DNA of 64,000 nucleotides from Acidobacteriota bacterium (lineage in GTDB: Bacteria; Acidobacteriota; Blastocatellia; Pyrinomonadales; Pyrinomonadaceae): the NCBI GenBank assembly GCA_020199775.1, contig JAIVJZ010000046.1, positions 9,011 to 73,010 on the forward strand. The letters are read 5' to 3'. Below are positions 1 through 64,000 of this stretch, one piece after another (the stretch's first letter is position 1; each line of letters opens with the position of its first letter). Under the pieces are notes generated by a model, which did no database searches, had not been told where the DNA came from, and saw nothing but the letters and a program-made list of their open reading frames with translations. The translations under genes and the position numbers were made by a program.

Positions 1-687
1 CTCCTGCAAACCACCAAGCGCGGCATCGAGGCGCTCGGCGAGAAGGAAGTCAAAGAACTGCGCGTCGTCTTGAAGGCCGACGTGCAGGGTTCGGTCGAAG
101 TGTTGAAGAGCACGCTGACGAAACTCTCGACCGAGGCGGTGAAAGTCTTCGTCGTGCGCTCGGGCGTCGGCGCGATCACCGAATCGGACGTGCTGCTCGC
201 CTCGGCCACGCAGGCGGGCGCGTCGAACTCGGCGGTCGTCATCATCGGTTTCAACGTGCGGCCGGAAGTGCGCGCGGCGGAACTGGCGAAACTCGAACAC
301 GTAGACATCCGGCTCCACTCGATCATCTACAAGGTGGAGGAGGAGATTCGCGCGGCCATGATCGGCATGCTCGAAGCCATCGAGTCGGAGAAGATACTCG
401 GCAAGGCCGAAGTGCGCGACGTGTTCAAAGTGCCGCGCGCCGGCACCGTGGCGGGCTGCATGGTGATCGACGGCACGATCCGCCGCAACTCGCGTGCGCG
501 CCTTATCCGCGACGGCGTCGTCGCGTGGGAGGGCGGCATCGCCTCCCTGCGTCGCTTCAAGGACGACGTGGGCGAAGTCCGCGAAGGCTTCGAGTGCGGC
601 ATCTCGCTCGAAAACTTCAACGACGTGAAAGCCGGCGACCAGATCGAGTCTTACGTCATCGAGAAGGTGGCGGCGACGGAGCTATAA
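1..687 (+). CDS. infB: Translation initiation factor IF-2, C-terminal part (5' end lies outside the window)
   Basis: Frame 1 is open from base 1. Translation ...LKADVQGSVEVLKSTL...VIIGFNVRP...GTVAGCMVIDGTIRRNSRARLIRDGVV...ECGISLENFNDVKAGDQIE matches conserved IF-2 C-terminal domains. rbfA follows, as in nusA-infB-rbfA operons. Confidence 0.92.
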   Translation, partial: LLQTTKRGIEALGEKEVKELRVVLKADVQGSVEVLKSTLTKLSTEAVKVFVVRSGVGAITESDVLLASATQAGASNSAVVIIGFNVRPEVRAAELAKLEHVDIRLHSIIYKVEEEIRAAMIGMLEAIESEKILGKAEVRDVFKVPRAGTVAGCMVIDGTIRRNSRARLIRDGVVAWEGGIASLRRFKDDVGEVREGFECGISLENFNDVKAGDQIESYVIEKVAATEL

Positions 688-769
688 GTTTCAGGTTTCA
701 AGTTTCAGGTTTCAGGTCTGAAGTTAACCCGGTTTTTAACTTGAAATTTGGAACCTGAAACTTGAAACC
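688..769. repeat. Heptamer-armed hairpin, word GTTTCAG/GTTTCAA
   Basis: Left arm 688-727 = gtttcag gtttcaa gtttcag gtttcag gtctgaa gttaa. Loop cccggttt. Right arm 736-769 = ttaac ttgaaat ttggaac ctgaaac ttgaaacc, an imperfect reverse complement. Starts 1 nt after the infB stop (685-687). Confidence 0.85.
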
Positions 770-779
770 TTTGTGAGTT

Positions 780-1199
780 ATGCGAAGGCCCGAGAAAGTT
801 GCCGAACACGTGCGCGAGGAGATCGCGCAGATCGTCGGCTATGAGTTGGACGATCCGCGGGTGGCGATAGTCACCGTCACGGACGTGCGCATGTCTGACA
901 ACCTGCGCGAGGCGCGCGTCTTCGTCACCGTGAGCGGCACGGACGAAGAGGCCGCGACCGCGCTCAAAGCGTTGCGCAAGGCCGCGCCCTACGTGCGCCG
1001 CCAACTCGCCATCAACCTGAACCTGCGGCACGCGCCCGAAATACATTTCATCCGCGACACCGTCGAAGAAAAGGCCGCGCGCGTGGACGAACTCCTCCGA
1101 GGACTCACCCACGACGCTCCCCAATCCGATGCGGCCGACGACAACAACAGCGACGCCGACGCGGAAACCGGAGAGGAGAAGGTAAACGATGAAGTATGA
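780..1199 (+). CDS. rbfA: Ribosome-binding factor A
   Basis: MRRPEKVAEHVREEIAQIV...DPRVAIVTVTDVRMSDNLREARVFVTV...LRKAAPYVRRQLAINLNLRHAPEIHF is the typical RbfA pattern. Sits directly downstream of infB. Confidence 0.9.
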   Translation: MRRPEKVAEHVREEIAQIVGYELDDPRVAIVTVTDVRMSDNLREARVFVTVSGTDEEAATALKALRKAAPYVRRQLAINLNLRHAPEIHFIRDTVEEKAARVDELLRGLTHDAPQSDAADDNNSDADAETGEEKVNDEV

Positions 1200-1267
1200 A
1201 CGATGAACGATGAATGTAAGGCAACTGCTTTTACTTCATCGTTCATCGTTCCTACTTCATCGTTTTT
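1184..1267. repeat. Heptamer-armed hairpin, word GATGAAC/GATGAAG; terminator-like (T-run follows)
   Basis: Left arm 1184-1219 aaacgat gaagtat gaacgat gaacgat gaatgta a. Right arm 1231-1265 ttacttc atcgttc atcgttc ctacttc atcgttt (2 mismatches), followed by ttttt. The left arm contains the rbfA stop (1197-1199). Confidence 0.9.
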
Positions 1268-1274
1268 GAAAACC

Positions 1275-2345
1275 ATGCTTGTTCAAGTCGTAGAATTGAT
1301 TGAGGCGAAACGTCGTTTCGCCATCACCTCGCACATTCGTCCCGACGGCGACGGTCTGGGATCGTCGCTCGGTCTCTACTGGCTGCTCAAGGCGCTCGAT
1401 AAAGAGCCGGAAGTCATCATGCGCGACCCGGTGCCGCACTCTTACGGCAAACTTCCGGGCGCGGAAACGATCCGCGTCACGCCCGCCGTGGATCGCGAAT
1501 ACGACGCCGTCTTCGTCATCGAGTGTTCCGACATCACGCGCCCCGGCCTCGTCAACCTCGACAAACAATTCGTCGTCAACATAGACCACCACGCGACCAC
1601 TTCGCTCTTCGGCACGATCAACTGGATCGACTCGACCGCCTCGGCCGTCGGCGAGATGATCTATAACCTGTGCAAGGCCATCGGCGTGCGCCCGTCGAAG
1701 GAGATCGCCGAGTGCGTCTACACCGCCCTCGTCACCGATACGGGGTCGTTTCATTACTCGAACACGACGGAGCGCACCTTCAAGGTCGCGTCCGAACTGC
1801 TGCGCGCGGGCGTCAAACCGGCGAAGGTGTCGCAGGCCGTCTTCAACAATTACCCGTGGAGCAAGCTCCAACTGCTGAGTCAGGTGCTCCCGACCGCGCG
1901 CCACGACGAGACGGGGCGCGTCGCCTGCCTGCGTCAAACTCTGGAGATGCAGGAACGCGCCGGGGCTTCGGACGAGGATTCGGACGGCTTCGTTAACTAC
2001 CCGATGAGCGTCGGCGAGGTTGAGGCGTGCGCCTTTTTGAAGGAGACCGCGCCGGGCGTCTATCGCACGAGCTTGCGCTCGAAGGGCGACGTGAACGTGG
2101 CGCGCATCGCGGAGAAATTCGGCGGCGGCGGCCACCGCAACGCGGCGGGCTGCACGCTGACCGGCGATTGGGACGAGGCCGAGTGCAACATCGTCGCCCT
2201 GCTCGTCGAGGCCGTCGAGTATCGTTCCAACGGCGACGGCAACAACGGTTCGGTGTCCGCCCAGCCGCCGACGCTCAGCGGCAACACGCCCACCGGGCAA
2301 CTGCCGCCCTCGCTCATCAGGGGCACGCTCAACGCGGAAAGATAG
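1275..2345 (+). CDS. DHH/DHHA1 family phosphoesterase (NrnA-like oligoribonuclease / pAp phosphatase)
   Basis: ITSHIRPDGDGLGS, NIDHH and GGGGHRNAAG motifs (DHH + DHHA1). ATG at 1275 chosen because the upstream ORF part (1203-1274) is just the translated hairpin. Confidence 0.8.
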   Translation: MLVQVVELIEAKRRFAITSHIRPDGDGLGSSLGLYWLLKALDKEPEVIMRDPVPHSYGKLPGAETIRVTPAVDREYDAVFVIECSDITRPGLVNLDKQFVVNIDHHATTSLFGTINWIDSTASAVGEMIYNLCKAIGVRPSKEIAECVYTALVTDTGSFHYSNTTERTFKVASELLRAGVKPAKVSQAVFNNYPWSKLQLLSQVLPTARHDETGRVACLRQTLEMQERAGASDEDSDGFVNYPMSVGEVEACAFLKETAPGVYRTSLRSKGDVNVARIAEKFGGGGHRNAAGCTLTGDWDEAECNIVALLVEAVEYRSNGDGNNGSVSAQPPTLSGNTPTGQLPPSLIRGTLNAER

Positions 2346-2354
2346 AATAGAAAG

Positions 2355-2510
2355 GCCGTCAGCTATCAGCCGTCAGTTGATCTTTGTTCTTAGTCGTGCG
2401 AATCAATCTTTAGTAATGCACCCGGAAAGCCGCGCACAACCGACTACGAACTACCGACAAAGAACACCTCATGGCTGACGGCTGACGGCTGACGGCTAAT
2501 AGCTAACTGC
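2355..2510. repeat. Heptamer-armed hairpin, word GTCAGCC/CAGCCGT, with a large structured loop
   Basis: Left arm 2355-2380 gccgtcag ctatcag ccgtcag ttga. Right arm 2473-2510 ggctgac ggctgac ggctgac ggctaat agctaac tgc. About 90 nt between the arms contain a second imperfect inverted repeat (tctttgttcttagtcg / cgactacgaactaccgacaaaga). Confidence 0.75.
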
Positions 2511-2558
2511 TCCGCGCGCGACTGACAGCCCCCCGGCTTTCGTTTATACTCTGCGCCT

Positions 2559-3551
2559 ATGACATGGTTCCGTAAAAAGGGACAGAAGATTGAGGTGGTT
2601 CCGGCGGACGAACGCGTCGTCAAGACCGAAGGCGTCTTCCGCAAGTGCCCCGAGTGCGACGCCGCGCTCTTCAAGAAAGACCTCGAAGAATCGCTGCAAG
2701 TCTGCCCGCCGTGCGGGCACCACTTCCGCATCGGCGCGCGCGAACGCCTCGCCATCCTCTACGATAACGCCGACTACGAAGAACTCGACGCCGAGGTTAT
2801 CTCTAACGACCCGCTCAACTTCGTCGATACCAAGCCTTACCCGCAGCGTCTAGAACAGGCCAAACGCTCGACCGGGTTGCCGGAGGCGATCATCAACGCG
2901 CGCGGAAAAATCAACGGCCACACGGTCTACGCGGGCGCGATGGACTTCAGTTTCCTCGGCGGCTCGATGGGTTCGGCCGTGGGCGAGAAGGTGACGCGCC
3001 TCGTGGAGCGCGCGATCAAGGAGCGCGCGGCCGTCATCACCATCACCTCTTCCGGCGGCGCGCGCATGCAGGAAGGCACGCTCTCGCTCTTGCAGATGGC
3101 GAAAGTCTCGGCCGCGCTCGCGCAACTCGACAAGTCGCGCCTCCCCTTCATCTCCATCCTGACCGACCCGACGACGGGCGGCGTGACCGCCAGCTTCGCC
3201 ATGCTCGGCGACGTGATCATCGCCGAGCCGAAAGCCCTGATCGGTTTCGCCGGGCCGCGCGTCATCGAACAGACCATCCGCCAGAAGTTGCCCAAAGATT
3301 TCCAACGCTCCGAATTCCTGCTCGAACACGGCATGCTCGACGCCGTCGTTGACCGGCGCGAGATGCGCCCTCTCATCGTCAAGCTGCTCGAATTTATGGT
3401 GAACCCCGAAATCAACGCGCCGCTGCTCGACGTGGACATCAACTTCGCCGGAGGCCAGAACGGCTACAACGCCAAGACCGCCGCAACGTTGCTTAAAGAG
3501 CAACCGTCCGAGGCAACTGTTCCCGGTTCTAAATCGCCGGCCGATAAGTAG
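2559..3551 (+). CDS. accD: Acetyl-CoA carboxylase carboxyltransferase beta subunit
   Basis: N-terminal zinc ribbon CPECDAALF...CPPCGHHFRI, then GGSMGSAVGEK, SGGARMQEG and TDPTTGGVTASFA motifs. Confidence 0.93.
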   Translation: MTWFRKKGQKIEVVPADERVVKTEGVFRKCPECDAALFKKDLEESLQVCPPCGHHFRIGARERLAILYDNADYEELDAEVISNDPLNFVDTKPYPQRLEQAKRSTGLPEAIINARGKINGHTVYAGAMDFSFLGGSMGSAVGEKVTRLVERAIKERAAVITITSSGGARMQEGTLSLLQMAKVSAALAQLDKSRLPFISILTDPTTGGVTASFAMLGDVIIAEPKALIGFAGPRVIEQTIRQKLPKDFQRSEFLLEHGMLDAVVDRREMRPLIVKLLEFMVNPEINAPLLDVDINFAGGQNGYNAKTAATLLKEQPSEATVPGSKSPADK

Positions 3552-3596
3552 GCGTCCCGGCTCTCGCCATCCCCTCAGGGCAAATAAACTTCGCTC

Positions 3597-4925
3597 ATGC
3601 ACTTTGACGAAGCGGTCAACTATCTCCACGGCCTCGGCCACGAAACCCTCGCGATCAAACTCGGCCTCGACAATATCGAGCGACTGCTCGCCGCGTTGGG
3701 GTCTCCCGAACGCGCCTACCCCGCCGTCCAGATCGCGGGCACGAACGGCAAGGGCTCGACCGCCGCGATGCTCGACGGCATCTGCCGCGCCTCCGGCGTG
3801 CGCGCCGGTCTCTACGTTTCCCCGCACCTCGTCTCGATTACCGAACGTATACGCATCGACGGGCGCGACATCACGCGCGCGGATTTCGCACGCCTCGCCA
3901 CACTCGTCCGCGCCGCTTCGACCGGGTTAAAAACCGCGACGGGCGCGCTGCCCACGTTCTTCGAGCAAGTGACGGCCATCGCGCTCGTCGCCTTCCACGA
4001 GGCGCGGGTCGAACTCGCCATCCTCGAAACCGGCCTCGGCGGGCGGCTTGACGCGACGACCGCCGCACGCGCCGACGTGCTCGCCATCACGCCCATCGCC
4101 CTCGACCATCAGGAATATCTCGGCGACACGCTTCAAGCGATAGCCTCGGAGAAGGCCGCCATCATCCGCACGGGCGCGGCGGTGGCGGTCGTCGTCGCGC
4201 CGCAACCCGAAGCGGCGCGCACTGTCGTGCTCGCGCGCTGCCGCGAGTGTCACGTCACGCCGCGCTTCGCGACCGAAGACATCCGCGTACACGGCGCGGA
4301 CGCGTCGGGTCGCATGTGCTTGACGTTCGACACGGGGGCGGACGTTTACGACAATGTCCGCCTGTCGCTGCGCGGCCGCCATCAGGCGACGAACGCCGCC
4401 GTCGCCGTAGGCGTCGCGGAAGTCTTGCGCGAACGCGGTTTTCCCATCACGCGCGCCGCGGTCGTCGAAGGACTCGAAACCGCCGAACACGCCGGACGCC
4501 TCGAACTCATTGCCGGTCAACCTTCCCTGCTCTTCGACGGCGCGCACAACGCGGCGGGCGCGCGCGCGCTGCGCGACTACCTCGACGAATTCGCCCGCGC
4601 GCCCGTCACGCTCGTCTTCGGCGCGATGCGTGATAAAGATTTGGGCGAGATCGCGGCGACGATCTTTCCGGCGGCCGACAAGTTGATCCTGACGCGGCCA
4701 ACCAACCCGCGCGCCGCCACGCTCGACGCGCTCGCTTCCCTCGCCGCGACGCGCGACGTTAACAGGCCGCCGATTCTCACAGAGACGCCCGCCGGAGCCC
4801 TGCGCGCGGCCGTGGAGTGTACGCCGCCCGGAGGGATCATCTGCGTCACGGGGTCGCTCTATCTCGTCGGCGAAGTTAAGAGTCTCTTGGCAGAGCGCGA
4901 GCGCAAGTTGAATCGAGAAGCATAA
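3597..4925 (+). CDS. folC: Bifunctional folylpolyglutamate synthase / dihydrofolate synthase
   Basis: Mur-ligase P-loop AGTNGKGSTAAMLDGI, LETGLGGRLDATT, C-terminal DGAHNAAGARAL. Length and pattern typical of FolC. accD-folC adjacency is common. Confidence 0.88.
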   Translation: MHFDEAVNYLHGLGHETLAIKLGLDNIERLLAALGSPERAYPAVQIAGTNGKGSTAAMLDGICRASGVRAGLYVSPHLVSITERIRIDGRDITRADFARLATLVRAASTGLKTATGALPTFFEQVTAIALVAFHEARVELAILETGLGGRLDATTAARADVLAITPIALDHQEYLGDTLQAIASEKAAIIRTGAAVAVVVAPQPEAARTVVLARCRECHVTPRFATEDIRVHGADASGRMCLTFDTGADVYDNVRLSLRGRHQATNAAVAVGVAEVLRERGFPITRAAVVEGLETAEHAGRLELIAGQPSLLFDGAHNAAGARALRDYLDEFARAPVTLVFGAMRDKDLGEIAATIFPAADKLILTRPTNPRAATLDALASLAATRDVNRPPILTETPAGALRAAVECTPPGGIICVTGSLYLVGEVKSLLAERERKLNREA

Positions 4926-4999
4926 AGTTTTAGATTGCCCGCAGTAGTTATTCATTCAACCGAACAGAGTTTGGCGGACGGGTCGAGGCGCAGGAAACT

Positions 5000-5548
5000 A
5001 TGGACACATCAGGCAAAGAAGCCCCCGAAGTGGTCGCGAGCGAAGACGTGTATCGCGGCCGCATCTTCACGGTCACGCTCGACACGGTGCGCGAGGACGG
5101 GCGCGAGCACCGGCGCGAGGTCGTGCGCCATCCCGGCAGCGCGGCCATCGTCGCCGTGCACGACGACAACACGGTCTCGCTCGTCAGGCAGTATCGCCAC
5201 CCGACGGTGAAGTACCTGTTGGAAATCCCGGCGGGGAGTCGCGGCGATTTCGAGCCGCCGGAGGAGTGCGCGGCGCGCGAGTTGGAGGAAGAGTTGGGGC
5301 TGGTGGCCGAGAGTTGGGAGAAGTTGTCGGAGTTCTTCGTCTCGCCGGGCTTCTGCGGCGAAAAGATGTGGGTCTATCTGGCAACCGACCTGACCGAGAC
5401 CACGGCGCACCCGGAGGACGACGAGAATCTGGAGATCGTGCGCCTGAGCGTCCCGCGCGCTCTGGAGATGATCGAGGCGGGCGAGATCGAAGACGCCAAG
5501 ACCATCATCGGCCTCACGCTCGCCGCCGCACGACTCGGAACAGGGTGA
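5000..5548 (+). CDS. NUDIX hydrolase (ADP-ribose pyrophosphatase-like)
   Basis: Nudix box GSRGDFEPPEECAARELEEELGL. 182 aa. Confidence 0.85.
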   Translation: MDTSGKEAPEVVASEDVYRGRIFTVTLDTVREDGREHRREVVRHPGSAAIVAVHDDNTVSLVRQYRHPTVKYLLEIPAGSRGDFEPPEECAARELEEELGLVAESWEKLSEFFVSPGFCGEKMWVYLATDLTETTAHPEDDENLEIVRLSVPRALEMIEAGEIEDAKTIIGLTLAAARLGTG

Positions 5549-5667
5549 AGGGTATCGGGAACAGGGTGAAGGGTAAGGGGGAAGGGGTAAAGGTTAAAAA
5601 CAAGAAGGCGCGTTTATCGTGCGCCGCTCGCTTTCATCCTTTACCCTTTCCCCTTACCCTTTACCCT
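5543..5667. repeat. Heptamer-armed hairpin, word GGGTGAA/GGGTAAA/GGGGAAG
   Basis: Eight in-phase heptamers at 5543-5598 (gggtgaa gggtatc gggaaca gggtgaa gggtaag ggggaag gggtaaa ggttaaa). Right arm about 5636-5667 (tttaccc tttcccc ttaccc tttaccc). The first unit contains the NUDIX stop (5546-5548). Loop core 5596-5628 is identical to 9728-9760. Confidence 0.85.
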
Positions 5668-5680
5668 TGCTTGCTTCCGG

Positions 5681-6670
5681 TTGACGCTCATCCTCGCGTC
5701 TCTTACACTCGAAATTATCGTGGACACACCGACTGAAACTCCGCACGGACTTACTTCCGACAACGCGCCGAACGCATCCGCTGTAGAGACGCGGACGCCG
5801 GGCTTGTACGGCGCGCAAACTTCGACCGCCTTTCCCGCCGCGCCCGAACGGCGCACGGGCGATCAAGCTTGGGGACTCGCGGCGGCTTTCGGCCTCTGGT
5901 TCGCCAGCGTCGGGTTGCTCGTGTTGGGCAGCGTGTTGGCTCTGATCGTGTATGTGGCCGTGCGTCGGCCGTCGCTCAGCGCGGAAAGTTTGCAGCGCAC
6001 GCTGGAATCCGATCCGTTGTTCATCCTGTTTTCGATAGCGGCGATGGTGCCGGTGCATCTGTTGACTTTCGGCGCGGCGTGGGCGTTGGTGACGGGGTTC
6101 GGCAAACGACCGTTCCGCGAAGCTGTCGGGTGGAGTTGGGGCGAGCGTTTCGGTTTCTGGACTTGCGTCGGGCTGGCGCTGGGCTTGTGGCTCTTCGGCA
6201 TTGCGCTGGCGACCATGTTCGGCGGTCAGGAGACCGACATCGACCGCATCATCGCCAGTTCGAACGCGGCGCGGCTCAGCATCGCGTTCCTCGCCGTCGC
6301 CACCGCCCCGATTGTCGAAGAGACGATCTATCGCGGCGTGCTCTTCGCTCCGCTCGCGCGCGCCGTCGGGACAAACGCCACCATCGCGATCATCTCCGTC
6401 ATGTTCGCGGGCGTCCATCTCATGCAGTATCGCAACAACGTGGGCGTGATCGCGGCGGTGGTCGTGCTCAGCTTCACGCTGACGTTTGTGCGCGCGCGCA
6501 CCGGACGCCTGCTTCCCTGCTTCGTCATCCACACCGCCTTCAACGGCATTCAGGCGATCATCATCGTCGCCCAGCCTTATCTGAAAACTCTGACTCCCAC
6601 ACAGCCCGTCGTCCCGCAGGGCATGCTACTCGACGCGATAACACGCACGCTCGCGCTCGTCCAGATATAA
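5681..6670 (+). CDS. CPBP family intramembrane glutamic endopeptidase (CAAX protease-like)
   Basis: Multi-pass membrane protein with EETIYRGVLF, FAGVHL and HTAFN motifs. Start uncertain (TTG at 5681; no in-frame ATG for about 120 codons). Confidence 0.72.
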   Translation: MTLILASLTLEIIVDTPTETPHGLTSDNAPNASAVETRTPGLYGAQTSTAFPAAPERRTGDQAWGLAAAFGLWFASVGLLVLGSVLALIVYVAVRRPSLSAESLQRTLESDPLFILFSIAAMVPVHLLTFGAAWALVTGFGKRPFREAVGWSWGERFGFWTCVGLALGLWLFGIALATMFGGQETDIDRIIASSNAARLSIAFLAVATAPIVEETIYRGVLFAPLARAVGTNATIAIISVMFAGVHLMQYRNNVGVIAAVVVLSFTLTFVRARTGRLLPCFVIHTAFNGIQAIIIVAQPYLKTLTPTQPVVPQGMLLDAITRTLALVQI

Positions 6671-6675
6671 AAACC

Positions 6676-8196
6676 ATGACACACGAAGTGGTCGTTGTCG
6701 GCGCTGGTGTTGGCGGCTTGACGACCGCCGCGCTCCTCGCCGCGCGCGGCCTCGACGTGTGTGTGTTGGAGAGAGAGCCGGACGGCGGCGGCTGCGCGAC
6801 GACGTTCGCGCGGTTCGGCTACGAATTCGAGACGACCGCCGGGCTCTACGCCGGTTGGGGCGCGGGCGACATCCACGCGCGCGTCTTCTCGGAGTTGCCC
6901 GTCGCCCCGCCCGAAGCGCGCAGGCTCGCGCCCGCATACGTCGTGCGCTTGCCCGATGCGACCGAGGTGCGGGTCGGGGCGGGAGACGAAAGCGAAAATA
7001 GTGTCGGGGAGTTTGAGGAGGAGTTGCGCCGCGCGTTCCCCGAATGCGCCCCGGCCGCGCTCGACTTTTATCGTGAGCTTACGCCTATCGGTGAAGCCCT
7101 GCACCGCGCCGCGCGCCGCACGCCCGCGCTCGCCACGCTGTCGAAGTTCGGGCGCATGAAACTTATGGCGGCCGAGGCGCGGCACGCCTCGCGCGTCCTC
7201 GCCCTGCAAACGCACACGGCGGCCGAACATCTCGCCGCCACGTCCACGCGCTTTCGCCGCTTCATCGACGCGCAACTGCAAATCTACGCCGGTTGCGCGA
7301 GCGACGAGTGCGCTTACCCGTACGCGGCGGTCGCGCTCAACCTGCCGCGTCGCGGCCTCTACGCGTTGCGCGGCGGCGCCTCCGCACTCGCGCGCGCGCT
7401 CACGGATTCCATCAAACTGAGCGGCGGCCGCGTTCGCTTCGACACGACCGCGCTGCGCCTCGCGTTCGACGCCGACGGGCGCGTCGCCGGGGTCGATCTG
7501 CTGAGCGGCGAAACCGTCCGGGCGACGCGCGCCGTCGTCAGCAATCTCACCGTCTGGGATACCTACGGCAAACTCGTCGGCGCATCGCGCACGCCCGGCC
7601 ACCTGCGCGCTCGTCTGAAATCGGCGCGCGGTTGGGGCGCATACGTGCTCTATCTCGGCGCGGACGACGCGGCCGTGCGGCGTCTCTCCGCAGATCGTCT
7701 CATCGTGCTCGACAGTTGGCAGGAAGGCGAAACTTACGATGCGACGCGGGCGCAGTTCATGTTCAGCGCGTCGCCCGCGTGGGACGCCGCCCGCGCGCCC
7801 ACAGGCAAACGCGCCGTCACCGTCTCGCTCTACACGGACGCGGCCGACTGGTTCGCCTATCACACGGACGAGAGCGAACACGAGACACAGGATCAGCAAA
7901 TGCTGGAAACGTGTTGGGCGCGTCTCCACGCCGCGCTGCCCGAACTCGGCGCGGGCGTCGAAGTGATCGAGACGGCCACGCCGCGCACCTTCTACGAACA
8001 GACCCGCCGCAAACTAGGCATGACGGGCGGCATCCCGCAGACGCTCGCCAACACCGGCACGGGAAACGCCTTCACGCACCGCACGCCGTTCCCGAATCTC
8101 TACACGGTCGGCGACACGGTTTTTCCGGGTAACGGCCTCGCCGCAGTCACCCAATCCGCTCTCATCGCCGCCGACGAGATCGCGCCGGGGAAATAA
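6676..8196 (+). CDS. NAD(P)/FAD-dependent oxidoreductase, phytoene desaturase (CrtI/CrtD)-like
   Basis: ATG at 6676 gives MTHEVVVVGAGVGGLTTAALLAARGLDVCVLE (Rossmann GxGxxG). C-terminal NLYTVGDTVFPGNG. The upstream 269 codons of the ORF overlap the CPBP gene and were discarded. Confidence 0.8.
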   Translation: MTHEVVVVGAGVGGLTTAALLAARGLDVCVLEREPDGGGCATTFARFGYEFETTAGLYAGWGAGDIHARVFSELPVAPPEARRLAPAYVVRLPDATEVRVGAGDESENSVGEFEEELRRAFPECAPAALDFYRELTPIGEALHRAARRTPALATLSKFGRMKLMAAEARHASRVLALQTHTAAEHLAATSTRFRRFIDAQLQIYAGCASDECAYPYAAVALNLPRRGLYALRGGASALARALTDSIKLSGGRVRFDTTALRLAFDADGRVAGVDLLSGETVRATRAVVSNLTVWDTYGKLVGASRTPGHLRARLKSARGWGAYVLYLGADDAAVRRLSADRLIVLDSWQEGETYDATRAQFMFSASPAWDAARAPTGKRAVTVSLYTDAADWFAYHTDESEHETQDQQMLETCWARLHAALPELGAGVEVIETATPRTFYEQTRRKLGMTGGIPQTLANTGTGNAFTHRTPFPNLYTVGDTVFPGNGLAAVTQSALIAADEIAPGK

Positions 8197-8240
8197 CGAA
8201 TCATTTACGTTGAGGTGTTATTAGGAGGTTCTCCCGCAGG

Positions 8241-9596
8241 CTAGCGGAGCGCGAACTCAAGCGCGCCGCGCGCGTCCGCCTCCGCGCCGCGTATGACGAT
8301 GACTTGATCGCCGTCGAGACGAACAAACGTGACGCGTGCGCCGTCGCGCCAGGTGAGTTGTGCGGGGTCGTTTGCGCCGTCGCGCCGTGCGCCGGTTTTG
8401 CCGCACAGGGCGTTGTAGGCGCGGAAAAACTCGGCGGCATCGACGGGCTTGTCCCAACGGGTCTTCCAGACGAAAAGCGGCGCGCTCCGTGCGCGCTCGA
8501 ATAGATAGGCGCGGTCGCCGCCCCAGCCCGCCGCGGCGCGCGTCGCGTCCGCCGCCGGGAGCGACTTCAAGAGCAGCCCGCGCACGCCCAGTTCGCCGAG
8601 CGGCGTCGTGGCCGCAGTCGTCCAGTCGTTCGCGGCAAATTGTCTCTCATCCAAAGCCACCTCGCCCGGCTGCTCCTGAGCGAAATATTTTTCGGGGTGA
8701 AGAATCTGCTCACTCGACGCGGGCGGGCGGCGAAAGAGTTCGTTCACGCCGCCCGCGCCCGATTTGCGGCGCACGGCCTCGACGAAACGCGTGCCGTCGC
8801 GGTAGCGGAAGATGAAGGTCTCGGTCAGGAGCGTGGGGAAGAACGCGCCGACCTCGCGGCGGTAGTCGCCGAAGCGCGCGTCCTCGTTTCGCCCGATCTC
8901 TTCGAGCGTGCGGCGCGACCAGACGGCGACGGTCTGCTCGCGGCGTCGCTGCACGTTCATCGCATCGCCCTCGACGACGGCGAAGGCGGCCTCCGCGCGG
9001 TCGAAGTTGTAAGGGCGCGCGGCGAGCAGTTTCAGCAGATCGAAATGCTGGTCTTGCAGCGCGTGGACGTATTCGTGCGTGATGAGGGATTCATCGCGCG
9101 CCGGGGCGTCCGCGCCCTGAGCGGCGAGGATGAGCACGCGCTTGTCGAGCGGCGAATAGGCCGCGCCTGCGGAGGCGGCGGTGAAACTGGCGGCGAGCAT
9201 GGCGAGGTCTGTGCCTTCGGGCAGCAACCCGCCCGCGACGGCGAGGCGGCTCAGCGCGCGCAATTCATCGCCCGCGAGCGTGTCGGCCAACTCTTTCGTG
9301 CGCGTGCCGTACTCCCAGCCGGAAAGCTCGCTCATCCCGGCATCGTGCTGCCAGGGGAGTTCGCGCGTCGCGGCGACAGCCGCCAACACGCGTTGGCGCA
9401 AGCCTTCCAGCGCGGGCGACAGAGGCCGCACCGGCAACGGCGTCAACTCGCGCTTGGCAGGCGCGACGGCGACCGCCGCCGGAATGCCCTTACGCGACGC
9501 GCGCTTATTCCCGCACGAGGCGGCGAACAACGCCGCGCCGGTTGCCGCCACGATGACGAAAATAAAAATAGCGCGCCTGTTAAACCTTGTACGCAT
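8241..9596 (-). CDS. Putative lipoprotein zinc metallopeptidase (HExxH), family not recognised
   Basis: ATG at 9596 gives a signal/lipobox-like N-terminus MRTRFNRRAIFIFVIVAATGAALFAASCG. Single HExxH motif (ITHEYVHALQDQ). Confidence 0.55.
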   Translation of the reverse strand: MRTRFNRRAIFIFVIVAATGAALFAASCGNKRASRKGIPAAVAVAPAKRELTPLPVRPLSPALEGLRQRVLAAVAATRELPWQHDAGMSELSGWEYGTRTKELADTLAGDELRALSRLAVAGGLLPEGTDLAMLAASFTAASAGAAYSPLDKRVLILAAQGADAPARDESLITHEYVHALQDQHFDLLKLLAARPYNFDRAEAAFAVVEGDAMNVQRRREQTVAVWSRRTLEEIGRNEDARFGDYRREVGAFFPTLLTETFIFRYRDGTRFVEAVRRKSGAGGVNELFRRPPASSEQILHPEKYFAQEQPGEVALDERQFAANDWTTAATTPLGELGVRGLLLKSLPAADATRAAAGWGGDRAYLFERARSAPLFVWKTRWDKPVDAAEFFRAYNALCGKTGARRDGANDPAQLTWRDGARVTFVRLDGDQVIVIRGAEADARGALEFALR

Positions 9597-9643
9597 ACGA
9601 AGTTTAGACGCGCCGATGCCGCCCCGCGATGCCGGGACGGAGA

Positions 9644-9812
9644 CGGGAAAAGGGATAAAGGGGAAATGCTCAAGGGCGATGGGGAAAGGGTAAAGGGGGA
9701 AAGGGTAAGGGGGGAAAGGGTAAGGGTAAAAACAAGAAGGCGCGTTTATCGTGCGCCGCTTGCTTTCCACCTTTACCCTTTCCCCTTTACCCTTTCCTCT
9801 TCCCTTATCCCC
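9644..9812. repeat. Heptamer-armed hairpin, word GGGTAAA/GGGGAAA (same family and orientation as 5543-5667)
   Basis: G-rich arm 9644-9730 (…ggggaaa gggtaaa gggggaa agggtaa ggggggaaa gggtaag ggtaaaa). Core 9728-9760 aaaaacaagaaggcgcgtttatcgtgcgccgct is identical to 5596-5628. C-rich arm 9768-9812. Ends 6 nt before the pilT stop. Confidence 0.85.
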
Positions 9813-9818
9813 GCTTCA

Positions 9819-11078
9819 TCAATCGAGCAGATCGAGCATCGAATTGCCGTTGTTTTGCGCGGGCGGCACAGCAGCGGCGGCGGCGGGTTTTTCTTCGGGC
9901 GCGCCGTCGAAGTCTGCGAGTTTGAGGCGCAGGTTGCCCTGATTCGAGGCGTAGGGCAGGGCTTCGTCTTTGTTCAGCGTGCCGTTGCGGATCAGTTTCT
10001 CAAGCACGCCGTCGAAGGTTTGCATGCCTTCGAGTTCGCCCTGCTCCATCGCATCGACGAGCGAGCGGCCTTCCGACTCGCCGCGCTCCATGTATTCGCG
10101 CGTGCGCGCCGTGGACTTGAGAATCTCAATGGCCGCGACGCGCCCCTTGCCGTCGGCGCGCGGCAGGAGACGCTGCGAGACGATGAAGCGGAAGGTCTGC
10201 GAAAGACGCGCGCGGATCGAGGCTTCTTCGTTTTTCGGGAAGACGCCGATGATGCGGTCTACGGTTTTCGAGGCGTCAATCGTGTGCAGGGTGGAGAGGA
10301 CGAGGTGTCCCGTCTCGGCCGCTTCGAGCGCGACTTCAATCGTCTCGCGGTCGCGCATCTCGCCGACGAGGATCACCTTCGGGGCTTGGCGGAGTGCGGC
10401 GCGCAGGGCGCGCGCGAAGTCGGGCGTGTCCGAGTGGAGTTCGCGCTGGTGGATGGTCGAATTCTTGTGGCGGTGGAGGAATTCGATGGGGTCTTCGATG
10501 GTGACGATGTGGTAGTACTTCTCCTCGTTGATGAGGTCGATGACGGCCGCGAGGGTCGAGGATTTGCCGGAGCCGGTCGGGCCGGTGACGAGGACGAGGC
10601 CGGTCTTGAGTTCGGCGATGCTTCTCAGTTGCGGCGGAAGGTTGAGGTCTTTCCAGCCGGGCGGGTCTTGCGGGATGACGCGCATGACGATGGCGTGCGT
10701 GCCGCGCTGCATGAAGATGTTGACGCGGAAACGCGAGAGACCGGGCGCGCTGAAAGAAACGTCCGCCGAGCCGAATTTTTCCAGACTCTCGACCGCCGCC
10801 GGGTTCCTGCCCATGATGATCTTGGAGATGCCGGACGTGTGCGCGGGCGTCAGTTTTTCAAGGCCGGGGTAAGGGATGCCCTGCAATTTCCCCAGCAGTT
10901 CAACCTGCGGCGGTCGCCCCGGCGAGAAGATCAAATCGCTGATCTTGTCTGAGGACGCGAGCATCGTTTGAAGGACATGGACGAAATTCAGGGGCGCGGG
11001 CGTCGCCGCTGCTCCGTCCGTTGTATGTGTGCCCGCTGGCTGCGCAGGGGGAGGCGTTTGAGTCAACATAGAATTCAT
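9819..11078 (-). CDS. pilT: Type IV pilus twitching-motility ATPase PilT family, with N- and C-terminal extensions
   Basis: Walker A GPTGSGKSSTLAAVID, VTIEDPIEFLH, ILVGEMRD and LVLSTLHT motifs typical of PilT/PilU. The exact start within the Pro/Ala-rich N-terminus is uncertain. Confidence 0.85.
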   Translation of the reverse strand: MNSMLTQTPPPAQPAGTHTTDGAAATPAPLNFVHVLQTMLASSDKISDLIFSPGRPPQVELLGKLQGIPYPGLEKLTPAHTSGISKIIMGRNPAAVESLEKFGSADVSFSAPGLSRFRVNIFMQRGTHAIVMRVIPQDPPGWKDLNLPPQLRSIAELKTGLVLVTGPTGSGKSSTLAAVIDLINEEKYYHIVTIEDPIEFLHRHKNSTIHQRELHSDTPDFARALRAALRQAPKVILVGEMRDRETIEVALEAAETGHLVLSTLHTIDASKTVDRIIGVFPKNEEASIRARLSQTFRFIVSQRLLPRADGKGRVAAIEILKSTARTREYMERGESEGRSLVDAMEQGELEGMQTFDGVLEKLIRNGTLNKDEALPYASNQGNLRLKLADFDGAPEEKPAAAAAVPPAQNNGNSMLDLLD

Positions 11079-11352
11079 GTTCGGTTACGAGAAAATGGAT
11101 TGACGAGAAAGTGTCGAGGGGTGTTGGCGTCCGTGAGATTATCGCCCGCGGTTTTGGCTGCCCGCCGGCGACTGGACTCTACTACTGTACCGTTCCGAAC
11201 AAACTTTCGTAAAGCCTGTAACGAAAAAAATACGCGCCGGGCAAACAACCGCGCCGTTTCCGGCGTACATCAAATTGGAGGCAAGGCACGGGATGTGCTT
11301 AATTGGTTCGCGACGGCATCCCGTATTGACCGGAAGGAGGCGCTTTCAGGTT

Positions 11353-11610
11353 ATGGCAACCTACAGAGACCCTGTGCGAGTTTTTGCTCCGCTGGAGGTG
11401 GTTGAGCGCCTGCTGGAGATTCGCGAGGAAGCGGGTTACTCTCCCGAAATATTTCTCCGCTCGTCCGATGACTTGGCAGCTTATTTCGACGCTTACGGCT
11501 TTGACGTTTACGCATTCACCGAGACGGAATCCGAGTTTCACTACGGCCGCTACCGTGCCGCGCTCGCCCCGGGCGGCGACCACGCGCACAGTTCACCGAC
11601 CGCACACTGA
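11353..11610 (+). CDS. Hypothetical small protein (85 aa)
   Basis: ATG at 11353 preceded by ggaaggagg. Followed by a strong intrinsic terminator. No recognisable domain. Confidence 0.4.
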   Translation: MATYRDPVRVFAPLEVVERLLEIREEAGYSPEIFLRSSDDLAAYFDAYGFDVYAFTETESEFHYGRYRAALAPGGDHAHSSPTAH

Positions 11611-11635
11611 TTTTCAATAAGCAAGCTTAACCGGG

Positions 11636-11676
11636 ACGGGGGCGACCTTGAAAGAGGTCGCCCCCGTTTTGCTTTT
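11636..11676 (+). terminator. Rho-independent terminator
   Basis: 12-bp GC stem acgggggcgacc / ggtcgcccccgt, 8-nt loop, then ttttgctttt. Confidence 0.75.
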
Positions 11677-11701
11677 CCGCCGTCTCCATCGAGAGGCCGG
11701 A

Positions 11702-13030
11702 CTAGAGAGCTTTGACGACGACGAAAGTTACGTCGTCGCTCGCGCCGCGGCCGTTCGTCCAGTCGAGCACGTCGGCGTGCAGGAAGTCTATTAACTTGCG
11801 CGCGCTCAATTCGCGCCCTTCCCTCACCTTGACTTCGAGCCGCTCGCGCCCGTACTCCGCGCCGTACTCGTTCGTGGCCTCCGTGATGCCGTCGGTGTAG
11901 AGCAGGATGATTTGCCCGGCCTGAATGGGCAGGTAGTATTCGTAATAGCGCGTATCACGAAACATGCCGAGCGGGAGGCCGCCGCGTTCGATGAAGCGCG
12001 CCTGCCCTTCGGCGTCCATCAGGAGCGGCGGGTTGTGCCCGGCGTTGGCGTAGGCGAGCGTGCGGTTCGTCGCGTCGAGCGCGCCGTAGAAGGCCGTCAC
12101 GTACTGGTTGTTCTCGATGGATTCCCAGAGCAGGTAGTTGACCTTCGACATCGAGATGTTCGGCGCGTAGCCGATGTGGATCGCGGCGCGCAGCGAGGCG
12201 CGCAGAAAGGCCATCAGCAGCGCGGCGGGCACGCCCTTGCCCGACACGTCCGCGATGACGATGCCGAGATGATCCTCGTAGAGACTGACGAAATCGTAGT
12301 AGTCGCCGGAAACTTCTTCGGTCGAAAAGTTGTACGCGCTGATGTCGAAGCCTTCGAGTTGCGGGTCGCGCGAGGGCAGCAGTTCGAGTTGGACGTGGCG
12401 CGCGACTTCGAGTTGCGCCTGCAAACGTTTCTTCTCGACCGACTGCTTGTGCAGCATGGCCTTCTCGATGATGATCGCGACCTGCGAGGCGAGCAGCATC
12501 AGAATTTCCAGATCGTCTTCGGTGTAGGCGTTCTTCCGGTCGCTTTCCAGATCGAACGCGCCGATCACTTCGTCGTTCGAGATGATCGGGGCGACCATCT
12601 CCGAGCAGGTTGCGCGGCGCGCGTTGACATAGCGCGGGTCTTGGCTCACGTCGTGCACGATGAGAGGCTCGCCGGTCTGCGCCGCGTAGCCGAGCAGCCC
12701 TTCGCCGACCTTCAGATGCAGTTCGGTCAGTTCGTTGATGTCGTAGCCGCGCACGGAGGTGGTGCTGAAACCCTTGAGCGCGCCGAGGTCGCCGCTGTTG
12801 CTCGTGCCGTCGGCCTGCGGGTTGCGCTCGATCATGTAAATGCCCGCCGCGTCGTAAGGGAGGAGCGAGCCGAGCGTGTCCATCACGAGTTCGAGCACCT
12901 CGTCCACGTCGAGCGAGCGACTGATCTTCTTCGTGATGTCGAGCAGCAGCCGCAGCTTATCGACGACGGTTAACTTTGCCCCCGCCACCGTCTCGGCCGC
13001 ATCCGTGGTCTGTTCAGTCATAGCAATCAC
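11702..13030 (-). CDS. GAF domain-containing PP2C (SpoIIE/RsbU-type) serine phosphatase
   Basis: N-terminal GAF-like region. C-terminal EVARHVQLELLP...EVSGDYYDF...IADVSGKGVPAALLMA...TDGITEA...DDVTFVVVK is typical of the SpoIIE/PP2C family. Start is GTG 13030 or ATG 13021. Confidence 0.85.
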   Translation of the reverse strand: MIAMTEQTTDAAETVAGAKLTVVDKLRLLLDITKKISRSLDVDEVLELVMDTLGSLLPYDAAGIYMIERNPQADGTSNSGDLGALKGFSTTSVRGYDINELTELHLKVGEGLLGYAAQTGEPLIVHDVSQDPRYVNARRATCSEMVAPIISNDEVIGAFDLESDRKNAYTEDDLEILMLLASQVAIIIEKAMLHKQSVEKKRLQAQLEVARHVQLELLPSRDPQLEGFDISAYNFSTEEVSGDYYDFVSLYEDHLGIVIADVSGKGVPAALLMAFLRASLRAAIHIGYAPNISMSKVNYLLWESIENNQYVTAFYGALDATNRTLAYANAGHNPPLLMDAEGQARFIERGGLPLGMFRDTRYYEYYLPIQAGQIILLYTDGITEATNEYGAEYGRERLEVKVREGRELSARKLIDFLHADVLDWTNGRGASDDVTFVVVKAL

Positions 13031-13091
13031 ACCGTCCGCTCAGCTTCCGCATAGGCGCGCCGCCCTGCGCCCACGCCAAACTCAGATTATA

Positions 13092-13135
13092 GATGAAGGA
13101 CGCGGCAGAGCAAGGATGAAGACGGAAAGATGAAG
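13092..13135. repeat. Degenerate single arm of the GATGAAG word family (no partner arm found)
   Basis: gatgaag at 13092, 13115 and 13129 (spacings 23 and 14 nt), in the gap between the PP2C gene start and the primase gene stop. Confidence 0.4.
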
Positions 13136-13174
13136 GTCCGATCAGAAAACCCGTCAAGCAAGTTGGCATCACTT

Positions 13175-14311
13175 TCATCCCTCGCCCTCGTCCAACACGG
13201 CTTCCGTCAACAACGCAAACTCCAAGGCCGCCGCCGGGCGATGCCGGAAGAAATCGTTGACATCGGCGGGGAGCGTGATGCGCGCGAGCGAGAGGCCGCG
13301 CGCTTTGAAGAGTTCGCCGTAACGTTCGGCGGCGCGTCGCCCGGCCGCGTCCGGGTCGAGCGCGGCGACGACGCGGAAGCGGCCGAGCGACGCGAGCCAT
13401 TCCTCTTTCAAGCCGCCCGCGCCGACGAGCCCGACCGCCGCGAAGTCGTGCGCCGCGAGCGTCAGCGTGTCGGTAAAACCTTCGACCAGATAGACGACGC
13501 TTCCGCTCGCCAGTTCGTTCAAAGCGTCTACGTTGTAAAGCGACGGCACGACGCCGCGCATGTTGTGCCAACGCGGCTCGACTCCGGCGGCGGTCGTCCG
13601 CGCCTGCACATAGATCGCGCGCCCCTCGACGCGAAACGGGAACAACAGACGGTGCCGGTAAAACGTCAGGTGCGCACGCGCGTTGAACAGGCCGCCGCGT
13701 TGCAACTCTTCGAGCGGAAACGCGGCCTGCATCTTTCGCATCACGCGGCGGTACGCGCGACGCGGAAAGTAGACGACGTCTGCGCGCCGCGCCGTCCCGG
13801 CGTCAATCCCGCGGCGCGCGAGGTAGCCCAGTCCTTCCGTCTGATCTTCCGCGCGACACGCCGCGAGGAACGTCTCGCAGACCGCAGCCATGCGTTCCGC
13901 GCCGAGCGGTTCCGGTTCGTGCCCGGACGCCGACACCTCGTCGGGCGCGGCGCGCTGTGCGAGTGAACGCCCGCGGCTACCACGCCCGCCGAGTCCGAGT
14001 TCGCGCGCCAGTTCGCCGACGGCGCGGCCGAACTTCACCTCGTGCATCAACTCGTAGAAACGGATCGCGTCGCCGCCTTCGTCGCGCGAGAAGCAATGGA
14101 AGAGGCCGCGCGTGAGGTCTACGGAGAGGCTCGGATGGCCTCGGCCGCTGTGTGCGTGTGCGGGGATGGGGCAGAGCGTTTGGAGTCGATTGCCCGTGGG
14201 ATGTGCGTGCGGACAATAGCGCAGGTAAAAAGTGCGATAGTCTATGACGCGCTTGATCGCGTCGCGAAGTGCGAGCAGCCGTTCGCGTTCGGACTCCGGC
14301 TCAACGGGCAT
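13175..14311 (-). CDS. DnaG-like primase (CHC2-type zinc-finger region + Toprim domain), phage/plasmid type
   Basis: CPIPAHAHSGRGHPSLSVDLTRGLFHCFS resembles the DnaG CHC2 finger, but the fourth Cys position reads SRD. Toprim Glu in YLVEGFTDTLTL and DxD in ALDPDAAG. No helicase domain. ATG overlaps the upstream gene by 11 nt. Confidence 0.72.
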   Translation of the reverse strand: MPVEPESERERLLALRDAIKRVIDYRTFYLRYCPHAHPTGNRLQTLCPIPAHAHSGRGHPSLSVDLTRGLFHCFSRDEGGDAIRFYELMHEVKFGRAVGELARELGLGGRGSRGRSLAQRAAPDEVSASGHEPEPLGAERMAAVCETFLAACRAEDQTEGLGYLARRGIDAGTARRADVVYFPRRAYRRVMRKMQAAFPLEELQRGGLFNARAHLTFYRHRLLFPFRVEGRAIYVQARTTAAGVEPRWHNMRGVVPSLYNVDALNELASGSVVYLVEGFTDTLTLAAHDFAAVGLVGAGGLKEEWLASLGRFRVVAALDPDAAGRRAAERYGELFKARGLSLARITLPADVNDFFRHRPAAALEFALLTEAVLDEGEG

Positions 14312-14966
14312 GGCCGCTGTTGTTCGCGTAAGCCTGCCTGGCCGCCCAACGCGCCTCGACCTCTTCCGCGTGGCGCGCCCGGTACTCGCCCCACAGGCGC
14401 GACACCTTCATGCGGTATTCGACCAGCTCGCGGCTCACGTTGAACTGCCGCGCGATCTCCGTCGAAGTCCGACCCGCGCGCACGTATCGCCGCAGCGACG
14501 AGAAGGGCACGAGCGCGGCCGCGCCCACCGCATAAGCCGCCTCCTCGTCCGCCTCGTTGTAATCGCGCGCCACGGTCTTCCCCTGCTTGTTCTGCGCGAC
14601 GATGGACAGACGGTTCGCCTTGTGGCCGAGAAAGACGTGGCAGACTTCCTCCATCAACGTCGCGTTGTTGCGCGCCGCCCCGTGCTTCGGATTCAGCAGC
14701 ACCAGACGCCACCCGTTCGGCAGCGGGCGCGAGCACGTCCCGCCCGACCACGCATCAGAACCCACCCCCAGCAAATGCTCCCGCGTCTCTTCCGACAACC
14801 CCTGCACCTGCTCGAAATCAATCACCATCAACTTCGCGAAGTGCGCCAGCGCAAACGGGTCGAGCGGCTCGTCGTCGCGCCGCAACCCCGCGAACTCGCG
14901 CAACCCCATCGCCCGCACCTCGTACTGGCGTCCCTTAAACGTCGGCGGAAATTTCGTCTCGTCCAC
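14301..14966 (-). CDS. ImmA/IrrE-family (COG2856-like) metallopeptidase homologue with a variant EExxH motif
   Basis: RNNATLMEEVCHVFLGH aligns to the family pattern R..fTLaHElgHvlLgH. EEAAYAVGAAALVP and the C-terminal helix ...IARQFNVSRELVEYRM match the family tail. GTG start. Confidence 0.62.
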   Translation of the reverse strand: MDETKFPPTFKGRQYEVRAMGLREFAGLRRDDEPLDPFALAHFAKLMVIDFEQVQGLSEETREHLLGVGSDAWSGGTCSRPLPNGWRLVLLNPKHGAARNNATLMEEVCHVFLGHKANRLSIVAQNKQGKTVARDYNEADEEAAYAVGAAALVPFSSLRRYVRAGRTSTEIARQFNVSRELVEYRMKVSRLWGEYRARHAEEVEARWAARQAYANNSGHAR

Positions 14967-14990
14967 GATCTTGCTGATCCCTATTCCCGG

Positions 14991-15566
14991 CTATGCCGCC
15001 CCTGCGACCTTCGCGTATGCGTCCTTCAAGGCAATCTCACAACCGATGACGCTGATCTTTATCACGTCTCCCGCATCGTGATATTCCGAGTATCGCCATT
15101 CCTTGTCGCTCTGCCTCACATACTGCTCGATCCGGCACGGCTCTTGAGCGACGAGAATGTATTCCGTCAGTGACGCGATCTGCTGGTACTGCTCAAACTT
15201 CTTCCCACGGTCATATGCTTCCGTCGAAGCCGACAAAACCTCGATGATCACCACCGGATTGAGCAGCGTGTCATTCTCCGCATCATCAAACAACTCCGGC
15301 TCACACGCCACAACGACATCGGGATACGTGTACTTCCCCGTCGCGCTCACCTTCACGCGCATATCGCTCGGATAAACATTGCACGCGCGCTCAAGCAACT
15401 GATTACCAAGCACGCGAATGATGTTCGCCGCAATGAGATTATGTCGCTTACTCGCGCCCACCATCGCAAACACTTCGCCCCCGAAATACTCGCTCCGCGT
15501 CTCGGCCTTTCGCTCCGCGGCGAGATATTCCTCCGGGGTCATTAATGTTTTACGTTGAGAAGACAT
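14991..15566 (-). CDS. Uma2 family (DUF820) PD-(D/E)xK endonuclease
   Basis: MTPEEYLAAE...SEYFGGEVFAMVGASKRHNLIAANI...YPDVVVAC...NPVVIIEVLSASTEAYDRGKKFEQY is the characteristic Uma2 pattern. Confidence 0.85.
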   Translation of the reverse strand: MSSQRKTLMTPEEYLAAERKAETRSEYFGGEVFAMVGASKRHNLIAANIIRVLGNQLLERACNVYPSDMRVKVSATGKYTYPDVVVACEPELFDDAENDTLLNPVVIIEVLSASTEAYDRGKKFEQYQQIASLTEYILVAQEPCRIEQYVRQSDKEWRYSEYHDAGDVIKISVIGCEIALKDAYAKVAGAA

Positions 15567-15594
15567 AATGTTTCTGCCCTTGCGCCAGCCGCTA

Positions 15595-15828
15595 TCAGGA
15601 CAACTTATCCCATTCCTCGGCCGTTATCTGACGGCCGGTAATGGCTTCGACTTCACGCAACATCATCCGCAGTTGCGGCACGGAGTATTCAGAATTGGAA
15701 GGGATAGTGAGCCGGTGCTGTTGATAAATCATAAACTGATGCTTCGCACCGGAATACAAACCTTCAAAGCCAAGTTGCCGCAGCCGCCGGATGAAATCGG
15801 ATCGTTTACACGGATTCCAGCGACTCAT
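15595..15828 (-). CDS. hicA: HicA family toxin (mRNA interferase)
   Basis: 77 aa; KRSDFIRRLRQLGFEGLYSGAKHQFM...LTIPSN matches the HicA/YcfA pattern. Overlaps the hicB-like gene by 23 nt. Confidence 0.8.
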   Translation of the reverse strand: MSRWNPCKRSDFIRRLRQLGFEGLYSGAKHQFMIYQQHRLTIPSNSEYSVPQLRMMLREVEAITGRQITAEEWDKLS

Positions 15829-16078
15829 AGACAGGCTCCCTGTTCAGGTCTATCCCGTCAATCACCGGAAGCTGATGCCCTAACTTCAAACCCAGCCACA
15901 GCCAGTCTTCCAGAGTCGAACGCAACTCTTCTTCACACTCTCTCAACGTCGCACCGAAAGACACCACTCCCATACACGTCTCAATCCGACCGGAAAAACT
16001 ACCATCCTCCAACTTGTCATACTCCGCCCCCGCCATCGCGGATTCTAAATATTCGCTCAAGATGAATTGTATGCTCAT
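15806..16078 (-). CDS. hicB: HicB family antitoxin (N-terminal HicB fold only)
   Basis: ATG 16078 preceded by agaggtgg. YDKLEDGSFSGRI...GVVSFGATLRECEEELRSTLEDWL is HicB-like. No obvious C-terminal DNA-binding domain. Confidence 0.72.
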   Translation of the reverse strand: MSIQFILSEYLESAMAGAEYDKLEDGSFSGRIETCMGVVSFGATLRECEEELRSTLEDWLWLGLKLGHQLPVIDGIDLNREPVYESLESV

Positions 16079-16134
16079 AGCCACCTCTGGACTTTGTACC
16101 TTAATACTCTCAAATGCACAGAGCAAGCTGATGT

Positions 16135-16380
16135 TTATGAGATTTTGGTTTTATCAAACTGACGTTTACTGGGACAAACATCCCAATCAAATGTCCAAGA
16201 GCTAGACGAGATTTGTCTAGCAATACCGCATCTAAATTTGTCGACGCAATTCCTGAAGTTCATGCCCATAGGAATAGGTTGGGGTAGCTCATCAACAGTC
16301 AGGAAAGATTTCTCAATTCGTACATCAGCTATACCTCCTAAAACCGGACAATTAAAATTGTGTCTCTCAATCTTGTTCAT
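16135..16380 (-). CDS. Hypothetical small Cys-containing protein (81 aa), low GC
   Basis: ATG 16380 preceded by aaggag at 5-nt spacing. Four Cys (NCPV...NCVDKFRCG...VCPS). No recognisable family. Confidence 0.45.
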   Translation of the reverse strand: MNKIERHNFNCPVLGGIADVRIEKSFLTVDELPQPIPMGMNFRNCVDKFRCGIARQISSSSWTFDWDVCPSKRQFDKTKIS

Positions 16381-16425
16381 ATAGTCTCCTTTCAAAGAAT
16401 AGCGGGATAAAGCACTAACTACAAT

Positions 16426-16459
16426 TTAGGCGCGCGACTCAGTAGAGCCGCGCGCCTAA
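16426..16459 (-). terminator. GC-rich hairpin downstream of the XRE gene (possible terminator; weak U-tract)
   Basis: 11-bp stem ttaggcgcgcg / cgcgcgcctaa with a 12-nt loop, in an otherwise AT-rich spacer. Confidence 0.35.
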
Positions 16460-16484
16460 TAAACTTGAGAACTGAGAGTGCCGG

Positions 16485-16919
16485 TTACTTCCGCTTGTTG
16501 CGCGTGCGCGGGTCTTCGCCGGGATGGCTGAACTGGGCGTAGGCGACGCGGAAGAGTTCGGAGAGGGCTTTGGCGGTTTCGGCCGAGAGGTTGCGGTCGG
16601 CGCGCAGGTGCGCTTCGACGATGTCGGGCGTCGCTTCGTGCGGGAAGTAGACGACCGCTTTGGCCGCTTCGTTGCCGCCGGCGTCCGGCTGGCGGCCAGA
16701 CATGATGCGCTCCATCGGCATGTCGAGCCACGCGGTGAGGCGTGCGATGTTGTCGGCGTCGGGTTTGCCCGTGCCGTTTTCGATGCGCGAGAGCGTCGAG
16801 GCCGAAACCTGCGTTTCCGTCGCCACATCGCGCAGGCTCAAGCCCGCTTCCTCGCGTTTGCGGCGGATCGCCCGCCCCAGTTCCACCGTGTTTACTAAAC
16901 TTTTTCCTGATTCTGCCAT
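16485..16919 (-). CDS. XRE/cI-family helix-turn-helix transcriptional repressor
   Basis: LGRAIRRKREEAGLSLRDVATETQVSASTLSRIENG is a canonical HTH_XRE, followed by an extra C-terminal domain of about 75 aa. ggagg lies 8 nt upstream of the ATG. Confidence 0.85.
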   Translation of the reverse strand: MAESGKSLVNTVELGRAIRRKREEAGLSLRDVATETQVSASTLSRIENGTGKPDADNIARLTAWLDMPMERIMSGRQPDAGGNEAAKAVVYFPHEATPDIVEAHLRADRNLSAETAKALSELFRVAYAQFSHPGEDPRTRNKRK

Positions 16920-16989
16920 ATTTTTGGCCTCCTTCTAGCGTGTTCCCCGCCTCTGTAAGAGCGGGCACACGCCCCTCCTCTAAGCCCAG

Positions 16990-17018
16990 AACATATCACA
17001 GGAAAATCCCAGACGCAA
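16990..17018 (-). promoter_or_regulatory. Candidate sigma-70-like promoter for the XRE gene
   Basis: On the minus strand TTGCGT-17 nt-TATGTT (plus-strand acgcaa 17013-17018, aacata 16990-16995). Confidence 0.35.
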
Positions 17019-17033
17019 GACCTTGTTTTATGC

Positions 17034-17062
17034 TTGCAACAAAAAACGTCCCATGGTACACT
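17034..17062 (+). promoter_or_regulatory. Candidate sigma-70-like promoter for the rightward operon
   Basis: TTGCAA (17034-17039)-17 nt-TACACT (17057-17062). Back-to-back with the leftward promoter. Confidence 0.4.
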
Positions 17063-17080
17063 GTTTCACGTATGAAACAG
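17061..17080. promoter_or_regulatory. Candidate operator palindrome
   Basis: CTGTTTCA-cgta-TGAAACAG, a perfect 8+4+8 inverted repeat overlapping the -10/+1 of the rightward promoter. Confidence 0.45.
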
Positions 17081-17125
17081 AGCGTTTCGGACTCTGTGGC
17101 AAATGGCGAAAAACGAGAGGGTGTA

Positions 17126-17341
17126 ATGAGCGATCACATCTGGGAGACATTCGACGGCTTGTTCAAGACGGTACACCGGCAGGGGCGGCGCGTCGAAGAG
17201 TTGGAGGCGCGCATCGTCGACCTCGAACGCCGTCTGGCGGAACGCGCCGCAGTAGCGGTCGGGAGCACGGCGGCGCAGCAGCAGCAGCCGAAGCAAGCGC
17301 AGACGACGGTGAGCGAAATGCCCGTCGAGCGCGCGGCGTAA
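17126..17341 (+). CDS. Hypothetical small coiled-coil protein (71 aa)
   Basis: ATG 17126 preceded by gagaggg. RRVEELEARIVDLERRLAER is coiled-coil-like. First gene of the rightward operon. Confidence 0.45.
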   Translation: MSDHIWETFDGLFKTVHRQGRRVEELEARIVDLERRLAERAAVAVGSTAAQQQQPKQAQTTVSEMPVERAA

Positions 17342-17374
17342 GTTTTGACAGGAGATTTGAAGGAGTTAACAGTC

Positions 17375-18688
17375 ATGGCAACAGCAACCGCGACCAACAC
17401 GACGACCGACAAGAAGGCGATCATGCGCGACAAACGCGCGCAGGGCATCGCGGCGATGGGACTGGTCACACGCGAGGGCGACCGCTTTCGCGTGACGACG
17501 CCCAGCCTGCGCGGCAAGCGCAGCAGCTACGAAGTCTGGCGCGACGACGCGGGCAAAGTGCGTTGCTCTTGTCTGGAGTTTGAGGAGCAGTCGGTGGAAG
17601 ACCCGACGTTTCGCTGTGAGCACGTCCTTGCAGTCAAGCACTCGCTGCTCGCGAAGAATTCGGAGGCTGTGACGAAACAGCCGCCGCAGCAGCAGACCGC
17701 CACCGCACGCGCGGCGGCCACGGAAACGGCGGAGACGCCCAACACTAACTCGACCGCATCCGAGAAGCGCGCACGTCAGGTGGAAGCCCCGCTGGAGGCC
17801 GACGCCGCGCCGACGCGTTTCGGACGGGAGCAGGACGAACCGGAGACGGCGCACGAAGGTGGCGAGACAGCCACCGCGAGAGCGTCCGTGCCGCCGGTCA
17901 GTTCGCTTGCGGATCACAAACAGGAAGAGGAGCAGGAAGAGATGAGTAAGAGACAAGCAACTGGCGTGATCGAGCCGGAAGATGATCTGGATTTCGTCAC
18001 CGCGGAAGAACATGCCGCTTTGAGCGCGGGCACGCCGGTCGTGCCGCTCGCTTTCACGAACACGCTGCGCACGCTGCGCCAGCCGATTGATCCGAAGTTC
18101 ATCAAGACGCGCGAGGGCTGGCGCGACCGCAACGGCAGCACGCACATGGTCGAATACGTCGAGTGGCATACGGTCGCCGACCTCCTCGACCGCGTCGCGC
18201 CGACATGGTCGCACTCCGTGCGCGGCATCGTCCAGATCGGCGACATGGTCGCGGTCACGGCCGCCATCTCGATTGACGGCGTGACGCGCGAAGGCGTCGG
18301 CACGGGCACGGCCGACAACGAAACCGGCATCAAGAAGGCCGAGCACGACGCTTTGAAGCGCGCGGCCATCAAGTTCGGCATCGCACGCGAGTTGTACCAG
18401 CGCGAGTCGGAAGTGATCGAGCAGACGGGTTCCGCGCCGCAGAGCGAATTCCCGCGCGACCCGCTGGCGAAGTCCATGGGCGACCTCGTCACGCCGAAAC
18501 AACTCGGCATGATCCGCGCGCTCGCACGCGAGGCGGGCGTCGATGTCGAAGAGGAATGTCAGGCCGTCCTTCGCTGCCGCACGGAAGAGTTGTCGAAGAA
18601 GGCCGCATCATCCTTCATCGACCACTTGAAGAACTTGCAGGGCGGCGCGGCCGAGCAGCAGCAACAACCGATGCGCCGCGCGAGCTAA
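17375..18688 (+). CDS. SWIM zinc finger fused to a Rad52/Sak-type single-strand annealing protein
   Basis: aaggag 9 nt upstream of ATG 17375. SWIM CxC...CxH in VRCSCLEFEE...FRCEHVLAV. Low-complexity linker. Then YVEWHTVADLLDRVAPTWSHSV...VGTGTADNETGIKKAEHDALKRAAIKFGIARELY, a Rad52-family core pattern. Confidence 0.68.
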   Translation: MATATATNTTTDKKAIMRDKRAQGIAAMGLVTREGDRFRVTTPSLRGKRSSYEVWRDDAGKVRCSCLEFEEQSVEDPTFRCEHVLAVKHSLLAKNSEAVTKQPPQQQTATARAAATETAETPNTNSTASEKRARQVEAPLEADAAPTRFGREQDEPETAHEGGETATARASVPPVSSLADHKQEEEQEEMSKRQATGVIEPEDDLDFVTAEEHAALSAGTPVVPLAFTNTLRTLRQPIDPKFIKTREGWRDRNGSTHMVEYVEWHTVADLLDRVAPTWSHSVRGIVQIGDMVAVTAAISIDGVTREGVGTGTADNETGIKKAEHDALKRAAIKFGIARELYQRESEVIEQTGSAPQSEFPRDPLAKSMGDLVTPKQLGMIRALAREAGVDVEEECQAVLRCRTEELSKKAASSFIDHLKNLQGGAAEQQQQPMRRAS

Positions 18689-18792
18689 ACGCATAATCCA
18701 AGGGGAGCCGGAAAGAATCGCGGCGGGGCGGCGGCGAAGAGTAAATCAAACCTGCCCCGCGCGCGACGGCTTCGGGAAGTAAGAGGTTCACA

Positions 18793-19332
18793 GTGATGAC
18801 GACAGAAGAACTGATTCAGGAACAGCCGTTGACGTTCGAACTCGAATACGCCGACGCGACGCGTGAAGCGGTAGCGGCGGGCGTCGTCGAGCGCGAGGCG
18901 GAGCAGACGGAGCGCGTCGAGCACGATGCCGAATCGCGCACGAAGAAGGAACAGATTCTCGCGCTCTACGAAGCGGGCACGACGGACATCGCGCAGATCG
19001 TCCGGGCGGTCGGCGCGCGTCCTTCTTACGTCGCGCAGGTGTTGCAGTCCGCCGGTTTCTTGACCGGCTACTTCGATCTCTACACGACGACGGGGCGCGA
19101 GCAGAACGTCTACACGCGCTTCTTCCGCAACGTGCTCTCGTTCAAGACCGTGGAGGCGGCGCGCGAGTCGGTGCAGAAGATCGACCGTCTCTATAACTAT
19201 TTCGAGCGGCTCGGCGACCGCGCCGGCCAGCATCAAGCGATGGTCTTGGCCTTGACCGGCAAGAACCGCGCGCGCTGGAGCGGCAAGCAGGAAGAGTCGG
19301 CGGTGTTCAACGAGTGGCTCGCCGCTCACTGA
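18793..19332 (+). CDS. Hypothetical protein with a probable HTH segment
   Basis: aagagg upstream of GTG/ATG 18793/18796. KKEQILALYEAGTTDIAQIVRAVGARPSYVAQVL looks like an HTH. The rest is unrecognised. Confidence 0.5.
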   Translation: MMTTEELIQEQPLTFELEYADATREAVAAGVVEREAEQTERVEHDAESRTKKEQILALYEAGTTDIAQIVRAVGARPSYVAQVLQSAGFLTGYFDLYTTTGREQNVYTRFFRNVLSFKTVEAARESVQKIDRLYNYFERLGDRAGQHQAMVLALTGKNRARWSGKQEESAVFNEWLAAH

Positions 19333-19406
19333 CCACGGTACGCCGGCAAGTCGAATTGAAGATCACCCGAACGGCCTACGGGTGTAGAACGGGCACAGGG
19401 CGGGTT

Positions 19407-19448
19407 GAAAGGTGAGGTACAAACAAGGGGTATCTCACCTTTCTTTTT
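19407..19448 (+). terminator. Rho-independent terminator ending the rightward island operon
   Basis: Stem gaaaggtgag / ctcacctttc, 17-nt loop, then ttttt. Confidence 0.6.
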
Positions 19449-19764
19449 ATCCCGAAGGCAATCGCGCGCTGTTAGCAATCCAGAATTAAACAGGCGGCCC
19501 GGAAGCCGACACGGCTTTTCGCAGCCTGACCGCGACTCGATCTAACAGTCGCGCCAACCCTCGCCGCAAACGAAACTACCCTCGCTCCCGGTTTGGCAAC
19601 GCGCCGACACCGTCCGTCCCCGCGCCTCGCCGTGTTGGGGCACAGAGTCAAACATCGCCTCGCATGATCTAACGTCGCGCGCCACGAAAGCGAGACGCGC
19701 GGCCGCAAGTTTTGCAGTTCCGCATTGGCTAAAAATTACCGAGCGAAAAAGGAGAACTTTGAAC

Positions 19765-20142
19765 ATGCCGAGAGTCATACATTTCGAACTGAGCGCGGAC
19801 GACCCCGAACGCGCCGTGAAATTTTACGACGAGGTCTTCGGGTGGAAGACGCAAAAATGGGACGGGCCGCAGAGTTACTGGCTGCTGGAGACGGGCGCGG
19901 AGGGGCAGCCGGGCATTAACGGCGGCTTGATGAAACGCTCCGACAACCCGCTGCCTCCGTCCTCCGCCACCAACACCATCGACGTGCCTTCCGTTGACGA
20001 CTACGCGCAGAGAATCACGAATCACGGCGGCAAGGTCGTGATGCCGAAGGGCGCGGTGCCGGGCATCGGCTACATCGCCTACTGCGAGGACACGGAGGGC
20101 AACGTCTTCGGGATCATGCAGTTCGACCCGTCGGCCAAGTGA
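19765..20142 (+). CDS. VOC (glyoxalase/bleomycin-resistance) family protein
   Basis: MPRVIHFELSADDPERAVKFYDEVFGW...GYIAYCEDTEGNVFGIMQ. aaaggag 10 nt upstream of ATG 19765. Confidence 0.85.
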   Translation: MPRVIHFELSADDPERAVKFYDEVFGWKTQKWDGPQSYWLLETGAEGQPGINGGLMKRSDNPLPPSSATNTIDVPSVDDYAQRITNHGGKVVMPKGAVPGIGYIAYCEDTEGNVFGIMQFDPSAK

Positions 20143-20177
20143 GTTGGTTCGTCCCATTTCGAGTTGGAGAAAATGAC

Positions 20178-20621
20178 ATGAAGATCAACTACGCGGCAGT
20201 CGCCGCCTCCGCGCTTCTCTACTGGTTGCTCGGCGGTCTCTGGTATTCGCCTTTCCTGTTCGGGGGCAAGTTCATCGAACTCACGCGCTGGTCGCCGGAG
20301 CAACTCGCGCGCATCGAGGCCGAAGGCGCGGGCGCGCAACTCGCGCTGGCCTTCGTCGGCTCGCTCGTCGCGGCCTACGTGCTCGCGCACGTCGTGCGCT
20401 ACACGAACGCGGAGACGGCCGGCGGCGGCGCGAAGACGGGGCTGTGGCTCTGGCTCGGCTTCGTCGTGACGAGCAACTTGAACACGGTCTTCTTCGAGTT
20501 TCGCCCCGTCGGCCTCTACCTCATCAACATCGGCTACCACCTCGTCGCCTTTCTCGCGATGGGTGCGCTTCTGGCCTCCCGGCGTAAGCGGAGCGAGGCG
20601 AAAGCTCCGGCTTACGTGTGA
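20178..20621 (+). CDS. DUF1761-like membrane protein
   Basis: MKINYAAVAASALLYWLLGGLWYSPFLFG is the typical DUF1761 N-terminus. Four predicted TM segments. ggaga 7 nt upstream. Confidence 0.65.
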   Translation: MKINYAAVAASALLYWLLGGLWYSPFLFGGKFIELTRWSPEQLARIEAEGAGAQLALAFVGSLVAAYVLAHVVRYTNAETAGGGAKTGLWLWLGFVVTSNLNTVFFEFRPVGLYLINIGYHLVAFLAMGALLASRRKRSEAKAPAYV

Positions 20622-20630
20622 AACTGCCCG

Positions 20631-20718
20631 TAGCCCGTGGTCGGTTGCCGGTCGTCCTTTCTAAACGGTAGTAATCGCCCGGTGAATCACAAGACGGCCG
20701 GCAACCGACCACGGGCTA
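20631..20718. repeat. Long inverted repeat (26-bp arms, 36-nt loop); no clear heptamer phasing
   Basis: tagcccgtggtcggttgccggtcgtc (20631-20656) pairs with gacggccggcaaccgaccacgggcta (20693-20718), one mismatch. Begins 10 nt after the DUF1761 stop. Confidence 0.7.
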
Positions 20719-20788
20719 AGAACAAGCGGCGGCTTTTTCTTCCCCCTTTTGCCGGAAGTTCGGGTACTATTCATGCCTGAACGGCTTG

Positions 20789-21484
20789 ATGCGTTCGACG
20801 TGCAAAAGGGGGAAGATCAAGGGCGTGCCGGCGAAAAACGAAGACCTCCACGGGAACGTGCCCGACAAGGCGGAAGTGGCGTTGTTGCTGATCGACGTGA
20901 TCAACGATCTCGAATTCAGCAGCGGCGCGCAACTGCTCAAGCACGCGTTGCCGATGGCCGAGAAGTTGGCCGCCTTGAAACGGCGCGCGAAGCGGGCGGG
21001 CGTCCCCGTCATCTACGTCAACGACAACTTCGGCAGGTGGCAGTCGGATTTCAACAAACTGCTCAAGCATTGTCTCGAAGAGGACATGTGCGGCAAGCCC
21101 GTCGCCGAACTGCTCAAGCCGGACGATGAAGATTATTTCGTCCTCAAGCCCAAGCACTCCGGTTTCTTCTCCACCACGCTCGACACGCTGCTCGAATACC
21201 TGCAAGTCAAAATTCTCGTCCTCACCGGACTCACCGGCGACATCTGCGTCCTCTTCACCGCCAACGACGCCTACATGCGCGACTTCCACCTCGTCATCCC
21301 CTCCGACTGCGTCGCCTCAAGCGACCCGGACGAGAACCGGCATGCGCTCGAACAGATGCGGCGCGTGCTCAAGGCCGACACGCGGCCTTCGACCGAAATC
21401 GACTTCGACGAACTGAAGCGGCCCGCCGACGACGAAGAGCCGAACGCGCAACCGCAGTCGCACCAGTTCGCGAAACACGAATAA
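20789..21484 (+). CDS. Isochorismatase-family cysteine hydrolase
   Basis: VALLLIDVINDLEF, KPKHSGFFSTTLD and LTGLTGDICVLFTANDA (catalytic Cys) motifs. Start TTG 20786 / ATG 20789, or slightly later. Confidence 0.85.
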   Translation: MRSTCKRGKIKGVPAKNEDLHGNVPDKAEVALLLIDVINDLEFSSGAQLLKHALPMAEKLAALKRRAKRAGVPVIYVNDNFGRWQSDFNKLLKHCLEEDMCGKPVAELLKPDDEDYFVLKPKHSGFFSTTLDTLLEYLQVKILVLTGLTGDICVLFTANDAYMRDFHLVIPSDCVASSDPDENRHALEQMRRVLKADTRPSTEIDFDELKRPADDEEPNAQPQSHQFAKHE

Positions 21485-21557
21485 GAGAAAAAGTCTTCAC
21501 GGTCGGTGCGGGCGGTTTAATCGAACGGAATAAATTTACTGTTTCGGGAGGACGTGT

Positions 21558-22232
21558 ATGTCACGATTTTTTCGCAACAACGGGCTCTCGCTCGTGCTGT
21601 TCGTTTTGTTCTTCTGCACGCTCATCATCGGCCAATCAATCGTCGGCCAGCGCGAGTACAACAACGACCAGCAGGAGCACGGCCAGCCCGGCGTCTCCTA
21701 CACCGCATACCTCGCCACCCCGCACTTCCTCGAAGCGACGATGGAGAACTGGGAGAGCGAGTTTCTCCAGATGTTCATTTTCATCGTGCTCACGGTCTTC
21801 CTCTACCAGAAAGGCTCCGCGGAATCGAAAGACCCGGATAAGGAGGAGGCCGTAGACCGCGACCCGCGCTCCGCGCGCGACAAGCGGGGCGCGCCGTGGC
21901 CGGTGCGCCGTGGCGGCTTCGTCTTGAAGCTCTATGAGAACTCGCTCGGCCTCACGTTTCTCATCCTCTTCTTTATCTCATTCTACCTGCACGCGGTCGG
22001 CGGCGCGGGCGAGTACAATCAGGAGCAGGCCGAACACGGCGCGGCGGGGGAGCGCGTCTCCGCGCTCGCCTACATGGGCACTTCGCGCTTCTGGTTCGAG
22101 TCGCTGCAAAACTGGCAGAGCGAATTCCTCGCCATCGGCCTGATGGTCGTGCTGACGATCTGGCTGCGCCAGAAAGGCTCGCCCGAATCCAAGCCCGTGG
22201 ATGCGCCGCACGATCGGACGGGCAACGAATAG
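21558..22232 (+). CDS. Membrane protein of unknown function with an internal tandem duplication (DUF6766-like)
   Basis: Two homologous halves: REYNNDQQEHGQPGVSYTAYLATPHFLEATMENWESEFLQM...LYQKGSAESKDP, and GEYNQEQAEHGAAGERVSALAYMGTSRFWFESLQNWQSEFLAI...LRQKGSPESKPV. Confidence 0.65.
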   Translation: MSRFFRNNGLSLVLFVLFFCTLIIGQSIVGQREYNNDQQEHGQPGVSYTAYLATPHFLEATMENWESEFLQMFIFIVLTVFLYQKGSAESKDPDKEEAVDRDPRSARDKRGAPWPVRRGGFVLKLYENSLGLTFLILFFISFYLHAVGGAGEYNQEQAEHGAAGERVSALAYMGTSRFWFESLQNWQSEFLAIGLMVVLTIWLRQKGSPESKPVDAPHDRTGNE

Positions 22233-22303
22233 GCGACAGTTGCAGGGGCGCAGGTTTGTCCTCGTCCGGCTTTAACCGCGCCTTCCGGGGCGGGTGAGTT
22301 ATG

Positions 22304-22348
22304 AAGCGAAGAGGCCGTCAACTTCAGAAGTTGACGGCCTCTTCGCTT
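22304..22348. terminator. Bidirectional terminator hairpin between convergent genes
   Basis: Perfect 21-bp stem aagcgaagaggccgtcaactt / aagttgacggcctcttcgctt with a 3-nt loop. Confidence 0.7.
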
Positions 22349-22373
22349 GTTCACGAATCGAGCGGAACGCGTT

Positions 22374-24170
22374 TTATTCAAAGGTCTTGCGTTCGGGGTT
22401 GCGCCCGCGCATGGCGGCGACGGAGAGTTCCTTCGCGCGCGGCAGCACTTCGATGGCCTTGGCGACTTGCGGGTCGTCCACGATCTGCACCTGCGACGCC
22501 GTCACCGTGCCGTAAGCGGCGGTGGCGATGTCGTAGCGCATCTGGCGCGCGATGAAGTCGCGGCCGCGGTCGAGTTGTGTGTCCTTGAGCTTGTAGGTCT
22601 CGTCGTTCGCGACGAAGCTCTTGAACGCCTTGAAGAGATTATCCGTGACCGGATACTCCTCGGCCTTGATGTCGTGCTCGTAATCGATGGCGCGCGAGAT
22701 TTTGTAGTCCTCGAAACCCTTGATGCGGCCGTTGACGAGTTCGCGCACGAAGGCGAAGATCGGGTCGATGAGACGTTGCTGCGCCGGTTCGATGAGGCGC
22801 GGCTTGACGGGTTCGTCGGGGGCGATGCCGCCGCCGCCGTAAACCTTGCGCCCGGTGTCCGTCAGGCTTTCGGGGCCGGTGGGCTTCGCCGCCGCCGCCG
22901 CTTTCTTCTCCTCGTCGAGGCTGCCCACGCCGCCGCGCGTGTAGTAATCGTAGAGACCCTCGTTCGTGTAGTCACGCTGGATCAGGCGACCCGAAGGCGT
23001 GTAGTACTTCGAGGAGGTGAGCGTCACGGCCGTGCCGTATTCCATCGGGATGATGCTCTGGACGAGCCCCTTGCCGAAACTCGTCTCGCCGATGATGAGG
23101 GCGCGGTCGTGATCCTGCAACGCGCCCGCCACGATCTCCGAAGCCGAGGCCGAGTTGCGGTTGACTAAGACGACGAGCGGCACGTTGTCGGGCGAACTGT
23201 TGCGCGACTCGTAGGTGCGGTCGCTGCCCGCGACGCGCCCCTTCTGCGACAAGATCACCTGCCCGCGCTGCAAGAAGCGTTCGGCGACTTTGACCGCCTG
23301 ATCGAGCAGGCCGCCGGGGTTGCCGCGCAGGTCGAGGACGAGCGAGGTCATGCCCTGCTTGCGCAAATCTTCGAGCGCGGCGATGAACTCTTCGGCCGTG
23401 CTGCGGTTGAAGCCGCGCGTCATGTCGATGTAGCCGACGCCGGGCTTGAGGATGTAGGAATCGGGAATGGTCGGCTGGCCGACGGCGTCGCGCGTGATCT
23501 CGACCGTCTCCAGAGCCTTCGTCGAGGCGCGTTCGACCTTAACCTTGACGGTCGAACCTTTCGGGCCGCGCAGGCGGTCGCGCACGTCGCTCGAATTCTT
23601 GCCCTTGATCGTCTCGCCGTTCACTTCGACGATGCGGTCGGCGAAGCGCAAGCCCGCGCGCGTGGCGGGCGCGCCCGGAAAGGTCGCGAGAATGTAGGTG
23701 TCGGTCTGGCCGCCGATGGTGCGGTCGCCGATGGTCGCGCCGATGCCGTAATACTCGGAACGCCAGTCGGCTTGCAGTTCCTCGAATTCCTTCGAGTCGT
23801 AGTAGTTCGAGTGCGGGTCGAGCGAGCGCAGCATGCCGATGATGGACGACTTGAAGGCGGCGTTGTAATCGATCTTCACGCCGTCGACGTAGTTCTCCTG
23901 CACGATGCTGAGAGCCTCCGCGAAGTCCTCTTCGATGGCGGCGGTTGCGCCGGACGCGGCCGGGACGCGCCCTCGACCGCGCCGACCCCCAGGGGCGGCA
24001 GGGCCGACGTTGGGCGGCATCTGCTGCTGCGGTTGTCCCTGCGCGCCGGTGCGGCCGGGCGCGGGTTGTTGTGCGAGCACGAACGTGGGAAGCGAAAGCG
24101 CGACGAGCAAGAGTGCGACGAGGCCGGATGATATTTTTTGTTTCACTACGGGCAAACCTCTCAAGACCAT
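22374..24170 (-). CDS. S41 family C-terminal processing (tail-specific) peptidase with PDZ domain
   Basis: ATG 24170 gives a signal-like MVLRGLPVVKQKISSGLVALLLVALSLP. LVLDLRGNPGG, VVLVNRNSASASEIVAGALQD and GETSFGKG motifs. Confidence 0.88.
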   Translation of the reverse strand: MVLRGLPVVKQKISSGLVALLLVALSLPTFVLAQQPAPGRTGAQGQPQQQMPPNVGPAAPGGRRGRGRVPAASGATAAIEEDFAEALSIVQENYVDGVKIDYNAAFKSSIIGMLRSLDPHSNYYDSKEFEELQADWRSEYYGIGATIGDRTIGGQTDTYILATFPGAPATRAGLRFADRIVEVNGETIKGKNSSDVRDRLRGPKGSTVKVKVERASTKALETVEITRDAVGQPTIPDSYILKPGVGYIDMTRGFNRSTAEEFIAALEDLRKQGMTSLVLDLRGNPGGLLDQAVKVAERFLQRGQVILSQKGRVAGSDRTYESRNSSPDNVPLVVLVNRNSASASEIVAGALQDHDRALIIGETSFGKGLVQSIIPMEYGTAVTLTSSKYYTPSGRLIQRDYTNEGLYDYYTRGGVGSLDEEKKAAAAAKPTGPESLTDTGRKVYGGGGIAPDEPVKPRLIEPAQQRLIDPIFAFVRELVNGRIKGFEDYKISRAIDYEHDIKAEEYPVTDNLFKAFKSFVANDETYKLKDTQLDRGRDFIARQMRYDIATAAYGTVTASQVQIVDDPQVAKAIEVLPRAKELSVAAMRGRNPERKTFE

Positions 24171-24323
24171 TTTCCGCTGAGACCGTAAAGACAGACGCGC
24201 GCCGGGAGCGTGGCCGCCGCGTGCACCTGCCGCCGGGGGCAGTTTTTGTATAGTACTGGATGAGTGAAAAGGCGGCAAGGTTGCGTCCAGACCCGGCTCA
24301 CGCGCATCCAATTTCTCGGATGA

Positions 24324-24437
24324 GCGAAGTGAATGGGTCAGGGGTACAGGTGAAAAGGAAAAAGGGGAAAGGAAAACTGAATGTGCCAAAGTCGCATTTT
24401 ACCCTTCCCCTTTTACCCTTCCCCTCTGACCCTTCGC
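24324..24437. repeat. Heptamer-armed hairpin, GGGTxxx/GGGGAAA family, in a divergent promoter region
   Basis: gcgaagtgaatgggtcaggggtacaggtgaaaaggaaaaaggggaaaggaaaac ... ttttacccttccccttttacccttcccctctgacccttcgc. Lies between the S41 gene start (24170, minus) and the RHH gene start (24587, plus). Confidence 0.8.
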
Positions 24438-24586
24438 TGTTTCCCGCGGGGCGGCTGTTTGTTACTTCCCCTCCGATAAATTAAAATGGCGGGTAGCAAT
24501 CGGCCAAGCAATTTGCAACAGAAGCACGTCCGCGCGCCCCGCAATTTTGCGCAGAGCGCGCGAGCCGCAGTGAAGGAGATTTTCGC

Positions 24587-25042
24587 ATGAGCAGCCCTTA
24601 CGACCCGAACAACCCGCACGACCCACACGACCCTGTGAATCAGGGCGAGATGATCGACGACCTGATGCTGCGCGACGACGAAGACGATTCGGGACACAAC
24701 GCCGACCGCGAGCGCATGTCCTCTTCGGTGCGCGACATCGCCTCGCGCATCCCCGAATCGCTCTCGTCCATCGGGCGCGACATCAGCCGCACCATCGAGC
24801 GCGCCATCTCGGCGAAGGACGATTACGTGGTCGCCGTCAAAGTCTCGCACGAGGCGCAGGAGAAGTTGGAGAATCTCGTGCAGGCGGGCGTCTTCCGTTC
24901 GCGCGCCGAGGCCGCCGCGTTTCTGATCGACGAAGGCATCAAATCGCAGACCGCGCTCTTCGACCGCGTGCAGCAGAAACTACACGAGATCGAACGCCTG
25001 CGCGCGGAGTTACGCGGCATGATCAACACGCCGCAAAGTTAA
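24587..25042 (+). CDS. Hypothetical protein with a C-terminal ribbon-helix-helix (CopG-like) segment
   Basis: aaggag upstream. YVVAVKVSHEAQEKLENLVQAGVFRSRAEAAAFLIDEGI fits a strand-helix-helix pattern. Acidic disordered N-terminus. Confidence 0.5.
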   Translation: MSSPYDPNNPHDPHDPVNQGEMIDDLMLRDDEDDSGHNADRERMSSSVRDIASRIPESLSSIGRDISRTIERAISAKDDYVVAVKVSHEAQEKLENLVQAGVFRSRAEAAAFLIDEGIKSQTALFDRVQQKLHEIERLRAELRGMINTPQS

Positions 25043-25124
25043 AAGCGTTGAAAGATTGCGCGCGGCGGCGCGGGCGGCTTGCAACCCCGCCTGCGCTTCC
25101 GCCTTCAAAAGTCCGTTAAGAGTT

Positions 25125-25643
25125 ATGAAACGCGTTTTCGGTCTCATCGTCATTCTCGCCTTCGCGTCTTCTGCGGGCGCGTCCGGCACTGTCGCGCAAT
25201 CGCGCCGCGTCCGGCGCGCCGAGGAGCCGCCGAAGGAAGAGCGCGTCGATAAGTCTGAGGCGAATGACAGGGCGGAAGGCGAGGCCAAGAATGAAGCCGG
25301 GGGCGAAGCAAAAGGCAAGCCGCCAGACGAGGCGCGCGTCGGTGGCGACAAGCCGCTGACGGGCAAGGAAGTGACGGTGCGCGCCGTCATCAGGGCGAAG
25401 CCGAACCCCGTCTACCCGCACGAGGCGCGTCGCCACGGGGTGCAGGGCGAAGTCAAACTGCGCATCATCCTCGGCGCGGACGGCAAAATCCGCGGCCCTG
25501 TCGAGGTGCTCGAAGGCTTGCCCTACGGTATCACGGAGCAAGCGATTAAGGCCGCCCGCCGGATCGAGTTTGAACCGGCGCGCAAAGACGGCCGCCCCGT
25601 CTCGCAGTACGTCACCGTTGTTTATCATTTCCATTTATACTGA
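25125..25643 (+). CDS. TonB C-terminal domain protein
   Basis: Signal peptide MKRVFGLIVILAFASSAGA, charged linker, then NPVYPHEARRHGVQGEVKLRIILGADGKI...IEFEPARKDGRPV (TonB_C pattern). Confidence 0.75.
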   Translation: MKRVFGLIVILAFASSAGASGTVAQSRRVRRAEEPPKEERVDKSEANDRAEGEAKNEAGGEAKGKPPDEARVGGDKPLTGKEVTVRAVIRAKPNPVYPHEARRHGVQGEVKLRIILGADGKIRGPVEVLEGLPYGITEQAIKAARRIEFEPARKDGRPVSQYVTVVYHFHLY

Positions 25644-25652
25644 GGTCTTAAT

Positions 25653-27092
25653 TTGTCCGCTAGTTTCACACTGCCGCATATCCCCATCGAACAGTTCACG
25701 CTGGAGAACGGCCTGCGCGTCGTCCTGAGCGAAGACCACAGCGTCCCGGTCGTCTCGGTCTGCGTCTATTACGATGTCGGGTCGCGCAACGAACGCGAGG
25801 GGCGCACGGGCTTCGCGCACCTCTTCGAGCACATGATGTTTCAGGGCTCGGAGAACGTGCCGAAGGCCGCGCACTTCCAGTACATCTTCAACTCCGGCGG
25901 CACGATGAACGGCACGACCTCTTCGGAACGCACCAACTACTACGAGACGCTCCCGGCCGATCAACTCCCGCTCGCGCTCTGGCTGGAAAGCGACCGCATG
26001 CGCTCGTTGAAAGTCACGCAGGAAAATCTCGACAACCAGCGCAACGCCGTGCAGGAGGAGAAACGGCTCAACTACGACAACCGCCCCTACTCCAACGCCT
26101 TCCTGCGCCTCAACGAACTGATCTACCAAAACCCCGCCAACGCGCACTCGACCATCGGCTCGATGCAAGACCTCGACGACGCGACCATCGAAGACATACG
26201 CGAGTTCTTCCGCATCTACTACGCGCCGAACAACGCCGTGCTCGTCATCGTCGGCGACTTCGACCCGGCGGAGGCGGGCGCGCTCGTCGAGAAATATTTC
26301 GCCACCATCCCGCGCCAGCCCGCGCCGCCGGGAGTTGACGTGAGCGAGCCGTCGGAAGTGGCCGCGCCGTTCGAGACGTATCCCGATCCGTTCGCGCAGC
26401 TTCCCGCCCTGATGCTCGGCTGGAAAGCGCCCGCGCGCCGCACCCCGGACGCCTACGCCCTGACTCTCGCCAGCGAACTATTGCTCGAAGGCGAAAGCTC
26501 GCGGCTCTATCAAAAACTCGTGAAGGGCGACGAGTCGGTCATCGCCGTGCAGGGCAGCATCGGCGAGCGTCGCGGCCCTTCGTCGCTCTACGTCTTCGCC
26601 ATCCCGAAGCCCGGCCGCTCGACCGACGAGATTCGCCGCGCGATCAACGAAGAGATCGCGCGCCTCGCCGCCGAAGGACCGAGCGAGGAGGAGATGGAGA
26701 AACTGCGCAACTCGCTTTTGAACGACTCCGTGCGCGGGCGCCAGACGACCATGTATCGCGCGCAGAGGCTCGCCGAGTACACGCTCTACGACGGCGACCC
26801 GCACTTCGTCAACACGGAGGTCGAACGCTACCTCGCCGTCACGCCCGACGAGATCAAGGACGCCGTGGCGCGCTACATGCGCACGGATAATCACGCCGTC
26901 ATCGAGATCATCCCCGCGCCCGAAGGCACGCGGCAGGCCGAACCGGCGGCGGACGCTGCCGCCCCGCAACAGGAAGAGGAACAGCCCGGCGCGCCGCCGC
27001 CCCAGTTGCCCCCGCGCCCGTCCACGCCGGAACCCGCCCCCCCGACCGAAACGCCGGAGACGCCAATCGCTCGAGTGACGAGTGAAAAGTGA
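25653..27092 (+). CDS. M16 family (pitrilysin) zinc peptidase, catalytic subunit
   Basis: Inverted zinc motif HxxEH in GFAHLFEHMMFQGS. Downstream NGTTSSERTNYYE. Pro-rich C-terminal tail. Confidence 0.88.
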   Translation: MSASFTLPHIPIEQFTLENGLRVVLSEDHSVPVVSVCVYYDVGSRNEREGRTGFAHLFEHMMFQGSENVPKAAHFQYIFNSGGTMNGTTSSERTNYYETLPADQLPLALWLESDRMRSLKVTQENLDNQRNAVQEEKRLNYDNRPYSNAFLRLNELIYQNPANAHSTIGSMQDLDDATIEDIREFFRIYYAPNNAVLVIVGDFDPAEAGALVEKYFATIPRQPAPPGVDVSEPSEVAAPFETYPDPFAQLPALMLGWKAPARRTPDAYALTLASELLLEGESSRLYQKLVKGDESVIAVQGSIGERRGPSSLYVFAIPKPGRSTDEIRRAINEEIARLAAEGPSEEEMEKLRNSLLNDSVRGRQTTMYRAQRLAEYTLYDGDPHFVNTEVERYLAVTPDEIKDAVARYMRTDNHAVIEIIPAPEGTRQAEPAADAAAPQQEEEQPGAPPPQLPPRPSTPEPAPPTETPETPIARVTSEK

Positions 27093-27150
27093 CGTGTGAC
27101 AAGTTAAAACTCAGAATTCGTCTTCAACTCGTCACCTGTCACCTGTCACT
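27075..27150. repeat. Heptamer-armed hairpin, word GTGACGA/GTGACAG
   Basis: Left arm gtgacga gtgaaaa gtgacgt gtgacaa gttaaaa (27075-27109). Right arm ttcaact cgtcacc tgtcacc tgtcact (27124-27150). Contains the M16 stop (27090-27092). Confidence 0.82.
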
Positions 27151-27158
27151 GTTTTCTT

Positions 27159-28928
27159 ATGATGCCCGACAATCAACTCGAAACTTTTCGCCGCCAGCCG
27201 CCCGCGCCGCTCGCGCCGCGCCCTTTGAACCTGCCCACGCCGGAAGAGACGACGCTGGCGAACGGCTTGCGCGTCGTCTTGGTGGAGAACGCGCGGCTGC
27301 CGCTCGTCACCTACCGGCTCGCCCTCCGCACCGGCGACGCGCACGACCCGCCCGCCCTGCCCGGCCTGACCGACATCGTGACGAGCATGCTCAACGAGGG
27401 CACCGAGACGCGCACGAGCCGCCGGATCGCCGACGACGTGGCGCGCATCGGCGCGACGCTCGGCGCGGGCGCGAGTTCCGACAACACGACGGTCGCCGCT
27501 ACGGCCCTGTCGCAGTTCGACGATCAAATTCTGGACTTGATGGCCGACATCACGCTGCGCCCTTCGTTTCCCGAAGACGAGTTGGAGTTGACGAAGCAGA
27601 ACGCGCTCCAAAACTTGATCGCGCAACGCGGCCAGCCCTCCTTCCTCGCCAACGAACGGCTCGCGCGCGTCATGTACGGCGAACACCCTTACAGCGTCGT
27701 CTCGGCCACGCCCGAATCCATCGCCGCCATCTCGCGCGACGATCTCGTCCGCTTCCACCGCCGCCGCTTCATCCCGAACAACGCCGTGCTCGTCGTCGGC
27801 GGCGACATTCGACGCGCCGACGCGCTCCGGCGCATCGAAGAATTCTTCGGCGCGTGGCAGCCGGGCGAACCGGAGGCGGCCGCGTTTCCCGACCCGCCCG
27901 CCCGCGCGCGACGCACGCTCTATCTCGTGGATCGCCCCGGCTCGGCGCAGTCGAACATCATCATCGCCAACGCCGCCATCACGCGCACCGACCCCGACTA
28001 CTTCCCCGTGCTCGTCATGCACACCGTGCTCGGCGCGAACGCCTCCTCGCGCATCTTCATGAACCTGCGCGAAGACAAGGGCTACACCTACGGCGCATAC
28101 ACGAGCCTCGACGCGCGCCGCACGGCCGGGAGTTTTCGCGCCACGGCCGAAGTGCGCACGCCCGTCACGGGCGAGTCGCTCAAAGAATTTTTCTACGAAC
28201 TCGGGCGCATCCGTGAAGAACCCGTCACCGAGAAGGAACTGCTCGACGCGCAGAATTACCTGACGGGCATCTTCCCCATCCGTCTGGAAACGCTCGACGG
28301 TTTGATTGACCAGTTAATCCAGATCAAGATGCACGACCTGCCCGACGACTACCTGCAAACTTACCGCGAGCGCGTGAGCGCGGTGACGCGCGAACAGGTG
28401 CAGCGCGTCGCGCGCCGTTACGTCACGCCCGACATCGCGGCCATCGTCGTCGTCGGCGACGCGGACGCGCTCACGGATGAAATAAAAGGCTACGCCGAAG
28501 AGATGGAGATTTACGACAGCGCGGGTCAGCGCAAAGACACGCCGACGCCGGAGCGCGCGGCCGACGAAACTACAACTAACGGGAGTAATATGAGCAGCAC
28601 ATCGACAACGGGAGATCAGGCGGGATTCGTCGGGTCGTGGCAACTGGAGATCACTTCGCCCTTGGGGCCGCAGACGGCGACGCTCGTCGTGGACGAAGAG
28701 GGCGGCGCGTTACGCGGCCGGATGAGTTCGTCTTGGGGCGAAGCGCCTCTGGACACCATCACGCAGAGCGGCGACATCTTCGCCGCCGCCATCGCGCTCA
28801 AAATTCAGGGCATGGCGATTCAGGCCAACATCGAAGGCCGCCGCGAAGGCGACAACCTCAGCGGCACGATCCGCACCAACATGCCCATCGTCCCGCCGCT
28901 CATGTTTACGGGGCGGAAAATCAGTTAG
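27159..28928 (+). CDS. M16 family peptidase homologue lacking the HxxEH motif (probable non-catalytic partner), with an extra C-terminal domain of about 120 aa
   Basis: Homologous M16 fold (GLTDIVTSMLNEGT replaces HxxEH). After about residue 470 there is a Thr/Ser linker and a beta-rich segment GSWQLEITSPLGPQTATLVVDEEGGALRGRM... Confidence 0.82.
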   Translation: MMPDNQLETFRRQPPAPLAPRPLNLPTPEETTLANGLRVVLVENARLPLVTYRLALRTGDAHDPPALPGLTDIVTSMLNEGTETRTSRRIADDVARIGATLGAGASSDNTTVAATALSQFDDQILDLMADITLRPSFPEDELELTKQNALQNLIAQRGQPSFLANERLARVMYGEHPYSVVSATPESIAAISRDDLVRFHRRRFIPNNAVLVVGGDIRRADALRRIEEFFGAWQPGEPEAAAFPDPPARARRTLYLVDRPGSAQSNIIIANAAITRTDPDYFPVLVMHTVLGANASSRIFMNLREDKGYTYGAYTSLDARRTAGSFRATAEVRTPVTGESLKEFFYELGRIREEPVTEKELLDAQNYLTGIFPIRLETLDGLIDQLIQIKMHDLPDDYLQTYRERVSAVTREQVQRVARRYVTPDIAAIVVVGDADALTDEIKGYAEEMEIYDSAGQRKDTPTPERAADETTTNGSNMSSTSTTGDQAGFVGSWQLEITSPLGPQTATLVVDEEGGALRGRMSSSWGEAPLDTITQSGDIFAAAIALKIQGMAIQANIEGRREGDNLSGTIRTNMPIVPPLMFTGRKIS

Positions 28929-29054
28929 CCAGTAGCCGTCGGCCATCGGCCGTCAGCCATCAGCGGCGCGGTTCGCACCTAGGCTGCCTGAGTGTAGAGT
29001 TAATGAGGGGCAACTTAAAGCTGATTTGCTGACGGCTAACGGCTGACGGCTAAA
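28924..29054. repeat. Heptamer-armed hairpin, word GTCAGCC family
   Basis: Left arm gttagcc agtagcc gtcggcc atcggcc gtcagcc atcagc (28924-28964). Right arm gctgatt tgctgac ggctaac ggctgac ggctaaa (29020-29054). The left arm contains the M16B stop (28926-28928). Confidence 0.8.
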
Positions 29055-29055
29055 C

Positions 29056-29093
29056 AAAAAAAACCGCCCGGTGTGTGCTCTCACACCGGGCGG
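29056..29093 (-). terminator. Canonical intrinsic terminator oriented for the minus strand, with no annotated minus-strand gene upstream of it
   Basis: Plus strand A8 + ccgcccggtgtg tgctct cacaccgggcgg. On the minus strand this is a 12-bp GC stem followed by T8. Confidence 0.65.
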
Positions 29094-29265
29094 AAACCAC
29101 AGGAGAATTGCCCAACTTTGCGAATCGCCCCACGGCGATTCATTGGGTCATTGCTATGCTCGCCAAATCTGATGCGCGGGCGCGGGCGGCAGGTTGCCCC
29201 CGATTTTTCCGACCCCGCCCCGGCTCGGTTTAAGCGCCTTCAGCGTTTTCACTTGGAGACGAAAA

Positions 29266-31278
29266 ATGCGAAAACTCTTATTACTCACGGCCGCGCTCGC
29301 CTTAACTTCCGCCGCCTGCGTGCAACAGACGCCGCAGACGGCGCAGCAGAACACGAATCAGGCGCAGGCCGCCGACGGCAGCGGCGACCAGAATTTCAAG
29401 CGGATTCACGACGCCTACGTGCGCGACTTCCTGCGCCGCAACCCGACCGTTAACACCTACCTCGGCGGCGCGGGACTCGACCCGGCCTTGCGCGAAGCGG
29501 ACGGCCAACTGCGCGATCATTCCGCCGCCGCCATCGAAGCGGAAGACCGCTGGCTCGCCGACACGCAAAAATCGCTCGAAGCGGTCGCCCCGGATACGCT
29601 CTCGGCCACCCTACGCATCGACCGCGAAGTCGCGCTCGCGCAAATCCGCTTCCTGCTCCGCCAGCACCAGACGCGCAAGTACCAGCAGCGCGCGCTCGAC
29701 ACCTACACCGACGAACCCTTCCGCGCCATCGACTGGCAACTGCAAGGCATGACGCAGACGGGCGAGAAAACTTACGGCACGCCCGAAGAGTGGTCGCTCG
29801 TCGTCAAACGTTTGCAGGCCGTGCCGCGTTATTTTCAGGTGGCGCAGGAACAGTTGGCCGCCGGGGTGAAATCCGGCAACACGCCCGACCACCGCATGCT
29901 GCTGCGCAACGGCATCACGACGGCCGAATCGACCGCCAAGTATTTCGAGAAGACTCTGCCCGGCCTCGCCGCCGAGCGCATCGCGCAGGGCGCGGGGCGC
30001 GACGAACAGTTGAAACAATTGAACGAAGCGGCGCAGGGCGCGGCGGGCGCGTATCGCGCCTTGCGTGATTACGTCGCACAGAATTTCTTCGACAACGCGA
30101 GCCAACCGACCGCCGCCAACGTTAAAACTCAGTTTCGCCAAGACCGCTTCGCGATGGGCGAGGACGAGTACAACTGGGCGCTCAAGAACAACCTGCGCAT
30201 GCCGGACGCGACCGCCGGGCAACTCTTCGACGAGTCGATGGCGATTGTGAACGCGACGCAGGCTGAGATGGTCACGCTCGCGCGAGAGATCGGGCGGCGG
30301 AAGACGATGGAGTTGCCGGAAGAGGGTCACGCCGCCGTGCTCGCCGTCTTCGACGAACTCGGCAAGGATTATCCGAAGTCGGATGCGGAGATGGTCAAGT
30401 GGTACGAAGAGGCCGCCTTCCGGCTCGTCGAATACGGGCGCAAGTCGGGCGTCTTCGACGTGCCCGCCGATTACAAGTTGGACGTGGTCGAGACGCCGCC
30501 CCCCTTGCGCGCCTCGATTGACGGCGCGGCCTATTACCCCGCGCCGCCCTTCAAGACGAGCGGCGTCGGACGCTTCTACGTCACCACCTCCGGCTCGAAC
30601 GACGAGGCCGTGCTCAAAGAGAACAACCGCGCCTCGCTCGCAGACCTCGCCGCGCACGAAGGCTTCCCCGGCCACGACTGGCACTACAAGGTGATGACGC
30701 AATACCGCGACCGGATCGCGCCCGCGCGCTGGCTCACGCCCGGCGCGGTCGAAGACTCGTCCTCGATGTGGCAGGATTCGATGGCCGCCGAAGGCTGGGG
30801 GCTTTACTCCGAAGCCCTCATGGCCGAGCCGCAACCCGGCTTCCCCACGGGCTTCTACTCGCCCGAGGAACGGCTCTACCAACTCAAAGGCAAACTCTAC
30901 CGCGACCTGCGCGTCCGCATCGACACCGGCATTCACACCGGGCGCATGTCTTACGACGACGCCGTCGATCTCTTCTCGCAGGTGGTGGACTTCCAGCCCG
31001 GATCATGCCGCGACGCGGCGGCGACGGCGAAACCGGCCAAGCGCGCCAGTTGCGACTCGGCCGAACGCGCCATCTTCCGCTATTCCAAGTGGCCGACGCA
31101 AGCCATCACCTACCGCCTCGGCAAAGATCAAATCTTCGCCCTGCGCAAAGACGCCGCCGGGATCGCGGGCGACCGCTTCTCGCCCAGAGACTTTCACGTC
31201 CTCTTCATGCAGCAGGGCACGATCCCCGTCGGCTACTTCCGCGAAGAGTTGCTCAAGGAGTTGCAAGCGAAGAAATGA
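29266..31278 (+). CDS. DUF885 family lipoprotein
   Basis: ATG 29266 gives the lipobox MRKLLLLTAALALTSAAC. HEGFPGHDWH and EGWGLYSE motifs are typical of DUF885. Confidence 0.8.
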   Translation: MRKLLLLTAALALTSAACVQQTPQTAQQNTNQAQAADGSGDQNFKRIHDAYVRDFLRRNPTVNTYLGGAGLDPALREADGQLRDHSAAAIEAEDRWLADTQKSLEAVAPDTLSATLRIDREVALAQIRFLLRQHQTRKYQQRALDTYTDEPFRAIDWQLQGMTQTGEKTYGTPEEWSLVVKRLQAVPRYFQVAQEQLAAGVKSGNTPDHRMLLRNGITTAESTAKYFEKTLPGLAAERIAQGAGRDEQLKQLNEAAQGAAGAYRALRDYVAQNFFDNASQPTAANVKTQFRQDRFAMGEDEYNWALKNNLRMPDATAGQLFDESMAIVNATQAEMVTLAREIGRRKTMELPEEGHAAVLAVFDELGKDYPKSDAEMVKWYEEAAFRLVEYGRKSGVFDVPADYKLDVVETPPPLRASIDGAAYYPAPPFKTSGVGRFYVTTSGSNDEAVLKENNRASLADLAAHEGFPGHDWHYKVMTQYRDRIAPARWLTPGAVEDSSSMWQDSMAAEGWGLYSEALMAEPQPGFPTGFYSPEERLYQLKGKLYRDLRVRIDTGIHTGRMSYDDAVDLFSQVVDFQPGSCRDAAATAKPAKRASCDSAERAIFRYSKWPTQAITYRLGKDQIFALRKDAAGIAGDRFSPRDFHVLFMQQGTIPVGYFREELLKELQAKK

Positions 31279-31384
31279 GCGGCGGGAAATTCGGCGGCGG
31301 GAGATTCAAACGCGAAGGGCGCAGAGGAAACAACCTCCGCGCCCTTCGCGTTTCGGCGCGGTTAAATTCTTGTCCCGGAAATAA

Positions 31385-31867
31385 TCATTCGTCCGCGACG
31401 AAGATTTGTCGCAGATGATTCTTCAAGTGCCCGATGTAATCGAGCATCAGGTATTCGAGCGTCGCCGGTTGGCTCACGTCAACCGTCCGCCAAGCGATCC
31501 TGTCGAGCGAATGTTCGGCGCGCGGCCGCCGCAAAGTTTCCTCCGGCGCGCAGGCCATGACGTGGAGCAGGTGCAGGTTGTAATTCTTCCAGAGTTCGAC
31601 CAGCAGCGGCCACGACTCTTCGTTGTAACGTTGCGCCCGCACCCACGCCTCCTGCTCGTAGCCGTCGAAGACGAGATCGTCCGTGGATTGCGCGCGGACG
31701 AACCGCCCGTGATTGTTCGCCGCCGAGTCTATCAGGTGCCCGATGATCTCTTTCGGCGTCCACGCTCCGGCCGCGCGCGACGTTCGCGCTTCCGCCTCGC
31801 CGAGCGCGTGCAGCCGCGCGGCCGCCGTTTCAATCGTCCGCCGGAAATCTTCGAGCGCGTCTTTCAT
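31385..31867 (-). CDS. DinB family protein
   Basis: WTPKEIIGHLIDSAANNHGRF...LDYIGHLKNHLRQI carries the His triad pattern of the DinB/DinB_2 fold. Confidence 0.78.
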   Translation of the reverse strand: MKDALEDFRRTIETAAARLHALGEAEARTSRAAGAWTPKEIIGHLIDSAANNHGRFVRAQSTDDLVFDGYEQEAWVRAQRYNEESWPLLVELWKNYNLHLLHVMACAPEETLRRPRAEHSLDRIAWRTVDVSQPATLEYLMLDYIGHLKNHLRQIFVADE

Positions 31868-31940
31868 CCACGTCGCCCCGCGCGTTTCGCCAGCCTTAAG
31901 CTTTCATGCATATCTCGTCGTTTCCTCTCAACACTCGCTC

Positions 31941-32975
31941 TCAACGCGCGTACTGCAAGACCATGCCGTCGCCGCCGACGGCCCAGTTCTCTTTTTTGCC
32001 GACGAAGAGGGCGTAGAGATGTTGCTTCGTGCCGCTCTCCTGCTGCACCCATATGCGCCCGCCGTCGTCGGAGCGCAGGATACGGCCGCCGCGCCCGACG
32101 ATCCAGCCATGTTCCTTGCCCGCGAATTGGACGCTCAAAAACGTCATGCGCGGCTGGAGCCCCGGCACGACGACCGCCGTCCACGTCTCGCCGCCGTTCG
32201 TGGTGCGTAAGATCGTCGCGCGCTCGCCGACCGCCCACCCGTGGTCGTCGTCAACGAAATGCACGTGATACAGCGTCGCGTTCGTTCCCGTGCGCTGGCG
32301 CGACCAATTCAAACCGCCGTCGATGGTCGAGAGGATGGTGCCTTTATCTCCGGCGATCCAGCCGCGTCTGTCGTCCGCGAAGTCGAGGTGAATCAACTCG
32401 TCGCGCGAAGGGACGAGTTGCGCGCGCCACGTCGCGCCCGCGTCGTCCGTGTGCAGCACGAGGCTGTCCGTGACGACATCGCGGCGACTGACCGAACCGA
32501 CGATCCAACCCTTCTTCTTGCTCGCGAAGCGCACGCTGTAGAGTTCGGGCATGCCGCTGAAATCCGCCGGGCTGAAACGACGCGCCTCGCGCCACGTGCG
32601 CCCGCCGTCTTCGGTGAAGTGGATGGCGTTGCCCGCGACGAGGTAGCCGTCCTCTTTGTTGTGGAAGTAGAGATCGTTGATCTGGTCGTTCGTGCCGACC
32701 GCCTGCCTGAGCCACGTGCGCCCGCCGTCTTCGGTGCGATAGATGAGGCCGCCGTCGCCCGCCATCCAGCCGCGTTTGCCGTCCGTGAAATAGACGGTGT
32801 TCAAATCCTTGCCCGCCGCGCCGTGCCGCGTGCTCGTCCACCCCTCGCCCTGCTGCGGCTGCTGTGCGCCCGCGGGCGCGAACGCCAGCGCAACGACGAA
32901 CAAGCACGACGCCAGAACAGGCGACGCGCCCGCCCACGTCCGCCGCAGTCGGCGCACGACTTTCTCGCCATTCAT
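31941..32975 (-). CDS. BNR/Ycf48-like beta-propeller repeat protein (secreted)
   Basis: Signal peptide, then repeated units ...GWxxGxxGxIxxTxDGGxxW... about seven times (e.g. GWMAGDGGLIYRTEDGGRTW, GWIAGDKGTILSTIDGGLNW). Confidence 0.75.
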   Translation of the reverse strand: MNGEKVVRRLRRTWAGASPVLASCLFVVALAFAPAGAQQPQQGEGWTSTRHGAAGKDLNTVYFTDGKRGWMAGDGGLIYRTEDGGRTWLRQAVGTNDQINDLYFHNKEDGYLVAGNAIHFTEDGGRTWREARRFSPADFSGMPELYSVRFASKKKGWIVGSVSRRDVVTDSLVLHTDDAGATWRAQLVPSRDELIHLDFADDRRGWIAGDKGTILSTIDGGLNWSRQRTGTNATLYHVHFVDDDHGWAVGERATILRTTNGGETWTAVVVPGLQPRMTFLSVQFAGKEHGWIVGRGGRILRSDDGGRIWVQQESGTKQHLYALFVGKKENWAVGGDGMVLQYAR

Positions 32976-33090
32976 ACGACAGTTTTCTCCGAACGCAGTT
33001 TGATGATAGCGACCGCCCCGGCTCGATGTTTCGGTGAGAGGCTTTTGTTTTACACGAACCGGGGGCTGCGAGACAAGGCCGCGGGCAGGC

Positions 33091-33200
33091 GGAAGGTTAA
33101 AGGGCGAAGTGGAAGGGGAAAGGAAAAGAAAACACGCTCAACCGACCGAGTGCTTTCCTTCGCCTTTCCCCTTTCCCCCTTACCCTTTGACCCTTTCCCC
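33091..33200. repeat. Heptamer-armed hairpin, GGGGAAA/GGGTAAA family
   Basis: ggaaggttaaagggcgaagtggaaggggaaaggaaaagaaaac ... ctttccttcgcctttcccctttcccccttaccctttgaccctttcccc. Ends 5 nt before the VIT-VWA stop (33206). Confidence 0.75.
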
Positions 33201-33205
33201 ATTTC

Positions 33206-35548
33206 TTAGGGCGCGGCGTTGACGCGGTAGACATGTCCTTTATAGACGACCACCACGCGCTCGCCGAGGGCGAAGAATTCGGCCAGTTTGCGCTCGCGTT
33301 TGAGCAGTTCAAAGTAGGCGTCGCTGCCGAACACGAGTGTCGTCTCCGGCAGGCTCGCGCCCGCCTTGAAGTCCGCGTCCGTCCACACGCCGTCGCGCAG
33401 GTAGAACGTCTTGCCCGCGACCTTGCGCATCACGCCCGACGCCACCTTCATAGCCTCATCATCCTCGTCGGCGCGCAGGGATTCCTGACGCGCTCGCTCG
33501 CGCTTGCTGTCCTTGACGGCCGCCGCGCCCGTCGTCGGCATGGGAGCCGGTGCGGGCGTCGCCATGGGTATCGGCGGCGCGGATTCGATCACGGGCGCGC
33601 TCGCCCCGGGCGCGCCGCCGCCCGCGCCACCCACGCCGGAGCGAGATTTCGTTCTGCTCGGAAGGTTTCTGGCCTGTCTCGATAGCACCGGCCCGTTCCG
33701 CGGCGAGACGGTTTGCAGGGACGAGTCCGACGTGATCGTCCGTCCGTCCGTCACCACCGTGCCGGGTTCGAGCGCGAGGTAGGAGGTGTAAGGCGTGACG
33801 ATGCCGTAGCGCGTGCCGAGGTCAACCACTTCGTCGCGCAACTCGCGCGCCTCGCCGTTCGAGCGAATCTGCTCCATCAGCCAGCCGACGCGCCGCGTCG
33901 CCCACAGGCGCGGCAGAAAATCGTTCTCGTCCGAGTTGGAGGGGAAGCGCAAATTCTCGTAGGCGAAACTGCGCCGCTCGCGTGTGCTTCGCCCCGACAG
34001 CCGCAGGCTCACGTCGCGCAGATCGCCCGCGTTGCGGTAGCGGCCGATGAGCGTCACCTGCGCGCCGCGAAAGAGATCGGGCAGCGCGCGCGGGTAGACG
34101 AGATCGGTTTCGACGCCGCCCATGTCGAGGGCGAGATCGGTGAGCACGGGGTAACTGACTTTGGCGAAGAAGTTCGAGACCTTCAACTCCAAGTCTTCTT
34201 TCGGTTCGACGTAATCGGACGTGCCGCCGTTCTCGCTCGCGAGTTTGTCGAGCAGCGCAGTGTTCACGTCGTAGCCGACGCCGAACGTAAACAGGCGCGT
34301 GTTCCCGGCGCGCGCCGCGCGCGCGTTCTCGACGATCCGTTGCGGGTTCGTTACGCCGACGGTCGGCAGGCCGTCCGTCATGAAGACGAGCATTTTGGGC
34401 CGGTCGCTCGTGTCGAACTGTTTGAGCCCGGCCTGCAACGCGCCGTTGATGTTCGTCCCCCCCGTCGGCTGCAACTTCCCTACGAACTCGATGCCGCGCG
34501 CCCGCCCGCGTTCGTCCGCTTGGATCAGGCTGCCCTCCATCAAACGCTCCTCGCCCGCGAACGAGATGACGTTGAAGCGGTCGTCCGGGCGCAGGGTCTT
34601 CACGCCGAACAGCATCGCGGCGCGCGCCTTCTCCATCTTCCCTTCCTCGGCCATCGAGCCGGAGGTGTCGATCACGAAGACGATGTCTTTCGCCGTGTAC
34701 TCGCTCTCCGCCCAATTGTCTTTCGGCGAAATCATCAGGAGGAAATAACCGTCCTTGCCCGGCTCGCGGTGTGTCAGAAGCGACATCCCGAAGTCGTCGC
34801 TCGACAGCGTGTAGAAGAGTTGAAAGTCCTGCGGCTCGCGCGCGGCGGCGACCGTCTCGAAGGAGACGCGCGCGCGCTGCCCGCCCTGCGACGGGCGCAC
34901 GTCAACGGCGTGGCTCGGCGAGTAGATGTTGCGCAGCGGCTTGTTGCCCTCGATTTCGAGCGCGCCCGATACACGCCCGATTGAGGCGAGGTTGTGGTTC
35001 GTGCCGAGCGGGTAGCGATAGGAGACCGTGCCCGACTGCGCCTTGAGCACCTGCGTGTAGGTCAATTCCAACTTCTTGTCCGAGCGCGGCGGGATGGGGA
35101 AGATGCTGGCCTGAAACAAATCTTTCCCGGCGTATTCCAAGAGGCCGGGGTCGCGTTGCTTGCGCACGATCTCGTCGTAGATGCGCCGCGCCTCCTCGCG
35201 CGAGCGCACTTCGCCGACGAGGCGGCGGTCGCCGTCCCAGATGGCAAACTCGGAAACGGAGGCCGTCTCCGGGATGGGGAAAAAGTAAGTGCCTTCGAGC
35301 GTCGCGTCCGAGTCGTTGCGGAAGATTTGTTCGACGTGCGTCGTCGCCACCTGCGCGTTGATCTTCGTGTCGAGTTTGATCGACTTGACGGGCAGCGCGG
35401 GCGGCAACTGCGCCGGGCGCGGCGGGCGCGGGCACGTCTCGCACGGGCGCGGCACGATAATGCCCTGCGCATAAGTCAGACCGGCGTTGAGAGACAGGAA
35501 AATCAGGACGTTGAAGAAGATGCAGGCGGCAATTTGTCGGCAGCGCAT
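33206..35548 (-). CDS. VIT (vault inter-alpha-trypsin) + von Willebrand factor A domain protein, secreted
   Basis: ATG 35548 (aggaga upstream) gives a signal peptide. VIT-like N-terminus (ATTHVEQIFRNDSDATLEGTYFFPIP). VWA MIDAS DxSxS in VFVIDTSGSM and FMTDGLPT. Confidence 0.85.
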   Translation of the reverse strand: MRCRQIAACIFFNVLIFLSLNAGLTYAQGIIVPRPCETCPRPPRPAQLPPALPVKSIKLDTKINAQVATTHVEQIFRNDSDATLEGTYFFPIPETASVSEFAIWDGDRRLVGEVRSREEARRIYDEIVRKQRDPGLLEYAGKDLFQASIFPIPPRSDKKLELTYTQVLKAQSGTVSYRYPLGTNHNLASIGRVSGALEIEGNKPLRNIYSPSHAVDVRPSQGGQRARVSFETVAAAREPQDFQLFYTLSSDDFGMSLLTHREPGKDGYFLLMISPKDNWAESEYTAKDIVFVIDTSGSMAEEGKMEKARAAMLFGVKTLRPDDRFNVISFAGEERLMEGSLIQADERGRARGIEFVGKLQPTGGTNINGALQAGLKQFDTSDRPKMLVFMTDGLPTVGVTNPQRIVENARAARAGNTRLFTFGVGYDVNTALLDKLASENGGTSDYVEPKEDLELKVSNFFAKVSYPVLTDLALDMGGVETDLVYPRALPDLFRGAQVTLIGRYRNAGDLRDVSLRLSGRSTRERRSFAYENLRFPSNSDENDFLPRLWATRRVGWLMEQIRSNGEARELRDEVVDLGTRYGIVTPYTSYLALEPGTVVTDGRTITSDSSLQTVSPRNGPVLSRQARNLPSRTKSRSGVGGAGGGAPGASAPVIESAPPIPMATPAPAPMPTTGAAAVKDSKRERARQESLRADEDDEAMKVASGVMRKVAGKTFYLRDGVWTDADFKAGASLPETTLVFGSDAYFELLKRERKLAEFFALGERVVVVYKGHVYRVNAAP

Positions 35549-35653
35549 AAGGGGTCTCCTCGGAAATTCAATTTGACGGGCGGGCACAATATCGGCCGCT
35601 CTCGTCTACTAGAACGGCGGCGCGAGGGTTTCTTGCGGAGAGAAGGTTAAAAG

Positions 35654-35732
35654 CCGTCAATCGTCAATCGTCAATCGTGAATAGATTAAGACAGGTTTTT
35701 TCCATTCACGATTTACGATTCACGATTTACGG
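35654..35732. repeat. Heptamer-armed hairpin, word CGTCAAT/CGTGAAT
   Basis: Left ccgtcaa tcgtcaa tcgtcaa tcgtgaa tag (35654-35684). Right ccattca cgattta cgattca cgattta cgg (35702-35732). Mismatches fall at the same position of successive heptamers. Followed by ttttggtt. Ends 9 nt before the MFS stop. Confidence 0.88.
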
Positions 35733-35741
35733 TTTTGGTTG

Positions 35742-37037
35742 TCAGTCGAGCGCGCGCAGGCGTGGGTTGCGGACGGCGACGTAGAGGTTGAAGAGGGCGA
35801 TGACGACGCCGCCAGCGGCGAGCGTGTGGGGCGCGCCGAAGCGACGGGCAGCAACCCCGGCGATGAAACTGCCAATCGGCCACGCGCCGATGAACGAGAG
35901 CATGAACATGCTCATCACGCGCCCGCGCATCTCGTCGGTCACGAGTTTTTGCAGCAGCATGTTCGTGACGGCGATGGAGCAGACGATGGAGAAGCCGAGG
36001 CCGAACAGCATCACGAGCGACAGCGTCACGTCCCTTGAGAGCGAGAACCCGACGAGGCACAGGCCGAACGCCGCCGAACCGCCGAGCACGTAAAAACCTT
36101 TGCGCCGCAGGTTGCCGAGAAACGTGAGCATCAGCGCGGCGAGAAACGAGCCCGCGCCCGCCACGCCCATCATCACGGAGAGGCCGGTTTCGCCGAGGCC
36201 GAGCACGTCGCGCGTAAAGAGCGGCATCAGCGTCATGTAGGGCGCGCCGAACAAACTCGCCACGGCCGAGATCAACAGCAGCAGGAAGACGCGCGGGCGA
36301 CTCCACACGTAGCGAAAGCCGTTCGTCAGATCGCGCCACAGCGTCTGACGCTCGACGACACCGCCGTCGCCGGGTCGCGCGACGACGGTCGTGCCGTCCG
36401 GCGATTTGATCCGCACCAGCGAGAGCGCGATGATGATCGCGACGAACGAAAGGCCGTTGACGAAGAAGCAGCCCGCCAGCCCGAAGAGTTGGAAGCCGAC
36501 CCCGGCGAGCGCGGGGCCGACGACGCGCGAGAGTTGAAACTGCGTCGAGTTGAGGGCGATGGCGTTCGTCAAATCCGCGCGCCCGACGAGGTCAATCGTG
36601 ATCGCCTGATACGAAGGCGACGCGAGCGAAAAGCAGCAGCCCGTGATGAACGAGGCGACGAGAATGATCCAGACGTGCCCCGCGTCGCTGACGAGCCCGG
36701 TGGCGATCAGGAAGGCGAGCCCGAGCGCGGTCAACCCCGCGCCCGCCTGCGTGTAGATGAGCAGGCGTTTGCGGTCGATGCGGTCGGCGTAGACGCCGCC
36801 GAGCAGCGTCAGGACGAGGCCGGGCGAAGTGGCCGCGAAGCCGTCAACGCCGAGCCAGAAGGCCGAGTCCGTGAGTTGCAGCACGAGCCAGCCCTGTGCC
36901 ACCGTCTGCATCCACGTGCCGATGTTCGACAGGAACGCGCCTGCCCAGAAGAGGCGGAAGTTGCGATGCGCGAGCGCGCGAAACATCTCGCTCGAACGGG
37001 TCGTCTGCGGCGCGTTTGGCTCTACCAGTGGGGGCAT
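35742..37037 (-). CDS. MFS transporter
   Basis: 431 aa with about 12 hydrophobic segments. FRLFWAGAFLSNIGTWMQ and GGVYADRIDRKRLL are MFS signatures. Confidence 0.85.
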   Translation of the reverse strand: MPPLVEPNAPQTTRSSEMFRALAHRNFRLFWAGAFLSNIGTWMQTVAQGWLVLQLTDSAFWLGVDGFAATSPGLVLTLLGGVYADRIDRKRLLIYTQAGAGLTALGLAFLIATGLVSDAGHVWIILVASFITGCCFSLASPSYQAITIDLVGRADLTNAIALNSTQFQLSRVVGPALAGVGFQLFGLAGCFFVNGLSFVAIIIALSLVRIKSPDGTTVVARPGDGGVVERQTLWRDLTNGFRYVWSRPRVFLLLLISAVASLFGAPYMTLMPLFTRDVLGLGETGLSVMMGVAGAGSFLAALMLTFLGNLRRKGFYVLGGSAAFGLCLVGFSLSRDVTLSLVMLFGLGFSIVCSIAVTNMLLQKLVTDEMRGRVMSMFMLSFIGAWPIGSFIAGVAARRFGAPHTLAAGGVVIALFNLYVAVRNPRLRALD

Positions 37038-37225
37038 GATCTAACTTGATACCACCCGAATGCCGTTTGACTCAAACTGCCGCCGCGAAATGTCGCAACT
37101 TTTCGCCCGCGCCGCCCCGTATAAGAAGTTTTGCCGCCGCGCGCCCGGTCATGTTCTAATCGCGGGCACGCGAGAATCAACGCCCGCGAGTTTCCACATT
37201 CATCTTCGATTTTCAGGAGAATTCT

Positions 37226-37858
37226 ATGACACGTCCGCCATCACGTCTCAGCCCGTTTGTCGTGAGCGTCTGTTTGATTTTGTCCGCCTGCCACGCGGCG
37301 GCGAAACCCGTCCGAGCGCAATCAACTTCCCGGCCACAACTTTTTCTCAAGATGCAACAACCGACTGCCGCCGACAAGCCCGCGACCACGCCGGTCGCCA
37401 ACCCCGCCGACGTTAATTCGCTCGACGCCATCCTCGCCGCCATCTACGATTCCATCTCCGGCGCGAAGGGCAAGACGCGCAACTGGGATCGCTTCCGCTC
37501 GCTCTTCGTCCCCGGCGCGCGCCTGATCCCGACCTTCAAACGCCCGACCGGCGACTTCGCGACGCGCGTCCTGACGCCCGAAGAGTTCATCGCCTCGTCC
37601 GGCAAGTTCATGGAGGAGCAGGGATTCTTCGAGCAGGCAATCGCCAACCACGTCGAGACGTTCGGCAACATCGCGCAGGTCTTCAGCGTCTACGAGGGAC
37701 GCCACGATACCGCCGACCCGAAACCCTTCGTGCGCGGCATCAACAGCATTCAACTCATGAACGACGGCAAACGCTGGTGGGTCGTGACGATCTTCTGGCA
37801 GGCCGAAGACGCCGCGAACCCGCTGCCGCAGAAATATCTCACGGGGAAGAAGAAATAG
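37226..37858 (+). CDS. Secreted/lipoprotein, NTF2-like (SnoaL/DUF4440-like) fold suspected
   Basis: Signal/lipobox VVSVCLILSAC. C-terminal ...GINSIQLMNDGKRWWVVTIFWQ resembles NTF2-like proteins. Assignment is tentative. Confidence 0.5.
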   Translation: MTRPPSRLSPFVVSVCLILSACHAAAKPVRAQSTSRPQLFLKMQQPTAADKPATTPVANPADVNSLDAILAAIYDSISGAKGKTRNWDRFRSLFVPGARLIPTFKRPTGDFATRVLTPEEFIASSGKFMEEQGFFEQAIANHVETFGNIAQVFSVYEGRHDTADPKPFVRGINSIQLMNDGKRWWVVTIFWQAEDAANPLPQKYLTGKKK

Positions 37859-37860
37859 CG

Positions 37861-38160
37861 TTGGAGTTGAACCCGCTCGAAGTGTTGGACACGCGCACGG
37901 AGTTGGTGGAGAACCTCCTGCACGCCGTCATCGGCCTGCCCTCAATCGGCCTCGCCAGCCGGGGCACGCCCGGCTTCGTCGCGCTGGCGGGTTTCATCCA
38001 CATGCTGATCGGCCCGGTGATGACCCTCCACGGAATGATCATGGGGAAGAAACGGAAGACGCTGGAGGCGCATTTGAAGGCGAATGCGGCCGACGTTGAA
38101 CCGGCCACAGGACACGCCGAGAAACACGTCGTCGAGGCGTCGCGGATCGCGCGGACTTGA
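37861..38160 (+). CDS. Possible small membrane protein (TTG start); weak call
   Basis: In-frame TTG at 37861 just after the preceding stop. One hydrophobic stretch GFVALAGFIHMLIGPVMTL. No homology recognised. Confidence 0.25.
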   Translation: MELNPLEVLDTRTELVENLLHAVIGLPSIGLASRGTPGFVALAGFIHMLIGPVMTLHGMIMGKKRKTLEAHLKANAADVEPATGHAEKHVVEASRIART

Positions 38161-38258
38161 GATCGCGCGATCCGAAACCGGCGGTCACAAAAACTTTCCG
38201 TCCGCCGCCCGAAGCGCGCTCTCACAGGTCTCCGCCGTCAAGAGACTTTTCCCCGTCA

Positions 38259-39098
38259 CTACAACTCCGCGCGTCGCCACTCCGACAACGGCCGCCCGCT
38301 TCCCCCGCGACGCGCCGCGACGATCTCCGCGAGCACGGCGAGCGCCACCTCTTCCGGCGACACCGCGCCGATGTCGAGGCCGATGGGGGCGCGCACCTCT
38401 CTTAAAATTTCATCCCCGACGCCCGATTCGCGCAGTCGTTCCAGCACGATGTTCGTGCGTCGGCGGCTGCCGATCATCCCGACGTAATCCGGCCTCGCGG
38501 CGACGACGGCGCGCATGCACTCCTCGTCCTCGTTGTGCCCGCGCGTGACGACGGCGACGTAGACGCCGCGCCCCTTGCCCACCGAAGTTTGCACGGCGCG
38601 CTCCCAACCCTCCGGCGCGGCGACGAGTTCGATGCCCGTTCCGGGGAAGCGTGCGCGGGTGACGAAATCCGCGCGGTCGTCTATGAGCGTGACGCGGTAG
38701 CCGACCGCCTCTGCGAGACGCGCCAGCGACGCGCCGACGTGTCCCGCGCCGCACACGACGACGCGCGGCTCTCCCTCGACGCGCTCGAACAGGACGCGCG
38801 CCCCGCGCCACTTCTCAAGCTCCGGCGCGAACTCTTCAACTTTGAAAGTCTGCGCTTCGGCGCGCGAGTCGAGAAAGACGAGGGCGCGGCGCGCGATTGA
38901 TTCGTCGAGCGCGGCGTCTCCGGTGCCGCCCGTGGCCGGTTCGCCCGAACTGTTGACGAGCACTTTCGCGCCCGCGCGGCGCGGCGGCGCGACTTCGACG
39001 AGTGTGGCGAGGACGACGACCGCGCCCTCTTCCAGCACGCGTGCGATTGCGTCGGGGAGACGCTTCGCGCCGTCGAACCCGTCGTCCGTTCCGGTCAT
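38259..39098 (-). CDS. XdhC/CoxI family accessory protein (N-domain + Rossmann domain)
   Basis: VVVCGAGHVGASLARLAEAVGYRVTLIDDR...VVTRGHNEDEECM...YVGMIGSRRR...PIGLDIGAVSPEEVALAVLAEIV. Confidence 0.85.
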   Translation of the reverse strand: MTGTDDGFDGAKRLPDAIARVLEEGAVVVLATLVEVAPPRRAGAKVLVNSSGEPATGGTGDAALDESIARRALVFLDSRAEAQTFKVEEFAPELEKWRGARVLFERVEGEPRVVVCGAGHVGASLARLAEAVGYRVTLIDDRADFVTRARFPGTGIELVAAPEGWERAVQTSVGKGRGVYVAVVTRGHNEDEECMRAVVAARPDYVGMIGSRRRTNIVLERLRESGVGDEILREVRAPIGLDIGAVSPEEVALAVLAEIVAARRGGSGRPLSEWRRAEL

Positions 39099-39101
39099 CT
39101 T

Positions 39102-39419
39102 CTAGTGCGTGCGTTTGGCGGGTGAGTTGGGAGTGACGGGTTTCGCCAAGCCCACGGCGGAGAGCGCGCGGCGTGCGATCCACAGCGGCCCGATGAGCAG
39201 GTAAATGGGATTGCGGAAGAACGCGGGCTGGTTGCCCTCGATCCAGTGGCCGACGAACTGTAGCGCCCACCCCACGACGAACAGCGCGAGCGCGGCGCGC
39301 CAACTGAAAAAGAAGAGCGGCAAGCTCACGACGATCATCGGGATGCCGATGCTGTGCGTCAGGCGGTTGAGCGGGTGCCTGTGCTTCGCCTTGTAATCTT
39401 CCATGAAGGATGCGGGCAT
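39102..39419 (-). CDS. DUF962 (Mpo1-like) membrane protein
   Basis: YKAKHRHPLNRLTHSIGIPMIV...GWALQFVGHWIEGNQPAFF. Confidence 0.72.
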   Translation of the reverse strand: MPASFMEDYKAKHRHPLNRLTHSIGIPMIVVSLPLFFFSWRAALALFVVGWALQFVGHWIEGNQPAFFRNPIYLLIGPLWIARRALSAVGLAKPVTPNSPAKRTH

Positions 39420-39514
39420 GGTGGTCGGTTCTCCTCTCGCGGAGGATTATACGAGGGTCTGTCGAAAATGTAACTGTGAAGACGGCGGGTGAGTTTACCG
39501 CTCGCGCCGTGCGC

Positions 39515-39898
39515 TTAAGGAAGCGGGCGGCGCGCGGCGGCGGCTTGCGGGTCGTCGCCGGATTGTTTCGCGGCGTCCCACACGTCTATGAAAATCTCCA
39601 TCGTGCCGCCGCAAACCATCCCCTCTTCGCTGGCCTCGTCGGCCGTGAGGCTGAACTTGTGCAAGGCGGCCGCGCCCGTGCGCATCGCCTCGCGGGCTTC
39701 AGCCCAGACCTCCGCCTCGATGCAACCGCCGCCGACCGTGCCCGCCACATCGTTGTTCTCGAAAAAGAGCATCTTCGCGCCGCGCCGCTGCGGCGTCGAG
39801 CCGCGCGTGTGCGCCACCGTCGCCACGACGACGCGCTCGCCCCTCGCGTTCCGCTCCGCGATCAGACGATAAAGTTCGGCCTGTGAGATCGTACCCAT
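39515..39898 (-). CDS. XdhC N-terminal domain-only protein
   Basis: ATVAHTRGSTPQRRGAKMLF...GTVGGGCIEAEV...MVCGGTMEIFID matches the XdhC_CoxI N-domain. Confidence 0.75.
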   Translation of the reverse strand: MGTISQAELYRLIAERNARGERVVVATVAHTRGSTPQRRGAKMLFFENNDVAGTVGGGCIEAEVWAEAREAMRTGAAALHKFSLTADEASEEGMVCGGTMEIFIDVWDAAKQSGDDPQAAAARRPLP

Positions 39899-39906
39899 GA
39901 GAAGAC

Positions 39907-39988
39907 AAGGATGAACGCGGAACGCGGAACGATGAAATAAATACTCCTTGCTTTTACTTCATCGTTCATCGTTCCGCGTTCATCGTTT
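39907..39988. repeat. Heptamer-armed hairpin, word GATGAAC/GCGGAAC
   Basis: Left aag gatgaac gcggaac gcggaac gatgaaa taaa (39907-39941). Right ttttacttc atcgttc atcgttc cgcgttc atcgttt (39952-39988). Abuts the stop of the 39988-40800 gene. Confidence 0.85.
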
Positions 39989-40800
39989 CACCGTGGTGGC
40001 GGCGTGGCTGAAGGCGTGGGCGAAGGCGTGGGGCGCGGCGCGTTGAACGTGCCCGCGTCGCCGCTTTCGAGTTCGCGTTGCATCGCGTCGTCCAGTTGAC
40101 CGCGGAGACGGCTGACGAGTTGGTCGGCGTTGTTGAGTGCGGTTTCGAGGCGCGCGCGGCTTCCCTGTAGCACGTCGAGTTGCGTGCGGATGCGCCGCTT
40201 CTCGGCGTCGAGTTGGCGGCGGATCGTGTCGCGCAACTCGTCGGGGCGAAACGTCCCGGTCAGCGCGGCCTGCCGCTCGATGCTTTCGGGGCGCAACTGC
40301 TCGTCCACCCGATCCATCTGCGCCTGCAAACCGGCCTCCTTCTCCAACACGTCTCGCAGTTGCGTCTGCAAACCTTCGGCGCGCTGCTCGGCGCGCGTCA
40401 GGCGTTCCTGAATGAGATCGGTGCGCCGCTCCTTTTCAAGGTCGTCAACCTTCTTGTTGAGTTTTCCGAACTCGTCCAACAAGGTCTGCATCGTCCTGAT
40501 CGTCTCGTCCGGTTCGGGCGTCGCGGCGGGGCGGGAGCGGCGCGTGCGGTTCGTGGTCGTCGTGCCGCGCCCCTCCTCCTGCGCCGCCTGTTCCTCGGCT
40601 GTGCTGACGACGCGCGGCTCGTAGTCCGGCGTCGCTTCCGGCCGCGGCGCGGGGGTGGCGCGCACGGGGTTCGTCGCCCGCCGCGACGGACGCCTGCGTT
40701 GCTGCTGTTGCGACTGCGCCTCAAACGCTCCCCACGCCAACGCCGACAGCAAGGTCAACGCCGCGACCGATCTGAATCCTGAACGACTTCGCATCATCAA
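39988..40800 (-). CDS. Secreted coiled-coil protein, function unknown
   Basis: Signal peptide MMMRSRSGFRSVAALTLLSALAWGA, Arg/Pro/Thr-rich region, then long heptad-like helices (LQTQLRDVLEKEAGLQAQMDRVDEQL...). Confidence 0.6.
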   Translation of the reverse strand: MMMRSRSGFRSVAALTLLSALAWGAFEAQSQQQQRRRPSRRATNPVRATPAPRPEATPDYEPRVVSTAEEQAAQEEGRGTTTTNRTRRSRPAATPEPDETIRTMQTLLDEFGKLNKKVDDLEKERRTDLIQERLTRAEQRAEGLQTQLRDVLEKEAGLQAQMDRVDEQLRPESIERQAALTGTFRPDELRDTIRRQLDAEKRRIRTQLDVLQGSRARLETALNNADQLVSRLRGQLDDAMQRELESGDAGTFNAPRPTPSPTPSATPPPR

Positions 40801-40972
40801 ACTCCTTGCGTAAGGTTCTCTACCAGTTGCCCGTCGTGCAAATTAATCTTTTAGCCACTTGGTTGATAAACGTTACGAGCGACGGGCGGACGACAACCGA
40901 TTACGGGCAACTTTAATGTACACGCCCGGCTCGGGGCGAGGTTCCAAAGGTATGCGCCCAAAGTGGCGGCCT

Positions 40973-41827
40973 TTAGCCCGGTTGAATCTTGAAACTGATG
41001 TCCATCGCGCGCGCCGAGTGCGTCAGCGCGCCGACGCTGATCAAGTCGACGCCCGCTTCGGCGTAGGCGCGCACGTTCTCCAGCCGGATGCCGCCCGACG
41101 CTTCGAGCAGAACTTGCGACGACAACTCGCGCGCGAGTTCGACCCGCGCACGCGTCTCCTCCGGCGTCAGGTTGTCGAGCAGGAGGATGTCCGCGCCGCT
41201 CGTGATCGCCTCGCGCAAATCTTTTTCGCTTGAGACTTCGACCTCGACCTTGTGCAGATGGCCGACCGCCCGGCGGGCGCGTTCGACCGCCGCGCCCACG
41301 CCCCCCGCGAGCGCGATGTGATTGTCTTTGATGAGCACGCCGTCGTCTAAGCCGAAGCGGTGATTGCGCCCGCCGCCCGACTCCACCGCGTACTTCTCAA
41401 GCATGCGCAAGCCCGGAGTGGTCTTGCGCGTATCGACGATCTGCGCGTCCGTCCCTTCGACCGCGCGCACGAAGGCGCGCGTCGTCGTCGCGATGCCGGA
41501 GAGCCGTTGCAGTAAATTCAAAGCGACGCGCTCGCCCGCCAAGAGCACGTCGGCGAAACCGTTCGTGCGCGCCACCACCTTGCCCGCCTCCACCTCGTCG
41601 CCGTCGGAGTAGAAGGCTTCGAGTTGCTGCTGCGAGTCGAGCGTCGAGAAGACGGCCTCGGCCGCTTCGAGTCCGGCGATGACGAGCGGCTCTTTGGCGA
41701 GAAAGCGGCCGCGCGCGTGCGCGTTGCGCGTGATGGTGGATTGCGTCGTGATGTCGCCGCGCCCCAGGTCTTCGCTGAGGAACGCGCCGATCTGTTGAAA
41801 GAGCGCACCTTCGTCGAGCCACTTCAT
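40973..41827 (-). CDS. nadC: Nicotinate-nucleotide diphosphorylase (carboxylating)
   Basis: [21 protein letters not shown]-like [34 protein letters not shown]. 284 aa. Confidence 0.9.
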
Positions 41828-44508
41828 TCCGCGAACGCCTCCATGCTCTGTCTGAGCGCACCTGTTCGTTGCTGGATGTCCGCCATGCGTTGCCGCAACT
41901 CCGCGACCTTTTCGGCGGGCGCGCGCGCGACGAAATTTTCGTTCGCCAGTTGCCCGCGCAAACGCTCCGCCTCTTTCGCCAGTTTGTCCTCTTCTTTGCG
42001 CAGGCGCTCGCGCTCCTGACCGAAGTCGATCAAGCCTTCGAGCGGCACGGCCACCTCAGCCCCGCCCGCCAGCACCGCCCGCGCCGACGCGCGCGGCCAA
42101 CTGTCGCGTGGTTGTTCTCTCACATCCGAAGCACGCGTCAGACGTTGAATCTGTTTTTTAACTTCAAATACGAGAAGTTTTCCGTCAGCCGTTTCCACCA
42201 GGAGATCAATCTCTTGACTCGGCTTGATGTTCATCTCCGAGCGGATGTTGCGCACGCGCGAGACGAGTTCGATGATCGCCTGCACTTCCGCTTCGGCGCG
42301 TTCGTCAATCAACTCGGCGCGCTCCTGCGGGTAGGCCGCCAGCATGATCGTCAGGGGCGCGCCCGCGTAAGCGGGATGTAGTTGTCGTGCGCCGACGCCG
42401 GGCAGCATTTGCCACAGTTCCTCCGTGATGAACGGCATGAACGGGTGCAGCAGGCGCAAAGCCTGTTCGAGCACCGTGAGCACGCGGCTGCGCGCCGCGT
42501 CGCGCGCGGGCGAAGCGTCGGCCGCCGTCACCTCCGACTTCGTCAGTTCGATATACCAATCGCAGAAATCATCCCAGAAGAAATGATAGAGCGTCTGCAC
42601 GGCGAGGTGAAATTGATACTTCTCAATCGCCTCGCCGACCACGCGTGCCGTCCGGTTCAGGCGCGACACGATCCAGCGGTCGTGCAGTGCCCACGCGTCG
42701 CGATTCTCGTCGAACCCTTCGCCGACCCGCGCGCCCTCCGAGTTCATCAGGCAGAAGCGCGCGGCGTTCCAGATTTTGTTGGCAAAGTTGCGATACGACT
42801 CGACCTGATTTTCGTTCCAGCGCGTGTCGGTCGTCTCGATTGACGCGAGCACGAGGCGCGTCGCGTCAACGCCGTACTTGTCGAAAATCTCCAACGGGTC
42901 AACGCCGTTATTTTTCGACTTCGACATGCGCTGTCCGTGCTTGTCGAAGATCGTGCCCGTGATGAACACGTCGTCGAACGCCTTCGCGCCCGTGAACTTC
43001 ATGCCCGTCATCATCATGCGCGACACCCAGAGGAAGATGATGTCGCGCGCCGTGATGAGCACGGACGTGGGGTAGAACGTCCGCAAGTCCGGCGTCTCGT
43101 CAGGCCAGCCGAGCGTCGAGATCGGCCACAGGGCGGACGAGAACCACGTGTCGAGCACGTCCGGGTCTTGCGTCAACTCGTCAGTCCCGGCACGCTCTCT
43201 CGCTTCCGCTTCGCTGCGCGCGACGATGGTGCGGCCGTCCTGCGTGTACCACGCGGGGATGCGATGACCCCACCAGAGTTGGCGCGAGAGCGTCCAGTCG
43301 TGCAGATTTTCGAGCCAGTTCGTATAAACTTTCTCGTACGGATTTTCGGGCACGAAGCGCGGTTCGTGTCGCTCGCGCATCAATTCCAGCGGGCGGCGCG
43401 CGAGTTCCGCTTGACGGCAGAACCACTGTAGAGAGATCAGCGGCTCGACCACCGTGCGGCAACGCCCGCACTTCGAGATCGAAAACTCGTAGTCGGACAC
43501 TTTCTCAAGCAGCCCCAGTTCTGCAAACTTCTCGACGACCCGTTCGCGCGCCTCGTAGCGGTCGAGTCCCTCAAACTCCTTCCCCGCGTCCGCCGTCATG
43601 CGCGCGTGCTGGTCGATAACTTTGACGAGCGGCAACTCGTGGCGCAACCCAAGCGCGTAATCGTTCGGGTCGTGCGCGGGCGTGACCTTGACCGCGCCCG
43701 TGCCGAATTCCGGGTCAACAAATTCGTCCGCGACGACCGCTATCTCGCGCCCCGTGAGCGGCAATTCAAGAGTTGCGCCGACGAGGTCGCGGTAGCGTTC
43801 GTCCGAGGGGCTGACGGCCACGGCCGTGTCGCCGAGCATCGTCTCCGGGCGCGTCGTCGCCACGGTCACGCGGCGCGCGCTTCCCTTCACCGGGTATTGC
43901 AGGTAGTAAAGTTTTCCCGCCTGCGCTTCCTTATCAACTTCGAGGTCGGAGAGCGCGGTCTGATCCTTCGGACACCAGTTGATCATCCCCTCGCCGTGGT
44001 AGATCAAATTCTCCTCGTAGCAGCGCACGAAGAACTCCGCGACGGCGCGCGACAACCGCTCGTCCATCGTGAACCGCTGCCGCGACCAATCGACGGACGC
44101 GCCCTCGCGCCGCATCTGCTGCATGATGCGCGAACCCGATTCCTCTCGCCACTGCCAGACGCGCTCTAAAAATTTCTCGCGGCCGAGCGCGTGGCGCGAC
44201 GTGCCTTCCTTTTTAAGTTCGCGCTCGACGACGATCTGCGTGGAGATGCCCGCGTGATCCTCGCCGGGAACCCAGAGCGTGCGGTAGCCGCTCATGCGCT
44301 TGAAGCGCGTGAGCACGTCCATGAGCGTGTGCTGGAGGGCGTGCCCCATGTGGAGCGACCCCGTGACGTTCGGCGGCGGGATGACGATGGAATAGACGGG
44401 GGCGTCGGGGTCGCGGTTGATCTCGGGCGCGAAGCAGCCTCCGGCCTCCCAGTTCGCGTAGTGGCGTTCCTCGGCCTGTTTCGGATCGTAAGTCTTCGGG
44501 ATGTCCAT
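41824..44508 (-). CDS. valS: Valine--tRNA ligase
   Basis: [15 protein letters not shown] (HIGH), KMSKSKNN (KMSKS), editing-domain motifs, C-terminal coiled coil. 894 aa. 4-nt overlap with nadC. Confidence 0.95.
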
Positions 44509-44515
44509 GTGTCGA

Positions 44516-44632
44516 ATCAGCGGTCAGCCGTCAGCCGTCAGCTTTCAGCATTAAATACATAAGATGTTTTGCTCTGAGCCATTGTAAAGGAATCAGCGGC
44601 GGTTTTCGACTGACGGCTGAAAGCTGATGGCT
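44516..44632. repeat. Heptamer-armed hairpin, word GTCAGCC (more degenerate copy)
   Basis: Left atcagcg gtcagcc gtcagcc gtcagct ttcagca (44516-44550). Right tgacggctgaaagctgatggct (44611-44632) pairs with the inner 16 nt of the left arm. Confidence 0.68.
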
Positions 44633-44688
44633 AAAAAAAAACGGATCGAGCGCGGCGGGTTGGCTGTCTCCGCCTCAACTCGATCCGT
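44633..44688 (-). terminator. Intrinsic terminator of the 44712-46364 gene
   Basis: Stem acggatcgag / ctcgatccgt with a structured loop. On the minus strand it is followed by T9-10 (plus-strand A-run 44633-44641). Confidence 0.65.
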
Positions 44689-44711
44689 TCGTGCGCTTGC
44701 CGTGTCGCTCG

Positions 44712-46364
44712 CTACTGCGTGCGCGATCTTTCTTCTTCGAGGCGTTGCTTGATGAGCCGCTCGGCCAGATCGGGGACGACCTCCCAGGCGATCTCGCGCA
44801 CGACCTGTTCCGACATGTGCGCGACGACGCGCCGCACCACCTCGTCCAGCATTTCCGGTGACAGAGACGACGCCGAAGACGATACTTGCCCCGGCTCGGA
44901 CGACGCGGCGGGCGAACTTGCCCCCACCCCAACTGCCGCCAAACTCCTATCAGCCGCGACCGGCTCTCCCGTTTGCGTCTCGCCCGAGGCTTCGACTGCT
45001 GCGACGCCGCCCGCGTGCGCCACGACACTGGCGGCCACAGGGTCTCCGTCCCACGCGAGCGAGTGTGTTGCGTGAACATCTTCCTCTCGCGCCGGGTAAC
45101 TTTCCGTGTCGCGCGCGTCCGGCGCAGGAGGAGGAGGAGGCTCGTTCGCGAAAAGCAGCGAAGGCGATTCTAAAATCTCCGGCGCTTCAAATTCCCCCGG
45201 CGATTCCGACTTCTCCGGCTCGTCCGCCAGCAGCGCGAGTTCGTCTTCCTCGTCCGCTACGGAGTGCGACGCAGACATCTCCGGCTCCGCGTACGATTGC
45301 GGCGCGGAGAACGCTTCCAATTCCGGCGACGCTTCCGGCATCGCGAACACTTCGGGCATCTCGGTCGTCTGCGCGTGCTCGGCAAACAACATGTCCGCTT
45401 CGGCGGCCGCGTCGTGGGCGGGCGCGGCGGCGAAGTCGAAAGGGTCTTCGTCGCCCATGTCGAGGATGAAGTCGTCGGCTTCGCCGGTCGCCGCCCGTGC
45501 GGGCGCGATGTCGCCGAGTTCGAGCAGCGCGTCGTCTGCTTCGGCGGCGCGTGCCGTGTGCGCGTCGAAAGCGGACTCGGCGACGGGTGCGGCGGCGGTG
45601 CGTGAAGTGGCGGGCGAACTTGCCGCGGAGGCGGCAGCCGCAAGCGGCTCCGGCGTGGGCGCATCGTCTTCGCCTAAGACGAAAGCCTCGTCCATCTCGC
45701 CGCGGTCGCTGAATTGTTCCTCTTCCTTGATCTCGGAGAAGTCGGGCGCGGCGTGCCGCTGCTGCTGCTGCTGCTGCTGCGCGTCGAAGGCTGCGGCGGG
45801 AGTCGTCTGGATGGTTGCGTCGTCCATATCGAAATCGGCGAAGGCATCTGTGGAAGTGTTAGGGGTCTGGGCCGCCGGGTCGGCGGCGCGCGCGTCGGCG
45901 GCGAAGGGCGAGAGGTCTTTTGTCGCTTCTTCCGCGTCGTGGCGTTCATCGCGCGCGTGTTGGGCGTCGTGGGTCTTCTCTTCCGGCTGACCGCCGAGCA
46001 GGCCGCCGACTTTGTTGACGAGATCGCGTATGGATTGAAAAGGTTTGGTCAAGACTTCGTCCGCGCCGACTCTGCGCGCCTCCGCTTCGTTGAAAGGTTC
46101 AAACGTGCCGACGAGCAGCACCACCGGAATGTGTCGCGTGCGTTCGTCCGTCTTGATGCGTTCACAGAGCGCGTAGCCGTCCGGCTCCGGCATGAACACA
46201 TCAGCGAGGACGATGTCCGGCAAACTGTCGCCGAGCTTTTCGAGAGCCGCCGCACCGCCCCCGACGGTCGTGACCTCCATTGCTTCGTCGCCGAAGGTCA
46301 GACTCACCACCTTTTGAATGGTTAAAGAATCATCGGCGAGCAGCAGTTTGCGTCCCGTTAGCAA
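44712..46364 (-). CDS. Response regulator receiver domain protein with a long acidic low-complexity region and a conserved C-terminal helix
   Basis: KLLLADDSLTIQKVV...DIVLADVFMPEPDGYALCERIK...PVVLLVG (REC). About 350 aa Ala/Asp/Glu/Pro-rich, including Q7. C-terminal PEMLDEVVRRVVAHMSEQVVREIAWEVVPDLAERLIKQRL. Confidence 0.8.
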   Translation of the reverse strand: MLTGRKLLLADDSLTIQKVVSLTFGDEAMEVTTVGGGAAALEKLGDSLPDIVLADVFMPEPDGYALCERIKTDERTRHIPVVLLVGTFEPFNEAEARRVGADEVLTKPFQSIRDLVNKVGGLLGGQPEEKTHDAQHARDERHDAEEATKDLSPFAADARAADPAAQTPNTSTDAFADFDMDDATIQTTPAAAFDAQQQQQQQRHAAPDFSEIKEEEQFSDRGEMDEAFVLGEDDAPTPEPLAAAASAASSPATSRTAAAPVAESAFDAHTARAAEADDALLELGDIAPARAATGEADDFILDMGDEDPFDFAAAPAHDAAAEADMLFAEHAQTTEMPEVFAMPEASPELEAFSAPQSYAEPEMSASHSVADEEDELALLADEPEKSESPGEFEAPEILESPSLLFANEPPPPPAPDARDTESYPAREEDVHATHSLAWDGDPVAASVVAHAGGVAAVEASGETQTGEPVAADRSLAAVGVGASSPAASSEPGQVSSSASSLSPEMLDEVVRRVVAHMSEQVVREIAWEVVPDLAERLIKQRLEEERSRTQ

Positions 46365-46544
46365 AAACTAAACTCCTTGAGGGCGGGCGTCGTCCGGTTG
46401 GAGAACCGGGAACCTCTCGGACGATCTTTCGAGCGTGCGGTGGCGGCGCGAACGACGCGGGGCGTGAGACAACAAAATCCGGCCTGCCCTTCCGTAAACA
46501 GGCCACTATTTGAAGCTAACAGACGCGCCGACGAAGCGTCAAGA

Positions 46545-46629
46545 GAAACGATGAAGTAGGAACGATGAACGATGAAGTAAAAGCAAGTTGTCTTTACTTC
46601 ATCGTTCATCGTTCCTACTTCATCGTTTC
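46545..46629. repeat. Heptamer-armed hairpin, word GATGAAC/GATGAAG (near-perfect palindrome; close copy of 1184-1265)
   Basis: gaaacgatgaagtaggaacgatgaacgatgaagtaaaag (46545-46583) pairs with ctttacttcatcgttcatcgttcctacttcatcgtttc (46592-46629). The right arm contains the stop of the 46620-47639 gene. Confidence 0.92.
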
Positions 46630-47639
46630 CCTACCGTCACGTCGTCCGCCGTGTTCGGTTTGCCGTCCGCGCCGAGCGAGCGGAGGGTGAAGCGTTCGCG
46701 CGCGCCGACGTATTCGTAGGGGCGATGCCACGGGTCGAAGCGGATAAGCGCAGCGGTGTAATCCGGGTTGAGATGATCGACGAGGTCGGAGGCCGTTTCG
46801 GCGACGACGTAGAACCCGCGCGCGCGTCGATACTCTTCGAGCAGCGCGGCCAAACTTTCGAGGTCGGCGCGGGCGCGCGCCAGTTTCTCCGTGTTGAGCG
46901 CGCTCTCGAAAGCGTCGAACGCCTCAAAGCCGCGCCCGCCTCCGATGCGCACGCGCGCCACCTGCCAGCGTCCGCGCGCGTCGCGCACGAAATCCACGGA
47001 TGTTTCGACTTCCAACTCGACCACCGCCGCAGACCCCATCGGGGCGAGCGCGGCCGCCGGGTTCTTGACCGAGAGCGCGCCGCGCCTCAATTCCTTCGGC
47101 GGTTGGTTCTTGTCGTTGCCTATCGGTTGACTCTCCGGCGCGTCGCTTGCGGTCGCGCTCTTGTTATTGCCGAGCGCGGCGAGTTCGGCAGCGAACGCGT
47201 CGAGTTCAACGCGCGCGAATGCAAGGCCATCGCCGCCGAGCGCGCGCGCCAGCAGGTCGAACGATTCCCACTGGCGGTCGCCCGTCCTGACTTCGAGCAC
47301 GCGCCAACTGCCCGCCGCGTCTTTCACGAAACGAAAGCCCAGTTTCACGCCCGCCAGCACGGTCGCGACCGCGCCGGGCGGCGAGATTTCCTTGATCGTC
47401 ACCGCCTCTTTGTTGAGTTCGAAGAGCGACACGGCGGCGATCAGTTTGCGCGCGTCGTCCTTCTTGATGGCCTTCTCCGCGGCCGCCGTGGCGATGCCGC
47501 CCGCGCTACCGGCGGCGAACGCGCACAGCGCGGCGCAGACGCTCAGGATAAAAATCGTCCGCTGAGTTGTGTTTCTCATACGTTGGCTTGCCCGGCGTTG
47601 GATGTCGAAATCGGGTGTCGAAGAAGTATCGAAACTCAA
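46620..47639 (-). CDS. Secreted hypothetical protein with a C-terminal GspG-like (type II secretion pseudopilin C-terminal) segment
   Basis: Signal-like ILSVCAALCAFAAGSAGG. C-terminal DPWHRPYEYVG...LRSLGADGKPNTADDV resembles the T2SS_G C-terminal motif. 4-nt overlap with the upstream response regulator. Confidence 0.5.
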   Translation of the reverse strand: MSFDTSSTPDFDIQRRASQRMRNTTQRTIFILSVCAALCAFAAGSAGGIATAAAEKAIKKDDARKLIAAVSLFELNKEAVTIKEISPPGAVATVLAGVKLGFRFVKDAAGSWRVLEVRTGDRQWESFDLLARALGGDGLAFARVELDAFAAELAALGNNKSATASDAPESQPIGNDKNQPPKELRRGALSVKNPAAALAPMGSAAVVELEVETSVDFVRDARGRWQVARVRIGGGRGFEAFDAFESALNTEKLARARADLESLAALLEEYRRARGFYVVAETASDLVDHLNPDYTAALIRFDPWHRPYEYVGARERFTLRSLGADGKPNTADDVTVGKR

Positions 47640-48037
47640 CCGCCCGCATTGTTGATCAGGACGCGCAGCATAACCTGAAGTTGCGAAGCGGTGAAGGGCT
47701 TCGGGAGGAAGACGATTGCGCCCGCGCTGAAACTTTCGGAGGAGTGTCTGGGGTTCTGCTCGGCGGTCATCATCATCACCGGAATTTTCATCAGGCGTTT
47801 TTCCGTCCGCATGTGGCGGACGAGTTCCGGTCCCTGAATGTGCGGCATCACCACGTCGAAGATGGCGGCGGTAAAGTTGGTGTCGTTTTGCAGAATCTTA
47901 TACGCCTCGCGGCCGTCGGCGGCCGTCACCACCGTGTAGCCCTCTTTCTCGACCAGCGTTTTAACCAGACGCAGGATCGCCGGATCATCGTCGGCGACCA
48001 GAATGCGGCGAGGAGTTGGTGAAGTTTGCTCTGCCAT
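47636..48037 (-). CDS. Single-domain response regulator (CheY-like)
   Basis: RILVADDDPAILRLVKTLVEKEGYTVVTAADGREA...FDVVMPHIQGPELVRHMR...IPVMMMTA...FLPKPF. Confidence 0.87.
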   Translation of the reverse strand: MAEQTSPTPRRILVADDDPAILRLVKTLVEKEGYTVVTAADGREAYKILQNDTNFTAAIFDVVMPHIQGPELVRHMRTEKRLMKIPVMMMTAEQNPRHSSESFSAGAIVFLPKPFTASQLQVMLRVLINNAGG

Positions 48038-48046
48038 TTCTTTTAA

Positions 48047-48115
48047 GTGACGGGCGACAGGTGACGAGTTGAAGACAAGCTCTTTTGTTTTAACTCGTCA
48101 CCTGTCGCCCATCAC
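48047..48115. repeat. Heptamer-armed hairpin, word GTGACGG/GCGACAG/GTGACGA (same family as 27075-27150, opposite orientation)
   Basis: gtgacgg gcgacag gtgacga gttgaag (48047-48074) pairs with ttttaactcgtcacctgtcgcccatcac (48088-48115), 1 mismatch in 24. The right arm contains the pdxA stop (48098-48100). Confidence 0.88.
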
Positions 48116-49174
48116 GGCCTCTTGGTTGCTGTCTTCCATGCGCGAAAATTCGGCGGCGAGGATGATGGCCGCCACCATGCTGGAATGTTCCGCCAGCCCG
48201 CGCCCCGCAATATCAAACGCCGTCCCGTGATCCACCGAGGTGCGGATAAACGGCAGCCCCAGCGAGACGTTGACCGCCTCGCCGAACGAGAGGCACTTGA
48301 CCGGGATCATCGCCTGATCGTGATAACAGGCCACGACTGCGTCGAACTCGCCGCGCGAGGCGCGCAGGAAAACCGTGTCCGCCGAAAACGGCCCCGTCAC
48401 GTTGATCCCCAACTCCCGGCACGCCTCCACCGCGGGCACGATCTCGGCAGACTCTTCGACGCCGAAGAGACCGCCCTCCGCCCCGTGCGGGTTGAGCGCG
48501 GCCATCGCGAGTCGTGGTTCGGGGATGCCCCAGCGTTTGAGTTCGCGGTTCGCCAGCCGCACCACCGGCTCGATGCGCTCGCGCCGCACCATGCGGATCG
48601 CTTCGGCCAGAGGGACGTGCGTCGAGATTAGCACGATCCGCAAGTTGGCCGCGACGAAGGCCATCGCCACTTCGGGCGTGTGCGTCAGGTGCGCGAGAAA
48701 TTCCGTGTGGCCGGGGAAACTGTAGCCGCCGAGAAAGAGCGCGCGCTTGTTGATCGGCGCGGTCGAGATCGCGTCGAGGCTCCCGCGCATGCACAACTCG
48801 ACCGCCGCCTCGATGTACTCGCCCGACGCGCGCCCCGCAGCGGAAGACTCCACGCCCGGTTCGATGTCCGCGCGGATATTGTCGAGGTGATAGATGACGG
48901 GAGTGTCGAGTTGTTCGGGCAGCGGCTCGTCGCGGCGGACGACCTCGTAGCCGCATTGGAGGTTGAGTTTGCGCGCCGTGTGCGTGAGCAGTTGCGCGTC
49001 GCCGATGATGACGGGCGCACACACGCGCCTGACCGCGGCCTCGGCCACCGCCTTGAGGACGACTTCAGGGCCGATCCCCGAAGGGTCGCCGATGGTGATC
49101 CCGATGCGCGGGCGGCGTCCGGCGGTGGAGTCCGGCTGGCCGTCAGTTGTGCTGTCCCTGATCTCGCTCATCAC
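48098..49174 (-). CDS. pdxA: 4-hydroxythreonine-4-phosphate dehydrogenase
   Basis: IGITIGDPSGIGPEV, FPGHTEFLA, ALNPHGAEGG and YHDQAMIPVK are PdxA signatures. Confidence 0.9.
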   Translation of the reverse strand: MMSEIRDSTTDGQPDSTAGRRPRIGITIGDPSGIGPEVVLKAVAEAAVRRVCAPVIIGDAQLLTHTARKLNLQCGYEVVRRDEPLPEQLDTPVIYHLDNIRADIEPGVESSAAGRASGEYIEAAVELCMRGSLDAISTAPINKRALFLGGYSFPGHTEFLAHLTHTPEVAMAFVAANLRIVLISTHVPLAEAIRMVRRERIEPVVRLANRELKRWGIPEPRLAMAALNPHGAEGGLFGVEESAEIVPAVEACRELGINVTGPFSADTVFLRASRGEFDAVVACYHDQAMIPVKCLSFGEAVNVSLGLPFIRTSVDHGTAFDIAGRGLAEHSSMVAAIILAAEFSRMEDSNQEAVMGDR

Positions 49175-49257
49175 ATGCTGGCGAAAACGAGCGGGCGCGG
49201 CTGCCTGTGCAACAACAGCCGCGCGCCCGTTTCGTTACTAAAGAGTATGCGGGAAAG

Positions 49258-49773
<516 letters not shown>

Positions 49774-50019
49774 TTTTTTACTTATGCCTCCAACAGTCGT
49801 ACAAGCAGGAAAACGGCGCGCTGAATTTTGAATACCCCGACTCTCTACGGACGAGTTGCCAAACAAATGGCGCGCTTGGATGCGCCTGCTTTTACAGGCG
49901 GTGGTCGTTTGCAAGACGAGAACGGTTATTGTCTCGTTAGTTTTGAATTACAATCCTGTCAGGAATGGGCGACATGCTACACGAGCAACGTTAGTTTGGC
50001 AAGCCTCACGCGCCGGGAA

Positions 50020-50144
50020 GCAGTCAGCCGTCAGCTATCAGCCATCAGCGGAAAAGAAGTAGAGCCGTGAGTGAATCAGCATCGGCTGAATCTGCTCACG
50101 GCTCAATGTTTATTGCTGACGGCTGATAGCTGATGGCTGACTGC
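50020..50144. repeat. Heptamer-armed hairpin, word GTCAGCC, with a second hairpin in the loop
   Basis: gcagtcagccgtcagctatcagccatcagc (50020-50049) pairs with gctgacggctgatagctgatggctgactgc (50115-50144): 28/30 paired, the 2 mismatches 14 nt apart. Inner hairpin gagccgtgag...ctcacggctc at 50062-50104. Abuts the ftsZ stop. Confidence 0.92.
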
Positions 50145-51340
50145 TAATCGGCCTTCTTGCGGATGAAGGCGGGCACGTCCAGATCGTCGGAGCGCGTCTG
50201 CCCGGCGGCGGTGCTGCGCGACGGCAACTCGTCGGTGCGCGGCAGGTAACGCGGCTGCGCCGCCGGCATCACGTTCGGGTTCGTGACGAGACCGGCGTCA
50301 GCGGATTCTTTGTCGAAGCCCGTCGCGATGACCGTGATCTTCATCTCGTCGCGCATGGTCTCGTCGATCACCGCGCCGAAGATGATGTTGGCGTCCTCGT
50401 CGGCCGCCTCGCGGATAATCGAAGAGGCTTCGTTGACTTCAAACAGCGTCAGGTCTAGGCCGCCCGTGATGTTGATGAGCACGCCCTTCGCGCCGTTGAT
50501 CGACGCCTCTTCCAGCAGGGGCGAAGAGATCGCTTCCTGCGTCGCCTTGAGCGCGCGGTCTTCTCCGCTCGCGCGTCCCGCGCCCATCAAGGCCATGCCC
50601 ATCCCGGCCATGATCGATTTCACGTCGGCGAAGTCGAGGTTGATGAGGCCGGGCACGGTGATCAAGTCGCTGATGCCCTGCACGGCTTGCCGGAGCACGT
50701 CGTCCGCCATCTTGAAGGCGTCCGTCAGAGACATATCTTTGGTCACGTTGCCGAGCAGACGCTCGTTCGGGATCGTGATGACCGTGTCCACACACTCGCG
50801 CAGTTCCCTCAAGCCCTGATCGCCCTGCTGCATGCGCCGCTTGCCTTCAAAGTGAAACGGCTTCGTGACGACGGCGACCGTCAACGCGTTCAACTCCGTC
50901 GCAAGGCTCGCGATGATCGGCGCCGCGCCCGTGCCCGTGCCGCCGCCGAGGCCGGTCGTGACGAAGACCATGTCCGCGCCTTCCAGAGCCTCGATGATCT
51001 TCTCCGTGTCTTCGAGCGCGGCGTTGCGTCCCACGTCGGGGTTCGCGCCCGCGCCCAGTCCTTTCGTCAACTTGCCGCCGAGTTGAATCTTGATCGGCGC
51101 GCGCGAACGCTTCAACGCCTGCAAGTCGGTGTTGGCGACGAGGAACTCGATGCCCTCTATTCCGGCCTCAATCATGCGGTTGACGGCGTTGCCCCCGCCG
51201 CCGCCCACGCCGATCACTTTGATGCGCGCGCCGGTGATCGGAGGATCGTCGTCTATGAAAATATTAATGCCACTGCCCGGCTGACGGCTTTCCGGTGTCA
51301 TATCGTATAAGTCCTTTCCTCTTCTGTGAACGCCCGCCAC
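50144..51340 (-). CDS. ftsZ: Cell division protein FtsZ
   Basis: [29 protein letters not shown] (tubulin signature), C-terminal [10 protein letters not shown] peptide. GTG start. Confidence 0.96.
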
Positions 51341-51443
51341 TCAGTGAAGCCTAAGCGGCTATTTTGGGCTGTGCGCGCCGGTGACACCCATATATTGCGG
51401 ACAACATCTTGTGCCGGCTGGCGCGGCAGCATACAACAACTTG

Positions 51444-52709
51444 TCAGAAAATACTACTAAAACGATTACGGAATTTTGAAACGAAAGCGGTCAACCCGCC
51501 CGTCGCCCCGCGTTTACCGCCGGCCGCGCGCGCTTCGACCGCGTTGGCGCGTCCGGCGACGAGCGACAGCCCCGCGGCCGACGTCCACGCCGGGGTTTGA
51601 ATGTCTTCGACGAGGCCGCCGAAACGGTCGCGCTCCGGGTAGCCGAGCCTGACGGGCGCGTCGAAAACCTGTTCGGCCACTTCGACCATCCCGCCGAGCA
51701 GCGACCCGCCGCCCGTCAACACCACGCCGCTCGACAACTGCCTGTCCCATCCCGATTCGCGTATCTCGTCGGCCACGTGCATCAACACCTCTTCGGCGCG
51801 CGGCTGCAAGATGTCGCACAAAATCTGGCGCGACAACTGGCGCGGGCCGCGTCCTCCGACGGAAGGCACTTCGACCAACTCGCCGCGCTCCATCTCGCTC
51901 AAACCCGTGCTCGACGCGTAGCCCGCGGAACGCTTGATCTTCTCCGCCTCAGGTATGGGCGTGCGCAAGCCAAACGCGATGTCGTTCGTGAAGTGCGAAC
52001 CGCCGAGCGCGAACACCGCCGTGTGCTGCACCGCGCCGCGCTGGTAAATCACGAGCCCGGTCGTCTCCGCTCCGATGTCAACGAGCGCGGAACCGAATTC
52101 CTTGTCCTCTTCCGTCAGGGATGCTTCGGCGGCGGCCAACTGTTCGAGCACCATGTCCGTGACGACCAGACCCGCGCGGTTGACGGCGTTGATGGCATTC
52201 TGTCGCGCCGTGACGGGGCTCGTCACGATGTGAACTTTGACGGCGAGCCGCGCGCCGATCATGCCGACCGGATCGTTGATGCCGTCCTGATCATCGACGA
52301 TGAACTCTTGCGGCAGCCGATCAACGATCTCGCGCCCGGCCGGGAGTTGGATGGCGCAGGCCGAGTCGATTGCGCGCCGCACGTCGTCCGGGGTGATCTC
52401 GCGGTCGCGTCCCGACACGGCGACGATGGCCTGACCGTTGAAGCCCATGATGTGCGAACCCGCCAGATTGATCGTGACTTCCTCGGCTTCGAGGCCGCTC
52501 ATGCGCTCGGCGGCTTCGACCGCGTGCTTGATCGCTTCGACCGCGTTTTCGGGGTTGACGATGACGCCTTTCCGCAGGCCGCGCGCCTCCGCCTCGCCGA
52601 TGCCGACGATGTCGAGCGTGCCCGACGCGTCGCCCGGCTCGCCGATGATGCACGTCACACGGCTCGTGCCGATGCTCAAGCCGACCGTGTGTGCTCCGCG
52701 TTTCGCCAT
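51444..52709 (-). CDS. ftsA: Cell division protein FtsA
   Basis: Actin-like ATPase motifs [28 protein letters not shown] and [15 protein letters not shown] 52709 chosen (ORF is open to 52745). Confidence 0.92.
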
Positions 52710-52793
52710 GCGTTTACTTCCCCTCCTCCAAAGGCGCGCGCTCACGTCGCGCCGTGCCCGCCATACGCTCCGACCGTCGCCGGGGCTATCGCC

Positions 52794-54032
52794 CTAGCCG
52801 CTACGCCCCACGCGGCGCGGCCGCTCGCTCCCGTTGCCGCGCGTCTGCCCGGTCGCGGTGCGCTCGCCGCGACCACCATCACGCGCGCGCGGTTGTTTTT
52901 TGTCCGCTTTATCCTTCGACGCCTTCTCGACCGCAGGGCGCGATTTATTACTCGCCTGCACGGCGGGCTTCTTCGCTTCCGCCGCGCGACGGTTCGTGTC
53001 GGCCGCGACGTTTGCGGTCGTCGTTTCGGGCGCGGCGACAAGAGCGTCATGGGCCGCGCGCTCGTTCGACTTTTCAGGCGCGGCCGCGCCGCTCTGATTG
53101 AGCGCGTGCGCTTTGAATCCGATGACGGCGCGCTTGCCCTGCGTCATGTCGATGTAGGTGATGTGCGCGCCGCGCGGCGTCGCACGTTGCCCGTCGAGGG
53201 CTTCTAAAGATTGCGTGAGCCGCTTCGTCAAATCCTCCCGGCCGAGCCGCACTTCGATCTGCGAGTCGTCGCCCGTCAGCTGCGCGCGCACGTCGCGCAA
53301 ATCGTCGAGGTTCACTTCGCTCACGCGCGAAGCGATCCCGGCGGCCTCCCACTCGCGCGAGAGTTCCAGATACTTCTCGACGCGGCGGCGGTTCTCCGTG
53401 CGCCCCGACTCCGTGCCCGACTCGTCCCAGCCGCGCATGAAGAAGGCGGGCGCGTTCTGCGTCGGCGCGACCGTCCCCGTCATCACGCCGTCGTCGTCAA
53501 CCCAGATGAAACGACCCGCCGCCGTGCGGACGACCGCACGCGGCGTGCGCTCCGTGATCCGCACGCGCAAGCCCGAAGGCAGCACGCGCGTGACGACGGC
53601 CTTGCGCACCCACGGCTGGCGTTCGAGTTCCGCGCTGATCGTCGCGAGGTCGGCTTGCCACACGCCGCCGGCGGCGCCCGCGCGTCGCACCAGAGCCTTG
53701 ATCTGATCCTCCGAGCCTTGCGAGATGCCGCTCACGTCCACCGTTCGCAGTTGAAAGAACGAAGAAGAAGACGCCGTGCGGTAAGCCGTGAAGCAGAGCG
53801 CCGTCACGCACACAACGAGCAGCGTCTTGCCCACGAAAGGCATCCACGCGGACGCCTTGCTCCATGCCGACGAGCCGCCCTTCGACGCCTTGCGACTCGA
53901 CGCGCCGCCGCGCCCGCCGCCGCCGCGTTTGACGGGACGTTGCTGCGCGATCTCTCCGGCGCGGCCACGGCTTCCGCCCCCCTGCTGTGCGCCGCGCCCC
54001 GCGCGTGGTGTGATCACTTGTTCTCTCAACAT
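52794..54032 (-). CDS. ftsQ: Cell division protein FtsQ (POTRA + FtsQ domains) with basic N- and C-terminal tails
   Basis: Position between murB and ftsA. Single TM LLVVCVTALCFTAY, POTRA-like FQLRTVDVSGIS. Long Ala/Lys/Arg-rich C-terminal extension. Confidence 0.8.
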   Translation of the reverse strand: MLREQVITPRAGRGAQQGGGSRGRAGEIAQQRPVKRGGGGRGGASSRKASKGGSSAWSKASAWMPFVGKTLLVVCVTALCFTAYRTASSSSFFQLRTVDVSGISQGSEDQIKALVRRAGAAGGVWQADLATISAELERQPWVRKAVVTRVLPSGLRVRITERTPRAVVRTAAGRFIWVDDDGVMTGTVAPTQNAPAFFMRGWDESGTESGRTENRRRVEKYLELSREWEAAGIASRVSEVNLDDLRDVRAQLTGDDSQIEVRLGREDLTKRLTQSLEALDGQRATPRGAHITYIDMTQGKRAVIGFKAHALNQSGAAAPEKSNERAAHDALVAAPETTTANVAADTNRRAAEAKKPAVQASNKSRPAVEKASKDKADKKQPRARDGGRGERTATGQTRGNGSERPRRVGRSG

Positions 54033-54052
54033 CGCTTAACCTCTTCTTCGGA

Positions 54053-54088
54053 GTGACAAGTCACAGGTGACAAGCGACGCGTGACGGG
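54053..54088. repeat. Single array of GTGACAA-family heptamers (no clear partner arm)
   Basis: gtgacaa gtcacag gtgacaa gcgacgc gtgacgg g, between the ftsQ start (54032) and the murB stop (54106). Confidence 0.5.
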
Positions 54089-54105
54089 AAACCCCGTGCC
54101 CGCCG

Positions 54106-55137
54106 TCAGCCGCGTTGTTCCTCTGCGTCAGTCGTACTCTGCCCGCCCTGCGTCTCTTCGCCGGAAGTCGTCCCGGCCGCTTCGCGCGTGTCGCTGCTGC
54201 GCCACAGTTCCACTTCGTACTCCAACTCGATGCCGCGCTCGCGGCGTATGCGTTCCCTGATCTCTTCGGCCAGCGCGAAGGCGTCCGAGGCGCGCGCGTC
54301 GTCGCCCTCGGTCACGATGAAATTCGCGTGGACGGGCGAGACGACCGCGCCGCCGCGCTTCTCGCCCTTCATCCCCATCTCGTCGATCATCTTCCCCGTG
54401 CTCAAACCGCTGCCCGGCGGGTTCTTGAAGAAGCACCCGGCGGAACGCGCGCCGTGCGGCTGCGTCTCCATCCTCTGACGCTTCACTTCCGCCATCCGTT
54501 CCACGATCTTCGCCGAGTCGTCCTTTCGCAAACGGAGCGTCACGCCCAACAGCAACTCGCCCTCGCGAAAGGAGGTGTGCCGGTAGTTCCAACTGATCTC
54601 GCCGCCGCGCACGTTGACCACGCGCCCGCCGCGCGCCACGCGCACCGTCTCCACGACGTTCCCGATCTCGTGCCCGTACGCGCCCGCGTTCATCCAGAGC
54701 GCGCCGCCGACCGTGCCCGGGATGCCGCCCAAGCCTTCGATCCCCGCGAGGCCGCGCCGCGCCGCGTCCACGCACAGGCGCGGCAGCGAATAGCCCGCGC
54801 TCACGCTCACGCGCTCGCCCTCGAACAAGGCCGTCCCCTTCACCTCGCGCATGCTCACGACGACGTAATGATGATCCTCGTCGTCGGCCAGCACATTGCT
54901 GCCCGCGCCGAGCACGCGCCACGCTATCCCTGCCGCTTCCAGTTCACCGGCAACCGCCGCCGCCGCTTCCTCCGTCTCCGGCGCGAACACCCAATCAATC
55001 GCCCCCCCGACGCGCAAACTCGTCAACTCGGCGAAACGCCGCCCGCGCTCCGCGCGCACGCCCACTCTGGCCGCGATCTCTTCGATCACCGCGTCGCGTT
55101 CAGTGAGGCTCATCGCGCTTTGCGTCATCGTCGTCAT
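54106..55137 (-). CDS. murB: UDP-N-acetylenolpyruvoylglucosamine reductase
   Basis: FAD-binding [35 protein letters not shown]. 4-nt overlap with murC. Confidence 0.9.
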
Positions 55138-56546
55138 TTGCCGTCGCCCGCGCCGTTGCCGTTCTTGTTGAGCAGTTCGATCAACTCTTCGCCCGCGCGA
55201 TAGACGTTGCCCGCGCCGAGCGTGATCACCATGTCGCCGTTGTGCGCCTCGCTGAGTAAGGCCTTGACGGCCGTGTCGAGCGAGCCGACGTAGAAAGTGT
55301 TCTTGTGGCCGTAGCGTTTCACCGCCTCGACCAGAGCCTCCGCCGTGACGCCCGGAATCGGGTCTTCGCTCGCCGCATAGATGTCCGATACGAGGAGCAC
55401 GTCGGCGTTATTGAACGAGCGCGCAAACTCGTCCATCTGATCCTGCGTCCGCGTGTAGCGGTGCGGCTGAAAGAGCACGACCATGCGGCGACCCGAAGAG
55501 CCGATCTTGGCGGCGGCGAGCGTCGCGCGAATCTCCGTCGGGTGATGCCCGTAGTCGTCCACGACGAGCACGCCGCGCGCCTCGCCCTTGAATTGAAAGC
55601 GGCGGTTGACGCCCGTGTACGCGCCCAAGCCCTCGACGGTCTTTTCAAACGGCGCGTCCAACTCGAAGCTGATCGCGATGGCCGCCAGCGCGTTGTAGAC
55701 GTTGTGCAAACCCGGCACGCGCAGCGTCGCCTCGCCCATCACCTCGTGTCCCCGCCAGACCGTGAAGCGCGAGCCGAACGGGATGTCGAAGCGGATGCCG
55801 TGCGCCGAAACGTCGGCCTGCGCGCTCAAGCCGTAAGTGATGCGCCGCCGCTTGACGTGCGGGATCACCGCCTGCACGTAAGGGTCGTCGAGACACAGCA
55901 CCGACGCGCCGTAGAACGGCACTTTGTTGACGAACCGGATGAAGCAGTCCTGCATGTCTTCCATGTCGCGGTAGTAGTCCATGTGCTCGCGGTCGATGTT
56001 CGTGACGACCGTGAAGGTCGGCGCGAGCATAAGAAACGACCTGTCGCTTTCGTCCGCTTCGACCACCATCAAATCGCTCTTGCCCAGACGCGCGTTCGAC
56101 CCGAAGGCCCCCACCACGCCGCCGACGACGACCGTCGGGTCGAGTCCGGCCGCGCCGAGGATCATCCCGATCATCGAAGTGGTCGTCGTCTTCCCGTGCG
56201 AGCCTGCGACGGCGACCGTGTCCCGCTTGAGTCGCATCAACTCGGCCAGCATCTCCGCCCGCGCGATGACCGGAATGGAACGCTCGCGCGCGTCCATCAA
56301 CTCCGTGTTGTCGTCGCGCACGGCGGTCGAACGAACCACCACCTGCGCGTCGCCCACGTTCTCCGCGCGGTGTCCCTCTTTGAACTCCACGCCCAGTCCT
56401 TCCAAACGCTCCGTCACCGCCGAACGCTTCATGTCCGAACCCGACACGCGGAACCCGAGGTTGCACAACACCTCCGCGATGCCGGACATGCCGATCCCGC
56501 CGATCCCCACCAGATGAACGTGTCGGATGCGATGAAACATCATCAA
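55134..56546 (-). CDS. murC: UDP-N-acetylmuramate--L-alanine ligase
   Basis: [40 protein letters not shown]. Start is TTG 56546 or ATG 56543/56540. Confidence 0.93.
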
Positions 56547-56552
56547 TCCGTA

Positions 56553-56581
56553 GTGAGCAGTGAGCAGTAAGCAGTAAGCAG
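56553..56581. repeat. Left arm of a heptamer hairpin (word GTGAGCA/GTAAGCA) that encloses a gene
   Basis: gtgagca gtgagca gtaagca gtaagca g. Starts 7 nt upstream of the murC start region. Pairs 27/29 with 56985-57013. Confidence 0.88.
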
Positions 56582-56598
56582 TTTTAAATTCAAGAGCT

Positions 56599-56964
56599 TC
56601 ATTGATTACTACCTATCGACTTCTTAAGCCCGTAAGTTAAAGCCAAACACTCATCTAATAAACGTTGTGCTTCAAGTGAAGCGTTCTCGCAGAGATGCCC
56701 GACGCGATATGCGATCTCAAGTTGCGTGCTCACCTCATTGAGTGAACCGACGGCAATCCCCAAGAAATTCTTGAACTGATCGTTCGACCGACCCCCTGCC
56801 CCTTCACTAATATTTGACGGCACGGAAACCGCTGCTCGTCGAAGTTGCGAAGTCAATCCATAGATTTCCTCTTTGGGGAATCTTTTAGTGAGATCGTAAA
56901 TCAACACAACTAGCTCCATGCTCTTCTGCCACGCAACAAGCCTTTTGTGTGGTTTCTCCATCAT
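56599..56964 (-). CDS. Four-helix-bundle protein, 23S rRNA intervening-sequence protein family (PF05635/TIGR02436-like; Avd-like fold)
   Basis: [89 protein letters not shown] is the family pattern (FP..E.y.L..Q.rRAa.Si..NIaEG..r.s..ef..fl.iA.GS..E). Visibly lower GC than its neighbours. Confidence 0.88.
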
Positions 56965-56984
56965 AACCTCAGCTCCGGCTTTGA

Positions 56985-57013
56985 CTGCTTACTGCTCACT
57001 GCTTACTGCTCAC
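56985..57013. repeat. Right arm of the gene-enclosing heptamer hairpin
   Basis: ctgctta ctgctca ctgctta ctgctca c. Contains the murG stop (56996-56998). Confidence 0.88.
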
Positions 57014-58075
57014 CAATCGTTCAATCAAATCAACCGTCAGCCCGGCGGCGTTCGGGCGTGCCATCCGGCGGCTCGCCTGTTCGCGGCGCGTGATTTCATC
57101 CGGGTCGTCTACAAGCGCGGCGATCTCGCGCGCCAACGCTTCGCCCGTCAGGTTCTCTTGCAGGATCATGCGGGCGGCGTTCGCCTCCTGCAACACTTCG
57201 GCGTTGCGTTGTTGTTCGAGTTGGCCGGGGAGCGGGATCATGATCGCCGTCTTGCCCGCCGCCATCAACTCGGCGGCCGTCGTCGCCCCGGCGCGCGAGA
57301 CGATCAGGTCGGCGGCGGCAAAGGCCGCAACCATGTCGTCTATGTACTCGCGCACTTCGCTGCTTCCCGCCCAGCCCGCCTCGCCGTAACCCTTCCGCAC
57401 CGTCTCGAAATCGAGTTTGCCCGTCTGGTGCGTGATGTGCAGCACGTCGCGGTGCGCGGCGAGATGCGGCAAGGCCGCGACCATCGCGTTGCTCACCGCC
57501 CGCGCGCCCTGCGACCCGCCGAAGAGCAGCAAAGAAAAACGCGAAGGGTCGCGCATTTTTGCCGGAATGTCAAAGAACTCGCGCCGCACGGGATTTCCGG
57601 TCACAATCGCCTTGCCGCGAAAATATGGCAACGTCGCTTCAAACGAGACGGTCGCCGCATCGACGAACCGTGCGAGCCTGCGGTTGGTAAAACCGGGCAC
57701 GGCGTTCGACTCCATGACGAGTGTCGGGATGCGCATCAGCGCGGCCGTCAACAACACCGAACCCGTCACGTAACCGCCCGCGCCGACCACCACGTCCGGG
57801 CGAAACTCGCGGACAAGCGCGCGCGCCGCCGCGAAACTCTTCGGCAGCAGCCACAAGCCCCTGAGTCGCGCGCCGAGCGACATGTTCGTCAGCCCCGCGC
57901 TTTCAATGAGCGACAACTCGAACCCCGCCTGCGGCACGAGCCGCGTCTCCAACCCGCGCGCCGTGCCCACGAACCGCACCGCCGTTTGCGTGTGACGACT
58001 CGTCAACTCTTTCGCCACGGCGAGCGCGGGGTAGATGTGCCCGCCCGTCCCGCCGGCGGCGAAGAGAGCGCGCAT
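56996..58075 (-). CDS. murG: Undecaprenyldiphospho-muramoylpentapeptide beta-N-acetylglucosaminyltransferase
   Basis: ATG 58075 gives MRALFAAGGTGGHIYPALAVAKEL. Also GGSQGA and SRAGATTAAELMAAGK. The upstream 120 codons of the ORF overlap ftsW and were discarded. Confidence 0.92.
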   Translation of the reverse strand: MRALFAAGGTGGHIYPALAVAKELTSRHTQTAVRFVGTARGLETRLVPQAGFELSLIESAGLTNMSLGARLRGLWLLPKSFAAARALVREFRPDVVVGAGGYVTGSVLLTAALMRIPTLVMESNAVPGFTNRRLARFVDAATVSFEATLPYFRGKAIVTGNPVRREFFDIPAKMRDPSRFSLLLFGGSQGARAVSNAMVAALPHLAAHRDVLHITHQTGKLDFETVRKGYGEAGWAGSSEVREYIDDMVAAFAAADLIVSRAGATTAAELMAAGKTAIMIPLPGQLEQQRNAEVLQEANAARMILQENLTGEALAREIAALVDDPDEITRREQASRRMARPNAAGLTVDLIERLVSSKQ

Positions 58076-58083
58076 GGTCAAAC

Positions 58084-59298
58084 TCAACTCCGGCCTTCCG
58101 GCCGCCACGTCTGCGTGACGGGCGCACGCCCGCGTCGCTGTGGCGGCGCGGCGGGCAGACTCTTCGCCGCAAACTCTCTGTGCGTCGTCGCGGCGTCGCC
58201 CTGCGCCGTCCCCTGCTGCGAGATGTTCAAGAGCACGCCGACGCTCACGAGCGTCAACATCATCGAGGAGCCGCCGTAGGAGATGAACGGCAGCGGGATG
58301 CCCTTCGTCGGCACGAGCGACAGGACGACGCTGATGTTGAACAGAGCCTGCGCCACGATGCCGACCACGATCCCTAGGCCGAGCAGCATCCCGAAGCGAT
58401 CCGGCGCGCGCCGCGCCGCGCGCACCCCGCGCCACAAAAACAGACCGAAGACCGCGACCAGCGTCAACGCGCCCAAGAGCCCCAACTCCTCGCCCACCAC
58501 CGCGAAGATGAAGTCCGAATGAGCGAACGGCAAAAACAGCATCTTCTGTCGCCCCTGCGCGAAACCGAGGCCCTCCGTCCCGCCCGACCCGACCGCGATC
58601 AGAGATTGCACGACCTGAAAACCCGTCCCCTGCGCGTCAGCCCACGGATCGAGGAACGCCGTCACGCGCCCCAGACGCCACGGGAACAACACGATCATAA
58701 ACACGATGCCGACCAGCCCCACCCCGCCGAGCACGCCCAGATACAACAGACGCGCCCCCGCCGCGAACAACAACACGACGCTCGTCACGCCGAGCATCAT
58801 CGCCGTCCCCAAATCCGGCTCCGCCGCGACCAGCATCACGAACAACCCGGTCACGAGCACGCACGGCGCGAAAGTCTTCCAGAGCGCGTGTTCCTCGCCC
58901 GCGCGGCGTTCGAGAAAGCGCGCGAGAAAGATCGCCAGCGCGAGTTTCGACAACTCCGACGGTTGCAGCCTGAAGCCGCCCGGCAGCCTGATCCAGCGAT
59001 GCGCGCCGTTGATGCGCGGGAACAGGAACACCGCCAGCAGCAGCACGACCGTCCCGGCGACGAGTCCCGCCACGACGCGCCGATCACGCAGCCGCCCGTA
59101 ATCGAACTGCATCACGCACATCATCGCCAGCAAGCCCGCCACCGTCCAGATCGCCTGCCGCCCGACGTAGTGATACTGCGTGCCGTTTTCGGCGTACGCC
59201 AGATCGGCCGACGCGCTGTAGACCATCACGACGCCGAACAACGCCAGCCCCACCGTCGCCGCAAACAACCACTCGTCAGCTTGTAGCTTTCTTGCCAT
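58084..59298 (-). CDS. ftsW: FtsW/RodA/SpoVE family peptidoglycan polymerase (FtsW by position)
   Basis: 10-TM SEDS protein with RLQPSELSKLA, LPFAHSDFIFAVVGEELG and PLPFISYGGSS motifs. Lies between murD and murG. Confidence 0.9.
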   Translation of the reverse strand: MARKLQADEWLFAATVGLALFGVVMVYSASADLAYAENGTQYHYVGRQAIWTVAGLLAMMCVMQFDYGRLRDRRVVAGLVAGTVVLLLAVFLFPRINGAHRWIRLPGGFRLQPSELSKLALAIFLARFLERRAGEEHALWKTFAPCVLVTGLFVMLVAAEPDLGTAMMLGVTSVVLLFAAGARLLYLGVLGGVGLVGIVFMIVLFPWRLGRVTAFLDPWADAQGTGFQVVQSLIAVGSGGTEGLGFAQGRQKMLFLPFAHSDFIFAVVGEELGLLGALTLVAVFGLFLWRGVRAARRAPDRFGMLLGLGIVVGIVAQALFNISVVLSLVPTKGIPLPFISYGGSSMMLTLVSVGVLLNISQQGTAQGDAATTHREFAAKSLPAAPPQRRGRAPVTQTWRPEGRS

Positions 59299-59307
59299 AA
59301 CTCAAAC

Positions 59308-59393
59308 GGGTTTCAAGTTTCAGGTTTCAAGTTTCAAGTCCGAAAGGTCTTCGTTCTTTAACTTGAAACCTGAAACCTGAGACTTGAAACTTC
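59308..59393. repeat. Heptamer-armed hairpin, word GTTTCAA/GTTTCAG (same family as 688-769)
   Basis: Left gg gtttcaa gtttcag gtttcaa gtttcaa gtc (59308-59340). Right taacttgaaacctgaaacctgagacttgaaacttc (59359-59393). The right arm encodes the last 11 codons of murD (...LRFQVSS) plus its stop. Confidence 0.88.
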
Positions 59394-60773
59394 TTCCACC
59401 GCTTCCTTGAAGACTCTGCCCCGGTGCTCGAAACTGTCGAACATGTCCCAACTGGCGCACGCCGGGGCGAGCAGCACCACATCGCCCGCCCGCGCGACCT
59501 CCGCCGCCTGCCGCACGGCCTCCGCCATGTCTCCGACGCGAATGACGCGCGCATGCGCTTTCAACTCGCTCTCGATGCGTTCGGCGTCTTCGCCGAGGAC
59601 GACGAGGGCGCGCGCCTTGCGCTCGATGAGCGGCGCGAGCGGCGCGTAGGGCGCGTTCTTGCCGCGCCCGCCGAGGATCAAGACGATCCGCCCCGCGTGT
59701 GCGGCGAAGGCTTCGAGCGCCTTCAAGGCCGCGTCCACGTTCGTCGCCTTCGAGTCGTTGTAGAACTCGACGCCCGCGACTTCGCCGACGCGTTCCAGCC
59801 GGTGCTCGACGGGTCGGAAGTTCCGCACCGTCTCGCGCATCGAATCGGGCGACGCGCCGCACGCCAGCCCGCACGCGAGCGCGGCCAGCACGTTCTGCAC
59901 GTTGTGCAAACCGCGCAGTTGCATCTCGTCGCGCGTCATCAACACGCGCTCGCCGCCGCCAACACTATCGCGCGTCCGCGAAACCAACTCGCCGCCACTG
60001 CTGCTGCTGCCGCCACGCCGGAGGAACAAGCCCTCTTCCAGTTCGCGCTCGACGCTGAACAGCGTGACGTGCGCGCGCAAACCCGACGCCCACGAGGCGA
60101 CTACTGGATCGCCCGCGTTCAGGACGGCCACGTCCTCCGCCGTCTGGTTGCGGAAGATGCGATGCTTGGCCGCGCCGTAGTCGGTCAGGGTCTCGTAGCG
60201 ATCCATGTGGTCTGGCATCAGATTCAACACGACGGCGACGTTCGGGTGAAAATCAACAATCGTCTCTAGCTGGTAGCTCGAAACTTCGACAACCGTCCAG
60301 CCATCCTCGCGCGACGAGTCCACGAGCGAGACGAGCGGCGTGCCGATGTTGCCGCCGACCTGCGTGGGCAATCCCGCGCCGCGCAACAACTCCGCGACGA
60401 GCGCGGTCGTCGTCGTCTTCCCGTTCGTGCCCGTGATGGCGACGATGCGCCCGCGCAGGTGTCGCGCGGCGAGTTCGACTTCGCCGATCACTTCCGCGCC
60501 CGCGCGCTCCATGTAGCGCACCGGGATATTCTTCGGCGGCACGCCGGGACTCGTGACGACGAGTTCGATCTGATCCATCAACCACATCGGCACGTCGCCC
60601 GCGAGCAGCCCGACGCCTTCCGCCTTCAACGCACGCGCCTCGTCCGTCCACTCCTCGATGGGCTTGCGGTCGTTCAACGCGACGGTCGCCCCGCGCGCCG
60701 CCAAAAATCGCGCCGCCGCGATGCCGCTGCGCGCCGCGCCGATGACCAGAACTTTTTTCCCTTCAAGCCGCAA
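59358..60773 (-). CDS. murD: UDP-N-acetylmuramoylalanine--D-glutamate ligase
   Basis: KVLVIGAARSGIAAARFL, ITGTNGKTTTTAL, NDSKATN. Confidence 0.92.
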   Translation of the reverse strand: MRLEGKKVLVIGAARSGIAAARFLAARGATVALNDRKPIEEWTDEARALKAEGVGLLAGDVPMWLMDQIELVVTSPGVPPKNIPVRYMERAGAEVIGEVELAARHLRGRIVAITGTNGKTTTTALVAELLRGAGLPTQVGGNIGTPLVSLVDSSREDGWTVVEVSSYQLETIVDFHPNVAVVLNLMPDHMDRYETLTDYGAAKHRIFRNQTAEDVAVLNAGDPVVASWASGLRAHVTLFSVERELEEGLFLRRGGSSSSGGELVSRTRDSVGGGERVLMTRDEMQLRGLHNVQNVLAALACGLACGASPDSMRETVRNFRPVEHRLERVGEVAGVEFYNDSKATNVDAALKALEAFAAHAGRIVLILGGRGKNAPYAPLAPLIERKARALVVLGEDAERIESELKAHARVIRVGDMAEAVRQAAEVARAGDVVLLAPACASWDMFDSFEHRGRVFKEAVEEVSSLRFQVSS

Positions 60774-60800
60774 TTTTTTTCAGCTTTCACCCGCCCGTCT

Positions 60801-61946
60801 CTAACGCAGTTTCAAAGTCGAGAGACTCAGGAGCGCGAACAGGATCGCGAGAATCAAAAAGCGGAAGACGACTTTCGACTCCTTCCAGCCCTGCATCTCG
60901 AAGTGGTGGTGCAGCGGCGTCATCTTAAAGAGCCGCCGCCCCGTGCCCGTGTGCCGCTTCGTCATCTTGAAGAAGGAGACTTGCAGCATCACCGAGATCG
61001 CTTCGAGGACGAACACGCCGCCGACGAGGACGAGGATGAACTCCTGCTTCGTCAAAATCCCAATCGTGCCAATCGCGCCGCCGATGGCGAGGCTGCCCAC
61101 GTCGCCCATGAACACGTCCGCGGGCGGCGCGTTGTACCACAGGAAGCCGAGCGACGCGCCCGCCATCGCCCCGCAAAAAACCGTCAGTTCGCCGACCTCG
61201 CGGCGGTGGTCGATAAACAGTTGCCGCGCCCAACGCTCGTCGCCGCTCACATAAGTGAAGGCCGTCAGCGCGACCATCGCGATGAAGGTCACGCTGATGG
61301 CGAGCCCGTCGAGGCCGTCCGTCAGGTTCACCGCGTTCGACGCGCCCGTGAGCACGACGATGATGAAGACCAGATAGAGCCACGGCCCGATGTTCGTGAT
61401 CATCGAGATGTCCGTCTGTTTGAAGAACGGAAAGCTGAGATTCCACGAATAGTCGGGCGAGAAAAAGTAGAGCGTCGCCCACACCCCGGCCGCGATCAAA
61501 AACTGCGCGGCCAGTTTCTGCTTGCCCGTCAACCCCAAGCTCTGCCGCTTCGCCACCTTCGCGTAGTCGTCGAGGAAGCCGACGACGGCGAAGAGCGCGG
61601 TCGAGACCAGAATGATCCAGACGTAGAGGTTGGAGAGCCGCGCCCAGAGGAGCGTGGAGATGAGCACCGAGCCGATGATGAGGACGCCGCCCATCGTCGG
61701 CGTGCCGCGCTTCGCCATGTGCGCCTGCGGCCCCTCTTCCCTGATCTGCTGCCCGACGTTCATCTCGCGCAGCATGCGTATGACGCGGCCGCCGAAGACG
61801 AGCGAGATGAGCAGCGCGGTGACGGTGGCGTAGGCCGTGCGGAACGTGACGTACTGGAAGACGTTGAGCGCCTTGATGAAAACCGACTGCGCGCCCTGCC
61901 CGCCGGAACGCTCGAAAATCAAGTGATAGAAGATGTAATAGATCAT
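60801..61946 (-). CDS. mraY: Phospho-N-acetylmuramoyl-pentapeptide transferase
   Basis: [44 protein letters not shown]. Confidence 0.95.
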
Positions 61947-61955
61947 CCGTTAATT

Positions 61956-62109
61956 AAACGAGGAACGCGGAACGATGAATGATGAAGTGAAAGAGATTGA
62001 TTCATTGATTCATTGATTCAATGAAGAAATTAAAGATTGAATCAATGAGCCGATGAATCAATGAATCAATCTCTCTAGTTCATCGTTCCGCGTTCATCCT
62101 TCATCGTTT
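61956..62109. repeat. Nested double hairpin: outer GATGAAC/GCGGAAC-word arms enclosing an inner TGATTCA-word hairpin
   Basis: Outer arms 61956-61995 and 62071-62109. Inner element 61996-62070 = attgatt cattgat tcattga ttcaatg ... attgaatcaatgagccgatgaatcaatgaatcaat. The outer right arm contains the murF stop (62094-62096). Confidence 0.88.
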
Positions 62110-63584
62110 CCCTCATATCGCCCGCGCAACGTTTCGATGATCCGCTCCGTGTGTACGCCGCGCGACCCCTTCACCAGCAGCAGATCGCCCGCCCGCACCT
62201 CTTCGAGTAACGCGGCGGCGGCTTCGTCCGTCGTCGCAAAAAACCGCGCCGTCTCCATCCCCGCCCCGCGCGCGCCCGCGACGAGTTCCGTCGCCAGCCC
62301 GCGCACGCCCCACAACACGTCGATCCCCATCTGCGCGATCTCGCGCCCCGCCTGCGCGTGCAACTCCGCGCCCGTCTCGCCCAACTCCAGCATCTCGCCC
62401 GCGACGACGAACGTGCGCCCCACCGCGTCGCCTCCCGTCCCTCTTGCCTCCGCCACCGAACGCGCCATGCTCAGGAGCGAGCGCGGGTTCGAGTTGTAAG
62501 AATCGTCGATCACGCTGAACCCGGCGGCGAATTCGATCACCCGGCCTCGCATCTCCGAAGCCGTCGCGGACGAGAGCGCGCGTGCGATCTCTTCCGGCGC
62601 GACGCGGAAACAGGTGGCGACCGCGGCGGCCGCGAGCGCGTTCAAAAGATTGTGGCGACCGGGCAAGCGCAACTTCGCGTCTGCCGCGCCGAGCGGCGTC
62701 CGCAGGCGAAAGCGACTGAGGCCAAAGCGCGCGCTTTCGATCTCCGTCGCTGAAACGTCGGCCGCGTTTTCGATCCCGAAGGTGAGCGTGGGGCCGTCGT
62801 GCTTCGAGCGCATGGCGGCGACGCGCTCGTCGTCGGCGTTGAGAATCGCCGTGCCTCCGGGTTTCAGATTCTCCACGAGTTGCGCCTTGCCCGCCGCGAT
62901 GTGCTCGACGGAATCGAAGAACTCAAGATGCACGGGCGCGACGTTCAACTCGACCGCGATGTCCGGGGGCGCGACCCCGGCGAGCCGCTTGATCTCCCCG
63001 AACATCGACTGCCCCATCTCCAACACGGCCACGTCGAAGTCCACGGGGCGGGCGTCGCCCGTCTCCATCTGCAAGATCGAGAGGGCGAGGCCGAGTTCGT
63101 TGTTGAAGTTCTTCTGCGTCTTCAACACGCGCCGACCCGTAGCGGCCAGAACGTGCGCCGTCAAGTCCTTCGCCGTCGTCTTCCCCGCGCTCCCCGTGAG
63201 CGCGACGACCACGCCGCCCCAGTCGGCGAGCACGCCGTGTGCGACAAGCTGCAACGCCTCGATCACGTCGTCAACTAATAAGAGACGGTCGCCGAAGGCT
63301 TGCAACGACGCGTCGCCCGCGACGCGTTCGCGCCGCGCGACGACGGCCGCCGCGCCGCGCTCGAAGGCCGAGGGGATGAAGCGGTGCGCGTCGTCGAAGG
63401 ATGTGGCGGTGAAGAAATGCCGCCGGTAGTCTTCGGGAGAGAGGGCGAAGAACAGTTGCCCTTCGGCGACGGTGCGCGAGTCTATCGAAAAACCCGTCAA
63501 CTCTTTTTCAAAGAACTCCCGCGTCTCCTCGCCCGCGCCCCGGTCGTCGGCACGCATGTATTGAGACGCCGTACGTATGTTCAC
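62094..63584 (-). CDS. murF: UDP-N-acetylmuramoyl-tripeptide--D-alanyl-D-alanine ligase
   Basis: TGSAGKTTAKDL, NFNNELGLALS, DDSYNSNP. 496 aa. Confidence 0.9.
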   Translation of the reverse strand: MNIRTASQYMRADDRGAGEETREFFEKELTGFSIDSRTVAEGQLFFALSPEDYRRHFFTATSFDDAHRFIPSAFERGAAAVVARRERVAGDASLQAFGDRLLLVDDVIEALQLVAHGVLADWGGVVVALTGSAGKTTAKDLTAHVLAATGRRVLKTQKNFNNELGLALSILQMETGDARPVDFDVAVLEMGQSMFGEIKRLAGVAPPDIAVELNVAPVHLEFFDSVEHIAAGKAQLVENLKPGGTAILNADDERVAAMRSKHDGPTLTFGIENAADVSATEIESARFGLSRFRLRTPLGAADAKLRLPGRHNLLNALAAAAVATCFRVAPEEIARALSSATASEMRGRVIEFAAGFSVIDDSYNSNPRSLLSMARSVAEARGTGGDAVGRTFVVAGEMLELGETGAELHAQAGREIAQMGIDVLWGVRGLATELVAGARGAGMETARFFATTDEAAAALLEEVRAGDLLLVKGSRGVHTERIIETLRGRYEGNDEG

Positions 63585-63847
63585 GCTGCTACTTTTTCCT
63601 TTGCGCTTCTTTTTTCCGCGTCTCCGGTGGCGACGGCGGCGCAGTCGGCGCGGGGCGACGGCTCGAATCTCGCGCGCTCCGCTTGCGCCTCAAACGCTCC
63701 CGGCAATCTACGATTCTACGTCTCAGTTCATATTGTTGACTATCTTGCGGGGGCAGTGTCATCGAGTCGCTCCGTTACCTATTTCCCTGTTGACGCGGGC
63801 GCGTCTGCCGCGCCGCGAGCACGTTCGGCGAACGTAATTTTCCGGCG

Positions 63848-64000
63848 TTAATCGCTCCTTCCGAATTCGACGCTGACGGTCTGACCGGCCTCGACACGCG
63901 CGCCCGCCGCGGGGCTTTGCCCGATGGCGCGGCCGTCGCCGTGGGCTTCGAGTTCGAGTCCGAGTTGGGCGCAGATGCGCGCCGCCTCGCGGACGCTGCG
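63848..64000 (-). CDS. 3' end of a PASTA-domain protein, probably the dcw-cluster penicillin-binding protein (5' part outside the window)
   Basis: My own translation of the minus strand: RSVREAARICAQLGLELEAHGDGRAIGQSPAAGARVEAGQTVSVEFGRSD-stop. G..I.Q.P.aG..v..G..V.v.f is the PASTA C-terminal pattern. Too short to appear in the ORF track. Confidence 0.45.
   Translation of the reverse strand, partial: RSVREAARICAQLGLELEAHGDGRAIGQSPAAGARVEAGQTVSVEFGRSD

Follow-up and report, generated by a model that had tools for sequence, protein, structure and literature searches.

What are the hairpins that fill so many intergenic gaps of a soil acidobacterium, and where do they come from? In a Pyrinomonadaceae (Acidobacteriota) MAG, a stretch of 64,000 nt (hereafter the window) contains 19 hairpins, each arm of which is a tandem array of a 7-nt unit. 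We propose that they are probably gene-less relatives of intervening-sequence (IVS)-type PF05635 cassettes, the full form of which carries a gene in the loop, and that they now reside in mRNA spacers. The window holds one gene-bearing cassette and 18 gene-less relatives of several word families, which we infer to have descended from such cassettes.

Period-7 arrays, mainly as facing pairs, were reported by TRF at almost every locus listed in the initial annotation, and the longest inverted repeats of the window (stems of 26-45 nt, complementarity 72-96%) are nearly all heptamer loci, which confirms the single hairpin architecture written in several words that was described there. Each arm typically comprises about 4-5 units, and 8-nt units are rare. 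A period-7 array detector found 20 arrays, 15 of which have a reverse-complement partner at most 500 nt away, compared to a mean of 1.0 array and no paired arrays in 30 dinucleotide shuffles, so the palindromes exceed chance; at the other periods from 4 to 15, the window yields 0-1 paired arrays. Shifted by 7 or 14 nt, the arms show a mean self-identity of 0.70 and 0.71, respectively, compared to 0.16-0.30 at other lags, and the noted recurrence of mismatches at 7- or 14-nt spacing was found again with TRF and by orthologue comparison. RNA folds of the elements range from -25 to -85 kcal/mol, with z-scores of -8 to -15 in nine of the ten elements folded and of -2.9 in the degenerate 27075 element. 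Of the two strands, the sense one folds more stably in 5 elements and the antisense one in 8, and this lack of strand bias therefore gives no sign of selection at the RNA level.

Some entries of the earlier list had to be revised. The word TGATTCA does not stand, since the inner repeat at 61992-62074 has a period of 8, and of the two half-arrays only 54053-54088 proved to be a genuine single array; 13092-13135 shows hardly any periodicity, lacks a partner and was dropped from the count of family members. The locus 20631-20718 had been absent from the list.

Every element is intergenic, as was expected for non-coding arrays in short gaps between genes, and intergenic DNA constitutes only 12% of the window. 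Of the 39 spacers measuring 40 nt or more, 19 contain elements, which represent 31% of the intergenic bases (Table 1), and 17 of the 19 are situated between co-oriented genes. A promoter-like site of accD (2522-2550) falls outside the 2355-2510 element. At valS, the arms swap words around an unchanged loop, and the 44516 element has a classic terminator directly beside it, on the minus strand at 44640-44711, made of a GC stem and a subsequent T9.

Table 1. Heptamer-array elements and associated features in the window (percentages are arm complementarity unless stated otherwise)
Feature	Position	Strand	Context and arms or arrays	Period, fold and orthologues
Hairpin GTTTCAG/GTTTCAA	688-769		infB|rbfA spacer, filled; arms 693-727 / 736-770, 86%	TRF period 7; z-score -7.9
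Hairpin, units CGATGAA/GTATGAA	1184-1267		rbfA|nrnA spacer; arms 1184-1223 / 1226-1265, 88%	z-score -13.4
Hairpin GCCGTCA (GTCAGCC), loop ~97 nt	2355-2510		nrnA|accD spacer; TRF arrays 2355-2376, 2473-2497	
Hairpin GGGTAAG/GGGTGAA	5543-5667		3' of nudix gene; arms 5562-5604 / 5627-5669	
Hairpin GGGTAAA/GGGGAAA, 6-8 units	9644-9812		Adjoins pilT; arms 9678-9716 / 9764-9802	TRF periods 7, 14, 21
Hairpin, units GTGGTCG GTTGCCG GTCGTC	20631-20718		Arms 20631-20656 / 20693-20718, 26 nt, 96%	z-score -9.1
Hairpin, GGGTAAA-type	24324-24437		Divergent spacer prc|24587; TRF arrays 24353-24376, 24397-24435	Right arm period 14; fold ~ -50 kcal/mol
Hairpin GTGACGA/GTGACAA, degenerate	27075-27150		Between two M16 peptidase genes; TRF arrays 27072-27104, 27131-27149	
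Hairpin GCCGTCA/GCCATCG, loop ~63 nt	28924-29054		TRF arrays 28934-28964, 29028-29053	Fold ~ -65 kcal/mol
Hairpin, GGGGAAA-type	33091-33200		TRF array 33159-33205	Orthologous hairpins with differing units in L002, L004, L006
Hairpin CGTCAAT/CGTGAAT	35654-35732		Arms 35650-35685 / 35701-35736	
Hairpin, units GGATGAA/CGCGGAA/CGATGAA	39907-39988		Convergent spacer; arms 39907-39941 / 39953-39987, 89%	
Inverted GTCAGCC arrays	44516-44632		Around probable valS promoter; TRF arrays 44517-44542, 44610-44636	
Hairpin, units CGATGAA/GTAGGAA	46545-46629		Arms 46542-46586 / 46588-46632, 45 nt, 93%; best stem of the window	z-score -14.9
Hairpin GTGACGG/GCGACAG	48047-48115		5' of pdxA; arms 48047-48073 / 48089-48115, 93%	
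Hairpin GTCAGCC	50020-50144		Beside ftsZ stop codon; arms 50012-50049 / 50115-50152, 87%	Second, non-heptamer hairpin in loop; z-score -14.3; kept in L003 and L004
Single array, GTGACAA-type, no partner arm	54053-54088		ftsQ|murB spacer; sequence read directly	Kept in L003, shorter in L004
Gene-bearing cassette, GTGAGCA/GTAAGCA x4 arms	56553-57013	-	murG-murC; arms 56553-56582 / 56984-57013, 93%	
PF05635 gene, 120 aa	56602-56964	-	Pfam E 6e-35	
Hairpin GTTTCAA/GTTTCAG	59308-59393		ftsW|murD spacer; arms 59310-59339 / 59361-59390, 93%	z-score -8.0
Outer hairpin, units CGAGGAA/CGCGGAA/CGATGAA	61956-62109		mraY|murF spacer; TRF arrays 61957-61986, 62078-62108	Fold -72 kcal/mol
Inner hairpin, period 8 (ATTGATTC)	61992-62074		Nested in loop of outer hairpin; arms 61992-62024 / 62042-62074, 88%	TRF period 8, 95% matches; family also in L045

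The key clue is the long-loop locus 56553-57013, which had been recorded without a gene. The ORF between its arms belongs to PF05635 (23S rRNA intervening-sequence protein, S23p), and its product matches PDB 2GSC (XCC0516, five chains; E 4e-30). The PF05635 product is a pentameric four-helix bundle and a relative of the retroelement protein Avd. The GC content of this cassette is 0.47, compared to 0.64 for the window, and its arms of 30 nt, for both of which TRF reports periods 7 and 14, constitute stem-forming terminal inverted repeats of the required length (~25 bp or more). The cassette is inserted between murG and murC and not in a 23S or 16S rRNA helix, and an Rfam search of the window gave no rRNA or other match. 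No ORF is present in the loops of the other 18 window elements, this being the only PF05635 gene. In related genomes, homologues of this gene (73-80% identity) reside in an E1alpha|E1beta spacer (L081) and an lspA|lgt spacer (L083), both with the same GTGAGCA/GTAAGCA inverted arrays on either side, and a third homologue of the gene is located between murG and murC. L081 also contains a GTGAGCA hairpin without a gene, at a distance of one gene from the cassette, and the loop of this hairpin retains the cassette's leader.

The same arrangement recurs in other genomes. Among 80 metagenome loci with a GC content of 0.32-0.70, 76 PF05635 genes were testable and 50 of these have inverted heptamer-periodic flanks, compared to 1 among 270 random positions; the arms of at least 44 of the 50 pair solely across the gene, and about one third of the PF05635 genes have no clear heptamer flanks. 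Neighbouring genes are mostly co-oriented with the PF05635 gene, both upstream (52 versus 10) and downstream (54 versus 13). The array words have a polarity, AGT being present on the 5' arm for 38 of 53 words and on the 3' arm for 1 of 53, and 261 of 365 arrays count 4-5 units. Four plasmid loci were read, in which PF05635 genes of Nostoc punctiforme and Calothrix carry inverted heptamer arrays; a Gemmatirosa plasmid locus has a period-8 version of the flanking arrays, and the plasmid matches of PF05635 are mostly from Nostoc, Calothrix and Anabaena. In Xanthomonas campestris, the gene order is accB, a GGGAATC array, the PF05635 gene (XCC0516 orthologue), the inverse array and accC. Most words of the window recur beside PF05635 genes elsewhere, and the words bordering such a gene in L141 are similar to those of 20631-20718.

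Copies disperse to new, unlinked spacers, as several families, as is evident from loops that are common to unlinked sites with unrelated flanks: 5543 and 9644 have a 45-nt loop core in common, and 1184-1267 and 46545-46629 are ~90% identical, loop included. The diversity of words had been taken to mean that no single mobile sequence had spread, an argument that does not hold given these loops shared by same-word copies. Family members with known boundaries are not bordered by direct repeats, so target-site duplications were not detected, no IS partner was found for the elements, and the ~50 window proteins scanned comprise neither a Y1/RAYT transposase nor another mobilising enzyme. Orthologous sites in relatives are partly empty and partly occupied by other families or nested elements. 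The site upstream of pdxA (48047-48115) carries at least six other words in relatives and is empty in L012, L015 and L030, and that of 39907-39988 holds a different family in L003, L004, L006 and L008. Unit number differs among orthologues, units are homogenised within arrays, and in the orthologues of 35654-35732 every seventh column shows compensatory changes that occur in concert; the arms thus keep pairing and change in concert.

Such behaviour could result from replication slippage inside an arm combined with template switching between arms. An element co-transcribed with its operon would fold into a stem of 25-45 bp, and cleavage of that stem by RNase III might separate or remove the insert while leaving the flanking genes undamaged; this idea gains indirect support because the 23S IVS of Coxiella has the same design and its stem is cut by RNase III. 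Elements would then persist where they are harmless, in transcribed spacers and mostly within operons. That the AGT core is conserved and the array length is narrow suggests recognition of the arrays by the PF05635 pentamer. The reverse order of events is possible as well, with PF05635 genes inserting into the loops of existing hairpins.

The valS locus invites a different reading. A promoter-like TCGAAA-17-TACAAT (44609-44581, minus strand) lies between its two arrays, and this motif is kept upstream of valS in 20 genomes, whereas the flanking array words differ. Since the valS mRNA from that promoter would include one arm only, a DNA-level or protein-binding role fits better at this locus than plain insertion with RNase III processing. 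More generally, the arrays might be paired targets of a DNA-binding host protein, or cruciform sites, that govern promoters or topology, with PF05635 merely being frequent between them; units with a conserved core and variable positions, the narrow array length and the absence of strand bias in fold energy agree with this, as do the tandem-heptanucleotide sites of Geobacter, mostly paired, which the authors interpret as global regulator sites (PMC2700814). We nevertheless regard host regulation as unlikely, as most elements separate tightly packed cistrons of essential operons (dcw cluster, infB-rbfA) where a promoter is unexpected, orthologous sites are empty or carry unrelated words, unlike conserved regulation, identical-loop copies occur beside unrelated genes, and the association with a single gene family is left unexplained. 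The host could also select the hairpins as intrinsic terminators, attenuators or 3'-end mRNA stabilisers, in line with highly stable stems right after stop codons and with the stabilisation of upstream mRNA by REP elements in E. coli. However, at least five T within 8 nt after the stem on a relevant strand are found in only ~3 of the 19 elements (27075, 33091 and 35654), the element GC of 0.47 being weighed in the same test; a T-tract is missing from both strands of most elements, which are therefore not terminators, contrary to a role proposed earlier. Many moreover lie between essential co-transcribed genes (mraY|murF, ftsW|murD, infB|rbfA), and the separate terminator beside the 44516 element indicates that termination there is done by something else, which makes this explanation extremely improbable.

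The hairpin shape, the dispersed families, the nesting and the lack of target-site duplications would also suit REP/REPIN-like or MITE-like elements served by a transposase encoded elsewhere (e.g. a Y1 HUH enzyme acting on ssDNA hairpins), with PF05635 as cargo or accessory, and a gene enclosed by its repeat in inverted copies resembles RAYT genes, which sit between REPs. Yet this is quite unlikely, given that the window proteins scanned include no transposase of any kind, that the gene between the arms in the 80 metagenome loci is PF05635 and not a transposase, and that the arms are tandem arrays instead of one conserved palindrome. An origin that is local only, with slippage making the arrays and template switching the palindromes, without mobility or a protein link, would account for the variable unit number, the within-array homogenisation and the change of word around a fixed valS loop; slippage is said to favour 7-nt units, as quoted for the heptamer excess in PMC4692102. 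Already strained by the PF05635 association and by the loops common to unlinked loci, it appears very unlikely, because it explains neither those loops, nor the recurrence of one gene together with one word at different sites of several genomes, nor the 50 of 76 versus 1 of 270, the fixed polarity with its AGT core and the 4-5-unit size.

The window elements can be compared with known systems. Abundance as intergenic palindromes, within-genome families and a gene between its own inverted repeats are shared with REP/BIME, REPIN-RAYT and MITEs; compared to REP and REPIN-RAYT, arrays replace the single palindrome of 20-40 bp and the accompanying gene does not encode a transposase, and compared to MITEs, target-site duplications and IS-like ends are lacking. 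In design they match the protein-coding 23S rRNA IVS of Coxiella burnetii and Leptospira, with a PF05635 gene in the loop of a long terminal-inverted-repeat stem, tandem heptamers in the stem region and a position within a transcribed unit. In C. burnetii, GACAGAT heptamers of variable copy number occur in tandem in the stem region, the first repeat being the site of RNase III cleavage (PMC4990558). The window elements differ by their location in mRNA operon spacers instead of an rRNA helix, by their many gene-less copies and by the coexistence of several word families, and RNase III excision would apply to them by analogy.

The earlier impression that palindromes of tandem heptamers lack a description in GC-rich genomes is contradicted by two reports. 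Xanthomonas (65% GC) possesses 70-75 inverted GGGAATC pairs per genome, intergenic, mostly transcribed and with a copy number that differs between species (Rehm et al. 2015, PMC4692102). In Geobacter metallireducens, multicopy sites consisting of five heptanucleotides in tandem occur at 16 places and are depicted as folding back onto the opposite strand (PMC2700814). Searches by term gave no mention of the PF05635 gene in the former and none of S23p or four-helix proteins in the latter; the likeness of the Geobacter sites rests on their published description. In Xanthomonas, as in the window, two convergent tandem heptamer arrays lie in intergenic DNA of a GC-rich genome, but with one word there and at least seven here. 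G-quadruplexes are discussed for the GGGAATC repeats in PMC4692102, and in the window G-runs are confined to the GGGTAAA/GGGGAAA loci and absent from the other families.

The suggested likeness to the STRR repeats of heterocystous cyanobacteria, i.e. tandem heptamers of several word families in intergenic DNA, was substantiated, and the inverted heptamer arrays flanking PF05635 copies in Nostoc punctiforme and Calothrix extend it. The phylum is different, the words differ from STRR1-3, and to our knowledge the descriptions of STRR concern direct arrays, generally not palindromes. Small palindromic elements of this kind constitute a widespread and poorly described class, of which earlier descriptions may exist beyond the literature covered here, and IVS-type cassettes may explain the heptamer repeats that cyanobacteria and Xanthomonas have been known to carry for decades.

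The hairpins reported in the initial annotation, whose arms consist of tandem 7-nt units (words), are real and occur far beyond chance expectation. TRF detected period-7 arrays, mostly as facing pairs, at nearly all of the listed loci, and these loci comprise almost all of the longest inverted repeats of the window. With a custom detector, 20 period-7 arrays were found in the window, 15 of which have a reverse-complementary partner within 500 nt, compared to a mean of 1.0 array and no pairs in a shuffled control, and other periods within the range of 4-15 yielded 0-1 paired arrays; an earlier detector, with a periodicity filter on both arms, retained 4 pairs only and was replaced as too strict. 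Arm self-identity amounts to 0.70 at lag 7 and 0.71 at lag 14, compared to 0.16-0.30 at the remaining lags. Fold z-scores ranged from -8 to -15 in 9 of 10 folded elements, and the degenerate element at 27075 (elements are named by start coordinate) scored -2.9. One further member came to light, and the inner repeat previously assigned a 7-nt word turned out to have period 8 (see the table of features).

The window (GC 0.64) contains infB-rbfA-nrnA, accD-folC, pilT, valS and the dcw cluster from murF to ftsZ; it gave no Rfam match at the gathering threshold and no tRNA with ARAGORN. Hairpin elements (GC 0.47) occupy 19 of its 39 spacers of at least 40 nt, 17 of the 19 lying between co-oriented genes, and they often begin at most 10 nt from a stop codon and end 5-10 nt ahead of the next start codon. 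Since they total 2393 nt, or 31% of the intergenic DNA of the window, and are located inside essential operons, they matter for operon prediction, RNA-processing maps and the metagenome assembly of soil Acidobacteriota. A probable mobile or prophage-like island, likely recently acquired, encodes a primase-like Toprim/zinc-ribbon protein, an IrrE/M78 peptidase, a Uma2 endonuclease, an HTH regulator and a Rad52-like protein, and none of its 7 spacers holds a heptamer hairpin.

Features of the window and of comparison loci (L numbers, from related or other genomes)
Feature	Location	Strand	Remarks
ValRS gene	window 41824-44508	minus	89-92% identity to Pyrinomonadaceae MAGs, Acidobacteriota
PF05635 cassette	window 56553-57013	minus	gene at 56602-56964
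Additional hairpin	window 20631-20718		absent from initial annotation
Claimed half-array	window 13092-13135		not convincing
Probable island	window 13175-19332
Long spacer, 623 nt	window 11079-11701		no called gene, no hairpin
Long spacer, 918 nt	window 15567-16484		no called gene, no hairpin
Second, non-heptamer hairpin	window 50060-50105		in loop of 50020 element; GAGCCGTGAG...CTCACGGCTC; conserved in L003, L004
45-nt loop core	window 5590-5635, 9724-9768		AAAAACAAGAAGGCGCGTTTATCGTGCGCCGCTYGCTTTC, with own small GC hairpin (GGCGCG / CGTGCGCC)
Promoter-like TCGAAA-17-TACAAT	window 44581-44609	minus	inside loop of 44516 element, bracketed by its arrays
Classic terminator	window 44640-44711	minus	after response-regulator gene; stem ACGGATCGAG...CTCGATCCGT, then T9; conserved in L001-L010
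GC-rich 12-bp stem	window 29064-29093		just after 28924 element; A8 before it on plus strand (T8 on minus)
Period-8 version	window 61992-62074		unit ATTGATTC
Period-8 version	L107 ~3001-3366
Period-8 version	L138
Period-8 version	L167 (Gemmatirosa)		unit GCAGGAGG
Period-8 version	L045
Tyrosine recombinase gene	L164 (Nostoc punctiforme pNPUN01) 408-1415		directly upstream of PF05635 cassette, co-oriented
PF05635 cassette	L133 and L135, ~2900-3450		same host spacer, upstream of conserved MAQGQ-start gene

In one element, the cassette, GTGAGCA/GTAAGCA arms enclose a PF05635 gene (S23p, the protein of 23S rRNA intervening sequences, IVS), the closest solved structure to its product being Xanthomonas XCC0516 (2GSC, five chains). 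The low-GC cassette separates murG from murC and is oriented in the direction of the operon; on another Pyrinomonadaceae contig, a homologue of the gene occupies the same site. Two further homologues on Pyrinomonadaceae contigs are flanked by the same GTGAGCA/GTAAGCA inverted arrays, one (L081) separating the E1alpha and E1beta genes of a 2-oxoacid dehydrogenase, the other (L083) separating lspA from lgt, so that gene and arms form one unit occurring at different sites. Hairpins far outnumber the gene, since a tblastn search with the window protein gave no further copies in 80 valS-centred loci.

The association of the PF05635 gene with heptamer arrays was equally observed in a survey of 80 metagenome loci carrying relatives at 45-70% identity (contig GC 0.32 to 0.70). 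Across the gene, the best-scoring inverted repeat had a heptamer period in 50 of the 76 testable loci, compared to 1 of 270 random positions of the same loci, and no arm pairing other than across the gene occurs in at least 44 of these 50. The flanking words vary and keep a core on the 5' arm (consensus unit A-G-T-(G/A)-N-N-C), AGT being present in 38 of 53 words on the 5' arm compared to 1 of 53 on the 3' arm. According to crude gene calls, the upstream neighbour is co-oriented with the gene in 52 cases and opposite in 10, the downstream neighbour in 54 and 13, respectively. Period 8 was seen at two surveyed loci, and in one example GTGGACGA is repeated 11 times adjoining a PF05635 gene. At the spacer shared by L133 and L135, the words differ (GTTTTCA/GTTGTCA and GCTGTCA/GCTTTCA).

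Plasmid matches to PF05635 derive mostly from heterocystous cyanobacteria. Among four plasmid loci inspected, mutually complementary heptamer arrays flank the gene in Nostoc punctiforme and Calothrix, and the Gemmatirosa locus carries a period-8 version. The Nostoc PCC 7120 plasmid copy does not fit, its heptamers on both sides being mutually non-complementary, and an ISL3 element adjoins it. The tyrosine recombinase gene on the Nostoc punctiforme plasmid may offer a clue to mobility or be there by chance. The Xanthomonas campestris orthologue of XCC0516 separates accB from accC and is bordered on one side by GGGAATC GGGAGTG GAGAATC GGGAATC, on the other by the inverse array; in each genome, Rehm et al. 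counted this GGGAATC repeat at about 186 sites and found 70-75 inverted pairs (PMC4692102). A gene of this kind is also present in the Coxiella 23S IVS, where the terminal stem measures 28 bp and three tandem GACAGAT heptamers, of strain-variable number, include the RNase III cleavage site at the first repeat (PMC4990558).

The evidence for kinship of the gene-less hairpins with the cassettes is indirect but consistent. The L081 operon has a hairpin in every spacer, and one gene off the cassette a gene-less GTGAGCA hairpin retains the cassette leader TAAAAACAG in its loop. Moreover, most window words (GTGACGG, GTGAATC, GCTGTCA/GCTTTCA, GTTTTCA, GGGGTAA) recur flanking PF05635 genes elsewhere. 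The 5543 and 9644 elements have a 45-nt loop core in common and the 1184 and 46545 elements are about 90% identical, loop included; in both pairs the flanks are unrelated, so copying extends to the gene-less copies themselves. Long-range pairs with 1-2 kb loops, considered as giant cassettes, are mostly separate hairpins of the same family in neighbouring spacers. The hairpins are best read as belonging to an IVS-type family (heptamer-array arms plus PF05635 gene) located here in mRNA spacers, mostly as gene-less copies, and we infer that the gene-less forms derive from gene-bearing ones.

Comparison of orthologous spacers revealed empty sites, other word families and nested elements. Upstream of pdxA, GTGACAG-type arms are shared by the window, L002 and L003. 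Their place is taken by GTGATGA, ATGATGA, GGATGAA, CGTGAAC or GGACTGA elsewhere, and L012, L015 and L030 have an empty site of 31-40 nt. Families differ at site 39907 even between the window and L003, its closest relative, and elements are nested at loop centres in L004, L006, L020 and window locus 61956-62109. In the L017 orthologue of site 48047, TTAAA borders the hairpin at either side, and it is present once in the empty L030 site, a single possible target-site duplication. Orthologues of site 35654 display C-G to G-C changes at every seventh column in both arms, which is concerted change and would result from slippage within arms together with template switching between arms, a process established for quasipalindromes. 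Array length is narrow, with 4-5 units in 261 of 365 paired arrays, the lower end being partly set by the detection threshold.

Several other explanations were weighed. A single ordinary MITE is ruled out by the several families, the lack of an IS partner and the absence of target-site duplications among aligned family members in the window, where no transposase genes were found among the proteins, nor a reverse transcriptase or RNase III gene. The terminator role suggested initially was rejected, as most hairpins lack T-tracts and a separate classic terminator, missed by the consensus scan because of its long loop, adjoins the 44516 element. The stem following the 28924 element has the appearance of a terminator, one serving the opposite strand to that of its neighbouring genes. 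Selection at the RNA level, sought in G-U versus A-C asymmetry, was dismissed since no strand bias appeared, the fold energies showing no preference for the transcribed strand.

The promoter-like sequence in the 44516 loop could have indicated a mobile promoter, a reading ruled out because each locus has a single copy of the motif CATTGTAAAGSAAT, in every case 30-90 nt upstream of valS, with conservation in 20 related genomes. The surrounding arrays have different words with a common core CTGA (CTGAAAA, CTGACGG, CTGACCA), and the 5'-UTR array is all that remains in some genomes. The sequence pattern suggests that the arms evolve in place and may have a role at the DNA level or in protein binding, and these arrays do not fit neatly with the IVS-type reading.

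The architecture alone, of which the initial annotation knew no description in a GC-rich genome, is not new, since inverted heptamer arrays are already described in Xanthomonas and Geobacter. Neither a link of such arrays to PF05635 nor their operon-spacer lifestyle was found described in the literature covered, which is incomplete and includes few subscription journals; the only paper found connecting PF05635 with heptamer arrays concerns the Coxiella IVS (PMC4990558). One repeatable association ties three puzzles together. The first, dating from 2007 (as cited in PMC4692102), is the reason for the excess of 7-nt repeats between bacterial genes, and the second is the role of the IVS-encoded protein (Ralph and McClelland 1993, cited in PMC4990558), which a 2024 preprint still calls 'functionally uncharacterized'. 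The third, equally long-standing, is what heptamer repeats such as STRR are. STRR repeats were described in 1990. The Xanthomonas campestris accB-XCC0516-accC region, with crystal structure and genetics in place, offers a tractable test system.

By analogy with Coxiella, the hairpins would be processed by RNase III. Judging from the AGT core and the narrow array length, the arrays would be recognised by the PF05635 protein. A speculative generalisation, which we hold to be rather unlikely, is that PF05635 proteins supply the missing partner for heptamer repeats of bacteria at large. In this reading, a reverse transcriptase could take part in the spread, since the protein is related to Avd. Protein and array would then constitute an unrecognised kind of self-spreading element or an RNA-processing switch, which would explain STRR in cyanobacteria, the Xanthomonas GGGAATC repeats, the Geobacter sites, protein-coding rRNA IVSs and the acidobacterial hairpins. 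The pentameric ring would bind a single-stranded arm, with one AGT-type core read by each of the five subunits and successive cores separated by four bases, in likeness to TRAP, which reads spaced triplets.

Follow-up and report, generated by a model that had tools for sequence, protein, structure and literature searches.

Two puzzles of bacterial genomics are more than 30 years old: the nature of the open reading frames (ORFs) found within intervening sequences (IVSs) of 23S rRNA genes, and the abundance of tandem 7-nt repeats in bacteria. The IVS of Coxiella, which possesses a 28-bp terminal stem cleaved by RNase III in vitro and carries two to three GACAGAT heptamers upstream of its S23p ORF, is regarded as a selfish element, the mobility of which is unexplained (PMC4990558). 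The protein family encoded by such ORFs (PF05635/TIGR02436) exhibits the consensus motif GxxRxxxSxxxNxxE (PMC3936711), and one of its members, XCC0516, is a homopentameric toroid (PMC4990558). As to the repeats, Xanthomonas genomes contain 70–75 convergent inverted pairs each (PMC4692102). We found no paper stating a general association between the gene and the repeats in the literature on PF05635, TIGR02436, S23p, XCC0516 and heptanucleotide repeats; the sole hint of it is the remark on the GACAGAT repeats of Coxiella (PMC4990558).

The cassette between murG and murC

In the window, i.e. the whole 64-kb stretch of DNA that was analyzed, a gene of this family together with two flanking arrays of heptamers (the arms) occupies the entire murG-murC spacer of the dcw operon of what is probably an acidobacterium of the Pyrinomonadaceae. 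The features of the locus, in the order of the mRNA, are as follows:

56996..58075, minus strand: murG, the upstream host gene, which terminates inside the 5' arm
56984..57013, minus strand: 5' arm (mRNA sense), GTGAGCA GTAAGCA GTGAGCA GTAAGCA GT
56965..56983, minus strand: inner 5' spacer (CAAAGCCGGAGCTGAGGTT), containing GAGG, a Shine-Dalgarno-like motif ahead of the cassette gene
56599..56964, minus strand: PF05635/TIGR02436 four-helix-bundle gene ('23S rRNA intervening sequence protein', IVP), 121 aa
56583..56598, minus strand: inner 3' spacer, between the stop codon of the cassette gene and the 3' arm
56553..56582, minus strand: 3' arm (mRNA sense), ACTGCTT ACTGCTT ACTGCTC ACTGCTC AC, complementary to the 5' arm at 28/30 positions
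56541..56552, minus strand: murC leader, which separates the 3' arm from the start of murC by 6–12 nt and lacks a Shine-Dalgarno motif
55134..56540, minus strand: murC, the downstream host gene (from the ORF list and homologues)

Our preferred reading, to which we assign a probability of about 0.7, is that the locus is occupied by an intact IVS-type cassette, in which convergent AGTNNNN arrays enclose a PF05635 gene and which fills the murG-murC spacer as one unit.

The cassette ORF is the only one in the loop between the arms. Its proposed membership in the IVS-protein family was confirmed by the profile HMM search, which yielded matches well above the cut-offs for both PF05635 (E = 6e-35, 120.1 bits, curated cut-off 33.8) and TIGR02436 (E = 9e-34, 116 bits, cut-off 24). 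The likely start is the second ATG (56961), at which the homologues begin and which gives a protein of 120 aa. Residues R43, S47, N51 and E54 fit the RxxxSxxxNxxE part of the family motif and are invariant or nearly so in the alignment of homologues. The AlphaFold2 model (pLDDT 92.7) comprises four helices, and Foldseek identified XCC0516 (2GSC in the PDB, TM-score 0.89) and BT_0352 (2RLD, TM-score 0.84) as the closest solved structures, each of them deposited with five chains. Based on its 50% sequence identity to the pentameric 2GSC (E = 9e-39), the cassette protein is predicted to be a homopentamer. The only Pfam matches at E <= 5 are IVP and bAvd, with no HEPN-like or other enzymatic relative, and PADLOC returned no match. 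The cassette gene is a relative of the pentameric four-helix bundles XCC0516 and Avd, the latter known from diversity-generating retroelements (DGRs). An HMM search of the six-frame translation revealed no other IVP copy in the window.

The arms, each of 30 nt with four units of the word GTRAGCA, are 93% complementary and separated by 401 nt, essentially as in the original prediction (29 nt, 27/29 paired). The pattern GTRAGCAGTRAGCA has 6 matches in the 64-kb window, all of them within the two arms, compared to 0.01 in shuffled sequences. Folding of the minus-strand RNA of region 56535–57030 retained the closing stem in the minimum-energy structure (z = -5.3). Terminal inverted repeats, which are expected of an IVS as well as of a transposon or MITE, are therefore present around the cassette. 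The placement of the cassette, murG and murC on one strand holds, with the correction that this is the minus strand, so that 57013–56984 is the 5' arm of the mRNA and 56582–56553 its 3' arm. An intrinsic terminator was considered and rejected: no terminator-like site was detected at the arms by the scan, whose one weak antisense match falls within the ORF, and the 3' arm is followed by TACGGATTGATG. No promoter-like sites were detected by a scan of region 55000–59500, and no Rfam family matched region 56300–57300.

The 5' arm encodes the last five codons of MurG (VSSKQ) as well as its stop codon (TGA, 56998–56996), as had been proposed, and MurG accordingly ends with ...VSSKQ*. The claim that the murC start region lies about 7 nt from the other arm and lacks a Shine-Dalgarno sequence also stands: the candidate starts TTG 56546, ATG 56543 and ATG 56540 are located 6, 9 and 12 nt past the arm, with no Shine-Dalgarno-like run between. 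ATG 56540 gives MFHRI, in agreement with the homologues, and the MFH.. start is seen in locus L001, which has the same cassette at the same junction, and in relatives.

The GC content of the cassette ORF is 46.7% (GC3 49%), visibly lower, as originally noticed, than that of murC (64.4%, GC3 87%) and murG (66.2%, GC3 82.5%); the same tendency was found in 75 of 76 IVP loci, where the gene falls below its flanks. In the comparison with L001 the dN/dS ratio of the cassette gene is 0.08, i.e. the protein is under strong purifying selection, while its dS (0.51) is like those of murC (0.46) and murG (0.58). Judging from these sequences, the cassette at the murG-murC junction is vertically inherited, yet it has retained its low GC content. 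A selfish gene would be as compatible with vertical inheritance and purifying selection as a useful one.

Related loci and the association with period-7 arrays

Arms with the word GTRAGCR flank IVP genes of 73–93% identity at five different operon junctions:

murG-murC: the window, L001 and L181
lspA-lgt: L002
orf87-gatB: L182
E1alpha-E1beta: L183/184
after an FtsX-type permease: L185/186

A further homologue (P0005, 85% identical) is likewise located at murG-murC, as known from its protein neighbours, one of which carries Glyco_transf_28 domains. Among the copies at different sites the similarity begins and stops at the outer edges of the arms, and the inner 5' spacer, although retained in L001, is not conserved among cassettes inserted elsewhere. 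None of seven insertion sites shows a target-site duplication, and no transposase is encoded within the unit, although a factor acting in trans may be involved. At the level of sequence, the gene and its arms behave as one heritable unit, which related genomes carry at different operon junctions.

Comparison with related genomes, which the original prediction had suggested, showed that the gene is absent from the murG-murC junction in all 80 loci with a MurG relative (best identity 75%). At the orthologous junctions of relatives a heptamer hairpin or array of some other word is almost always present; in L084 the position is taken by an empty GTRAGCR hairpin, and MurG ends with ...VSSKR*. Another empty GTRAGCR hairpin adjoins the cassette in L183. 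The idea of a gene dropped into the loop of a pre-existing hairpin, which the original prediction implied, is to be refined: the gene moves together with its arms, and the empty hairpins of the same word, which do exist, may stand for either filling or emptying. The junction in L094 was also considered as a deletion remnant of the cassette and rejected, since it shares the word of the 3' arm but its loop alignment is unconvincing.

The proposed link between the IVS-protein family and heptamer hairpins turned out to be strong and to extend far beyond this genome. Period-7 arrays were found in 57% of 150 flanks of PF05635 genes from many phyla, compared to 1.7% of control segments, while other repeat periods (~0–3%) are not enriched. 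In 48 of 81 loci the best-scoring inverted repeat that spans the ORF reaches at least 12 (99th percentile of the controls: 11), and within the same loci an array is present in 53% of the intergenic regions adjacent to the IVP gene versus 11% of the other intergenic regions. The association was replicated in viral contigs of IMG/VR (~13 of 18 loci) and in cyanobacterial plasmids of PLSDB (7 of 7). In about one-third of the loci the array is present on one side only, and in a few (L026, L045, L058, L071 and L192) the arrays are direct rather than inverted. A search for loci inside rRNA operons, by means of four 23S motifs, found none of these motifs in any IVP locus. The architecture composed of a PF05635 gene and flanking period-7 arrays, which recurs across many phyla, is also that of the 23S rRNA IVS of Coxiella.

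The unit is nearly always in the sense orientation. The IVP gene points the same way as its upstream neighbour in 59/71 loci and as its downstream neighbour in 56/73; the upstream gene ends inside the 5' array or at most 10 nt before it in 29/38 loci, and in 22/28 the downstream ATG follows the 3' array by no more than 15 nt, so that the downstream gene typically starts 0–15 nt beyond it. An A-G-T core directed at the gene is common to 44 words that are unrelated in other respects (information content 3.95 bits, null 3.05 +/- 0.14), with AG in 38 and CT in 5 of the 44. Two sequence tests for selection on the RNA stem were neutral: mismatches of the G-U type between the arms show no sense-strand bias (69 on the sense versus 67 on the antisense strand), and the actual order of the unit variants gives the arms no pairing advantage over random permutations; because of the latter, the complementarity may be a by-product of two facing arrays of the same word. 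Convergent (AGTNNNN)n arrays are a better description of the arms than a stem under selection for exact pairing. That the arms are designed to carry stops in every reading frame was considered and dismissed, since this property is not distinctive (60% of 5' arrays versus ~50% of letter-shuffled words).

Possible mechanism and alternative explanations

Having neither a promoter nor a terminator of its own, the cassette would be transcribed as part of the dcw mRNA, and its gene would be translated from its own GAGG ribosome-binding site. On this mRNA the arms may pair to form a stem of ~30 bp, a canonical substrate of RNase III as in the rRNA IVSs, which makes processing of the cassette by this enzyme plausible by analogy. 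Ribosomes that reach the murG stop codon, within the 5' arm, would open the stem and thereby uncover the ribosome-binding site of the cassette gene as well as the start of murC, which lacks a Shine-Dalgarno sequence; we propose that in this way the expression of the host operon survives the insertion. As for the movement of the unit, recombination within the arms, with exchange between hairpins of the same word, would be the simplest route consistent with the data. A bare RNase III stem would leave both the constant period of 7 nt and the conservation of the AGT core without explanation, which counts against it.

Or could the PF05635 protein act in trans, as a partner of heptamer arrays genome-wide? 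Its pentameric ring might read one AGT (AGU) core every 7 nt in single-stranded RNA or DNA, and a gene placed between its own putative binding sites might autoregulate, or maintain and spread the hairpins, by analogy with RAYT genes between REP sequences. HutP, acting on (UAGNNNN)3, and TRAP, acting on GAG/UAG repeats, are comparable repeat-reading proteins. The fixed period and the core common to 44 unrelated words agree with this possibility, as do the peak of array length at 4 units (~30 nt), the five-chain structures 2GSC and 2RLD together with the toroid of XCC0516 (PMC4990558), and the binding of a defined RNA element in the DGR ribonucleoprotein by the homologous Avd pentamer. Moreover, protein similarity tracks word similarity (Mantel r = 0.17, reached by 0 of 2000 permutations), heptamer arrays elsewhere in the locus are about three times more frequent in IVP loci (25/73) than in loci of distant MurG proteins (5/50), 18 of 49 (37%) of the other arrays in IVP loci use the word of the IVP gene (null 5.6%), and the window contains ~18 further heptamer hairpins of identical junction geometry. 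However, these hairpins include no second GTRAGCA array in 64 kb: about six other words recur alongside a single IVP gene. Words also switch between proteins that are 68–76% identical, AGT is present in only ~58% of arrays, and the charge of the cassette protein counted from its sequence is near neutral, while that of Avd is positive. On balance, we regard a role in trans as a tentative and rather unlikely alternative. Its widest form is equally doubtful: PF05635 proteins may be the long-missing partner of bacterial heptanucleotide repeats (STRR, GGGAATC, TAACTGA and others), which would act by binding, processing or propagating the hairpins and (AGTNNNN)n arrays that punctuate operons in Acidobacteriota, Cyanobacteria, Xanthomonas, Bacteroidota and others, with the 23S rRNA IVSs and the dcw cassette as gene-carrying 'master' copies.

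The abundance of arrays (~0.23 per kb in the window, including dispersed families such as the AACGATG hairpins) and the near-constant presence of hairpins or arrays of other words at the murG-murC junctions of relatives could also suggest mere coincidence, in which an unrelated small gene was acquired horizontally into the loop of one common operon-junction hairpin. This is very improbable: it is contradicted by the word that accompanies the gene to five different sites and by the enrichment of arrays, which is 3–5 times the intergenic background of the same loci and ~30 times that of random segments, across phyla and in three independent collections. Least credible of all is a remnant or satellite of a DGR, i.e. 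an Avd gene without its reverse transcriptase. The fold is similar to Avd and Avd models do match weakly (PF22296, E = 0.0035; NF033474, E = 0.0025; PHROG 3206, E = 4e-6), but at ~18 bits the matches are far below the cut-offs of 40 (PF22296) and 80 (NF033474). Besides, the neighbours are murG and murC, the ORF list for 54000–60000 contains no reverse-transcriptase candidate (the search against family libraries covered the cassette ORF only), and the other copies are also located between housekeeping genes.

The data tie the two old puzzles together: genes for IVS proteins systematically lie between convergent AGTNNNN arrays, both in rRNA and in mRNA operons and in many phyla, and gene-less hairpins made of arrays exactly match their stop-to-start junction geometry. 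A concrete candidate pair of protein and nucleic acid is now available. These observations may also explain why PF05635 genes recur in cas, restriction-modification and housekeeping operons, where they are then scored as 'associated', and they show that an insertion of 460 nt, which takes away both the usual stop codon and the spacer for ribosome binding, is tolerated by essential operons such as dcw.

Comparison with known systems

With Avd of DGRs the cassette protein shares the homologous pentameric four-helix-bundle fold, and Avd binds a structured RNA element encoded beside its own gene; unlike a DGR, the cassette has no reverse transcriptase or template and variable repeats, and the Avd models remain below cut-off. 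REP/REPIN sequences with RAYT genes (REPtrons) are alike in that a gene lies between inverted copies of a short repeat, which is also dispersed as gene-less intergenic hairpins (GTRAGCR in L084 and L183). However, the 120-aa four-helix bundle has no HUH or tyrosine-transposase (Y1) features, the repeats form tandem arrays of heptamers instead of single palindromes, and mobilization of the cassette is putative.

The heptanucleotide repeats (cyanobacterial STRR, GGGAATC of Xanthomonas, GGGGA(C/T)T of Nostoc and TAACTGA of Beggiatoaceae) are likewise intergenic tandem 7-nt units, frequently in convergent inverted pairs and with words specific to a genome or lineage; in X. arboricola (L014) the repeats on either side of the IVP gene consist of the generic Xanthomonas word, GGGAATC. 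The papers on these repeats, by contrast, interpret them as G-quadruplexes or translational regulators and mention PF05635 genes in neither case, while the cassette arrays bracket a gene, with the AGT core directed at it.

The 23S rRNA IVSs (helix 45 in Coxiella burnetii; Leptospira) differ in their location, since the cassette resides in a protein-coding operon between murG and murC rather than in an rRNA helix (9, 25 or 45). The ORF of Coxiella is reportedly decaying and probably not expressed, whereas the cassette protein is under strong purifying selection, and the cleavage by RNase III that the Coxiella stem undergoes in vitro is a prediction for the cassette. In other respects the geometry predicted for the locus, that of an ORF-bearing 23S rRNA IVS, agrees with Coxiella in the 28-bp stem, the heptamers and the S23p ORF (PMC4990558): both have an S23p/PF05635 ORF in the loop and terminal inverted repeats with a stem of ~28–30 bp, and the cassette further shares with the Coxiella IVS heptameric repeats at the 5' end, of strain-variable copy number in Coxiella, and a GC content below that of the host (PMC4990558).

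The cassette and the hairpins of its host operon

The gene-bearing hairpin between murG and murC is real and intact, and it is a member of a widespread, coherent class. All genes around it lie on the minus strand in a cluster of the dcw type; murD, ftsW, murG, murC and murB were named after the Pfam domains of a syntenic contig (that of P0005, a homologue 85% identical), and the ORFs downstream of murB read as putative ftsQ, ftsA and ftsZ. The original prediction described the arms, the loop gene, the murG stop, the murC spacing and the low GC content correctly, as judged from coordinates, profile matches and GC counts.

Parts of the cassette (56553-57013; 5' and 3' in mRNA sense)
56553-56582 and 56984-57013: inverted arms, 30 nt each, 93% complementary, 401 nt between
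56964..56599, minus strand: cassette ORF, the sole ORF of the loop, 121 aa; homologues begin at the second ATG
56998-56996, minus strand: murG stop TGA within the 5' arm (MurG C-terminus ...VSSKQ)
56540, minus strand: murC ATG that agrees with homologues (MFHRI...), 12 nt past the 3' arm

Each arm comprises four heptamer units (GTGAGCA/GTAAGCA), and all six occurrences of GTRAGCAGTRAGCA in the 64-kb window fall within the two arms (0.01 in shuffles). The profile search confidently placed the loop ORF, as had been predicted, in the family of 23S rRNA intervening sequence proteins (IVP; PF05635, E = 6e-35; TIGR02436, E = 9e-34; both far over the curated cut-offs). Other possible murC starts lie 9 and 6 nt past the 3' arm, and no Shine-Dalgarno run precedes the murC starts between the arm and the start. 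The GC content is 46.7% (GC3 49%) in the cassette ORF, 64% (GC3 87%) in murC and 66% in murG.

The window contains about 17-18 further heptamer-array hairpins. Their loops are short (1-97 nt), and about six words recur among them (GTTTCAR, AACGATG, GCCGTCA, GGGTAAA, CGAGTGA, CGTCAAT).

Further hairpins in the window
693-770, 1184-1265, 2355-2497, 5562-5669, 9678-9802, 24353-24435
27072-27149, 28934-29053, 33159-33205, 35650-35736, 39907-39987, 44517-44636
46542-46632, 48047-48115, 50012-50152, 59310-59392, 61957-62108

Nearly all are flanked by co-directional genes, of which the upstream one stops in or beside the 5' arm and the downstream one starts 5-16 nt past the 3' arm, i.e. the operon-junction geometry of the cassette (e.g. 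59310-59392 between murD and ftsW, and the junction at 27072-27149). The AACGATG hairpins (1175-1275, 39898-39996, 46533-46641) are scattered copies of a single ~85-nt element and match in their non-periodic parts too, so they represent a REP/MITE-like family rather than local slippage. Only one array hairpin seen in the window (61992-62074) has units other than heptamers; it is built of the 8-nt unit ATTGATTC.

Gene and arms as one unit, and descent at the murG-murC junction

The closest homologues were traced back to their contigs, and those with names belong to Pyrinomonadaceae or Acidobacteriota.

Sites of the closest homologues (L numbers, fetched loci; protein identity to the cassette gene product)
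murG-murC: L001 (93%), L181 (88%), P0005 contig (85%; known from gene order only)
lspA-lgt: L002 (80%)
small ORF-gatB: L182 (76%)
2-oxoacid dehydrogenase E1alpha-E1beta: L183/184 (73%)
after an FtsX-type permease: L185/186 (77%)

GTRAGCR arms (R is A or G) of 25-39 nt are present in all homologue copies with readable DNA. Alignment of cassettes from different sites revealed similarity from the outer edge of the 5' arm to the outer edge of the 3' arm, with unrelated host genes outside and weakly conserved inner spacers; the gene and its arms are one unit. L008 (2976-3421) also has an IVP gene between GTRAGCR arms, 70% identical and frameshifted. Its contig (230 kb) comes from a MAG with the label Thermodesulfovibrionales, which reflects either cassette transfer across phyla or a binning error.

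The window's cassette gene differs from that of L001 by a dS of 0.51, similar to murC (0.46) and the 3' end of murG (0.58), and therefore the cassette has been inherited vertically together with its neighbours. Its dN/dS of 0.08 indicates strong purifying selection on the protein. Despite vertical descent, GC3 of the cassette gene has remained 35-50 points under that of the host; among 76 IVP loci (L001-L082 and the window) the gene is lower in GC than its flanks in 75 (mean 44% vs 52%), while following host GC (r = 0.92). At the window site, low GC kept through a dS of ~0.5 points to a constraint and not to a recent acquisition.

A metagenome scan with MurG yielded 80 loci (best identity 75%), none of which carries an IVP gene at the murG-murC junction; a heptamer array or hairpin is nearly always found there, with a word that differs per lineage.

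Gene-less murG-murC hairpins (locus, word, loop)
L083, GTTAGCY, 60 nt
L085/86, TCAGARA, 68 nt
L087, CATTTTC, 46 nt
L090, GTCAGTT, 47 nt
L101, AATTACG, 24 nt
L109, GTGGGTA, 49 nt

L084 (MurG 69% identical, C-terminus ...VSSKR*) has at this junction a gene-less GTRAGCR hairpin, i.e. with the word of the cassette (loop 62 nt, murC start 7 nt past the arm), and L183 has, 1 kb downstream of the cassette, another GTRAGCR hairpin that is empty; thus, one hairpin family includes both filled and empty members. At the murG-murC junction of L088 (about 3575-3720) two long unrelated arrays adjoin without complementarity, GAAGGCA (~9 units) and then CACTGAC (~10 units).

Association of IVP genes with heptamer arrays

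One genome per GTDB species was scanned with the homologue alignment, which identified 80 loci (46-70% identity) in many phyla, including Acidobacteriota, Pseudomonadota, Bacteroidota, Planctomycetota, Chloroflexota, Nitrospirota, Elusimicrobiota and CPR groups; every sample was drawn by similarity to the cassette's own PF05635 subfamily, and genes in the loci were assigned by crude ORF picking. The best inverted repeat across the IVP ORF scores at least 12 in 48/81 loci (shifted pseudo-ORFs: 99th percentile 11, maximum 13). The predicted link between the family and heptamer hairpins holds: period-7 arrays occur in 57% of 150 IVP flanks vs 1.7% of 410 control segments, and periods 4-6 and 8-11 in 0-3%. 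The fairest comparison, with the remaining intergenic regions of these loci, gives 53% vs 11%. At least one flanking array was found in 61/76 loci and arrays on both sides in 37, with complementary words in 32 of these. The association was replicated in IMG/VR contigs (about 13/18) and in annotated plasmids, nearly all cyanobacterial (7/7 inspected), where the IVP contexts include cas10-cmr3, cas6-cas4 (twice) and parA-parB.

In three cyanobacterial plasmids (L189, L190, L192) the IVP genes lie within cas operons, with heptamer arrays at each. The arrays of L192 (Pseudanabaena, cas6-cas4, about 1100-1660) are very long and direct rather than inverted (AAAAGCT x14 upstream, AAAAGCC x10 downstream); L026, L045, L058 and L071 resemble L192. 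In a gammaproteobacterial GDP-sugar operon (L061) the IVP-flanking word GTGAGGY/CCTCACG is also found inside coding sequences (647-671, 956-1003, 4093-4119), as in-frame 21-nt multiples encoding LTPHASP repeats; the carriers are the first ORF (112-1647, 511 aa) and the ORF after the IVP gene (3351-4367), putatively manC-like and fcl-like from their translations.

The 44 unique words differ widely and align as A(34) G(43) T(32) plus four variable positions (3.95 bits vs 3.05 +/- 0.14 in letter-shuffled words). On the strand reading towards the gene, AGT is found in 57/98 arrays and ACT in 4; the commonest length is four units (median 30.5 nt). At least 6/7 word positions are shared by 68% of protein pairs with at least 70% identity vs 2% of pairs below 45% (Mantel test of protein vs word similarity, 0/2000 permutations reaching the observed value), and in some pairs 68-76% identical the word has switched despite protein similarity. 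Transition mismatches between arms exhibit no G-U bias on the sense strand (69 vs 67 on the antisense strand), and the observed order of unit variants in the arms has no pairing advantage over permutations; exact arm pairing therefore shows no visible sign of selection. The conserved traits are the period, the AGT core, convergent polarity and one word shared by both sides.

Proposed behaviour and relationship to known systems

The AlphaFold2 model of the cassette protein (pLDDT 92.7) comprises four helices; the nearest structures are XCC0516 (2GSC; 50% identity, TM 0.89), described as a homopentameric toroid (PMC4990558), and BT_0352 (2RLD), with five chains in each entry. The next match is Avd of the DGR ribonucleoprotein (8UB7, 4DWL), in which an Avd pentamer binds a defined RNA element beside its own gene. 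PADLOC gave no match for the protein, and Pfam at E <= 5 only IVP, bAvd and a few weak unrelated families; papers that mention PF05635 term it functionally uncharacterised. Perhaps the predicted pentamer itself recognises AGTNNNN arrays, a tentative idea that we consider rather unlikely; it would account for the constant period and the conservation of the core, neither of which a plain stem explains.

IVP genes are co-directional with the upstream neighbour in 59/71 loci and with the downstream one in 56/73; the upstream stop lies within the 5' array or at most 10 nt ahead of it in 29/38, and the downstream ATG at most 15 nt past the 3' array in 22/28. Because of this geometry, and because scanning revealed nothing promoter-like in 55000-59500 and nothing terminator-like at the arms, we infer that the cassette, whose gene has its own GAGG motif, is probably co-transcribed with the dcw operon. 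Ribosomes are established helicases; since murG terminates in the 5' arm and murC, devoid of a Shine-Dalgarno sequence, starts right after the 3' arm, ribosomes finishing murG would open the stem and make the downstream starts accessible. In the minimum-energy fold the arms form a stem of about 30 bp (z = -5.3), a canonical substrate of RNase III. In the Coxiella intervening sequence (IVS), the homologous stem of 28 bp is cleaved by this enzyme in vitro (PMC4990558), and such processing of the cassette is plausible, at roughly even odds. The cassette is thus best read (probability about 0.7) as a heritable, occasionally relocating gene with its arms, which rides host operon transcripts and is tolerated since the arms keep upstream termination and downstream initiation.

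PF05635 genes in cas operons have been reported as CRISPR-associated; we suggest that they are cassettes inserted at operon junctions, and the plasmid genes with arrays may account for the 'CRISPR-associated' score in published surveys. Described heptamer repeats include GGGAATC of Xanthomonas (70-75 convergent pairs per genome; PMC4692102), GGGGA(C/T)T in Nostoc, TAACTGA in Beggiatoaceae and STRR in cyanobacteria, and PF05635 is unmentioned in the descriptions of these four. In the Coxiella IVS, GACAGAT heptamers precede the ORF in variable copy number and were taken as a local peculiarity (PMC4990558). Within the open-access literature, the generalisation that IVP genes go with heptamer arrays appears undescribed. 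The ORF-bearing 23S rRNA IVS is the closest known thing to the cassette, but one of the defining traits of an IVS, location in rRNA, is absent here, between murG and murC; the cassette is therefore classed as an IVS-type cassette of mRNA operons.
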